Assembly (NCBI RefSeq): GCF_000020025.1 | Contig: NC_010628.1 | Span: 4,320,001-4,352,000, forward strand | DNA: 32,000 nt | Direction of reading: 5' to 3' | DNA from: Nostoc punctiforme PCC 73102 | GTDB lineage: Bacteria; Cyanobacteriota; Cyanobacteriia; Cyanobacteriales; Nostocaceae | In this document: positions 1-32,000 of the stretch, piece after piece | How the letters are laid out: every line of letters begins with the position of its first letter | How positions within the stretch are numbered: the stretch's first letter is position 1 | Position numbers and translations under genes: made by a program | Notes under the pieces: model-generated | Databases searched by the model: none | What the model was told of the DNA's origin: nothing | Seen by the model: only the letters and a program-made list of their open reading frames with translations

Positions 1-4
1 GATA

Positions 5-898
5 TCAAAAGTTGAGGTAACTTAGGAGAGAAAACAAGCGCCGACGATTATCGCTAAATGCTCTACGACCATGCAAAAATCTAGAATTATCAATCATTAC
101 TAAATCGCCGGGTTTCCAACGAATTTCTTGAGTTAAGCTATACATGACTTTCTCAATTTCCTCTATAGCTGCATCAGGTATTAACGAACCATCCTCAAAA
201 GTTAATGCTGATTCTAATTCCAAATTTACGGAGCCTTTCAGGTTACTATTGCCTGTGATAATGTCATTGACAAAGGCATTTTGATTACCATATTTTGTTT
301 GAAGCACAGCTGAACAAATATATTCTGTATATATAGACTCCTCTTGGTCGATTTGGTATTTTACATTATTAAAACCATCTAACACTCGTTTGGCATCAGA
401 TATAGTAGCATCTGAACCCAAAAAATGCTTCCATTTATCAGCAGGGAATTTATGAACAAACTTAATTTTTTTAGAAATAAATAACTTTCTTAACTCTTCA
501 CTTAATTTCTGCCAGACTTGAATACCATCCCAAAATAAAGTTTCGCCCCCTTCTGCTGCTGGTACAGTGCAGCAAAACCAAACAGCATCAGGTGAAAAGG
601 GAGAACTACCGTTTTCACGATGAGGGAGAATTTCATGCATTCCTATATCTACTAAACTGACAAACCCGTTTGGCTCAACCAGAGGTTTATCATCATCTCG
701 CGTGAGTCTAGAACTAAATTGTTCTGCAAACACTTGCATCAATTCATGGGTGATCCCAAACCCTCGAAATAGAATAATCCCAGATGACTTGAACATCTCC
801 TGAATTTTCGCAACAGAGAGGTTAAGAATATCTTTGCATTCATCGCTATAGATAATTTTGTTGGTACTGGTTTCTGGTAAATCGATTTGAATTGTCAT
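5..898 (-). CDS. TauD/TfdA-family Fe(II)/2-oxoglutarate dioxygenase, 297 aa
   Basis: Complete ORF. The iron-binding triad is readable in the translation: LPHRENG (H-x-E) plus a distal His in RFLHGRRAF. It lies on the same strand as the glycosyltransferase gene and 44 nt downstream of it, so it is the last visible gene of the NRPS operon. Confidence 0.8.
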   Translation of the reverse strand: MTIQIDLPETSTNKIIYSDECKDILNLSVAKIQEMFKSSGIILFRGFGITHELMQVFAEQFSSRLTRDDDKPLVEPNGFVSLVDIGMHEILPHRENGSSPFSPDAVWFCCTVPAAEGGETLFWDGIQVWQKLSEELRKLFISKKIKFVHKFPADKWKHFLGSDATISDAKRVLDGFNNVKYQIDQEESIYTEYICSAVLQTKYGNQNAFVNDIITGNSNLKGSVNLELESALTFEDGSLIPDAAIEEIEKVMYSLTQEIRWKPGDLVMIDNSRFLHGRRAFSDNRRRLFSLLSYLNF

Positions 899-942
899 AG
901 TTGTATTGCAAAACTAAAAATTATCTGTAGAAAATTTCATTT

Positions 943-2220
943 TTATACTTTGTTTGGCAAATGGCGATGAAAAGCTTCGATCGCTCGAACCACTCCATTT
1001 TCTGCTTGGATCTTTCGCCCCATTGCCTCTGCACGAGCTTGCATTGACTTGTCATTGGTGGCTAGTCGAATCGCATCTGCTAACCTCTTGGTAGATAATT
1101 GGTGTGGCAAAATCGGCTTTGGGCTTAGACCTAACTCTGCTACACGATGCGCCCAAAAAAATCGATCATCTCCACTGGGTATGGTTATAGAAGGGATACC
1201 CGATCGCACGCCATAAGCTAATGTACCAGCACCTCCATGATGCACAAGTGCTGCCATTTGCGGGAATAGCCAATCAAATGGCACCCATTCGGAAAGTTTA
1301 AAGACTTTATCTGATAAATCGAAATCCTCGCTGAGGCTGTTTTCTCCAGTGAGTTCTCCTGGTACTTGTAAGATACACCTTTGACCTGTCTGGGCGATCG
1401 CTGACAAGACCAATTTCAGTTCTTCCTCTGTTAAACCACGACCAGCAACGTACACTGGTGGCGACCCAATTGCAATAAAATCTACTAGGTCTACAGGTGG
1501 CTGCCAATTTTCAGGACAATCCATAAACCAGTAGCCGGTAACGTGCAACCAATCAGGCCATTCAGACGGTTTAGGTAGTAAAGATGGGCTGTAGCCGTAG
1601 AGAAAAGGTAGTTTTTGCTGGTGTAGACGATGAACTGGGCTTAACCACCAAGCGGTAGGAGTTAATTTTAGGACTTCCTGTCGCCACCGGTTTATCGGCT
1701 GTCTAACAGATCGCCATAAGAATCGATCGAATAAGAAGTAGGTTAGCCTGTTGTAGATTCCACCTAAACGCAATTCAATTGGTGCAGCAGGGTTAGGAAA
1801 AGCGCCTGTTGGACTAATAGGTGGGATACAGGCTGCATAACAAGGTACACCCAGCTTTTCGATGATGTCATAACCCAGCAATGAAAATTGACTCAAGATA
1901 ATTGCCTCTGCTCCCTGACAAAGATCGAGGAGTTTAAACAGGTAGCTATCTTCAAGAGGTTGCAGAACACTCCTAATATTATTGAAGATGTAAAAGGGGT
2001 TGGGATGAAACCATTTCCAGAATGGCTCTGTGGAAAATTCTTCTGCATGTAGATCCATACAAACACATTCCAGACCCCATCGGCTGATAAATTCCTGACG
2101 AGCCTGATTAGTAAAAACAACTAGCTTTACCACATGTCCTGCTTGTTGCAATCCCAGTCCTAAAGCAAGATAAGGTTGAAGATCTCCAAGGGAACCACCT
2201 GTAACAATCGTGATACGCAT
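943..2220 (-). CDS. GT1-family (GT-B fold, UGT/MGT/sterol-glucosyltransferase-like) glycosyltransferase, 425 aa
   Basis: N-terminal MRITIVTGGSLGDLQPYLALGLGLQQAGHVV and the C-terminal nucleotide-sugar motif VHHGGAGTLAYGVRSGIPSITIPSGDDRFFWA are typical of GT1 enzymes. The start ATG lies 4 nt after the NRPS stop. Confidence 0.8.
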   Translation of the reverse strand: MRITIVTGGSLGDLQPYLALGLGLQQAGHVVKLVVFTNQARQEFISRWGLECVCMDLHAEEFSTEPFWKWFHPNPFYIFNNIRSVLQPLEDSYLFKLLDLCQGAEAIILSQFSLLGYDIIEKLGVPCYAACIPPISPTGAFPNPAAPIELRLGGIYNRLTYFLFDRFLWRSVRQPINRWRQEVLKLTPTAWWLSPVHRLHQQKLPFLYGYSPSLLPKPSEWPDWLHVTGYWFMDCPENWQPPVDLVDFIAIGSPPVYVAGRGLTEEELKLVLSAIAQTGQRCILQVPGELTGENSLSEDFDLSDKVFKLSEWVPFDWLFPQMAALVHHGGAGTLAYGVRSGIPSITIPSGDDRFFWAHRVAELGLSPKPILPHQLSTKRLADAIRLATNDKSMQARAEAMGRKIQAENGVVRAIEAFHRHLPNKV

Positions 2221-2224
2221 ATTT

Positions 2225-5200
2225 TTATCTCTTTGTGCGAAGTTGTTTTTGGCGATTTATCACCTCTTTTTGCTTCCAAGCGCGATCGCGAACTTGCTCT
2301 ACTTCTAACTGTGCGTCTTTTCCCTCATTTAAATATTTCGCCAACGAATCTATAGTTGGATGCTCAAGCAGTTCAATAATTGATAAGTCTTGCTCCAACA
2401 GTTCCTTGAGTTGGCTATGAACTTGAGCAATTAACAACGAATGACCGCCTATGTCAAAAAAGTTGTCATGAATACCCACCTTTTCTAGATGAAGTACCTC
2501 TTGCCAAACAGCAGCAATTGTTTGTTCCAGCTCAGTAGTGGGTGGTAAATAAGTAACTTTCAACTCTGGTCGCAACTTTTCCACGACCGAGAGGGATTTC
2601 CTATCTATTTTACCATTAGAGGTTAATGGCAATGCATCCAGTTGTAAATAAACTGAGGGGACCATATACTCAGGTAGCTTTGGTTTGAGAAATTGACTCA
2701 GTTCGCTGATAGAAGTGGATAAATCTGCCCTCAAAACAATGTATGCAACTAAACGTTGGTTGCCTGAGACATCTTCATGCACCACAACTACAGACTCTTG
2801 CACACCCGGATGCTCTAAAAGAGCCGCTTCAATTTCTCCTAGTTCAATGCGGAAACCTCGAAGCTTGACTTGGTTATCAATCCGTCCCAGAAACTCAAGA
2901 GTCCCATCACAACGATAACGAGCCAAGTCGCCTGTTTTGTACAAACGCTCCCCTGGTTCATTGCTGAAGGAATTGGGAATAAACTTTTCGGCTGTCAGTT
3001 CAGGCAGATTCAGATAACCTCGTGCCATTCCTTGACCGCCAATGTGCAGTTCGCCTACAAGACCAATTGGCACTGGCTGCAAGTGTCGATCTAACACGTA
3101 AAGTTGGGTGTTGGCGATCGGATGACCAATAGGAATTGAGCCTGACTGCTGTTTGTTATTTACCTGGTAAATGCAACAGCCAACTACGGTTTCGGTTGGC
3201 CCGTATTCATTCACTAGTATGGTGTCAGGGGCATACTTTTGCCAGAAAGCAATGTTCTGCGCCAATAAATTTTCACCCCCGATGATAAAAGCTCGCGTCC
3301 GACCTGCTGCTTCTTGAGGAGAGAACTGTTGAGCCAATAACTCTAAATGAGCAGGTGTAAGTTTGACCAAGCTTAAATTAGAGCTTTGGCTAAGAGCAGT
3401 GTAAAGCATCTCGATGCCTTGGTTTTCTGGCAGCAGCTTTACTTGAGAACCCACTAGTAAGGGTGAAAATAGACTTGTAATTGTGAGGTCAAATCCTAAA
3501 GGTGAGTGAACTAGCGTCCCTGTTCCTTGCTCGACTGTGTAAGCTTGCGTACACCAACTTAGGTAATTAACTAGCCCTCGGTGGGGAATCAATGTTCCCT
3601 TGGGCTTGCCAGTGGAACCAGAGGTATAGATAATGTATGCCAAGTTTTCAGGGGTTGTTTGACTAACCGGGTTGGCTATATTTTCCTGGGCTATGTCTTC
3701 CCAATTAGTATCTAGGCAAATGACTTTGGTTCCCTTTGTGGGTAAGCTAGCTGCTAAATGCTGCTGAGTCAATAGTATCGGTACATTACTATCCGCGATG
3801 ATGTAGGCTTGTCGTTCCAGTGGATAGGTTGCTTCAATCGGTACGTAGGCTCCACCAGCTTTGAGAATGCCCAATACTACAACCATCATCAGTGGGGAAC
3901 GCTCTACACAAATCCCCACTAGTACATCTGGCCCAACTCCCAGTCGCTGGAGGTAGTAGGCGAGTTGATTTGCTCTGGCGTTGAGCGAACCATAGGTTAG
4001 TCGCTCCTTCCCAGATATCACGGCAATGTTATCTGGAGTTCGCTCTACTTGTTCTTGGAATAGATGGTGGATACACTTGTCATTTGGATAAATGGTTTTT
4101 GTATTGTTGAACTCAATCAGCAATTGCTGCCGGTGGCGATCGCTCAGAATCTCTAAGCGACTAATTACGGCTTCCGGATTATTGGCGACGCTTTCTAACA
4201 AAGTCTGAAATTGTCCCGCCAAACGTTTGATATCCTCAGTTGGGAATAAATTGGCATCATAGTGAAATTCGTAACCCAAAGAGTCTTCCCTACACAGACA
4301 AGAGAGTTTTACTTTAAATCTGTCAATATATGCGGACTGCTGATAAACGGAAAGTGATAAATTATTGTCTACAGAATACTTTGCTTGTCTGTGTTCAAAC
4401 TCGAAACAAAAGGGGAAGAAGGAAGTAGCTTCCCCAGTCTGTTCTTGGGTAAAATACTCCTGCCATTGAGCATTCTGATGGCTAAGTTCGTTAACTTGCT
4501 GCAAAATCTCGCTAAATGTCCAGTTTTCTTCCAGATGACAAACAAGCGGTAAATATTTTGCAAATAGCCCGAAAGCTGACTCTAATCCCTCATAGTTTCG
4601 ACCATCACAGACAGTACCAATCATAATCCTTGACTGTTGTGTGAGTCGCCAGAGGAAAATTGCAAAGCAAGTTAGTAAAACGACTTCTGTGGTAGTTTCA
4701 TACTTCTGGGCGATCGCTTTAATCTCTGCTGCTAACTCATCAGCGATCGCATCGGCAAGAAACTGAGGTGAGAATCCTGGTTCAATCGGAGGCTGGTTTT
4801 CGCTTGTGAGCTTTAAAGTAAAAAGATCGGTAAAATCTTGCTGACACCAATACTCTCTTCCAGCTTTTGTCTCTTCTGACTCAAGTAAGTCATTGAGAAT
4901 TTCCGATATATCAGCATACTGCATCGGTTCATCAAATAGCTGTTCGCCATCTAAGCAAGCTGCATAAGAAACACTGATTTCACGCACTAAATTTTTCAGC
5001 GTTCCGGCATCCGCATAGACAGCAGGCAAACCGATCAGCAATGTATATCTATCATCGGACAATTCAACCAAAGCCAGATGCAAAAGTGAATCTTGCTCAA
5101 AATCGGCAGCTAGCTGACTTACTTCCTGAAAAAGTGCCTCAATTTTACCTTCTTGTGCTTGCGGAGTCAGCTCCCTAAAATTATGCTCGTGAATTGATGG

Positions 5201-5485
5201 AAATATGCGATCGCTTCCTCTACCAACAATTCCTACAGGTAGGGGATCGCTAATAATTTGCAGGGGAATATCCATACCCGGCAAACAACGAAAAGTAGTA
5301 CGCAAAATTTCATGTCGATTTAAGAGATTTCCTAAAACCGTCTCGAAAATTTTTCTGTTGAAATTTCCCTCAATTTGGATAGCACACTGAGCGCGATAAG
5401 GTAGCGTTGCCTGCCCTTGTTGTAACAACCATAGATGCTTCTGCTGTGGTGAAAGTCGAAAACCTTTGATAACTTTCTTTTGCAT
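2225..5485 (-). CDS. Non-ribosomal peptide synthetase, single module: non-canonical C-like domain, adenylation domain, peptidyl carrier protein (1086 aa)
   Basis: A-domain core motifs: LAYIIYTSGSTGKPKG (A3), NEYGPTE (A5), YKTGDLARY (A7), GRIDNQVKLRGFRIELGEIE (A8), LPLTSNGKIDRK (A10). PCP motif: FFDIGGHSLL. N-terminal C-type motifs: SPQQKHLWLL and RHEILRTTF. There is no TE or terminal C domain. Confidence 0.92.
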   Translation of the reverse strand: MQKKVIKGFRLSPQQKHLWLLQQGQATLPYRAQCAIQIEGNFNRKIFETVLGNLLNRHEILRTTFRCLPGMDIPLQIISDPLPVGIVGRGSDRIFPSIHEHNFRELTPQAQEGKIEALFQEVSQLAADFEQDSLLHLALVELSDDRYTLLIGLPAVYADAGTLKNLVREISVSYAACLDGEQLFDEPMQYADISEILNDLLESEETKAGREYWCQQDFTDLFTLKLTSENQPPIEPGFSPQFLADAIADELAAEIKAIAQKYETTTEVVLLTCFAIFLWRLTQQSRIMIGTVCDGRNYEGLESAFGLFAKYLPLVCHLEENWTFSEILQQVNELSHQNAQWQEYFTQEQTGEATSFFPFCFEFEHRQAKYSVDNNLSLSVYQQSAYIDRFKVKLSCLCREDSLGYEFHYDANLFPTEDIKRLAGQFQTLLESVANNPEAVISRLEILSDRHRQQLLIEFNNTKTIYPNDKCIHHLFQEQVERTPDNIAVISGKERLTYGSLNARANQLAYYLQRLGVGPDVLVGICVERSPLMMVVVLGILKAGGAYVPIEATYPLERQAYIIADSNVPILLTQQHLAASLPTKGTKVICLDTNWEDIAQENIANPVSQTTPENLAYIIYTSGSTGKPKGTLIPHRGLVNYLSWCTQAYTVEQGTGTLVHSPLGFDLTITSLFSPLLVGSQVKLLPENQGIEMLYTALSQSSNLSLVKLTPAHLELLAQQFSPQEAAGRTRAFIIGGENLLAQNIAFWQKYAPDTILVNEYGPTETVVGCCIYQVNNKQQSGSIPIGHPIANTQLYVLDRHLQPVPIGLVGELHIGGQGMARGYLNLPELTAEKFIPNSFSNEPGERLYKTGDLARYRCDGTLEFLGRIDNQVKLRGFRIELGEIEAALLEHPGVQESVVVVHEDVSGNQRLVAYIVLRADLSTSISELSQFLKPKLPEYMVPSVYLQLDALPLTSNGKIDRKSLSVVEKLRPELKVTYLPPTTELEQTIAAVWQEVLHLEKVGIHDNFFDIGGHSLLIAQVHSQLKELLEQDLSIIELLEHPTIDSLAKYLNEGKDAQLEVEQVRDRAWKQKEVINRQKQLRTKR
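2336..2539 (-). other. Peptidyl carrier protein (T) domain
   Basis: IHDNFFDIGGHSLLIAQV, with the phosphopantetheine Ser codon at 2438-2440. Confidence 0.85.
2591..4078 (-). other. Adenylation domain, Asp/Asn-type pocket (boundaries approximate)
   Basis: A hand alignment to the GrsA-PheA reference positions gives the 10-residue code D-L-T-K-I-G-E-V-G-K, taken from FDLTIT, LVKLTP, FIIGGE, NEYGPTETVVG and GKIDRK. Confidence 0.8.
4151..5464 (-). other. C-domain-like region with degenerate catalytic motif (candidate 'interface'-type domain); boundaries approximate
   Basis: Where HHxxxDG is expected, the protein reads LLIGLPAVYADAGTL (nt 5003-5029). Both His and the Gly are replaced; only the Asp is kept. 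The flanking C1/C2-like motifs are present. Confidence 0.6.
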
Positions 5486-5508
5486 ATTTCTAGCCTGTAT
5501 TTTTTGCC

Positions 5509-6582
5509 CTAAATGGCTCTATGAATATAGGGTTCAGCCATTCCCACCACAATTTTTCGACAACCTACAAATGGCGCACGTCCATGAGCCACTAGCATAT
5601 TGTCTAGCATTAAAATATCTCCCTCCTGCCAAGGGAAAGTAAGCGTTTCTTGTTGATAGCAAGAGCGAATTTCATCTAACACAGAAGATTCAATGGTCGA
5701 ACCATCACCATAATAGGTATTTTGGGGAAGGTCTGACTCTCTAAACTCTGCTAAAAGAGACTCACGCATCGTTGATTCTAAGCTGGATACGTGAAAAAAA
5801 GCAGCGTGATTAAACCAGAGTATTTCATTAGTTATTGGATGTTTTGTAACAGCCTGACGAACCTGTTTCGTTCTCAAGAAATCACTGTCTTTCCATTCAG
5901 TCTCAATACCATTTTTGCGACAGTATTCTTCGACTTCTAGCTTGCTCGTAGTTTGAAAAACTGTTTGCCAGGGAAGACCAAATCCGTTACCAAAGTTGCG
6001 AACATACATCACCTGCTTTTGGATAAATAGTTCTCTAATTTTTGGGTTGATCTGCTGGAAAACTTTTCTCACATCGGCAATTGGTGTTTCTCCTCCCTGC
6101 TGCGGCGCTGTGATGCAAAAAAAGAATATTTTTAAAGGCCATGTATGCTGGTAAGAATTTTCGTTGTGTAGAAAAATACTTTGGCTAGCAGGGTAATCAG
6201 TTGATGTATAAATATTACCATTTACGTGACTGCGGGGCGAAGAACGTTCTCGATACTCTAGTAACTCCCCCGACACAGATCCGATGAACTCCTCAAACTC
6301 AGCTACTCCATTTATCTTAAAGTTCCGAAAAAGTATTCCTCCATATTTCAGCAATTCTGTTTCGATAAAAGACCGATTGCGTGTAGCCCAAACTGCGAGA
6401 TTGACTCCTTCAACAGCAGGCTTGACTATTAAAGGTAAAAACTTTCCAGCCTGAATAAATTCTGTTTTGATTAATCCTTGTTGGGACAAGCTCATAGCTT
6501 GCCGCTTTAGGCTTGGCAACTTTTTGATCTCAAGCTTGTCGGATGGAGATTTTTTCATAATTACTGACTGCTGGGAATTCAC
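5509..6582 (-). CDS. Stand-alone TauD/SyrP-like Fe(II)/2-oxoglutarate hydroxylase (candidate carrier-protein-tethered Asp/Asn beta-hydroxylase), 357 aa
   Basis: FLHNENSY (H-x-E), GGETPIADVRKV and MLVAHGRAPF motifs. It sits 23 nt upstream of the NRPS module, between the two synthetase genes. Confidence 0.8.
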   Translation of the reverse strand: MNSQQSVIMKKSPSDKLEIKKLPSLKRQAMSLSQQGLIKTEFIQAGKFLPLIVKPAVEGVNLAVWATRNRSFIETELLKYGGILFRNFKINGVAEFEEFIGSVSGELLEYRERSSPRSHVNGNIYTSTDYPASQSIFLHNENSYQHTWPLKIFFFCITAPQQGGETPIADVRKVFQQINPKIRELFIQKQVMYVRNFGNGFGLPWQTVFQTTSKLEVEEYCRKNGIETEWKDSDFLRTKQVRQAVTKHPITNEILWFNHAAFFHVSSLESTMRESLLAEFRESDLPQNTYYGDGSTIESSVLDEIRSCYQQETLTFPWQEGDILMLDNMLVAHGRAPFVGCRKIVVGMAEPYIHRAI

Positions 6583-6737
6583 ACTACAACTAATTAGCTT
6601 GATTAGATCAAAAAATTGACAGGATATGTCACTTTCTTACAAACCATTGACATAACTGAAATCTTAAACGTTTGTCTGAACTAGAAAACTTTAGGAGCTT
6701 CCAAATTAAAAAATATCCAAAAATCCCATACAACAAT

Positions 6738-6812
6738 CCTCTCTTTTCTTTCTCCGTGCTCTCTGCGCCTCTGTGGTTCGTTATCAATAAAAATCATTTT
6801 CAAAACTGAAAT
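6738..6812. repeat. Dispersed short repeat, copy 1 (family also at 15721-15825 and 22045-22130)
   Basis: The exact 19-mer CTCTGCGCCTCTGTGGTTC at 6761-6779 recurs at 22063-22081. The flanks (CTCTTTTCT... upstream, GGTTCGTT..ATCAAT..AAAA downstream) are shared with the 15.7-kb copy. Confidence 0.7.
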
Positions 6813-6876
6813 ACGACTGCTATAAAAACTTTGTTTTCCCTAAAAAAATAACTCATTAACCTCAACCTTTCGAAAT

Positions 6877-9800
6877 TCAATTTTTCTCTAATGCCAACTC
6901 TTCTTCAATCGCTTTCCGCTTCACATTCTTAAATTTATGAACACTAGCTTCTTTAATTTCTCGTTCTTTGGCAATTTGTTTTTCTCTGTCTGCTGTAACT
7001 AAAATTTCTTTGAGGGCATTCAACCTGATTTTGGGTTGAACTACAACGGTATGCAAAAGTGTTTGAAAATGTGACAACAACCGTGTGATAGTAACAGCCT
7101 CAAACAAATCTGTGCTGTACTCCATCCAACCCATTAAACCTTGCTCTATCTCCGTCAGATTCAGCAGTAAGTCATACTTTGCAGTCTGACTCTCAACCTC
7201 CGTGACACTCGCAGTTAAACCCGAAAGTGCTAAAGGCGGCATCGGTACATTTTGCAGCACCAGCTTGACTTGAAATAGAGGCGTACTGCTCAAAGTCCGT
7301 TGTGGGTTCAATACCTCCACTAGCTTGTCAAAGGGCATCTCCTGATGGGTGTAAGCTCCTATAGTTACCTCGCGCACTCGCTCTAATAACTCCTCAAAAG
7401 TGGGGTTCCCGGACAGGTTAATACGTAATACCAGTTGGTTGATAAAAAACCCGATTAGTAATTCAGTCTTCGCTTGATTGCGGTTCGCAATATCTGTACC
7501 GACCACAATTTCTTCCTGCTCTGTGTACCAATGCAGCAGCATTTTGAATGTTGCTAGCAATGTCATAAATAGCGTCACTTCCTGCTGCTGACTCAACACC
7601 TTGAGAGCATCCGTCAAGGACTTAGACAGCACTAGAGATTGTCGTCTACCTTGAAAAGTTTGAACTACTGGTCGGGGATGGTCAGTAGGCAGTTGTAGTA
7701 TCGGAAGATTGTTCAGTTGTTTTTTCCAGTAAGTTAGTTGCGACTCCAATACTTCCCCTTCTAGCCACTGGCGTTGCCAGATTGTATAATCTGCATACTG
7801 AATGGGCAACTCAGGTAAAGGCGTGAGCTGTCCCTTAGAATAAACTTCATAGAGTATTGTCAGTTCCCGAAAGAGGACTCCCATAGACCAGCCGTCAGAG
7901 ACAATATGGTGCATTGTCAACAACATGATATGTTCTTGTTCGCTGCACTCTAGAAGAGTCACTCGTAGCAATGATCCCTGAGTCAAATCAAAAGGCTGCC
8001 GAGCTTCCTGAGTGGCTAGCCAATGCACCTCGGCTGCACGGTGAATTTCAGGGATATCCCGCAGATTTACCATAGGCAAGGTTAAGGTGAAATCTGGACA
8101 AATCACCTGCATTGGCTTCCTATCTACAGTAGTAAACACCGTTCGCAAGGCTTCATGTCGTCGGACGATTTCATTGAAGCTTTGCTCTAGTGCCGCTATG
8201 TTGAGTACACCTTGGAAGTGCATTACAACAGAAATATTGTAGAAAGGGTTGCCTGGTTGCAATTGGTCAAGAAACCACAGTCGCTGTTGAGCAAAAGATA
8301 GAGGGTGAAAGTCTGTGGTTTTTCGGTTTTGGGTAAGGGTTACTGATGGTATACAAGCTGCCGTTGTCAGTTTAGCAAGTATCTTTGTCGCTAGCTCAGT
8401 GATGTTAATACCTTCAAAAAAGTCTGCTATGGGTACACTAACTTCTAGATCATCCTCAATCCTGTTTTTTAACTCAATAACTCTTAAAGAATCGAGTCCT
8501 AAAGGGGTTAGTGGCTGTTGAAGGTTGATTTCATGCAGTGGAATTGCAAATACCCGTGCTATCTGTTTTTGAAGATATGACTCTAACAGGGGCTGTTGCT
8601 TGCGCGGGGTGAGGGCTAAAAGAGCTTCACGCTGTAACCTATTTTCGTTTCCATCAATATTAATAGTTTTCTGAATACTGCTACCAACGACTTCCAGCTT
8701 GTTCGCCAGAAAATCGGCTTTTGTGGCACGGCGTTGAATCTTGCCACTAGAGGTTTTGGGAATAGTGCCTGGTTTAATCAGCACCACTGCGTATACTTGT
8801 ATCTCATACTCCTCAGCCACAGCTTGACGAATTGCTGCAATGACTTCTTCAATATTTGGTTTGGCGCGAAACTCCAACTCTTGCACTACAACTAAGCGTT
8901 CTTCATTCTCTGCCTCAACTGAGAAAGCTGCACCACTGCCTGAACGCAATGATGAATGACTACGTTCCACAGTCAACTCTAAGTCTTGCGGATAAAGGTT
9001 GCGACCACGGATAATGATTAAATCTTTGGCTCGACCTGTGATAAATAGTTCTCCCTTGTCCAAAAAACCTAAGTCACCTGTGCGTAAAAATAGCCTAGAA
9101 TCTGGGCCTTTGAGGGAGGCGTGGAATGTTTGCTTTGTCTCATCAGGACGGTTCCAATAACCTTGACCAATACTGGGCCCTGATACCCAGATTTCGCCTA
9201 CTTCGTCGGGTTGACAAGGCTTAAGAGTCTCTGGGTGTGCAATGACAATTTGCTGTTGTGGTACACTTTGACCGCAACTGACAAAGGTCTGGATATCTTC
9301 ACTAGTGGCTGCTTCAATGACTTGATGCCTTTCCAATGCAGATTTTGCAACTGTTTTGCAAGGAGGTAAAGCTTTCTTGATCCCACCCGAAACCATCAGA
9401 GTTGCTTCCGCCATACCATAACAAGGATAGAACCCTTCTGGACGAAAACCACACTCAGCAAAAGTGGCTGAAAATCGCTCTAGAGTCTCCGATCTGATGG
9501 GTTCAGCGCCGTTGAAGGCGACGCTCCAACTACTTAAGTCAAGAGTAGACTTTTGCTCAGGAGTAATCCTCTGAATACACAACTCGTAGGCAAAGTTGGG
9601 ACCACCACTAGTTGTACCACGATATTGAGAAATTGCCTGCAACCATCGATATGGACGTTGTAAAAATGAGGTGGGAGACATTAAGACGCAAGGAAACCCT
9701 CCATATAATGGTTGCAGTATTCCACCAATCAATCCCATGTCATGGTAAACGGGTAGCCAAGAGACAAACTGACTCTCAGGCGAATGTTCCATGATTTGGT

Positions 9801-10413
9801 AAGTCACGGCAGCATTATGTAGTAGGTTGCCATGACTAAGCATGACACCTTTAGGAGTGCCTGTAGAACCAGATGTATATTGCAGAAACGCTAATATCTG
9901 CGCGTCAATTTCAGGTTGTTGCCAAGAATCTTCTATGCCTTGTGCCAGGTTGTCAGTTGTCAGCCAACATAAACTTCCCTGGTCTGTGTGTTTTGTCAGT
10001 AAAGACTTGACGTTAGGGAGGAGCGTTGTTGTCGTTAAAATAATTGCTGCTTGTGCATCTGCGATAATTGCCTGAATTCTGGGCGTATTACGTTGATTGC
10101 GCGGCGGGTAAGCCGGAACTGCCACGACTCCAGCATATAAGCAACCGAAAAATGCTGTTAAGTAATCCAATCCCGGAGGATAGAGCAATATAGCACGTTC
10201 CCCACTTAAACCAAGGGCTTGGAGTTGAGATGCTATAGCCCGACTGCGACGATCCAGCTCATAGTAAGTTAGCGTTGATTCCTGAGTTTCTCCATCTTCG
10301 AGGAAGGTGAATGCTTGTGTGTGCGGCTGTGTCGAACTGCGATCGCGCAGAATATCGACGACTGTCGTACACTGATGGGAAATTTGGGGAAATATATTGA
10401 GAATTAAAGACAT
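6877..10413 (-). CDS. Fatty acyl-AMP ligase - acyl carrier protein - condensation domain tri-domain loading protein (about 1178 aa from the preferred start)
   Basis: FAAL motifs LQYTSGSTGTPKGVMLSHGNL, YGMAEATL and RTGDLGF. ACP motif LGLDSLRVIEL. Intact C motif MHHIVSDGWS (nt 7891-7914). The ORF track extends to 10545, but the ATG at 10413 (MSLILNIF...) has GAGG about 8 nt upstream, and family similarity starts just after it. Confidence 0.9.
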   Translation of the reverse strand: MSLILNIFPQISHQCTTVVDILRDRSSTQPHTQAFTFLEDGETQESTLTYYELDRRSRAIASQLQALGLSGERAILLYPPGLDYLTAFFGCLYAGVVAVPAYPPRNQRNTPRIQAIIADAQAAIILTTTTLLPNVKSLLTKHTDQGSLCWLTTDNLAQGIEDSWQQPEIDAQILAFLQYTSGSTGTPKGVMLSHGNLLHNAAVTYQIMEHSPESQFVSWLPVYHDMGLIGGILQPLYGGFPCVLMSPTSFLQRPYRWLQAISQYRGTTSGGPNFAYELCIQRITPEQKSTLDLSSWSVAFNGAEPIRSETLERFSATFAECGFRPEGFYPCYGMAEATLMVSGGIKKALPPCKTVAKSALERHQVIEAATSEDIQTFVSCGQSVPQQQIVIAHPETLKPCQPDEVGEIWVSGPSIGQGYWNRPDETKQTFHASLKGPDSRLFLRTGDLGFLDKGELFITGRAKDLIIIRGRNLYPQDLELTVERSHSSLRSGSGAAFSVEAENEERLVVVQELEFRAKPNIEEVIAAIRQAVAEEYEIQVYAVVLIKPGTIPKTSSGKIQRRATKADFLANKLEVVGSSIQKTINIDGNENRLQREALLALTPRKQQPLLESYLQKQIARVFAIPLHEINLQQPLTPLGLDSLRVIELKNRIEDDLEVSVPIADFFEGINITELATKILAKLTTAACIPSVTLTQNRKTTDFHPLSFAQQRLWFLDQLQPGNPFYNISVVMHFQGVLNIAALEQSFNEIVRRHEALRTVFTTVDRKPMQVICPDFTLTLPMVNLRDIPEIHRAAEVHWLATQEARQPFDLTQGSLLRVTLLECSEQEHIMLLTMHHIVSDGWSMGVLFRELTILYEVYSKGQLTPLPELPIQYADYTIWQRQWLEGEVLESQLTYWKKQLNNLPILQLPTDHPRPVVQTFQGRRQSLVLSKSLTDALKVLSQQQEVTLFMTLLATFKMLLHWYTEQEEIVVGTDIANRNQAKTELLIGFFINQLVLRINLSGNPTFEELLERVREVTIGAYTHQEMPFDKLVEVLNPQRTLSSTPLFQVKLVLQNVPMPPLALSGLTASVTEVESQTAKYDLLLNLTEIEQGLMGWMEYSTDLFEAVTITRLLSHFQTLLHTVVVQPKIRLNALKEILVTADREKQIAKEREIKEASVHKFKNVKRKAIEEELALEKN
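6991..8313 (-). other. Canonical condensation domain (lipo-initiation type by position), boundaries approximate
   Basis: LSFAQQRLWFLDQL, RRHEALRTVF and HHIVSDGWS all present. Confidence 0.8.
8371..8613 (-). other. Acyl carrier protein domain
   Basis: PLTPLGLDSLRVIELKNRIE, with the Ser codon at 8488-8490. Confidence 0.8.
8692..10368 (-). other. FAAL (fatty acyl-AMP ligase) domain, boundaries approximate
   Basis: The N-terminal TVVDILRDRSSTQPHTQAFTFLEDGETQESTLTYYELDRRSRAIASQL pattern and AMP-binding cores are typical of FAAL starter units. Confidence 0.8.
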
Positions 10414-11237
10414 TTTCCGCCTCAAGCAATCAGATGCACGTAAACAATGGTGGAATCGGGGAAACCAGATCGGAGCAGGGGAAAACCCCATTGATAAATC
10501 TAGGCGGCTCGGTAAAAAGACATCAAGAAAGCTTGTTGCAACCAATCTCGGTGCAAATCTTTTTTCCTTTTTCCATAAATAAATTTAGTTGCTCTGCGAT
10601 CGCCTACAGAGAGTTTTCTCCCCTTGCTTTCGTAACCGACCCAGCTTCAAGTGCCCTCCTTTTTGGTCAGTCACCTAAAATTTTGGCTCAGGTATATTGA
10701 CAGTTATTTTTAATTAGCACTAGCACTATATAGCAACTTTACTGCCTTTAGCAACTTTAGAGTAATAGAGAATACTTATCAGTAAGAGTTAATAAATTAG
10801 CTGCTACTATTCGATAAACTTCTTTGTATCTCATGGTAAATACAAATGAGCGTGTACGATAAGGTCTTTCTTAATACTGATATACGACCCTAAATGCTAC
10901 ATATTTTAATTACTCAGTAATAGTCCTAAAACTCTTGCTTTATCAAGACAAGTCCAAAAAATTAATGTAACTCAATCGCTCTACTTCTAGCTTAGTCTTG
11001 GTTTATCCCATTAGGTACAAGATATCAGAATATCGACTTGATACTATAAAAATCTTGTGTTAATTGTTACTAGCTAAGAGCAGTAGTATTGTTGAAATTT
11101 TTCTTCGATGGTGTAAATTATTATTTGTTTTTATTTTATTAAGCTTGCTTTTTTAATGCAAATAGATTTCAATACTCTTTAAATGCTAGTATCTGTCAAC
11201 TAGATATTGAGTGGTGTAACGGAGTCAGAAAACAATA

Positions 11238-11507
11238 ATGAAGTCTAAACAGTTTGTTCTCGGTCTATGGCTGACAGGTGCGATCGTGGTGTTGATGACA
11301 GAACCTACTAGAAGTGAGCAAATATCATCACTTCTAGTTCATAAGAGTATAGTGTCCACCGACGCTAACAAAGGCTTTATTCAGCAAATACGCCTGATTA
11401 CCAAAGAGCAGACTGTTGAACCAATCCAACAAATTCGGCAAGTAAGTGAGATAGAGAATCCAGCCAAGAGCGACTAATTATCATTAGTGCAGTCGCCAAT
11501 ACAATAA
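11238..11507 (+). pseudogene. Probable N-terminal remnant of a TonB-dependent receptor (signal peptide plus SEIE-type leader), broken by an in-frame stop; alternatively a small secreted protein
   Basis: MKSKQFVLGLWLTGAIVVLM is signal-peptide-like. The end reads IRQVSEIENPAKSD-stop-LSLVQSPIQ-stop. This parallels the EISRLQELNRSTRTVKEWLAQ leader of the intact receptor at 12819. By recollection, it also matches the LSEIExPxxSAxxLVQSP leader common in Nostocales receptors. Confidence 0.4.
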
Positions 11508-11627
11508 ACACGCGTTCCCAAGAAATCGTGCAAGTTTACGATTATCAGATTCAGTAACCATGTGGTTTTTATCACCTTGGTTTCTGCTGATTAATATACT
11601 GTTGTTTTTGCTCAAGTAGTCTCTACC

Positions 11628-12767
11628 ATGCCTGCGAAAAAGCTCCGTCATTTGACCTTTATTCTGCATCGCATCCTGGGTTTTGCGATCGGATTAATTG
11701 CCATCCCACTTAGCTTAACTGGCAGCTTGATCGTTTTCCAGCACGAAATCAACGAGTTTCAACTGCATCAACAGTTTGGTGCTATTTTGCCCAAAGGCGA
11801 TCGCTTATCACTGGAAGTCGTTCTGGATATTGTCAAAGCTGCCTATAGCAAGCTGCCGGAAATGGCATTGCAAAGGGTTTATTTCCCTACTAAACTGGAC
11901 GATTTCTTTAATGTCGTCATCTCAATTCAGGGCAATGATTGGGTAGAAGTCTACGTCAACCCTTATACGGGGGCAATTCTGGGCAACAGTCTGGATCCCA
12001 ATGCCATACAGGGCTTTCTCCAATTTGTTTATGAACTCCATACCTCTTTGAAATTGGGCGATCTGGGTTTACAGATTGTTGGTATCGTGGGTTTAGTGAC
12101 GAGCATCGTTGTGATCTTGGGAATTATCTTGTGGCCCGGTTGGCGCAAGCTGATAGCAGGTTTCAAAATTAAGTGGGATGCCCACCCCAAGCGGTTTAAC
12201 TTCGATCTGCACAAGGTATCTGGTATTACTACCGCCATATTTTTACTGTTCACATTTTTCACTGGATTTGCCTGGAATTTGGGCTATGTTGACCCTCTGA
12301 TTCGTGCCATTACCTTGAGTCCTTCGCTTCCTGAGCTTGTCTCTGTGCCGTTAGCAGGTCAATCTCCCCTACCTCTGAGCCAGCAGATAAAAACGGCTCA
12401 ACTTGCCCTACCGGACGGAGCATTGCGGAGCATTGACTTAACGACAGATCCGAAAGCGCCTCTGCGATTGCGGATGAAGCTGCCCCAAGAGGTGGAGGAA
12501 TACGGTAAGAGCAATGTCTATCTGGATCAATACAGTGGTCAGATTTTACGAGTTGATAATTCATTAAAGGCATCGTTAGGCGACAAGATTCTCAATTCCT
12601 TCGAGCCACTGCACTACGGCACCTTCGGCGGCTTACCCACTCGCATTATCTATGTCTTCTTTGGTCTGTCTCCGTTAATTCTATTTATTACTGGCTTTGT
12701 AATGTGGTGGTATCGCAAACCCAAGCAGAAAGATGATTATTCTCATAAACAGAGTTATATAAAATAA
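11628..12767 (+). CDS. PepSY-associated TM-helix protein (PiuB/FoxB-type membrane protein of siderophore uptake loci), 379 aa
   Basis: N-terminal LRHLTFILHRILGFAIGLIAIPLSLTGSLIVFQHEI, internal TM helices, and a C-terminal FITGFVMWWYRK anchor. It lies immediately upstream of the receptor gene. Confidence 0.85.
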   Translation: MPAKKLRHLTFILHRILGFAIGLIAIPLSLTGSLIVFQHEINEFQLHQQFGAILPKGDRLSLEVVLDIVKAAYSKLPEMALQRVYFPTKLDDFFNVVISIQGNDWVEVYVNPYTGAILGNSLDPNAIQGFLQFVYELHTSLKLGDLGLQIVGIVGLVTSIVVILGIILWPGWRKLIAGFKIKWDAHPKRFNFDLHKVSGITTAIFLLFTFFTGFAWNLGYVDPLIRAITLSPSLPELVSVPLAGQSPLPLSQQIKTAQLALPDGALRSIDLTTDPKAPLRLRMKLPQEVEEYGKSNVYLDQYSGQILRVDNSLKASLGDKILNSFEPLHYGTFGGLPTRIIYVFFGLSPLILFITGFVMWWYRKPKQKDDYSHKQSYIK

Positions 12768-12818
12768 TTCTCAAATAATCGGCTTTGTTTTAAGAAGTAC
12801 TATTAGGTGTGTGGAGTG

Positions 12819-15413
12819 ATGAAACTGTTGCGATCGCTGTTTATTTCCTGTTTTTTTATTGTTGTGATTATACAACCAACTCAGGCAAAGGAAGTAACTG
12901 AAATTTCTCGTCTACAGGAACTAAACCGTTCCACAAGAACAGTCAAAGAATGGTTAGCTCAGATAGAACAACAGAACCCTCCTGACCAAAAAGAGAAACA
13001 GGAGAGTGAAGTTGTACAAGTTACCTCAGTGAAAGCAAACCCCACCGATAAGGGTTTAGAGGTGATTTTACAAACCTCGAAAGGACAAGAATTGCAAGTA
13101 GTGAATCGCAGTTCGGGCAATAACTTCATCACTGATATTCCCAATGCCCAACTGCGTTTACCGAACGGTGACGCTTTTACATTTCGCTCTACTAGACCAA
13201 TTGCAGGTGTTAGCGAAATAACGGTAACAAACTTTGATGCTCAGACTATTCGGGTAAGTGTGACGGGTGAGGCGGGTGTACCCATTGTTGAGTTATTTGA
13301 CAGTCCGGATGAGGGTATTATCTTCTCTGTAGCTAGTTCTGCATCTTCTGCACAACAGCCGCAGCAACAGCCTCAAACGCAAAACCCTACCCCTTCAGGA
13401 CAGAGTGAGGGGTCACAACAAACACAGCCAACTCAACCATCAGCACAGAATGATGAACCAATTGAACTTGTGGTTACAGGTGAGCAAGATGGATATGCTG
13501 TGCCAGAAGCATCAACTGCAACTAAAACTGATACACCTTTACGTGATATTCCCCAGTCAATTCAGGTAATTCCCCAACAGGTGATCAGGGATCAAGGAAT
13601 CACACGAATTACGGATGCGACTCGCAATGTTTCAGGCACAACGATCGCATCTGGCTACGGCAACCTGATCGGAGATGTTCGGGTTCGTGGCTTCTCTAGT
13701 GGTTTCTTAAGAGATGGATTTGCCAGTCAGCCTTTCTTCATCGATGGCGGCAATATTGAACAAGTAGAGGTGCTAAAGGGGCCTGCTTCGGTACTATACG
13801 GGGCATCAGAGCCAGGTGGAATCGTGAATTATGTCACCAAGAAACCCTTGAGTAATCCTTACTATGCAGTCGATTTAACTGCCGGAAGCTACGACTTCTA
13901 CAAAAGTGCGATCGATTTGACTGGGCCACTTAGCAATGACAAACTATTACTGTATCGCTTGAATGTTTCCTATGAAAACTCCGGTAGCTACAGAGATTTC
14001 ATTGACAATGATATTGTTTTTATCGCTCCCGTTGTCACCTATCAAGTTAGCGACTCAACCGACATCACCTTAGCCTATGAATATCTAAACGCGAAACTAG
14101 GGTTCGATCGCGGTTTTCAACCTTTCTCTGCCTTTTTACAGGTGCCCAGAAATCTGAATATCGCAGAAACTGACGATTTTCAAGATATTGAGCAGCATCG
14201 CCTCAATTTAACACTAAACCATCGGTTTAATCAGAATCTACGCCTCAGAAGCGGCTTTCTCTACCTCTCTGAGAAGCAAGACAGTTTTGTAACTCAACCC
14301 GGAGAACTGGACGCAGACGGTCGCACGTTAACAGACCGATCGTACTTTGGCGGCCCGAGTAACGCTGACAACTATGCATTGCAAACGGATTTGATTGGTG
14401 ACTTTAAAACCGGTTCCATTACCCATCAACTACTGCTGGGGTTGGAATGGCGCAAAAGAGACCAGGCTGATCGGGGTATCAGTGGAGTTTATGAGGGGTC
14501 ATTCGATATTTTCAATCCAGCCTATGGCTTACCACGCATAGCAGATCCCAATAGTTTCTTCGAGCAAACTACCATCACCACTGGCATCTACCTGCAAGAC
14601 CAGGTGACATTGCTCCCAAATCTCAAATTACTAGCTGGCGGCAGATATGATTTTGTGGAATACAGTAGTGGCGATGGTCAATCCGCGCCGACTGAATTTT
14701 ATGATAGTGCTTTTTCACCTCGCATTGGCATTGTCTATCAACCGATTGAACCGATTTCGCTCTATGCCAGCTACAGTAGTTCCTTTGTCCCCAATAATTC
14801 TAGAACTGCCAGTGGAGAACCGCTAGAGCCTTCGCGCGGGACTCAGTATGAAGTAGGCATTAAAGCTGAACTTTTTGATAAACGACTGTCAGCCACACTC
14901 GCAGTCTATGACATCACCAAAACCAACATTCCGACTACAGATCCTGATGACGATCAATTCTTGATCGCAGTTGGAGAAGTGAAAAGCCGAGGAATTGAAC
15001 TGGATATTGCGGGGGAAATTTCACCGGGTTGGAAAGTGATTGCTTCTGGCTATTTAAATGATGCCTTTGTGAGCAAAGATAACAATCTACCCGAAGGTCG
15101 CCGCTTGACAAATGCGCCAACTCAGGGGGCGAGTTTGTGGACAAACTATGAAATTCAAAAGGGTGACTTGAGAGGTTTGGGAATTGGCGCAGGGCTATTT
15201 TTCGTAGGCGATCGCACTGCCAACATCGACGATCCATTAACCCTTCCCTCTTATGTCAGAACTGACGCTTCTATCTCTTATAAACGCGATAATTGGAGGG
15301 CTGCGCTCAACTTTAAAAATATCTTCAATATTAAATATTACGAATCAAACGACTACCTCGTCTTCCCACAAGCACCATTTACTTTACAGGGAACCATTTC
15401 TGTAGAGTTTTGA
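12819..15413 (+). CDS. TonB-dependent siderophore receptor with N-terminal AMIN-type extension
   Basis: Signal peptide MKLLRSLFISCFFIVVIIQPTQA. AMIN-like segment VVQVTSVKANPTDKGLEVILQT...ITVTNFDAQTIRVSVTG. Q/P-rich linker. Plug TDTPLRDIPQSIQVIPQQVIRDQG...EVLKGPASVLYG. Beta-barrel ending in a terminal Phe (ISVEF). The ORF track starts at the GTG at 12807; the ATG at 12819 gives a cleaner signal peptide. Confidence 0.9.
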   Translation: MKLLRSLFISCFFIVVIIQPTQAKEVTEISRLQELNRSTRTVKEWLAQIEQQNPPDQKEKQESEVVQVTSVKANPTDKGLEVILQTSKGQELQVVNRSSGNNFITDIPNAQLRLPNGDAFTFRSTRPIAGVSEITVTNFDAQTIRVSVTGEAGVPIVELFDSPDEGIIFSVASSASSAQQPQQQPQTQNPTPSGQSEGSQQTQPTQPSAQNDEPIELVVTGEQDGYAVPEASTATKTDTPLRDIPQSIQVIPQQVIRDQGITRITDATRNVSGTTIASGYGNLIGDVRVRGFSSGFLRDGFASQPFFIDGGNIEQVEVLKGPASVLYGASEPGGIVNYVTKKPLSNPYYAVDLTAGSYDFYKSAIDLTGPLSNDKLLLYRLNVSYENSGSYRDFIDNDIVFIAPVVTYQVSDSTDITLAYEYLNAKLGFDRGFQPFSAFLQVPRNLNIAETDDFQDIEQHRLNLTLNHRFNQNLRLRSGFLYLSEKQDSFVTQPGELDADGRTLTDRSYFGGPSNADNYALQTDLIGDFKTGSITHQLLLGLEWRKRDQADRGISGVYEGSFDIFNPAYGLPRIADPNSFFEQTTITTGIYLQDQVTLLPNLKLLAGGRYDFVEYSSGDGQSAPTEFYDSAFSPRIGIVYQPIEPISLYASYSSSFVPNNSRTASGEPLEPSRGTQYEVGIKAELFDKRLSATLAVYDITKTNIPTTDPDDDQFLIAVGEVKSRGIELDIAGEISPGWKVIASGYLNDAFVSKDNNLPEGRRLTNAPTQGASLWTNYEIQKGDLRGLGIGAGLFFVGDRTANIDDPLTLPSYVRTDASISYKRDNWRAALNFKNIFNIKYYESNDYLVFPQAPFTLQGTISVEF

Positions 15414-15424
15414 CCCAACCCTAA

Positions 15425-15517
15425 CCTCTCCTTATAGCTGGTTGTGTAATGTGGCGGTATCGCTATCGGGCAAAATCTAGTGCAAGAAGGCAGAATAAAA
15501 TAAAGTTCGTACAGTAA
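15425..15517 (+). pseudogene. C-terminal remnant of a second PepSY-TM gene
   Basis: The frame reads PLLIAGCVMWRYRYRAK..., versus the intact PepSY C-terminus SPLILFITGFVMWWYRKPK. At the DNA level, tgtaatgtggCggtatcgc (15443-15461) versus tgtaatgtggTggtatcgc in the intact gene (about 12696-12714) matches at 18 of 19 positions. A stop codon lies immediately upstream at 15422-15424. Confidence 0.45.
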
Positions 15518-15720
15518 GCTTTTTGAACTAGATAGTTATTTCCGCTTTCCTGCACTAGTAGTCTGTCAAGGTAGTAATGAAAAGTTTGTAGCAAGCACAA
15601 AGCATGCTTAGAAACATGGACTAAAGTCCTTACTACAGAATTGTTTACTCCTCGATTCAAAGCTGACAGACTACTAACGATCTGTCACAAAAATTTTGAT
15701 AGGTAAATCAGTTTTAAATT

Positions 15721-15825
15721 TCTCTTTTCTAACTCTTAACTTCTCTGCGAGACGCTCTTGCTAGCTTGCTTTGACCTAGGAGTATGAGGTTCGTTCTCTT
15801 ATCAATCAAAATTAATCTGACAGGC
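15721..15825. repeat. Dispersed short repeat, copy 2, carrying a 38-nt internal insertion
   Basis: TTCTCTGCG (15741-15749) and GGTTCGTT (15788-15795) are separated by 38 nt here (agacgctcttgctagcttgctttgacctaggagtatga), but by only 7 nt (cctctgt) in the copy at 6759-6787. Confidence 0.6.
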
Positions 15826-15912
15826 TACTAGTAGAAAATTTCCTATCTTAGAACAATCAAAGAAGCTTTGAAATTAACTGATAGTTAATCACCGCAAATT
15901 TATAATCTAAAC

Positions 15913-17220
15913 TTGATACAAGTGCGTACTCTTATTATTGTTTGGCTTAGTCAAATAGTTTCCATCGTTGGCAGTAACATGACCGGATTTGCTTTCACTA
16001 TTTGGGTGTGGGAACTCACAGGTCAAGCTACGTCTTTAGCCTTGTTTGCTTTATTTGCACAAGTGCCGCAAATTTTTATTATTCCCATAGCTGGGGTGAT
16101 TGTAGATCGCTGGAACCGTAAATATTTAATGATGGTTGGTGACACAGTAAGCGGGCTGTTGACCATAACTGTCTTACTACTTTACATAACTCATGATTTG
16201 CAATTATGGCATTTATATTTGGCTGTAGGTGTCAAAGGAACTTTTCAGCAATTTCAAAAACTGGCATTCTCGGCATCAGTATCAATGATGGTGCCAAAGC
16301 AGCAGTACAGTCGCGCTAGCAGCATCAGTTTCCTGGCAACCTCTAGTTCTAATATCATTGCACCAGCGTTAGCAGGTGCCCTCTATGTAGTCATTGGTCT
16401 TGTTGGCATCTTAATTATTGATATCACTACTTTTGCGATCGCTTTACTTACATTGCTGCTAGTACATATACCGCAACCTAAGATTACAAAAGCGGGTACG
16501 CGTGATAGCAAAAACCTGAAGCAGGATCTCTATTTTGGCTGGCGCTATGTTGCTGTACGCCCCGGACTGCTTGCGATGCTAGTATTAGTGTTGCTCTTCG
16601 TTTTTGCCTATGAATTTGGCGAATCACTTGTTACTCCCCTAATTCTGACACGCACTGGTAATGATAGTAAAGTATTAGGTGTTATATTTTCGACAGCAGG
16701 GTTAGGTGGCATTATTGGGGCGTTGCTCGTGGGCATTAGGGGTAATTTGCAGCCCCGAATACATGCAGTGTTGCTAGGTATGGCTGGTGCTGGTTTGAGC
16801 CAAACAGTGTTTGGTCTAGGGAGAGTACCGTTAATTTGGTTTCCTGCCCAATTCTGTTCAGCTCTCAATTTTCCAATAATGGGCAGTGCCGATGACGCTA
16901 TATGGTTAAGCAAGATAAAACCTGAGTTACAGGGACGTGTTTTTGCAATGCGTTCTATGGTGATGCCGATTAGTACGGTTTTAGCAAACTTAATAGCTGG
17001 GCCACTAGCTGATGGTGTTTTTGAACCAGCAATGAAGCCTGATGGTAGTCTTGCCCCCATATTTGGTTGGATATTTGGCACAGGAGGTGGTGCAGGCATA
17101 GCACTCCTGTATGTCATTTCTTCCCTATGTATGTTAGCGATTGGCTTAGGTGGATATGCCTTTCGTGTGTTGCGTGACGTAGAAATCATCTTGCCAGATT
17201 ATGATGTCGGTGCAGAGTAG
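15913..17220 (+). CDS. MFS transporter (EntS/DHA3-like, candidate siderophore exporter), 435 aa
   Basis: About 12 predicted hydrophobic helices and the VDRWNRK loop after TM2, typical of MFS_3/EntS-like exporters. There is no ATG near the N-terminus, so the start is TTG 15913 or GTG 15922. A TATAAT hexamer sits at 15901-15906. Confidence 0.8.
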   Translation: MIQVRTLIIVWLSQIVSIVGSNMTGFAFTIWVWELTGQATSLALFALFAQVPQIFIIPIAGVIVDRWNRKYLMMVGDTVSGLLTITVLLLYITHDLQLWHLYLAVGVKGTFQQFQKLAFSASVSMMVPKQQYSRASSISFLATSSSNIIAPALAGALYVVIGLVGILIIDITTFAIALLTLLLVHIPQPKITKAGTRDSKNLKQDLYFGWRYVAVRPGLLAMLVLVLLFVFAYEFGESLVTPLILTRTGNDSKVLGVIFSTAGLGGIIGALLVGIRGNLQPRIHAVLLGMAGAGLSQTVFGLGRVPLIWFPAQFCSALNFPIMGSADDAIWLSKIKPELQGRVFAMRSMVMPISTVLANLIAGPLADGVFEPAMKPDGSLAPIFGWIFGTGGGAGIALLYVISSLCMLAIGLGGYAFRVLRDVEIILPDYDVGAE

Positions 17221-17400
17221 TCGGTGGCTGAGTATCACAGGAACTTTGAATCGTTTTCAAGAAAGTGAATATGATTACCAAGGTTCTCTAACTAATTGCC
17301 GCTAAAATGTCAGGCTATTGTCAAATTGTAGTGCATCAATATCTTTTGGTTAAGCATCATCTTTCAGGATAATAAAAACAGTTTCGCTGGAGTTTTTAAC

Positions 17401-18756
17401 ATGGCAAATATTGTATTTTATGTTAGCTTTTTACAAAACGATTTTAATAGCACTATTAAGCTGGCAAAAACACTAAAATCACTTGGACACAAAGTATTTT
17501 ATTTAGGAATGCTAGATTCAGAAGAAAAGGTTTTTAAATATGGCTTTCCATTTTTACCAATTTTAGAGAAATGGTTTCCCAAAGGATTTTACCAACAAGA
17601 AGACTATAATAGACTAAACTTTAGCGGATTAAGGTTGTCATTAGAGTGCAGAAAATACAGGAAACTTAGAAGCTCTTTAATTTATTCCTTATACAAAGGG
17701 GAAAACAGAGAAATACATAATGCAATAAAAAAAGCAGATACTGATTTACTATTGATAGGTACATCCTGCTCTTCTGAAGCTTCAATAATAGCATTTATAG
17801 CTTATGATTGCCAGATATCAACTATTTATTTAACAGATATGTTTACAGAATTACCACCAATAAACAAAATCCTGCAAGACAAAAAGAATACTTTAAATGT
17901 TCAGCTTCTGAAAAGATTTTATAATAAATTTAAAGCTGCTAGCGAAGCATTGAAAAGAAGTTTGCTTTGGTTGGTTGGAAAAAGTTTAGATGAAGATATT
18001 ATCAGAAACTTTGCAACTATTAAGAGTAAAATACCTTTAGAATTGTTAGACTTTTCTAACAATCTTCCTTTGAAATTACCACACTTGTTTTTATGCCCAG
18101 AGGAATTAGATTTTCCTAACTCTTATAGAGAAGGATGTTACTATGCTGAAGCTTCTATAGATTTGCAAAGAGAAGAGCCATCTTTTGATTGGTCAAAACT
18201 GAATAATAATCGAGTCCTAATTTATTGCTCTTTGGGAACTACAGGAGAAACCTTTGAAACTTTAGGCATAAAGAAAGTTAAACAATTTTTTCAGGATGTA
18301 ATTGATGCTGTATCTCTCAAAAAGGAATACCAATTAATCGTATCAGCAAGCGATCATATTAATGTTGAAGACTTTCACTATGTCCCTGAAAATACGATAA
18401 TCGTTAATAGGGCACCACAATTGGCACTTCTCGAAAAAGCATCTCTAGCAATCATACATGGAGGAGTACGTACTATTAAAGAATGTATATTCTTTGGAGT
18501 ACCAATGATAGTATTTCCTGTGAGTTCCGATCAACCAGAAAATGCAGAAAGAGTAGAATATCATAAATTAGGCGTAGTTGGTAATATTGAAAATACATCT
18601 GCCAATCTCATCATGGATTCCATTGAGAGAATAGAAAATGATTTTTTCTTGAAGCAGCGATTAGAAGCATGGAAAAATAAATTTAGAGAAATAGAACATT
18701 CTGAAAAGGCAACAAAATTTATATTGAATATTTTAGAGCAGAATAAATGCGTCTAA
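17401..18756 (+). CDS. GT1-family UDP-glycosyltransferase (MGT/macrolide-GT-like), 451 aa, in AT-rich islet
   Basis: C-terminal donor-binding motif AIIHGGVRTIKECIFFGVPMIVFPVSSDQPENAERV. GGAG lies about 10 nt upstream of the ATG. Confidence 0.75.
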   Translation: MANIVFYVSFLQNDFNSTIKLAKTLKSLGHKVFYLGMLDSEEKVFKYGFPFLPILEKWFPKGFYQQEDYNRLNFSGLRLSLECRKYRKLRSSLIYSLYKGENREIHNAIKKADTDLLLIGTSCSSEASIIAFIAYDCQISTIYLTDMFTELPPINKILQDKKNTLNVQLLKRFYNKFKAASEALKRSLLWLVGKSLDEDIIRNFATIKSKIPLELLDFSNNLPLKLPHLFLCPEELDFPNSYREGCYYAEASIDLQREEPSFDWSKLNNNRVLIYCSLGTTGETFETLGIKKVKQFFQDVIDAVSLKKEYQLIVSASDHINVEDFHYVPENTIIVNRAPQLALLEKASLAIIHGGVRTIKECIFFGVPMIVFPVSSDQPENAERVEYHKLGVVGNIENTSANLIMDSIERIENDFFLKQRLEAWKNKFREIEHSEKATKFILNILEQNKCV

Positions 18757-18789
18757 AACTCTTAATATATCGACAATTCATAAAATATA

Positions 18790-19773
18790 ATGGAGATGAG
18801 ATTAGAGAATATGAGTAAGGATTTAGAAGAAAGGGATTATTCAAAGGGAGCTAAATATATAGCTCAACATAAATATAGTGAAGCAATAGCTTTCTATAAG
18901 AAAAGCATTGAAACCGATCCTGACTTAATGTCTAATTATTGGTATCTATGTTTAGCACTATTGCTTCAGAAACAAGAATCAGAAGCTATGGCTATTTGGC
19001 GATCTATTCTAGAGAAAGCAGACATAGAAAAAGTTAAGAATTGGACATTAGATATAGTTGAGGTGCTAACAGCAGAAGCTATCAGATGCAAAGCAGCCTT
19101 TGACTTTGAGTCTGCCCATAGATTTTACGGGTATGCTGCTATTGCACGGGGTGAAGCCTGGAAAAAAGTGAAAGGGTATAAGTTCACAAATGATTGGTTT
19201 AGTCAAAATCTCCCAATCTGGGAAAATTATCTAATACACTTAGCTAATAAGCCTGAAATTAATATTCTAGAAATTGGTAGTTGGGAAGGCATGTCTGCGT
19301 GCTGGTTACTAGATCGCATCCTCACTCATGAATCCTCAAGAATCACGTGTATAGATACCTTTGAGGGAAGCATTGAGCACAAACTTGAATATAACGATAG
19401 TTACATAAAATCCGTTGAGGAAAAATTTGATTTCAATATCTCCCACACAGGAGTACAAGAGAAAGTAACGAAAATTATTGGTAATTCCCAAGATGTGATG
19501 CGATCGCTCCCCCTTAAAAGTTACGATATGCTTTATATTGATGGCTCTCACTTAGCAAGTGATGTCCTTATGGATGCTGTTTTAGGTTGGGGGCTTGTCA
19601 AGATCGGAGGTCTCATTGTTTTTGATGACTACGATTTTAAATTTCCCAACAGCGTAGATGCAGGGCAGGATACAAAAATCGGCATAGACGCTTTCCTGAA
19701 GGTATTTTGCAAAAAAGTCAACATTATTCATCAAGGTCATCAAGTTATAATTGAAAAGGGCGTTGTTGCGTGA
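18790..19773 (+). CDS. TPR-like N-terminal region fused to a class I SAM-dependent methyltransferase (Methyltransf_24/O-MT-like), 327 aa
   Basis: N-terminal YSEAIAFYKKSIETDPDLMSNYWYL is TPR-like. SAM-binding ILEIGSWEGMSACWLL, acidic CIDTFEG, and YIDGSH...GGLIVFDDY. The start could be one of the nearby ATGs at 18796 or 18811. Confidence 0.7.
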   Translation: MEMRLENMSKDLEERDYSKGAKYIAQHKYSEAIAFYKKSIETDPDLMSNYWYLCLALLLQKQESEAMAIWRSILEKADIEKVKNWTLDIVEVLTAEAIRCKAAFDFESAHRFYGYAAIARGEAWKKVKGYKFTNDWFSQNLPIWENYLIHLANKPEINILEIGSWEGMSACWLLDRILTHESSRITCIDTFEGSIEHKLEYNDSYIKSVEEKFDFNISHTGVQEKVTKIIGNSQDVMRSLPLKSYDMLYIDGSHLASDVLMDAVLGWGLVKIGGLIVFDDYDFKFPNSVDAGQDTKIGIDAFLKVFCKKVNIIHQGHQVIIEKGVVA

Positions 19774-19904
19774 GTAAAACATCTCCGAAAGTTAAAGACC
19801 GAGCAGAGGTCATTAGACTAAACGCACATGGCTAGTACGTGGAAAAAATAGCTGCTAATTTCAATTGGACTCCTCAAACGGTAAGAGAAATCTTACATAA
19901 ATAG
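19770..19904 (+). mobile_element. IS630-family transposase N-terminal HTH fragment (remnant, interrupted by TAG and truncated)
   Basis: It translates as VSKTSPKVKDRAEVIRLNAHG-stop-YVEKIAANFNWTPQTVREILHK-stop. This matches the RxxVIRLxxxGWSxxxIAxxLxxSxxTVRxxLxRW pattern of IS630-type HTH domains. The expected Trp codon is TAG at 19833-19835. No DDE region follows. Confidence 0.5.
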
Positions 19905-20179
19905 CGAAGAGTTGATTTTGAATGTCAATAACTTCTACTGGACTGGCTCTCTAGGCATCCATTAAGCTGGTAATTGCTGCCGTCTGTGTCATAGTTTTTC
20001 ACCTTGCCGTGTATGCAAAGCCCAGCCTTCCGGTATTATGACTTCTCTTATATATATAGTGTGAGATTATTTCATTTTTATATTGCACCAGAACTACTAC
20101 AATTACTATTGATGCTAGATAATGGGAAGGCTTTGACATTTTCTTCCCAATCTAGCCCAGGAAACAATAATTAACACTT

Positions 20180-21967
20180 ATGCGAACTCATTATTGCGGC
20201 GAACTCCGAAAAGAACATATTGGAGAAACAGTTACCTTTTACGGATGGGTAGACCGTCGCCGCGATCACGGTGGTGTGGTATTTTTAGATTTACGCGATC
20301 GCTCTGGAATTGTCCAAATCGTCAGCGATCCGCAACGCACCCCAGATTCTTATGAACAGGCCAACGCCCTGCGTAATGAATATGTTGTCGAAATCACTGG
20401 TAGAGTAACGCAACGTCCTGAAGAATCGTTGAATACCCGCATCCCCACAGGCGAGGTAGAAATCTACGCTGATAAAATTAAACTCCTCAATGCTGTCGGC
20501 AAACAGTTGCCTTTCCAAGTTTCCGTAGCTGACACCGAGACAGTGCGGGAAGACTTGCGGCTGAAATATCGTTATTTGGATTTGCGACGCGAACGCATGG
20601 CGCAAAATTTGCAATTGCGTCATCAAATTGTTAAAGCCATGCGTCGTTATCTCGAAGATTTGGAAGGTTTTATCGAAGTCGAAACCCCAATACTTACCCG
20701 TTCTACCCCAGAAGGGGCGCGGGATTATGTTCTACCCAGTCGCGTCAATCCTGGAGAGTGGTATGCTTTGCCGCAATCACCCCAGCTATTTAAACAATTG
20801 CTGATGGTATCCGGCTTGGATAGATATTATCAGATTGCCCGTTGCTTTCGTGATGAAGATTTACGCGCCGACAGACAACCAGAATTTACCCAGTTGGACA
20901 TGGAAATGAGCTTCATGTCCCAAGAAGAAATTATCGAACTAAACGAAAGCTTAGTTTGTCATATCTTCAAAACAGTTAAAGGTATTGAGTTACAGCGTCC
21001 TTTCCTCCGCCTCACTTATGCAGAGGGTATGGAACGTTACGGCAGTGATAAACCAGATACCCGCTATGGTTTGGAATTAGTTGATGTCTCAGATATTGTC
21101 AAAGACTCTGGTTTCAAAGTATTTCGGGACACTGTTACTAATGGCGGTATCGTCAAAATCCTCCCCATTCCTAACGGTAACGATGTCATTTCTAATGTCC
21201 GCATTAAACCAGGCGGCGACTTATTTAAAGAAGCCAGCGAAGCCGGTGCTAAAGGTTTAGCTTATATCCGCGTCAGGGATGATGGCGAAATTGACACCAT
21301 TGGCGCGATTAAAGACAACTTGAGCGAAGAACAAAAACAAGAAATTTTGCGCCGCACAGGTGCCAAAGCTGGACATTTGCTCTTGTTTGGGGCAGGGGAA
21401 GCTGCTACAGTTAATAAAACTTTAGATAGATTACGGCAAGCGATCGCTAGAGAATTTAACTTAATCGATCCAGATAAAATCAACTTACTCTGGATTACAG
21501 ATTTCCCGATGTTTGAGTGGAATGCTGACGAAAAGCGTCTAGAAGCACTGCACCACCCATTCACAGCACCCCATCCCGATGATTTGAGCGACTTAAAAAC
21601 CGCACGCGCCCAAGCTTACGACTTGGTACTCAACGGCGTAGAAGTTGGCGGCGGAAGTCTACGGATTTATCAGCGAGAAATTCAACAGCAGGTGTTTGAA
21701 GCGATTGGTTTATCTCCTGAAGAAGCACAAAGTAAATTTGGCTTTCTCTTAGAAGCATTTGAATATGGTACACCGCCGCATGGTGGCATTGCCTACGGTT
21801 TAGATCGTTTGGTAATGTTGCTAGCTGGGGAAGAATCCATTCGAGATGTTATTGCTTTTCCGAAGACACAACAAGCGCGTTGTTTGTTAACAGATGCACC
21901 TTCGAGTGTAGATGCTAAACAGTTGAAAGAATTGCACGTTGCTTCGACTTATAAACCAAAGTCTTAA
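20180..21967 (+). CDS. aspS: Aspartate--tRNA ligase (bacterial type, 595 aa)
   Basis: [11 protein letters not shown]-terminus, OB-fold, class II motifs [25 protein letters not shown] and [17 protein letters not shown]. Confidence 0.97.
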
Positions 21968-21991
21968 TGAGCTAAATAATTGTCTAGGTAA

Positions 21992-22172
21992 GGTGGGCAA
22001 TGCCACTAGCCTTTTCAAGGCGGGTAAAATTTTCGGACAATAATTCCTCTTCTCTCTGTGTTCTCTGCGCCTCTGTGGTTCAATAAATCACTTTTAAACC
22101 GCAGAGCTACAGAGGGCGCAGAGAGAAAACCAGAGATTTTAGGAGTGAATTTGCAAGGGCTAGATTGCCCAC
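21992..22172. repeat. Nested palindromic (MITE-like) element directly after the aspS stop; includes dispersed repeat copy 3
   Basis: Outer arms: GGTGGGCAATgccaCTAGCC (21992-22011) and GGCTAGATTGCCCAC (22158-22172). Inner arms: TTCTCTGCGCCTCTGTGGTT (22061-22080) versus AACCGCAGAG...ACAGAGGGCGCAGAGAGAA (22097-22127). Confidence 0.65.
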
Positions 22173-22330
22173 TAACTATTTGCAATTATGCATTGATTCT
22201 CTTTAAAACACTAGGTTGACTTGTACAACAGTCTCAAAAAGAAAAAGTAAATTCAATTATCAAAGCTTGCTATTCTTGTTGAATTGATGAGGATACTCAA
22301 TAAAAGTTTTATTGGTTAATATTAATCATC

Positions 22331-22359
22331 TTGAATAAATAATCAAGTAGGCATAATAT
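22331..22359 (+). promoter_or_regulatory. Candidate sigma70-type promoter for the 837-aa gene
   Basis: TTGAAT (22331-22336), a 17-nt spacer, TAATAT (22354-22359), with the ATG at 22376. Pattern match only. Confidence 0.25.
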
Positions 22360-22375
22360 TAGTTGCTGATAATAT

Positions 22376-24889
22376 ATGATGTGGTGTGGATTAAATCGAA
22401 AAATAAGGCTAGTGTTTCCGATATTTTTACTACTAGTCTTTATAGTAGTAATGGTGTCGCAAAAACTCTCCGCAAGAGAACCCCAGTTAGTACAACAAGA
22501 AAATAATTACGCGATACATACTCGACAAAATTTTAATCAATCTAGTTTTTATCCAATTGCAGAAATTCCATCTGCAAAACTTTATAAACCCATTGGTAAC
22601 TGGGTAGGAAGGTTAATCTTACCAACAAAACAGCAATTACAAGATGGTTTAGATTGGGTATGGATGGAAGTGCAATATGCACCACCCACAGCACAAAATT
22701 TGCTAGGAAAGATTGTGCGTCTGGAGTGGAAAAATAATGAAGATTTGCTTGCTAAAGTTAAAGCTGTAACACGAGATATAAATTTCACTTCAGAAGTCAT
22801 TAAAAGTCAAGAACAAGGGAATATTCATCCTTTTCGACTAAATGCAGTTAGACAGGTAGGTATTTTACGTTCATTGGCTGGTGCAAATCCTCAAGATGAT
22901 GTAATTGTTGCTTTAAATTCAAATACAATCATCAATGCAGATAGAGAAAAATCTATTTTGCAAATTGAACATGAACCTGTTTTGGCAACTGGTAGATTTT
23001 ATGGATTAGTAAAAATAATTAACCCGATTAGATTTAATCTTTTATCTACAAAATATCAGCAAGATAGCTATTATTTTTCTGTCCAGCACTATAATTCTAA
23101 CTCAAATAAATTTGATGGCATTCAAGAAACTATTCGTATTCCCCAACAAGTAATAGATACGAGAAACTTTGCGCCTTCAAGTTCGCAGGAAATCGAAAAA
23201 TCACCTGCGGGTGAGGATGGTTGGTATATTTATGGTGCTAAAGATGCAAATGCCGTATTTACAGTAAGTGCCCTTGCACCTCGTTCTCTGTTTCAAATTC
23301 AACCCCGTCAAATTATTACTGGTGAGGAATTAGGGCTCAATTTTATCAAAGAGGTAAATTGGCGAAATAGCGAGAGAGAAAAAGGTAAATTCAATACTGT
23401 CTTGTTAAAACCTGTAGAAACATCTATATCAAAATGGCAACAAGGCGATAAAGGGATTTTACTACACCTATTCGGTGGAATTGGCGGACGTAAAGCTGAA
23501 CCAATCGGAGTACCTAATACTATTACCGGACATTTTGCTTTTGGAATTGCAGAAGTTGTCCGCGATGAGTTTACTAACGAATTACGCTTTGAGACTAAAT
23601 ACCATCAAATTTATGCCCATAACCCTGATGGAATTATTGCCGGAACGCATACATGGGCTGATTATATGGGTAATTTACAACGTGGCTGGCTAGCAACACG
23701 TCCAGTATCAGATATTCTGATTAAATTCGACCCTGTAACGCAAGATTATGATTTTGATGGGATTAAACTTTCGCCTTTAGAGGAATTCCAGCAACAATTA
23801 CAGGTAACGATGGCACGTTATCGCGTTGGCGATGGTACTGGTGGCGCAATGGTATCACCTGGTACCTCATGCGTCCAAGACTCAAGCCAAGCACTTTATG
23901 CTGCGATAATGGCAATTAAAAACCAAGTTGCTACAACTTCTCAAATTCAAACTTGGGTACGCACTAATCCAAATCATCCGCAAACATTACGCTTTCAGCA
24001 GCTAGTTGAATTAGATAAATCTTTAGAACAACAATTAGCACCCTTGGGGATAGTTCGTGCTGATTGGCAGAGTCAAGCAGGCGTACTCGCAGGCACGGGA
24101 ATAGGAAAAACGACGAAACCATTTCAAGATGGTAGTATTTGGGCTGGTTTGACAACGTGGCGAACAATCATGCCAAGACAAGTACATGATGATCTCGCCG
24201 CGATATTTCTCAAACATGGTGCAACTTTGCAAGTATTGCGAACCAATCAAGTAGGTGGTTGGCAATCCAGTATTACACCCCTTGCACCAACAGTCTTTTT
24301 AGGGCAAATGAAGATTCCTTTTACTAATATTGCACCACTTCCAATTATTTTAAATCGTTTTCTAACGTCGTTAGTAATTCCTACACGGCAAGATTGGTTA
24401 ATTCTGGTTTTACTGCTGATAATCTATAGTATTATCGCTCTACCTTATGGCTGGAGATTAGGATTTTTACAGCTCCAACTTTGGTCTGCAAATTGGATCG
24501 ATCAATGCTTATTAACGTTGCGTTGTTTATTTGCACCTGCGATTATCGAAGAACTCATTTTTCGCGTTATCTTGCTTCCTCATCCTAGTGAAATCACCAA
24601 TTGGTTACGATGGAGCTTATGGGCAATAGTTAGTTTAGTATTATTTGTTTTGTATCATCCATTGAATGCTAAAACATTTTTTAAAGCTGGAAATCCCACA
24701 TTCTTTAATCGGGGTTTTCTTACTTTAACTTTATGGTTAGGAATTATCTGTACTGTTGCATATACCTTAACAGGATCTTTCTGGGTGATAGTTTTAATCC
24801 ACTGGGTTGTAGTAGTAGTTTGGTTAATTGTTTTTGGAGGAATAACAAAATTAGATAAGAATCAAAAAATTAATAAAGCTCAAACGTAA
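22376..24889 (+). CDS. Large membrane protein: N-terminal anchor, about 640-aa uncharacterised extracytoplasmic region, C-terminal CPBP (CAAX/Abi) intramembrane protease domain; 837 aa
   Basis: The C-terminal polytopic segment carries the CPBP motifs PAIIEELIFRVILLP (EExxxR), LFVLYHPLN (FxxxH) and VLIHWVVVV (H). N-terminal hydrophobic segment LVFPIFLLLVFIVVMV. Confidence 0.7.
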   Translation: MMWCGLNRKIRLVFPIFLLLVFIVVMVSQKLSAREPQLVQQENNYAIHTRQNFNQSSFYPIAEIPSAKLYKPIGNWVGRLILPTKQQLQDGLDWVWMEVQYAPPTAQNLLGKIVRLEWKNNEDLLAKVKAVTRDINFTSEVIKSQEQGNIHPFRLNAVRQVGILRSLAGANPQDDVIVALNSNTIINADREKSILQIEHEPVLATGRFYGLVKIINPIRFNLLSTKYQQDSYYFSVQHYNSNSNKFDGIQETIRIPQQVIDTRNFAPSSSQEIEKSPAGEDGWYIYGAKDANAVFTVSALAPRSLFQIQPRQIITGEELGLNFIKEVNWRNSEREKGKFNTVLLKPVETSISKWQQGDKGILLHLFGGIGGRKAEPIGVPNTITGHFAFGIAEVVRDEFTNELRFETKYHQIYAHNPDGIIAGTHTWADYMGNLQRGWLATRPVSDILIKFDPVTQDYDFDGIKLSPLEEFQQQLQVTMARYRVGDGTGGAMVSPGTSCVQDSSQALYAAIMAIKNQVATTSQIQTWVRTNPNHPQTLRFQQLVELDKSLEQQLAPLGIVRADWQSQAGVLAGTGIGKTTKPFQDGSIWAGLTTWRTIMPRQVHDDLAAIFLKHGATLQVLRTNQVGGWQSSITPLAPTVFLGQMKIPFTNIAPLPIILNRFLTSLVIPTRQDWLILVLLLIIYSIIALPYGWRLGFLQLQLWSANWIDQCLLTLRCLFAPAIIEELIFRVILLPHPSEITNWLRWSLWAIVSLVLFVLYHPLNAKTFFKAGNPTFFNRGFLTLTLWLGIICTVAYTLTGSFWVIVLIHWVVVVVWLIVFGGITKLDKNQKINKAQT

Positions 24890-24902
24890 TACACCGTAGC
24901 TT

Positions 24903-24934
24903 AAAAAGGGGGAACTAGAATTAAAGTCCCCTTT
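24903..24934 (+). terminator. Weak hairpin after the 837-aa gene (possible terminator)
   Basis: AAAAGGGG (24903-24910) pairs with CCCCTTTT (24927-24934). The loop is 16 nt and the T-run is inside the stem, so it is not canonical. Confidence 0.25.
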
Positions 24935-24944
24935 TATCGATGGA

Positions 24945-25003
24945 TTTAGAAGGCGATCTAAAACTTTTGATACTGACAGGAGGGCTTTTCAAACATCCTT
25001 TAA
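24945..25003. repeat. Degenerate mini-copy (two facing terminal repeats) of the MITE family seen at 26382-26568
   Basis: GCTTTTCAAACATCCTTTAAG (24983-25003) matches ACTTTTCAAACAACCTCTTAG (26544-26564) at 17 of 21 positions. A weaker facing arm, TTAGAAGGCGATCTAAAACTTTT, lies at 24945-24967. Confidence 0.45.
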
Positions 25004-25204
25004 GATCCAATACGGTTCAGTCAACGTCAAAACTCTTCAACTGTATAGGTTGGGGAGCCGCTGCGCCCTTGCGGTTTCCCGACTTGTACCCCTACGGGGA
25101 AGCAAGCTACGCTCTTAGTGTTCTCGCACGGTAGCAAGTGGCGTTTGAAGAATGAAACCCAACAAAGCCCCAAGAGCGCAATTACCATAGAAAGCAAACC
25201 CTCT

Positions 25205-25234
25205 AAAAACAAAAAAAACCCGCTACAGCGGGTT
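25205..25234 (-). terminator. Rho-independent terminator for the small minus-strand ORF
   Basis: The minus strand reads AACCCGC-TGTA-GCGGGTT followed by TTTTTTTTGTTT, about 30 nt after the stop at 25267. Confidence 0.7.
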
Positions 25235-25266
25235 ACACAACAAACTAAGAACAATGAAAACTTGAT

Positions 25267-25422
25267 TTAGCTGGAATATCTCATTTCAGCTTCAAGTTGA
25301 CGAATCAGTTGTTCGTCGCCCTTTGCTCTGGCTACTTGCAAGCGATGCTCTAGGCTTTTTTGAATATTCTCTCTGTGGACTTCTTGTGCTTTTCTTGCAC
25401 TTTGCAGTCTACCTTGATTCAT
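25267..25422 (-). CDS. Small helical hypothetical protein, 51 aa (below the ORF-track cutoff)
   Basis: MNQGRLQSARKAQEVHRENIQKSLEHRLQVARAKGDEQLIRQLEAEMRYSS. AAAGAGG lies about 9 nt upstream of the ATG, and a canonical terminator follows downstream. Confidence 0.55.
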   Translation of the reverse strand: MNQGRLQSARKAQEVHRENIQKSLEHRLQVARAKGDEQLIRQLEAEMRYSS

Positions 25423-25532
25423 AATGATTACCTCTTTAATTTTTCACTTTATGTCTTCTATTCATAACATAGCACACATTTTGTAGCTGTTGCTACAGAA
25501 TTTTATAACTTAATGTAGATTTTAACAAAAAG

Positions 25533-26357
25533 ATGTCTGAGAAGCAGATAGATCAACAACGACTTATGACTTTTCTAAGCGATTTTGGCGATCGCGATAT
25601 CTATATAGGCGTAATGAAGGGAGTCATAGCCCAAGCCAATCCCAGGCTGAGGGTGATAGACTTAACGCACCAAATTCCACCGCAAGACATCGCCGCAGCC
25701 AGATTTTGCCTGATGAATGCTTATCCATATTTCCCAGTTGGGACAGTGCATCTGGCAGTAGTAGATCCAGGGGTGGGAAGTAAGCGACGAGCGATCGCAG
25801 TAGAATTTGCTCAAGGGTTTCTAGTCGGCCCAGATAATGGTATCTTTAGCGGCGTACTTAGTCAAAGTCCGGCGATGTCTACGACGGGCTACGCCTACGC
25901 AGCCGTTGAACTTACAAATCTTAACTATTGGCGAACTCCTCAACCAAGCAACACTTTTCACGGTAGAGATATTTTTGCACCAGTGGCAGCTAATCTTGCT
26001 AGTGGTGTCCCCTTGAAACAGCTAGGACAAGAAATTGATCCAGCAAGTTTAGTCAAACTGGATATAGGCGAGTGTAAGCAGACAAGCAATGGTGTAGTGG
26101 GTTGCATTCAATATATTGACCACTTTGGCAACCTAGTGAGCAACATTCCAGCGAGTTATGTACAAGGCAAAACTTGGTATGTGCAAGCTGCTGGGTTGAA
26201 TATACCCGGCTGTGAAACTTACAGTGATGTCAAGGTGGGAGAGATACTAGCTTTAGTTGGCAGTCACGGCTGGGTAGAAATTGCCATTAATAGCGGCAAT
26301 GCTCACTCCCGGTTGCATTTAGATTGGCAAGCACCGCTTCAAGTTGTGCTAACGTGA
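25533..26357 (+). CDS. SAM hydrolase / S-adenosyl-L-methionine hydroxide adenosyltransferase family (DUF62, fluorinase/chlorinase-like), 274 aa
   Basis: LSDFGDRDIYIGVMKGVI, VVDPGVGS, VGPDNGIFS and NTFHGRDIFAPVAANL motifs. Confidence 0.85.
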   Translation: MSEKQIDQQRLMTFLSDFGDRDIYIGVMKGVIAQANPRLRVIDLTHQIPPQDIAAARFCLMNAYPYFPVGTVHLAVVDPGVGSKRRAIAVEFAQGFLVGPDNGIFSGVLSQSPAMSTTGYAYAAVELTNLNYWRTPQPSNTFHGRDIFAPVAANLASGVPLKQLGQEIDPASLVKLDIGECKQTSNGVVGCIQYIDHFGNLVSNIPASYVQGKTWYVQAAGLNIPGCETYSDVKVGEILALVGSHGWVEIAINSGNAHSRLHLDWQAPLQVVLT

Positions 26358-26381
26358 ACCAATAACACTGACTAAAACTCT

Positions 26382-26568
26382 TCACTTAGAGGGTGTTTGA
26401 AAAGTCTAATTTATTACTCACCGGGCGACTGGAAGTCGCGGCTAAACAGTCAAAACCCACCTCCGTGGCTTAAAATCATTGATTTTCTCTTAGTCCACGA
26501 AGGTGGACTTGGTTTGTGTAGTAGCGAATTCTATTCGCCTAAAACTTTTCAAACAACCTCTTAGGTGA
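26382..26568. mobile_element. MITE-like non-autonomous element between convergent genes
   Basis: Terminal inverted repeats: TCACTTAGAGGGTGTTTGAAAAGT (26382-26405) and ACTTTTCAAACAACCTCTTAGGTGA (26544-26568). Internal hairpins: GCGAC-TGGAA-GTCGC, CCACCTCCGTGG / CCACGAAGGTGG, and GCGAAT-TCT-ATTCGC. No coding capacity. Confidence 0.65.
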
Positions 26569-26633
26569 GTTACAAAACCTAGCAATCGCTGATAATATCA
26601 AATATTATAAAGAGTTTCTACCCCCTGCCCCCT

Positions 26634-28622
26634 TCACATCCACCCCCCAACTTCCGCATCAGTTAAAGGTTTCTCTAACTTGCTATATTCCGTCTGAGCA
26701 GCCCGCAATACGTGTTTCATCTGCACTGCTTCCCCGGCATCGGCGGCGAGGAAAGCTGCATTTAAGGCTATGTTACGGATGTTACCCCCAGCGACATTTA
26801 GCCGTGCTAGTTGCAGGGCATCTAAGTCTGCGGTTGGGGTGTCGGCGGGAAAGACGCGCCGCCAAATCTCGGCTCGTTGTGTTGTATCGGGGAAGGGGAA
26901 TTGCACCACGAAGCGAATTCGGCGCAGAAAAGCTGTATCAATTGCACTTTTTAAGTTCGTAGTTAGGACTGCTAAACCTGGGTAGCTTTCCATGCGTTGC
27001 AACAGATAGCTAACTTCAATATTGGCATAGCGATCGCGCGCATCTTTAACTTCACTACGTTTGCCAAATAAAGCATCAGCTTCATCAAATAACAAAATCA
27101 CCCCGCCTTGTTCAGCAGCATCAAATACCCGGCGCAAATTCTTCTCTGTTTCGCCAATATATTTGCTAACTACCGATGATAGATCGATCCGATAAAGGTC
27201 GAGGCGCAATTTATGGGCGAGTACTTCTGCTCCCAAGGTTTTACCAGTGCCGCTAGCACCTGCGAATAAGGCACTAATTCCCAATCCTCTTGCACTCTTG
27301 CCACCAAAACCCCAATTGTTATATACAATACTGCGTTGACGCACATGAGCCGCAATTTCCCGGAGAACTTGTTTCTGTGCCTCTGGCAATACCAAGTCTT
27401 CCCAATCACCAGATGGCTCAATCCTTTGGGCGAGTTCATCCAAGCGCGGACGTGCTTGGACACGGCAGGCATCCCATAAAATGCTAGTGATATCGTTGTC
27501 TGGTTTTTGTGCTAACTGTCCTGCGGCTTCTGCACAAGCAGCCCGGATGGTTGCGGCACTTAGGTTAAACTGATCCACCAGGGTTTTAACTTGCCCGTTC
27601 ATTTGTGATGCCATTGAACCTAGGGCATCTTGCCAAACTGTACCTTGTTCTTTGCTAGTTGGTTGATGTACGTCAAAATTAACTACCAGGCGTTGTCCTA
27701 GTCCAATCCGTTCTCGGCTTGTAACTATTAAAAAGCCCTTGGTGCGTTCGATGAAACGTGCGATCGCATTTAGCCGCGCCATATCATTATTATCTAGTTC
27801 GTTGCAGTCTATGAGTAACGCACACTTACTTAAAATCGTCTCGCGAGTCCATAGGCGAATGAGATTATCTAACTCACTAGGTACTAAGGGAATCAGTTGT
27901 GCAGGCATTACCCACAAACTTAAACCCTGGAGTTGACAAATGGCCGCGGCAATGGCGCGTTTGCTAGTAGTTTCGCTACTAGATAGCTGCACGATTGGTA
28001 AGCTATTAATTTTGTCAGCTTGCGACCAAACTGCTGCTACTCGCTCTGCTAAATCTTGGTGTGACGGGACTAGATCGCTAACCTCTGGTAATGGTTCAAT
28101 GATGCCAGCTAATCGTTCGTCAAGATATTGAATGCCCGTGAGATAATGTAAAATTCGTTCGTCAATTCTGACGGGACTGAGAGTCAAGGCATGACCATCA
28201 CCAATTTGAATTAACCGCCAATGACGTAAGGGAGCATTTGGAGCGATCGCATCCCAGTGGACATTAGGTAAAGCGGACAGAGCTAAACTTAGAGTTGGGT
28301 AAGCTCGTTGTAAATCTCCGTGTGTTATGGCACACAATTTAGCAAAATCTCCATTCAACTCCATACCTGCACACAACAACAACAAATCACGTTCAAAGGA
28401 TGAGAGACTAAATATTTTGCATACTCTCTCCAATGCTGATGGCGCAGGCATTGCAGCAGCCGCTTCCTGTAAAGCTTGCTGTAAATTCTCTTGATTTTTC
28501 TCTACAGATTGATTCTGCTCTTTTGCTGTGTGATTTTCTAAAATCCCACGCACTAAGGCAAGGGCTGCTGATAGATAGCGGTAGTTTGCCTCATCCCAAT
28601 TGCGATTTGTTGTAGCATTCAT
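26634..28622 (-). CDS. AAA+ ATPase of the contractile-injection-system accessory type (Afp15/Pvc15/Cis15-like), 662 aa
   Basis: C-terminal AAA module: Walker A FAGASGTGKTLGAEVLA, Walker B VILLFDEADALFGKR, LTTNLKSAIDTAFLRRIRFVVQFPFP. The N-terminal IFSLSSFERDLLLLCAGMELNGDF segment is characteristic of this subfamily, by recollection. The start overlaps the upstream stop (ATGA at 28619-28622). Confidence 0.8.
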   Translation of the reverse strand: MNATTNRNWDEANYRYLSAALALVRGILENHTAKEQNQSVEKNQENLQQALQEAAAAMPAPSALERVCKIFSLSSFERDLLLLCAGMELNGDFAKLCAITHGDLQRAYPTLSLALSALPNVHWDAIAPNAPLRHWRLIQIGDGHALTLSPVRIDERILHYLTGIQYLDERLAGIIEPLPEVSDLVPSHQDLAERVAAVWSQADKINSLPIVQLSSSETTSKRAIAAAICQLQGLSLWVMPAQLIPLVPSELDNLIRLWTRETILSKCALLIDCNELDNNDMARLNAIARFIERTKGFLIVTSRERIGLGQRLVVNFDVHQPTSKEQGTVWQDALGSMASQMNGQVKTLVDQFNLSAATIRAACAEAAGQLAQKPDNDITSILWDACRVQARPRLDELAQRIEPSGDWEDLVLPEAQKQVLREIAAHVRQRSIVYNNWGFGGKSARGLGISALFAGASGTGKTLGAEVLAHKLRLDLYRIDLSSVVSKYIGETEKNLRRVFDAAEQGGVILLFDEADALFGKRSEVKDARDRYANIEVSYLLQRMESYPGLAVLTTNLKSAIDTAFLRRIRFVVQFPFPDTTQRAEIWRRVFPADTPTADLDALQLARLNVAGGNIRNIALNAAFLAADAGEAVQMKHVLRAAQTEYSKLEKPLTDAEVGGWM

Positions 28623-29893
28623 AAGATTGTCACCTGTGGCGAATCATAAGCTCCAGACTGATTCTTCTTGTGCAGTGGGCTTTCTGCCCCATCTACTTGC
28701 ACCCGAACAATATAAGTCCCTGGTTTTACATGTTTGACAGGAATAGTAATTGCATCGGTGTCTTCAGTGCGTGGTGCAACCAAGAAAGAGTAAGCTACCG
28801 GGCTATTAACTGATACTTCATTGAGTCGCAAAACTACTCGCTGTGCCTTACCAACTTTGGGCTGGAATTTAACGGTAATTTCTGCTGTGCGTAAATTGTC
28901 ACCGCTATTTTCCACTTGAGCGACAAATGCTGTAATTGTTGGATGGATGACAAAAGCTGCAACGTTTGATTCAAATACATAATCTGTTTGTCCTGCATTG
29001 CCCATTGTTAGATGTACAACTTGGATACCTTGCACACTTGCGTATAAATCTGATGGGATTAACAGGCTAATTTGTGTTTCTTTAACATCATGAGGTACTA
29101 GTAAAGTCTCCCTATGACTCAAACGGATTCGGGTAATCTCACCGCGTAAACGTTTACCACGAATTACTAATGTTGTGCCCGTAACAATCGTTTGATCGGT
29201 CTTTGTCGGTGCCATAACTTGCTCTATAATCGGTTGAGACAAGGGCATGATGTAGACTTCAGAATTTTCAGGTTTGCTACTCTCAATCAATACCATTGAT
29301 GCCAGATAGGTAGCTGAAGGTCGATAGTGTGTTTGTAACGCAGACCATAATTTAGAAGTTTCTTCCATGTTAAAAAACTCTGGAGTCAGTTTAATCTGAC
29401 CAATTTGTTCAGCTAAATCAGGTACAGATACACTTGCTACAGCTTGCGAAAAAGCACTTGAGGTATTGGTTGTAGAGGCATTTATCAGAGTATTCTCAAT
29501 AATATCCGATGTGATGGCTGGTGTTTTGTGTAATAAATGCATTGTATAGCCCAATAAAAGCTCCGCCTGAAAATCTTTGGCTCCATACGCTGTTAGTAAG
29601 TAATGGAGGTCAAGAGCTAGTGGGGGGCTCTGAGAGGATGCGTTTCCATTTATACGTGAATGCCTACTGCGAAATTCCTGAGATACCCAATCGACATTGC
29701 GGTTCTGTGTTACTTGATAAAGAAAGAGGTTGATTTGAGCCCGCTCGTCAGCTTCAACTGAAATTCGATCGGGCGGTAGGGCAGTTACAATCACATCACC
29801 AACACTAGCAGCGATCGGATCGCTGACTAAGCCATTTTCCAGCAAGACTTTTAGTACTGCTGTCACGGCGGCTATAGAGAGTACATTACTCAT
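28619..29893 (-). CDS. DUF4255 (Pvc16/Afp16/Cis16 N-terminal domain) protein with a long beta-rich C-terminal extension, 424 aa
   Basis: MSNVLSIAAVTAVLKVLLENGL, INLFLYQVTQNRN and LALDLHYLLTAYG are the motifs I associate with DUF4255. The C-terminal half reads as Ig/TIG-like beta segments (TLVIRGKRLRGEITRIRL; TAEITVKFQPKVGKAQRVVLRL; GTYIVRVQVDG). Confidence 0.75.
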   Translation of the reverse strand: MSNVLSIAAVTAVLKVLLENGLVSDPIAASVGDVIVTALPPDRISVEADERAQINLFLYQVTQNRNVDWVSQEFRSRHSRINGNASSQSPPLALDLHYLLTAYGAKDFQAELLLGYTMHLLHKTPAITSDIIENTLINASTTNTSSAFSQAVASVSVPDLAEQIGQIKLTPEFFNMEETSKLWSALQTHYRPSATYLASMVLIESSKPENSEVYIMPLSQPIIEQVMAPTKTDQTIVTGTTLVIRGKRLRGEITRIRLSHRETLLVPHDVKETQISLLIPSDLYASVQGIQVVHLTMGNAGQTDYVFESNVAAFVIHPTITAFVAQVENSGDNLRTAEITVKFQPKVGKAQRVVLRLNEVSVNSPVAYSFLVAPRTEDTDAITIPVKHVKPGTYIVRVQVDGAESPLHKKNQSGAYDSPQVTIL

Positions 29894-30290
29894 CCTCGTT
29901 CCTCATGGCAATAGCACATCTTAATCATGTACGCCAGAGTACATTGACAGAATATATTTTGCAAAACTTTAAATATTCTGTAACAGAGACTATCCGCATA
30001 GCATACGAAGTATCAGCACTAATGAAGCTAAAGACCTCGTATAATTTGCGTTAACTTTATATCAGGAACCAATTTAAAGTACCATAGGGCTTAATTTTAA
30101 ACATTTTATCAAATTGCTAACATTATTTTAAGTTAGTAATATGTTAAGCTGAGTATAATCAGATAAAGGCTAAGTAATATATATTACTAAATATTCATCT
30201 AAGTTACCAAGTAAGCAAAATATTTGTAATACTAGTAGTATATCTGAGCTAAAGTCAAAACCTTAAAGTTACTAGAATGGGTTCCCCCAG

Positions 30291-32000
30291 ATGAAATCCC
30301 CACCTCCTTCAAATTCTTGGATTGGTCGCTTGGTAGGTGATAACGAGCGATATCGTTTAGACAAACGGTTAGGCGGGGGTGGCATGGGAGATGTCTTCCT
30401 GGCAACGGACACCCGTGTGGGTCAACAGGTAGCGTTGAAGTTGCTCAAAGATACGCTGGTGGCATCACAAGAAATGAGAAAGCGTTTTGAGCGTGAGGTA
30501 GCAGTTTGTGCTGCTTTGCAAAGTGACCACATAGTTAAAATTAGTGATTGTGGATTCACTTCGGAAGGGTTTCCATTTTATGTAATGGAATATTTACGCG
30601 GGCAAACGCTCAGACAATTACTGCTGCGCGAGAAGCGGCTATCTGTTGAGCGGGCGGTAAAAATTATGGCGCAAGTTTGCAAAGGTTTACAGCTTGCCCA
30701 TCAAGGAGTTACTCTCCAACGGGAAGGCGGAAAAAGCACTGAGCATATTCAGGTAGTTCATCGTGACCTGAAACCAGATAATATATTTTTAGTACCTACA
30801 GATTTGGGTGAGTGGGTAAAGGTTTTGGATTTTGGTGTTGCCAAAATTCGGAGTGAATCTTCAGAAAATGCCAATATTACCAATATCACCAGTACTTTTA
30901 TTGGGACATTTCGTTATGCACCCCCTGAGCAAATCCAAAGCGATAAAAACCTGGATGCAAGGGGTGATATTTACAGTTTAGGAATTATCCTTTATGAAAT
31001 GCTGAGTGCTGCCGATCCCTTTGGAATCAGCATTAAGGGTAGTCATGTCAGCGAGGCTTCTTGGGTATTAGCTCATGCTTATGAACCACCGAAGCCACTG
31101 CGATCGCAGCCAGGTTGTGAGCATTATTCCACAGAATTGGAAGCAGTGGTGATGAAATGCCTCCACAAGAACCCAGCGAACCGATTTGCAACGGTAGAAG
31201 AATTGAATCAAGCTTTGCAAGCTGCTGCCAAATCTGTCACAAACACTATTAATTTACCCGGAAAAGCTATCGGGCAATCACAACCTTCCTATAATCAAGG
31301 TTCAAACCACGAAACTATTCCCAGACAGTCAAACGACGACACCGTTTACCGTCCTCCATCTGCATATAATCAAGGTTCAAACCACGAAACTGTTTCCAGA
31401 CAATCAAACGACGACACTGTTCTCCGTCCCCCATCTGCATACAATCAAGGTTCAAATCACGAAACTGTTCCCAGACAATCGAACGACGACACCGTTCTCC
31501 GTCCCCCATCTGCACATAATCAAGGTTCAAATCACGAAACTATTCCCAGACAATTTAACCCGATTGAGCAAAACCAATCTGAGGAACCACTCCCTCCCCT
31601 TCAGCCTAAATACAACCAAGGTTCAAATAACGAAACAGTTCCGAGGCAGTTTAATCCAGTTGAGCAAAGTCCACAGAGTCCTGTGAATAATCCCAACCCC
31701 AGCAAACCGGACGTGACCTTGTATCAACCGCGACCTGCGGCTAATCAAGGCGGACAACAAGTGCCACCAGATAAGACCTTGTATCAACCGAGACCTGGAG
31801 CTAATCAAGGCGGACAACAAGCGCCACCAGATAAGACATTATATCAACCGCGACCTGGGGCTAATCAAGGCAGACAACAAGTGCCACCAGATAAAACATT
31901 GTTTCAACCGCGACCTGCGGCTAATCAAGGCGGACAACCAGTGCCACCAGATAAGACATTGTTTCAACCGCGACCTGCATCCAATCAAGGCAGACCACAA
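30291..32000 (+). CDS. Hanks-type Ser/Thr protein kinase with a repeat-built P/Q/N-rich C-terminal tail (3' end beyond window)
   Basis: GGGGMGDVFLA (Gly loop), VALKLL (Lys), VVHRDLKPDNIFL, LDFGVAK, GTFRYAPPEQ. The frame stays open from the ATG at 30291 to the window end (570 codons). It is absent from the ORF track, presumably because it lacks a stop. Confidence 0.9.
   Translation, partial: MKSPPPSNSWIGRLVGDNERYRLDKRLGGGGMGDVFLATDTRVGQQVALKLLKDTLVASQEMRKRFEREVAVCAALQSDHIVKISDCGFTSEGFPFYVMEYLRGQTLRQLLLREKRLSVERAVKIMAQVCKGLQLAHQGVTLQREGGKSTEHIQVVHRDLKPDNIFLVPTDLGEWVKVLDFGVAKIRSESSENANITNITSTFIGTFRYAPPEQIQSDKNLDARGDIYSLGIILYEMLSAADPFGISIKGSHVSEASWVLAHAYEPPKPLRSQPGCEHYSTELEAVVMKCLHKNPANRFATVEELNQALQAAAKSVTNTINLPGKAIGQSQPSYNQGSNHETIPRQSNDDTVYRPPSAYNQGSNHETVSRQSNDDTVLRPPSAYNQGSNHETVPRQSNDDTVLRPPSAHNQGSNHETIPRQFNPIEQNQSEEPLPPLQPKYNQGSNNETVPRQFNPVEQSPQSPVNNPNPSKPDVTLYQPRPAANQGGQQVPPDKTLYQPRPGANQGGQQAPPDKTLYQPRPGANQGRQQVPPDKTLFQPRPAANQGGQPVPPDKTLFQPRPASNQGRPQ
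31290..31560 (+). repeat. 75-bp (25-codon) in-frame tandem repeat, about 3.5 copies
   Basis: Units start at 31290, 31365, 31440 and 31515 and encode YNQGSNHET(I/V)(P/S)RQSNDDTV(Y/L)RPPSA. A diverged partial copy (YNQGSNNETVPRQFNP) lies near 31610. Confidence 0.9.
31716..32000 (+). repeat. 60-bp (20-codon) in-frame tandem repeat, at least 4.7 copies, continuing off the window
   Basis: Units start at 31716, 31776, 31836, 31896 and 31956 and encode TL(Y/F)QPRP(A/G)ANQG(G/R)Q(Q/P)(V/A)PPDK. Confidence 0.9.

Follow-up and report, generated by a model that had tools for sequence, protein, structure and literature searches.

The initiation end of pks4 in Nostoc punctiforme PCC 73102, a fatty-acid-primed NRPS-PKS cluster of probable siderophore type with divergent transport genes

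Introduction

Systems of a stand-alone Asp beta-hydroxylase plus an interface domain are reportedly known from proteobacterial siderophores, in work attributed to Reitz et al. 2019. The cyanobacterial hydroxylases form clades apart from the proteobacterial ones, CyanoBH_Asp1/2 (PMC12971057). Described cyanobacterial clusters include that of cyanochelin B, a proven siderophore, on plasmid 2 of Leptolyngbya sp. NIES-3755 (AP017310.1), and all2641-all2649 of Anabaena sp. PCC 7120, a FurA-regulated NRPS/PKS siderophore cluster whose product is uncharacterised (PMC4005646). N. punctiforme PCC 73102 carries pks4, a PKS/NRPS assembly line of 19 genes with an orphan product, for which an Npun_R3452-GFP reporter has been used (PMC7660261). 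This cluster is already named in PMC7660261, PMC9324945 and PMC11890772, which report no product; the literature labels it a "cryptic siderophore cluster" and Npun_3454 "its TonB-dependent siderophore receptor".

We analysed a window of 32,000 nucleotides of the PCC 73102 genome (NC_010628.1, positions 4,320,001 to 4,352,000 of the forward strand), in which an earlier note had read positions 5-17220 as a siderophore island. Our analysis adds to the three pks4 papers a domain-level reading of the locus (interface domains, A-domain codes, two hydroxylase clades) as well as lost methyltransferases, a MITE and a receptor remnant.

Results

The window proteins looked up (ten) were residue-for-residue identical to ACC81857-ACC81863, ACC81865 and ACC81866 of N. 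punctiforme PCC 73102. Since the source names ACC81866 as Npun_F3457, the window proteins take the tags Npun_R3448-R3452 (minus strand) and Npun_F3453-F3457 (plus strand). Positions 5-17220 are thus the initiation end of pks4, a hybrid NRPS-PKS cluster that extends from Npun_R3414/R3425 to Npun_R3452/3. The locus is not new but a described cluster, onto which the earlier note had not mapped it. All of that note's domain calls for the operon and transport set were borne out by the ORFs and Pfam, and with E-values from 1e-35 to 1e-113 these gene-scale features are not due to chance. The biosynthetic features are:

6877..10413, minus strand: Npun_R3452 (exact ACC81861 match), FAAL-ACP-C protein, lipo-initiation
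5509..6558 (ORF to 6582), minus strand: Npun_R3451 (ACC81860), TauD1, stand-alone Fe/2OG hydroxylase of cyanochelin type (Pfam TauD, 3e-48)
2225..5485, minus strand: Npun_R3450 (ACC81859), interface-like His-less C-like domain, A and T (Pfam)
943..2220, minus strand: Npun_R3449 (ACC81858), GT1-family glycosyltransferase (Pfam EryCIII-like_C, Glyco_transf_28, UDPGT)
899..942, no strand: methyltransferase-loss junction, where a MycE/TylE-like O-methyltransferase gene of about 0.94 kb is cleanly missing (blastn breakpoints, junction sequences)
5..898, minus strand: Npun_R3448 (exact ACC81857 match), TauD2, Fe/2OG oxygenase (Pfam TauD, 6e-35)

Npun_R3452 has its annotated ATG at 10413, and the longest ORF extends to a TTG at 10545. 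Pfam identified AMP-binding, a DIP2-like C-terminal domain, PP-binding and a Condensation domain with an HHIVSDG motif, and the best NCBIfam matches were FAAL families. Two other C domains stand ahead of hydroxylated Asx modules, and the C domain of Npun_R3452 is 57-59% identical to them. TauD1 carries the HxE...H motif; its identity is 51% with the cyanochelin B enzyme BAU16062 and 73% with the TauD of Nostoc UHCC 0926. The N-terminal domain of Npun_R3450 lacks HHxxxDG and has LPAVYADAGT in its place, so that it had rightly been called C-like. It is 42% identical to its counterpart in BAU16061, 41-43% to the other interface-type domains examined and 33% to that of BAU16012, versus 22-29% to catalytic C domains. 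Pfam found no TE domain in Npun_R3450 or elsewhere in the window.

A manual reading gave the A-domain pocket of Npun_R3450 the Asx-type code DLTKIGEVGK. Glutamate occupies position 322 in this domain and in the second I-A module of pks4, while the third module and the cyanochelin B Asp domains have H322. We take E322 to be the Asn signature under the Stachelhaus code, and the visible A domain therefore reads as Asn-type, not Asp-type; of the earlier Asp/Asn assignment, the Asx part stands and an Asp-type reading does not. Beta-hydroxy-Asn is not known to be an established Fe(III) ligand.

Against NCBIfam, Npun_R3449 matched macrolide-glycosyltransferase families with scores under the cut-off. 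In relatives the gene next after its counterpart encodes the MycE/TylE-like sugar O-methyltransferase; it occurs in N. punctiforme UO1, whose protein matches PDB 3ssm (E 3e-60), in a Nostoc MAG and in Rhizonema PD37. The two TauD enzymes are indeed different, as had been claimed: TauD2 is only 24% identical to TauD1 and 22-27% to TauD1-type enzymes. In Nostoc NIES-3756 and NIES-4103 the FAAL-primed first module is followed by a TauD to which TauD2 is 56% and 55% identical, respectively. By these identities TauD2 belongs to a separate, uncharacterised cyanobacterial clade.

In the same strain the operon runs on left of position 1, as the earlier note had expected, through MT, aminotransferase, PKS, FkbH cassette, C, TauD, I-A-T-E, C-T-C-TauD, MT, I-A-T, PKS and more; the genes further left were read from a genome 98.6% identical. 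This stretch includes a hydroxymalonyl-ACP cassette, two further hydroxylase/interface-domain modules and additional PKS and NRPS genes. The FkbH domain scored over its NCBIfam cut-off, and the best matches of the aminotransferase were GSA-aminomutase families, all under their cut-offs. Further along, a fused C-TauD is followed by I-A(DLTKIGHVGK)-T. A cyclisation-type condensation motif was not found in the three downstream pks4 proteins screened, and every large synthetase ORF examined was intact.

All short-read contigs read with TauD2 (23/23) end 88 nt past its stop codon, and the sequence departs from relatives 11 nt past this stop. At the break sits a MITE-like insertion of 134 nt, whose target duplications measure 10 bp. 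Contigs ending there overlap by 29 nt with contigs beginning MT-AMT-PKS, and sample SRR12750592 holds both. The accession spacing from ACC81850 to ACC81857 fits the continuation, with ACC81844-81850 contiguous with ACC81857 in PCC 73102.

Divergent to the operon lie the transport genes and the region that separates them from it:

10414..11237, no strand: divergent AT-rich intergenic region, 35% GC, with an ORF-free core at 10546-11237 (692 bp, 32% GC)
11238..11510, plus strand: receptor-gene 5' remnant, including a 79-codon ORF (11238-11477) with a signal peptide
11628..12767, plus strand: Npun_F3453 (ACC81862), PepSY_TM membrane protein (Pfam PepSY_TM, 212 bits)
12761..12779, plus strand: candidate FurA box AAAATAATTCTCAAATAAT, 15/19 against the Anabaena FurA consensus, about 40 nt 5' of the receptor start codon
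12819..15413, plus strand: Npun_F3454 (exact ACC81863 match), AMIN-domain TonB-dependent siderophore receptor (Pfam AMIN, Plug, barrel)
15913..17220, plus strand: Npun_F3455, MFS_3/EntS-like transporter, putative TTG start (Pfam MFS_1, MFS_3)
17401..19773, plus strand: Npun_F3456 and Npun_F3457 (exact ACC81865, ACC81866), a second GT1-type glycosyltransferase and a TPR + Methyltransf_24 protein (Pfam)

The translation of Npun_F3453 contains four His in LHR, LHT, LHK and LHYG motifs, and the JGI name for its 90% cluster members is 'iron-regulated membrane protein'; we infer a FoxB-like periplasmic ferric-siderophore reductase. Npun_F3454 passed NCBIfam TIGR01783, 'TonB-dependent siderophore receptor' (389 bits, cut-off 223), and is 54% identical to the cluster-adjacent receptor of UHCC 0926 and 42% to that of NIES-3756. 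It could be aligned with the cyanochelin receptor CctA over the N-terminal ~300 aa only, at 33%; the two are only distantly related. Npun_F3455, a likely exporter, is 48% identical to the putative cyanochelin exporter CctC (BAU16019) and 55% to the MFS of the NIES-3756 cluster. The window contains no periplasmic binding protein and no ABC permease. In other genera, the PepSY and receptor proteins have their nearest homologues in TBDR-PepSY arrays, and no NRPS was seen in those flanks that were examined; such arrays of other genomes also held no homologue of Npun_F3455. The Npun_F3456/F3457 pair, just beyond the 5-17220 span, has a low GC content (34%) and, by accession numbering, the identical order in UO1. 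Its membership of pks4 is uncertain; Npun_F3456 is only 29% identical to Npun_R3449, over 94 aa.

The FAAL and PepSY ATG codons are 1214 bp apart, and the ORF-free core between them corresponds to the 'roughly 700-bp AT-rich region' noted previously. Promoter-like hexamers in the intergenic region were not over shuffle expectation. The 79-codon ORF between the two start codons was not mentioned in the earlier note. Positions 11238..11510 match the N-terminal end of the receptor divergent to the UHCC 0926 cluster (49% identity over 91 aa, E 9e-15), and the remainder of that receptor aligns to 12885-15410, so the ORF is what remains of a TonB-dependent receptor gene that adjoined the cluster ancestrally. 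Scored against the Anabaena consensus (PMC4005646), the box at 12761..12779 reaches 15/19, a score that recurs only once in the 32-kb window, and a 14/19 match at 10392-10410 overlaps the opening codons of Npun_R3452. These are modest matches in AT-rich DNA, and most shuffles reach the intergenic maximum.

Discussion

Positions 5-17220 are probably the start of a siderophore-type pathway of pks4 with divergent uptake/export genes, Npun_F3453-F3455. The observations of the earlier note are confirmed, and its siderophore interpretation is supported. In this pathway, the FAAL domain would adenylate a fatty acid and load the ACP, while the A domain of Npun_R3450 would load Asx (Asn by its pocket code) onto its own T domain. 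The non-catalytic interface domain may recruit TauD1 for beta-hydroxylation of the tethered residue, which the C domain of Npun_R3452 would then N-acylate. The chain would pass to a KS-AT-ACP module, fed hydroxymalonyl-ACP by an FkbH/3HCDH/ACP/ACAD cassette and served by a GSA-type aminotransferase, then to two more hydroxylated Asx modules, one with an Asp-type code of a type identical to cyanochelin B, and on to PKS and NRPS modules. GT1 could attach a sugar and TauD2 add a second hydroxyl somewhere on the product. The MFS would export the product, the AMIN-type receptor re-import its ferric complex and the PepSY_TM protein reduce and free the iron in the periplasm. Such a product would be predicted to bind Fe(III).

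Counted against the siderophore reading were the Asn-type codes, density-linked expression, the NRPS-free TBDR-PepSY arrays and the distant CctA relation, along with the absence from the window of both a periplasmic binding protein and an ABC permease, the modest FurA boxes and the fact that no product has been isolated.

It is conceivable, though unlikely, that the pks4 product, a glycosylated lipopeptide-polyketide, serves mainly in something other than iron acquisition (as a surfactant, an antifungal or a signal of cell density or differentiation, for example), the receptor and PepSY genes being a merely adjacent general (xeno)siderophore uptake unit. This would fit expression tied to cell density, patterned single cells and nostoclide/nostovalerolactone signalling, not to iron alone, with nostoclide plus nostovalerolactone acting as inducers (PMC7660261, PMC9324945). 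It would also fit the Asn-type codes in 2/3 hydroxylated modules, the presence of genes for glycosylating a product and O-methylating its sugar, as is typical of bioactive glycolipopeptides, and the PepSY and receptor homologues in NRPS-free arrays. However, the hydroxylase/interface cassette and MFS are homologous to those of a proven siderophore cluster. A divergent AMIN-type receptor also adjoins three related clusters, in Nostoc NIES-3756, NIES-4103 and UHCC 0926, with an MFS gene in the first two; the remnant at 11238-11510 shows that a receptor gene has long stood at this position; Npun_F3454 is the sole FhuA-type TBDT listed for the genome (PMC2771747); and in proteomics pks4 and the receptor were up-regulated alongside flavodoxin, an iron-limitation marker (PMC11890772). 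This argues that the transport genes belong with the cluster, as had been proposed, and the siderophore reading of the locus is well supported.

Partial decay of the cluster in PCC 73102, a laboratory strain of long domestication, so that a less decorated congener or nothing is made, seems distinctly improbable. The sugar O-methyltransferase present in UO1, the Nostoc MAG and Rhizonema PD37 is missing, a MITE has inserted within the operon, and an FkbM-type methyltransferase is split into 78- and 85-codon pieces; the latter is fragmented in PCC 73102, UO1 and a JGI genome and intact in the Nostoc MAG, Rhizonema PD37 and an ENA metagenome contig. However, the large synthetase ORFs examined are intact, and Npun_R3425-R3452 transcripts and cluster proteins are reported in the pks4 literature as detected and inducible. 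An independent Rhizonema-like contig lacks the O-methyltransferase too, so this gene seems to be accessory and variable.

That the five visible minus-strand genes form a self-contained or truncated pathway to only a glycosylated N-acyl-beta-hydroxy-Asx, with nothing functional leftward, would agree with the contig ends, the missing tailoring gene and the lack of a TE in the window, but is extremely improbable, being already refuted by the contig overlap across the MITE-like insertion and the contiguous accessions.

Among known systems, those of cyanochelins A, B and C are close to pks4, and the cyanochelin B cluster shares with it FAAL priming, the C, TauD, His-less C-like-A-T cassette, the fused C-TauD followed by I-A(DLTKIGHVGK)-T, the MFS, and a divergent AMIN-type receptor beside the first biosynthetic gene, in keeping with the cyanochelin-like chemistry and back-to-back layout first proposed. 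All described cyanochelins have an N-terminal heterocycle, whereas the three downstream pks4 proteins screened showed no cyclisation-type condensation motif. The first pks4 residue would itself be a hydroxylated Asx, N-acylated directly. Also unlike cyanochelins, pks4 has Asn-type codes in two modules, a GT1 glycosyltransferase, a second TauD clade, an FkbH hydroxymalonyl cassette and GSA-type aminotransferases, and a PepSY_TM protein in place of the FecBCD-type CctB/E/F components.

Nostoc sp. NIES-3756 (plasmid pNOS3756_1) and NIES-4103 have uncharacterised FAAL-(C-A-T)-TauD2-PKS clusters that resemble pks4 in the TauD2-type oxygenase after the first module, a pocket of the same type (DMTKIGEVGK) and the divergent receptor and MFS. 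The FAAL-ACP-C region of pks4 is 61% identical to the NIES-3756 protein, and NIES-3756 also has C, TauD1 and I-A-T. Unlike pks4, both have a first module that is a single FAAL-ACP-C-A-T fusion whose C domain is catalytic, with neither interface domain nor TauD1 at this point, and lack a glycosyltransferase; the FkbH cassette was not seen in the annotated NIES-3756 stretch.

As outlined in PMC12971057, the proteobacterial siderophore Asp beta-hydroxylase systems resemble pks4 in pairing a stand-alone TauD-family enzyme with a non-catalytic C-like domain that immediately precedes the Asx-type A domain, and in having siderophore transport genes beside the lipopeptide line; the pks4 pocket differs in being Asn-type. 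By description, Anabaena all2641-all2649 resembles pks4 as a large hybrid NRPS/PKS cluster of the Nostocales with a link to iron limitation, and FurA boxes lie upstream of it and within it (PMC4005646).

Identity and content of the locus

Exact-sequence look-ups identified the products of the TauD2, GT1, I-A-T, TauD1, FAAL-ACP-C, PepSY and receptor genes as ACC81857-ACC81863, and those of the next two genes checked as exact matches to ACC81865 and ACC81866, the latter named Npun_F3457 in its source. The source strain of the identical proteins is ATCC 29133 / PCC 73102. All locus tags other than Npun_F3457 were inferred from accession order, making the receptor Npun_F3454 and the FAAL gene Npun_R3452, consistent with the usage of two papers (NpunF3454 for the receptor, Npun_R3452 for a reporter). 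Together, the exact protein matches and tags show that the locus is the published orphan cluster pks4, with proteins identical to Npun_R3448-R3452 and Npun_F3453-F3457. This cluster is a 19-gene hybrid PKS/NRPS line, whose product was stated to be unknown in 2020 (PMC7660261). The earlier note had been unable to match the gene order and tailoring set to a described cluster, but pks4 had already been named and flagged in the literature, so that finding the locus is no new discovery. As a product of genome scanning it is ordinary, and standard cluster-mining software would probably detect it.

A six-frame ORF list and Pfam scans recovered every gene that the earlier note had named.

Genes of the pks4 initiation end and adjacent transport genes (domains by Pfam)
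5-898, minus strand: second TauD-family enzyme (TauD2)
943-2220, minus strand: GT1-type glycosyltransferase
2225-5485, minus strand: Condensation-like, A and T domains, without TE (I-A-T, where I is the interface domain)
5509-6558/6582, minus strand: TauD-family enzyme (TauD1)
6877-10413, minus strand: FAAL-type AMP-binding, ACP and Condensation domains (FAAL-ACP-C); longest ORF to a TTG at 10545
11628-12767, plus strand: PepSY_TM protein
12819-15413, plus strand: TonB-dependent receptor with AMIN, Plug and barrel domains
15913-17220, plus strand: MFS_1/MFS_3 transporter

The AT-rich region of roughly 700 bp described between the two gene sets corresponds to a 692-bp ORF-free stretch (10546-11237, 32% GC). 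Best NCBIfam matches of the N-terminal domain of 6877-10413 were FAAL families (438-462 bits, in each case under the equivalog or subfamily cut-off), and its FAAL region is 51% identical to that of BAU16016 from the cyanochelin B cluster. Scanning the window for Rfam families and tRNAs gave no matches. Directly after the MFS gene, 17401-19773 encodes a further GT1-type glycosyltransferase (GT2, Npun_F3456) and a TPR/Methyltransf_24 protein (Npun_F3457); GC content here is 34%, versus about 43% in the cluster, and accession numbering indicates the same order in N. punctiforme UO1.

Interface domain, adenylation pockets and hydroxylases

Where catalytic C domains carry HHxxxDG, 2225-5485 reads LPAVYADAGT in its N-terminal domain, in agreement with the previous designation of this domain as C-like. 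The domain is 42% identical to the N-terminal domain of BAU16061 and 33% to that of BAU16012, both from the cyanochelin B cluster, versus 22-29% to catalytic C domains. FAAL-ACP-C carries the catalytic motif HHIVSDG, and the I-A-T proteins lack any such motif. The gene order C, TauD1, I-A-T could be read directly, and places a stand-alone TauD beside a module with a non-catalytic C-like domain before its A domain. TauD1 retains the Fe-binding HxE...H residues and is 51% identical to the stand-alone and 48% to the fused cyanochelin B hydroxylase, values that serve here as a surrogate for pHMM clade assignment (TBH_Asp, CyanoBH_Asp1/2). The pks4 C domains preceding hydroxylated modules (n=3) share 57-59% mutual identity.

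The pocket code of 2225-5485, DLTKIGEVGK, was read manually from the translation because automatic alignment misplaced position 331. Two of the three hydroxylase-associated I-A modules in pks4, including that of the window, have this code, and one has DLTKIGHVGK. Position 322 is thus E in the window A domain and the second I-A module, and H in the third module and in both Asp domains of cyanochelin B. In the Stachelhaus code, E322 specifies Asn and H322 Asp. The residue incorporated by the window module, as judged from this code, is therefore more likely to be beta-hydroxy-Asn than beta-hydroxy-Asp; of the Asp/Asn-type pocket proposed earlier, the Asx-type assignment stands, with Asn the likelier reading. 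To our knowledge, beta-hydroxy-Asn is not an established iron ligand.

The two TauD enzymes are indeed different, as had been proposed, with TauD2 just 22-27% identical to TauD1-type enzymes. TauD2 falls in a clade whose homologues, over 100 in number, are roughly 50-60% identical to it; all members with an organism name are cyanobacterial. A TauD2-type enzyme also follows a FAAL-primed first module in two other clusters (Nostoc NIES-3756 and NIES-4103).

The combination of FAAL-Asn logic with a hydroxymalonyl cassette raised the idea of an N-acyl-D-Asn prodrug motif of the colibactin/zwittermicin type. This was rejected, as the first module has no E domain, the window encodes no ClbP-like peptidase, and homology points to cyanochelin-type modules.

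The assembly line continues left of the window behind a MITE-like insertion

Pfam found no TE in the last visible synthetase, and the earlier note had placed further modules left of position 1. Contigs of the same strain carry them, as methyltransferase, aminotransferase, PKS, FkbH cassette and NRPS genes. All short-read contigs read with exact TauD2 (23/23) end 88 nt past its stop codon, where the sequence departs from that of relatives. The continuation after TauD2 is uninterrupted in UO1 (97% DNA identity), an uncultured Nostoc MAG and Rhizonema PD37, and in all three the order is a class-III aminotransferase, a KS-AT-ACP PKS, and an FkbH/3-hydroxyacyl-CoA dehydrogenase/ACP/acyl-CoA dehydrogenase block. 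The FkbH protein of PCC 73102 is ACC81850, seven accessions from TauD2. Contigs with FkbH start on the same 29 nt that close the TauD2 contigs, and both are present in sample SRR12750592.

Joining the contigs (L001 10906-10982 to L027 1-86, the latter from the same strain) revealed a 134-nt element within the operon, just left of window position 1 and 11 nt past the TauD2 stop. Its terminal inverted repeats are imperfect (CAATAC...GTATTG), and it is bounded by a 10-bp target duplication (ATCTATCAGT). Neither UO1 nor the Nostoc MAG has the element, and L015, a related Nostoc contig, holds partial copies of it at other sites. Every short-read contig examined is split by it. The terminal repeats, target duplication and partial copies identify it as a MITE-like insertion, at which short-read assemblies break. 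Truncation of the cluster at the window edge, as the contig ends 88 nt past TauD2 could imply, is excluded by this element and the overlapping next contig.

Genes past the insertion, same strain, in order
1: methyltransferase, 248 aa
2: aminotransferase, 485 aa
3: KS-AT-ACP, 1085 aa
4: FkbM-type methyltransferase, two fragments
5: FkbH cassette
6: stand-alone C domain, 528 aa
7: second TauD1-type hydroxylase, 348 aa
8: I-A-T-E, 1531 aa, code DLTKIGEVGK

The best NCBIfam matches of the 485-aa aminotransferase were glutamate-1-semialdehyde aminomutase families, all below cut-off. The FkbH-domain protein scored 292 bits against TIGR01686 (cut-off 147), and forms one block with a free ACP, a 3-hydroxyacyl-CoA dehydrogenase and an acyl-CoA dehydrogenase (neighbours by Pfam, L027), the gene set of a methoxymalonyl/hydroxymalonyl-ACP extender pathway (FkbH-FkbJ-FkbK-FkbI). 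When the N-terminal 303 aa of the downstream NRPS of Rhizonema were used as a homology query, only stand-alone 520-aa C proteins were matched. Genes further on were read from a genome 98.6% identical over that stretch, where three proteins checked group with ACC81844-81846 at at least 90%.

Further genes, read from the 98.6% identical genome, in order
1: C-T-C-TauD, 1356 aa
2: methyltransferase
3: third I-A-T, 1075 aa, code DLTKIGHVGK
4: KS-AT, 975 aa
5: ACP-aminotransferase-C-A-T, 1757 aa
6: further large PKS

Methyltransferases lost in PCC 73102

A MycE/TylE-like sugar O-methyltransferase gene (UO1 protein against PDB 3ssm, E 3e-60) lies between GT1 and TauD2 in UO1, the Nostoc MAG and Rhizonema PD37, and is cleanly missing at window 899-942. 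An independent Rhizonema-like metagenome contig (L012) lacks it too, which makes it look variable and accessory. That the gene lost between GT1 and TauD2 is a sugar O-methyltransferase supports action of GT1 on the pks4 product, and its loss predicts a less methylated congener in PCC 73102. The TPR-methyltransferase at 18790-19773 was considered as a substitute and rejected, having no detectable similarity to the lost enzyme.

The FkbM-type methyltransferase is broken into ORFs of 78 and 85 codons (L027 5796-6433) in PCC 73102, UO1 and a JGI genome; it is intact in the Nostoc MAG (L007) and Rhizonema PD37 (L009), and PKS-fused in L012. The split gene suggests that the extender in N. punctiforme would be hydroxymalonyl rather than methoxymalonyl.

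Receptor, putative reductase and candidate regulatory sites

The receptor at 12819-15413 scored 389 bits against the curated NCBI model "TonB-dependent siderophore receptor" (TIGR01783, cut-off 223). The PepSY protein matched the whole PF03929 profile (212 bits), and its translation shows the motifs LHR, LHT, LHK and LHYG, with conserved His residues on transmembrane helices that may bind haem, as in the FoxB structure. This architecture is that of a putative FoxB-like periplasmic ferric-siderophore reductase. No binding-protein or ABC genes were found in the window.

Upstream of the PepSY gene, a 79-codon ORF with a signal peptide (11238-11477, region to 11510) shares 49% identity with the N-terminal part of the receptor beside the Nostoc UHCC 0926 plasmid cluster; the remainder of that receptor aligns with Npun_F3454 at 54% identity. 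On this alignment, 11238-11510 is probably what is left of an earlier receptor gene next to the cluster, partly replaced by the PepSY-receptor unit. In other genera, homologues of PepSY and the receptor occur in tandem TBDR-PepSY arrays, with no NRPS or MFS genes beside them within the flanks examined. The absence of MFS genes there marks the MFS as the more cluster-specific of the transport genes. Metagenome-derived Nostocales contigs (L019-L026) carry TBDR-PepSY-TBDR-PepSY tandem arrays of up to four pairs, which suggests that receptor and reductase duplicate as a two-gene unit.

The best window match to the FurA consensus of Anabaena (PMC4005646) was 15/19, some 40 nt ahead of the start of the receptor gene, and a 14/19 match overlaps the first FAAL codons; both are modest matches, in AT-rich DNA. 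The intergenic maximum for this consensus was no better than in shuffles. Scanning with the E. coli Fur box brought up no strong site (intergenic best 13/19), and a scan of the intergenic region for sigma-70 promoters and terminators gave nothing above expectation.

Function of pks4

The earlier reading of the locus as a siderophore island is supported by homology, recurring synteny, a receptor unique in the genome, and published proteomics. A census of cyanobacterial TonB-dependent transporters listed two in the N. punctiforme genome, with NpunF3454 the sole FhuA-type (PMC2771747), and pks4 and its receptor are both up in co-culture, alongside flavodoxin, a marker of iron limitation (PMC11890772). 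We consider that pks4 probably serves a siderophore function. The density-dependent, patterned expression of pks4 and its Asn-type pockets leave some room for a mainly non-iron role, which we regard as unlikely. Nostoclide and nostovalerolactone are reported to induce pks4 (PMC9324945).

It is conceivable, though rather doubtful, that the product defines a structurally new siderophore class. This would be a glycosylated N-acyl peptide-polyketide with beta-hydroxy-Asn and/or hydroxymalonate-derived alpha-hydroxy-beta-amino ligands plus a single beta-hydroxy-Asp, made in a spatially patterned and cell-density-dependent manner, with a second role as signal or public good, both within filaments and in symbiosis, and served by a single FhuA-type receptor and PepSY reductase, not an ABC importer.

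N. punctiforme PCC 73102 is a model symbiotic cyanobacterium. If pks4 is its siderophore system, high-affinity iron acquisition would be governed from this locus, both in free-living cells and in association with plants. Handles for knockouts and for LC-MS mass prediction come from the domain-level map: it sets out three hydroxylase/interface modules, tells Asn- from Asp-type pockets and records which methyltransferases PCC 73102 has lost.

Other features of the window

At 25533-26357 lies a SAM hydroxide adenosyltransferase family protein (SAM_HAT_N/C, with a fluorinase/chlorinase-related fold), alone between genes for an 837-aa Rce1-like membrane protein and an AAA ATPase. This ATPase, which has a winged-helix domain, and a Pvc16_N-domain protein adjoin each other, together spanning 26634-29893 on the minus strand. 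Such a pair is of the kind that ends contractile-injection-system (eCIS/PVC-like) loci, the remainder of which would lie rightward. Two tandem arrays follow, of 75 bp x 3.5 copies (31290-31554) and 60 bp x 4.8 copies (31715-32000, running past the right edge); composition here is strongly skewed (GC skew -0.20, AT skew +0.24), and the plus strand may code for a repeat protein rich in Pro and Gln.

Comparison with cyanochelins and related clusters

We compared pks4 with the cyanochelin B cluster on plasmid 2 of Leptolyngbya NIES-3755. The proposal of cyanochelin-like chemistry gained support from the identity of TauD1 (51%), the His-less domain (42%) and the MFS (48%, to CctC) to their cyanochelin B counterparts; there too, an AMIN-type receptor lies opposite the first biosynthetic gene, some 600 bp away. 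[quoted passage not shown] All four are present at the window locus, the NRPS through the C, A and T domains that 2225-5485 and 6877-10413 encode, and the non-catalytic interface-type C-like domain by identity comparison rather than by the authors' BLAST thresholds.

The pks4 receptor, however, aligns with CctA over only the N-terminal ~300 residues (33%), and two of the three pks4 I-A modules have E322 whereas both cyanochelin B Asp domains have H322. Cyanochelins A-C, which bind Fe(III) and support growth when iron is limiting, do so through two beta-OH-Asp, or beta-OH-Asp and DHABA, supplied by Asp-activating A domains. All described cyanochelins have an N-terminal five-membered heterocycle formed via a cyclisation domain; the cyclisation motif DxxxxDxxS was absent from the first 400 residues of the four downstream proteins screened (1356, 1075, 975 and 1757 aa).

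Characterised cyanobacterial siderophores are few (the cyanochelin C preprint counts 24 structures), and a glycosylated, hydroxymalonate-extended cyanochelin relative would broaden their chemistry. The pks4 molecule is likely to be such a new variant of cyanochelin-type chemistry. Beyond the cyanochelins, related uncharacterised clusters of Nostoc NIES-3756 and NIES-4103 resemble pks4 in having FAAL-ACP-C-A-T followed by a TauD2-type enzyme and PKS, with a divergent AMIN-type receptor and MFS alongside, and the UHCC 0926 plasmid cluster likewise has a divergent receptor.

What the first reader, a model, noticed from the sequence alone, without database searches (positions are those of the whole stretch)
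26634..29893. Orphan DUF4255 + AAA+ ATPase pair (Cis16/Cis15-like) with no contractile-injection structural genes nearby, and a double-length DUF4255 protein
To my knowledge, DUF4255 proteins and this ATPase subfamily are signature accessory components of extracellular or cytoplasmic contractile injection systems (Afp16 tail cap/terminator and Afp15 ATPase). A thylakoid-anchored CIS has been described in Anabaena. Here the two genes stand alone and overlap by ATGA (28619-28622). Upstream is a 397-bp AT-rich region and a divergent Ser/Thr kinase. Immediately downstream is a MITE-like element and a convergent SAM hydrolase. No sheath, tube, spike or baseplate gene occurs anywhere in the 32 kb. 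The DUF4255 protein is also 424 aa. The family motifs sit in roughly the first 200 residues, and the remainder reads as two beta-sandwich-like segments not needed for a simple cap. There are three readings. The pair may be a trans-encoded assembly or loading module for a CIS elsewhere. It may be the stump of an operon truncated at the MITE. Or it may be a repurposed two-gene system with a function unrelated to a tail. The third option would be new.
Basis: partly seen in the sequence, partly recalled or inferred. Interest (0 to 1): 0.7.

Follow-up and report, generated by a model that had tools for sequence, protein, structure and literature searches.

The report
Detached cap-and-ATPase module of a split injection system
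The two genes are real and stand alone in this window, but they are most likely the separately encoded cap-like protein and assembly/loading ATPase of a phage-tail-like injection system whose other genes lie elsewhere in the Nostoc punctiforme genome, so this looks like a split gene cluster rather than a new kind of system.

Summary
Window 28619-29893(-) encodes a 424-aa Pvc16_N/DUF4255 protein. Window 26634-28622(-) encodes a 662-aa Pvc15-like AAA+ ATPase. The two overlap by ATGA, and no contractile-injection-system (CIS) structural gene lies in the 32 kb.

The pair is orphan only locally.
- The ~420-450-aa DUF4255 form is the norm of a large family. In Acidobacteriota, Deltaproteobacteria, Bacteroidales and others it sits with the same ATPase inside complete CIS operons.
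- In Nostocales the pair always carries a divergent Ser/Thr kinase, forming a triad. In some genera the triad lies in the middle of a CIS locus. In Nostoc proper it is detached.
- At least 24 strains with a triad (nearly all detached) also carry that system's sheath-tube or baseplate module elsewhere.
- In a close relative (96% identity) the whole 41.7-kb structural region has no ATPase of its own.
- N. punctiforme PCC 73102 has this system at Npun_F1091-F1118, published as a "prophage". It also has a second, complete CIS with its own afp15/afp16.
- Both window genes are under purifying selection (dN/dS 0.09-0.22).

Verdict: a trans-encoded module of a split CIS. It is a new member of a known kind and of modest interest.

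The parts
28619..29893 (-). Long DUF4255 (Cis16/Afp16-family) protein, 424 aa. The N-terminal alpha/beta cap domain is about aa 1-207 (window 29273-29893). A low-confidence linker spans aa 208-213. Two Ig/FN3-like beta-sandwich domains span aa ~214-424 (window 28622-29254).
   Evidence: PF14065 E=9e-43. AF2 model mean pLDDT 87.9. Foldseek: the N-domain matches the Anabaena CIS cap 7b5i_AA (TM 0.63 on the target) and the Streptomyces CIS cap 9gts_0A. The C-terminal half matches tandem Ig/FN3 pairs. dN/dS is 0.095 for the N half and 0.22 for the C half.
26634..28622 (-). Pvc15/Afp15-type AAA+ ATPase, 662 aa. It has an N-terminal winged-helix domain (aa 30-173), a degenerate D1 (aa ~180-400, SSSETTSKR / LLIDCNE in place of the Walker motifs) and an active D2 (Walker A GASGTGKT at 455, Walker B VILLFDEAD at 508).
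   Evidence: PF22977 E=1e-20 and PF00004 E=2e-23. Motifs. The N + dead D1 + active D2 ('GTGK', 'DEAD') layout is the one described for Pvc15 (PMC11495950). Orthologs at 49-57% identity sit inside CIS operons of other phyla. dN/dS is 0.09 overall and 0.034 in the AAA part.
28619..28622 (-). ATGA stop/start overlap coupling the two genes.
   Evidence: Read directly from the sequence. The genes abut or overlap in most of the 80 related loci.
29894..30290 (.). 397-bp AT-rich (31% GC) divergent intergenic region between the pair and the kinase gene. It presumably holds both promoters.
   Evidence: Composition. The consensus promoter scan was not above shuffles. No Rfam match.
30291..32000 (+). Divergent Ser/Thr protein kinase, third member of the conserved Nostocales triad. 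It is cut off by the window end. The kinase domain (HRDLKPDN, DFG) is followed by 75-bp and 60-bp in-frame tandem repeats. Full-length orthologs end in a hydrophobic stretch that looks like a transmembrane helix (read by eye, no TM prediction run).
   Evidence: Translation. Ortholog Pkinase E=6e-44. Cluster c2 lies immediately upstream and divergent in nearly all Nostocales loci (56 loci). Repeats.
26385..26564 (.). MITE-like element with 21-nt terminal inverted repeats, downstream of the ATPase. It is a neighbour, not part of the system.
   Evidence: Copies of the repeat occur in several Nostoc loci. Short-read contigs of this strain break at or just past the end of the ATPase gene, next to this element.

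Best explanation
The pair, together with the divergent Ser/Thr kinase, is a detached module of a contractile injection system whose structural genes lie elsewhere in the N. punctiforme chromosome. I call that system CIS-2. It is the Npun_F1091-F1118 region, published as a putative prophage.

CIS-2 is encoded in three modules:
- A: short cap (Pvc16_N + CarboxypepD_reg), sheath, two tube proteins, small proteins and an FHA protein.
- B: DUF4157 effector, tube initiators, spike, PAAR, gp25, Baseplate_J, Tail_P2_I and DUF4159.
- C: kinase, long DUF4255 and ATPase. This is the window.

Inferred mechanism:
- The ATPase forms a hexamer. Like Pvc15/Afp15, it uses ATP hydrolysis in its D2 ring to assist particle assembly and to feed effectors into the tube.
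- The long DUF4255 protein forms a hexameric ring at the distal end of the tube and sheath through its N-terminal cap domain. It may act alone or in layers with the short cap of module A.
- Its two Ig-like domains decorate or stabilise the end of the particle.
- The kinase, with the FHA proteins of module A, probably gates the process by phosphorylation.

Shown: homology, domain architecture, synteny across phyla, co-occurrence with modules A and B, absence of another ATPase in A and B, and purifying selection.

Inferred: every biochemical step, and that module C serves CIS-2 rather than the other CIS in this genome.
For: 1. Family and fold. The Pvc15 architecture is described in PMC11495950.
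2. The long DUF4255 is immediately followed by the orthologous ATPase in about 70 of 80 loci from six or more phyla.
3. In non-cyanobacterial loci the pair lies inside full CIS operons. The order is sigma-54 activator, sheath, gp19 tube, T4_baseplate-like protein, DUF4255L, ATPase, DUF4157 effector, CIS_tube and Phage_base_V spike.
4. In Nostoc FACHB-152 the triad sits between module A and module B (L055). In Anabaena azotica module A lies directly upstream of it (L049). In Nostoc XA010 and P10160 module B genes lie just downstream (L047, L048). In A. subtropica the ATPase lies about 6 kb from the DUF4255 gene, next to module B genes (L050).
5. An ATPase tree places embedded and isolated loci in one cyanobacterial clade, with embedded forms branching first.
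6. 24 named strains or MAGs with a triad (nearly all detached) also carry the 553-aa sheath or the 732-aa Baseplate_J of this system. In two of them I fetched the sheath module of the same assembly directly: on the same 211-kb contig, about 70 kb from the triad, in Nostoc sp. P2164 (L022 and L087), and on a different contig in Aulosira ZfuVER01 (L045 and L089).
7. In MAG Nostoc sp. P8256 (DUF4255L 96% identical to the window) loci L091 and L093 cover 41.7 kb holding modules B and A and their regulators. tblastn with the window ATPase finds no hit better than E=5 there. The triad is on another contig.
8. PCC 73102 itself: the published qPCR primers for Npun_F1112 'phage tail sheath' translate to YFARPN and MNGGGR. 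These are positions 60 and 85 of the 553-aa sheath. The paper's layout is structural genes F1091-R1102 and F1111-F1116 around 'recombination and regulation' genes. That matches B, then XisH/XisI and a GerE two-component system, then A.
9. dN/dS is 0.09-0.22.
Against: - I could not read the PCC 73102 chromosome outside the window. Absence of an ATPase inside Npun_F1091-F1118 is therefore inferred from relatives and from the paper's description.
- CIS-2 already has a short DUF4255 cap that is only 19% identical to the long one. The structural role of the long protein in cyanobacteria is therefore unclear.
- Several lineages carry a 212-215-aa version lacking the Ig domains.
- PCC 73102 has another complete CIS with its own afp15 and afp16. 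The triad could in principle serve that one too.
- The ATPase is deleted or truncated in three Nostoc genomes while the DUF4255 gene stays intact (L030, L032, L042). The two genes are therefore not always kept together.
- There are no expression or protein data for the window genes.
Confidence: 0.75

Rival explanations
1. Repurposed, CIS-independent system. In Nostoc the kinase, long DUF4255 protein and ATPase have taken on a function unrelated to any tail-like particle. One example would be a phospho-regulated unfoldase with an Ig-decorated adaptor.
For: - The triad is physically separate from all CIS genes in every Nostoc sensu stricto locus.
- It is tightly conserved with its own divergent kinase.
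- It is under purifying selection.
- CIS-2 has its own short cap.
Against: - Orthologs are integral parts of CIS operons in other phyla and in several Nostocales.
- Every triad-bearing strain I could check also has CIS-2 modules (24 strains).
- CIS-2 modules lack any other Pvc15-like ATPase, a component present in more than 85% of eCIS loci (PMC6899500).
- No triad-only genome was found, but absence of CIS-2 could not be tested in any genome with these tools.
Confidence: 0.08
2. Decaying remnant. The pair is the stump of an operon cut off at the MITE, or a relic of a lost CIS that no longer functions.
For: - A MITE-like element lies directly downstream.
- The ATPase has been deleted or truncated in three Nostoc genomes (L030, L032, L042).
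Against: - Both ORFs are intact, with Walker A and B motifs preserved.
- Median dN/dS is 0.16 for the DUF4255 gene and 0.09 for the ATPase across about 45-52 orthologs.
- The operon ends after the ATPase in all Nostoc relatives, whatever lies downstream.
- The structural genes are not lost. They are present elsewhere.
Confidence: 0.05
3. The triad serves the other CIS of this genome (Npun_R1398-F1417), or both systems. It could act as an alternative cap and second ATPase that changes particle length, cargo or localisation.
For: - PCC 73102 encodes that complete CIS (Geller 2021 supplementary data).
- Caps made of two proteins exist, for example Anabaena Cis16A and Cis16B (PMC8894136).
Against: - That locus already has afp15 (Npun_R1398), afp16 (Npun_F1400) and a CarboxypepD_reg protein.
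- The triad's evolutionary partners in contiguous loci are the CIS-2-type genes: the 553-aa sheath, the 732-aa Baseplate_J and DUF4159.
- The triad co-occurs with CIS-2 in strains where nothing is known about a CIS-1-type locus.
Confidence: 0.1

Closest known systems
Afp16/Pvc16/Cis16 cap (tail terminator) proteins of extracellular and cytoplasmic CIS (Pfam PF14065). Solved examples are the Anabaena Cis16A/B cap 7B5I and the Streptomyces CIS cap 9GTS.
   Same: - Significant PF14065 match.
- The predicted N-domain fold matches solved caps.
- Long-form orthologs occupy the cap position next to the ATPase in CIS operons.
   Different: - The protein is 424 aa, with a C-terminal tandem of Ig/FN3-like domains.
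- It is encoded away from the sheath and tube genes.
- The cognate system also has a second, short DUF4255 + CarboxypepD_reg cap that is only 19% identical.
- Its position on the particle is unknown.
Afp15/Pvc15 AAA+ ATPase (eCIS assembly and effector-loading ATPase)
   Same: - Winged-helix-like N domain, catalytically degenerate D1, and active D2 with GTGK and DEAD motifs.
- Translationally coupled to the cap gene.
- Orthologs lie inside CIS operons next to DUF4157 effectors.
   Different: - Encoded in trans to the structural genes and paired with a Ser/Thr kinase.
- No direct sequence comparison with Pvc15 itself was possible here, because no Pvc15 sequence or structure was available to the tools.
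eCIS 'split loci' (Chen et al. 2019, PMC6899500), for example the T6SS-iv of Amoebophilus asiaticus
   Same: One system's genes are distributed over separate genomic sites while the machine remains functional.
   Different: - Here the piece split off is the cap-like protein, ATPase and kinase module, not the tube and baseplate halves.
- In some Nostoc genomes modules A and B are themselves dispersed (L087 against L092).
- The screen that defined split loci was applied only to genomes with no contiguous locus. A case like this, in a genome with another complete CIS, would have been missed.
T6SS threonine-phosphorylation pathway (PpkA kinase, Fha1, with the ClpV ATPase). Recalled from my own knowledge.
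   Same: A eukaryote-like Ser/Thr kinase and FHA-domain proteins are genetically tied to a contractile machine and its AAA+ ATPase.
   Different: - Different ATPase family: classic AAA rather than the ClpB-like ClpV.
- No phosphatase was identified.
- No phosphorylation evidence exists. This is an analogy only.

Membership tests
Pvc16_N / DUF4255 cap (Afp16/Pvc16/Cis16) family | Significant match to PF14065 above the curated threshold | tested here: met
   146.5 bits against a cutoff of 27, E=9e-43, aa 9-210.
Pvc16_N / DUF4255 cap (Afp16/Pvc16/Cis16) family | Fold of the N-domain like solved CIS cap proteins | tested here: met
   AF2 model with pLDDT 87.9. Foldseek matches 7b5i_AA (Anabaena cap, target TM 0.63, E=3e-6) and 9gts_0A (Streptomyces cap, target TM 0.58).
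Pvc16_N / DUF4255 cap (Afp16/Pvc16/Cis16) family | Encoded within a CIS gene cluster | tested here: inconclusive
   Not met in the window. Met for orthologs in other phyla and in several Nostocales. The cognate cluster is elsewhere in the genome.
Pvc16_N / DUF4255 cap (Afp16/Pvc16/Cis16) family | Forms the hexameric ring terminating tube and sheath | not testable with these tools
   Needs particle purification with cryo-EM and mass spectrometry, or multimer modelling.
Afp15/Pvc15-type eCIS AAA+ ATPase | N domain + degenerate D1 + active classic-AAA D2 (GTGK Walker A, DEAD Walker B) | tested here: met
   PF22977 and PF00004. GASGTGKT at 455, VILLFDEAD at 508, and D1 lacking the motifs. The architecture is as described for Pvc15. 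The closest solved relatives are the p97/Cdc48 D2 domains.
Afp15/Pvc15-type eCIS AAA+ ATPase | Genetic linkage to the cap gene and CIS structural genes | tested here: met
   Adjacent to the DUF4255 gene in about 70 of 80 loci. Inside CIS operons in Acidobacteriota, Deltaproteobacteria, Bacteroidales, Gemmatimonadota and Verrucomicrobiota.
Afp15/Pvc15-type eCIS AAA+ ATPase | Required for particle assembly or effector loading | not testable with these tools
   Needs genetics and biochemistry.
Split-locus eCIS (Chen et al. 2019) | The remaining core genes (sheath, tube, spike, gp25, Baseplate_J) are present elsewhere in the same genome | tested here: met
   For PCC 73102: the primers for Npun_F1112 translate to peptides of the 553-aa sheath, and the locus description matches. 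For relatives the test was direct.
Split-locus eCIS (Chen et al. 2019) | The distant structural locus lacks its own copy of the detached component (ATPase) | tested here: met
   No tblastn hit of the ATPase with E<5 in 41.7 kb covering CIS-2 of the 96%-identical relative, nor in L087, L089 or L092. This was not checked on the PCC 73102 sequence itself.
IetA/IteA anti-phage ATPase (PADLOC, NCBIfam) | Score above the family cutoff and a partner IetS protease | tested here: not met
   NCBIfam IteA scores 104.8 bits against a cutoff of 510. The PADLOC IetA hit covers only the generic AAA part. No IetS-like gene is adjacent.
T6SS-like threonine phosphorylation control (PpkA/Fha) | Ser/Thr kinase and FHA protein genetically linked to the machine, and phosphorylation-dependent assembly | tested here: inconclusive
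   Linkage is present: the kinase is in the triad, and FHA proteins and a CHASE2 kinase are in module A. Phosphorylation is untestable here.

The most novel reading that the evidence does not exclude
In Nostoc proper, the detached kinase, long DUF4255 and ATPase triad no longer serves a tail-like particle. It would work as an autonomous, phosphorylation-controlled AAA+ machine with an Ig-decorated hexameric adaptor. A less radical version is that it is a checkpoint that gates assembly or cargo loading of the dispersed CIS through Ser/Thr phosphorylation of FHA partners, as the PpkA/Fha1 pathway does for type VI secretion.
Probability: 0.08. Interest if true: 0.7.

Novelty: new member of a known kind. 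Interest (0 to 1): 0.3.

Why it matters
The finding turns an apparent orphan into a bookkeeping point. CIS catalogues that require gene linkage will score this Nostoc system as lacking its ATPase and will miss the detached module.

It also points to three things worth a specialist's attention:
- The dark-induced "prophage" Npun_F1091-F1118 of the model strain N. punctiforme is most likely a second contractile injection system.
- This cyanobacterial CIS lineage carries two unrelated DUF4255 proteins.
- It is surrounded by Ser/Thr kinases and FHA proteins, which suggests post-translational control of a non-T6SS contractile machine.

None of this is a new kind of system. It does give clear gene targets for people studying cyanobacterial CIS and programmed cell death.

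Tried and rejected
- Exact-protein lookup of the DUF4255 protein gave only short Logan contigs of the same strain, with no wider context.
- A sequence search of PDB with the DUF4255 protein gave only a marginal hit, 9r9n_B at E=0.17. The ATPase hits only generic p97/Cdc48 D2 domains.
- PADLOC, NCBIfam and PHROGs gave nothing for the DUF4255 protein. The ATPase's IetA/IteA hits are far below family cutoffs, so a defence-system reading was rejected.
- Rfam found no RNA family in 24800-32000. Promoter and terminator consensus scans were not above shuffles.
- Supplements of the 2026 receptor-binding-domain catalogue do not mention N. punctiforme. Geller's stored, truncated tables do not list several triad-bearing Nostoc strains, which is inconclusive. 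The Chen 2019 supplements are not held.
- The idea that the pair is the missing ATPase of the Anabaena-type thylakoid-anchored CIS was considered, because that cluster has no cis15. It was set aside. The triad's syntenic partners are a different CIS type. No PCC 7120 ortholog appeared among the 80 best genome hits, which is weak evidence.
- I could not obtain locus tags for the window genes. I therefore could not look them up in the published diel co-expression modules.


Full report
**Observation.**

The window is from Nostoc punctiforme. The DUF4255 protein is 100% identical to an NCBI N. punctiforme protein found on an 8.23-Mb contig.

- ORF 28619-29893(-) is 424 aa and matches Pfam Pvc16_N/DUF4255 with E=9e-43 over aa 9-210.
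- ORF 26634-28622(-) is 662 aa and carries a winged-helix domain PF22977 (aa 30-173) and an AAA domain (aa 452-576).
- The two overlap by ATGA.
- Upstream lies a 397-bp region of 31% GC. Beyond it a divergent Ser/Thr kinase runs off the window.
- Downstream lie a 180-bp element with 21-nt terminal inverted repeats and a convergent SAM hydroxide adenosyltransferase.
- None of the other 15 large non-overlapping ORFs in the 32 kb belongs to a sheath, tube, spike or baseplate family.

**The proteins.**

An AlphaFold2 model built on 50 homologs has mean pLDDT 87.9.
- It shows an alpha/beta N-domain (aa 1-205) and a disordered linker (aa 208-213).
- Two beta-sandwich domains follow.
- Foldseek matches the N-domain to the solved caps of the Anabaena CIS (7b5i_AA) and the Streptomyces CIS (9gts_0A).
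- It matches the C-terminal half to tandem Ig/FN3 pairs.

The ATPase has an intact Walker A (GASGTGKT) and Walker B (VILLFDEAD) in its second nucleotide-binding domain. Its first domain is degenerate. This is the N + dead D1 + active D2 layout described for Pvc15 (PMC11495950). Defence-system and phage libraries add nothing specific.

**The long DUF4255 form is a family norm.**

A search of 1.84 billion representative proteins found 737 clusters at E<1e-30. Almost all of the best 150 are full-length matches of about 400-550 aa.

I kept 80 loci with 10-kb flanks. They come from Cyanobacteria, Acidobacteriota, Verrucomicrobiota, Deltaproteobacteria, Bacteroidales, Gemmatimonadota and others. In about 70 of them the long DUF4255 gene is immediately followed by an ortholog of the window ATPase, at 49-98% identity.

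**Context outside cyanobacteria.**

I called ORFs and clustered them. I named the recurring clusters with Pfam. The pair sits inside complete CIS operons. The order is:
- sigma-54 activator, sheath, gp19 tube, a T4_baseplate-like protein and an unknown protein;
- long DUF4255, then the ATPase;
- a small protein, a DUF4157 effector, CIS_tube and a Phage_base_V spike.

A profile of the long form's N-domain found no second DUF4255 gene in these loci. The long protein is therefore the only DUF4255 cap-family protein detected in these operons, and the ATPase is their Afp15.

**Context in Nostocales.**

Nearly every locus shows a triad: a divergent Ser/Thr kinase, the long DUF4255 gene and the ATPase.

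In some genera the triad lies within a CIS locus.
- In Nostoc FACHB-152 (L055) it lies between a sheath-tube block and a baseplate block.
- The sheath-tube block has a short Pvc16_N + CarboxypepD_reg cap, a 553-aa sheath, two tubes and an FHA protein.
- The baseplate block has DUF4159, Tail_P2_I, Baseplate_J and gp25.
- In Anabaena azotica (L049) the sheath-tube block lies directly upstream of the triad.
- In Nostoc XA010 and P10160 (L047, L048) baseplate genes lie just downstream.
- In A. subtropica (L050) the ATPase lies about 6 kb from the DUF4255 gene, next to baseplate genes.

In Nostoc proper (37 loci at 83-97% identity) and in Tolypothrix, Aulosira and Scytonema, the triad stands alone among varying housekeeping genes. 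Those include an ATP-grasp enzyme, an SDR, MgtE, the SAM hydrolase and AspRS.

A neighbour-joining tree of the ATPases puts all cyanobacterial copies in one clade. Embedded and isolated loci are interleaved, and embedded ones branch first. Detachment therefore looks derived.

**Where the rest of the system is.**

The 553-aa sheath has orthologs at 80-98% identity across Nostocales. Its clusters, together with those of the 732-aa Baseplate_J, include 24 named strains or MAGs that also carry a triad, nearly all of them detached. Among them are Nostoc sp. ATCC 53789 (DUF4255L 97% identical to the window) and N. punctiforme NIES-2108.

In Nostoc sp. P2164 the sheath module is on the same 211-kb contig as the triad, about 70 kb away.

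MAG Nostoc sp. P8256 has a DUF4255L 96% identical to the window's. Two overlapping loci cover 41.7 kb of one contig there. Their gene order is:
- the baseplate module: DUF4157 effector, gp19-like protein, a 1111-aa protein, CIS_tube, spike, PAAR, gp25, Baseplate_J, Tail_P2_I and DUF4159;
- XisH/XisI, a PIN protein, an FHA protein and a GerE two-component system;
- the sheath-tube module, with a second FHA protein and a CHASE2 kinase.

tblastn with the window ATPase finds no hit better than E=5 in this region or in the other module loci. The triad of that genome is on a different contig. The structural locus therefore has no Afp15-type ATPase of its own.

**N. punctiforme PCC 73102 itself.**

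Geller et al. list a complete eCIS at 1.70 Mb. It has its own afp15 (Npun_R1398) and afp16 (Npun_F1400). That alone would leave the window pair unexplained.

A diel transcriptome study (bioRxiv 10.1101/2024.09.03.611090; mBio 2025, PMC12691664) describes a dark-induced "putative prophage", Npun_F1091-F1118, at 1.30-1.34 Mb. Its structural genes are F1091-R1102 and F1111-F1116. They flank "recombination and regulation" genes F1103-R1110.

The paper's qPCR primers for Npun_F1112 ("phage tail sheath") translate to YFARPN and MNGGGR. These are positions 60 and 85 of the 553-aa sheath. The described layout matches the relative's order: baseplate module, XisHI and GerE genes, sheath module.

PCC 73102 therefore has this second system, and the window supplies its missing ATPase in trans. 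I could not read that region of the chromosome directly, so this last step rests on relatives and on the paper.

**Selection.**

Against about 45-52 Nostocales orthologs, median dN/dS is:
- 0.095 for the DUF4255 N half and 0.22 for its Ig half;
- 0.09 for the ATPase overall and 0.034 for its AAA part.

The genes are maintained. The operon ends after the ATPase in all Nostoc relatives, so the MITE did not truncate it.

**Open points.**

- The cognate system also has a short DUF4255 cap only 19% identical to the long one. Which protein caps what is unknown.
- Some lineages carry a 212-215-aa version of the long protein without the Ig domains.
- Three Nostoc genomes have lost or truncated the ATPase while keeping the DUF4255 gene.
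- Split loci are already a recognised eCIS arrangement (PMC6899500).

**Verdict.**

This is a trans-encoded cap-like protein, ATPase and kinase module of a dispersed CIS. It is a new member of a known kind, and the repurposed-system reading is unsupported.

Noticed in passing
N. punctiforme chromosome 1,303,703-1,340,837 (outside the window); relative loci L091 and L093: The dark-induced 'putative prophage' Npun_F1091-F1118 of the mBio 2025 diel study looks like a contractile injection system. The equivalent 41.7 kb in a close relative encodes sheath, tubes, spike, PAAR, gp25, Baseplate_J, a DUF4157 effector and caps. None of its called genes has a capsid, portal or terminase Pfam hit.
   Followed up: partly
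window 30291-32000; L087 14033-18368; L093 3943-4590 and 14142-18466: This cyanobacterial CIS type is surrounded by Ser/Thr signalling genes. The triad carries a kinase whose orthologs end in a hydrophobic, probably membrane-spanning, stretch. The sheath module carries two FHA proteins, a CHASE2 Ser/Thr kinase and a GerE two-component pair. This recalls the PpkA/Fha control of type VI secretion. The CIS papers I read do not mention it.
   Followed up: partly
window 26385-26564 and 24984-25004: A MITE-like 180-bp element has 21-nt inverted repeats (CTTAGAGGGTGTTTGAAAAGT). A further repeat copy lies in the next intergenic region, and copies occur in other Nostoc loci. Short-read assemblies of this strain break at or just past the end of the ATPase gene, next to this element.
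   Followed up: partly
window 31290-31554 and 31715-32000: The kinase's C-terminal region holds two in-frame tandem repeat arrays. One has a 75-bp unit in 3.5 copies and the other a 60-bp unit in 4.8 or more copies. They encode Pro/Gln/Asn-rich repeats.
   Followed up: no
L030 11272-11550; L032 11275-12274; L042 downstream of 11269: In three Nostoc genomes the ATPase is almost wholly deleted, truncated to 315 aa, or replaced by another ORF. The long DUF4255 gene stays intact at 84-87% identity.
   Followed up: no
L064, L067, L074, L075, L079, L081, L083: Stigonema, Nostoc linckia FACHB-104, Heteroscytonema and Rivularia carry a 212-215-aa version of the same DUF4255 lineage. It is 69-76% identical to aa 1-209 and lacks the Ig tandem. 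In four of the seven loci (L067, L075, L081, L083) the ATPase lies several kb away on the other strand, and DUF4157 genes lie next to the short DUF4255 gene.
   Followed up: no
Anabaena PCC 7120 all3313-all3327 (literature): The thylakoid-anchored CIS cluster of Anabaena has no cis15 ATPase at all (Weiss 2022 Supplementary Table 1; Geller supplementary data). No ortholog of the window pair from PCC 7120 appeared among the best 80 genome hits.
   Followed up: partly
window 5-10545 and 11628-19773: The rest of the window holds a lipopeptide-type NRPS cluster. It has a fatty-acyl-AMP-ligase-like starter, a C-A-T module, two TauD dioxygenases and glycosyltransferases. Next to it are PepSY, a TonB-dependent receptor and MFS genes.
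   Followed up: no
P0549 versus locus L055: Nostoc sp. FACHB-152 appears to carry two copies of the 732-aa Baseplate_J at about 70% identity. This suggests two CIS of this type in one genome.
   Followed up: no
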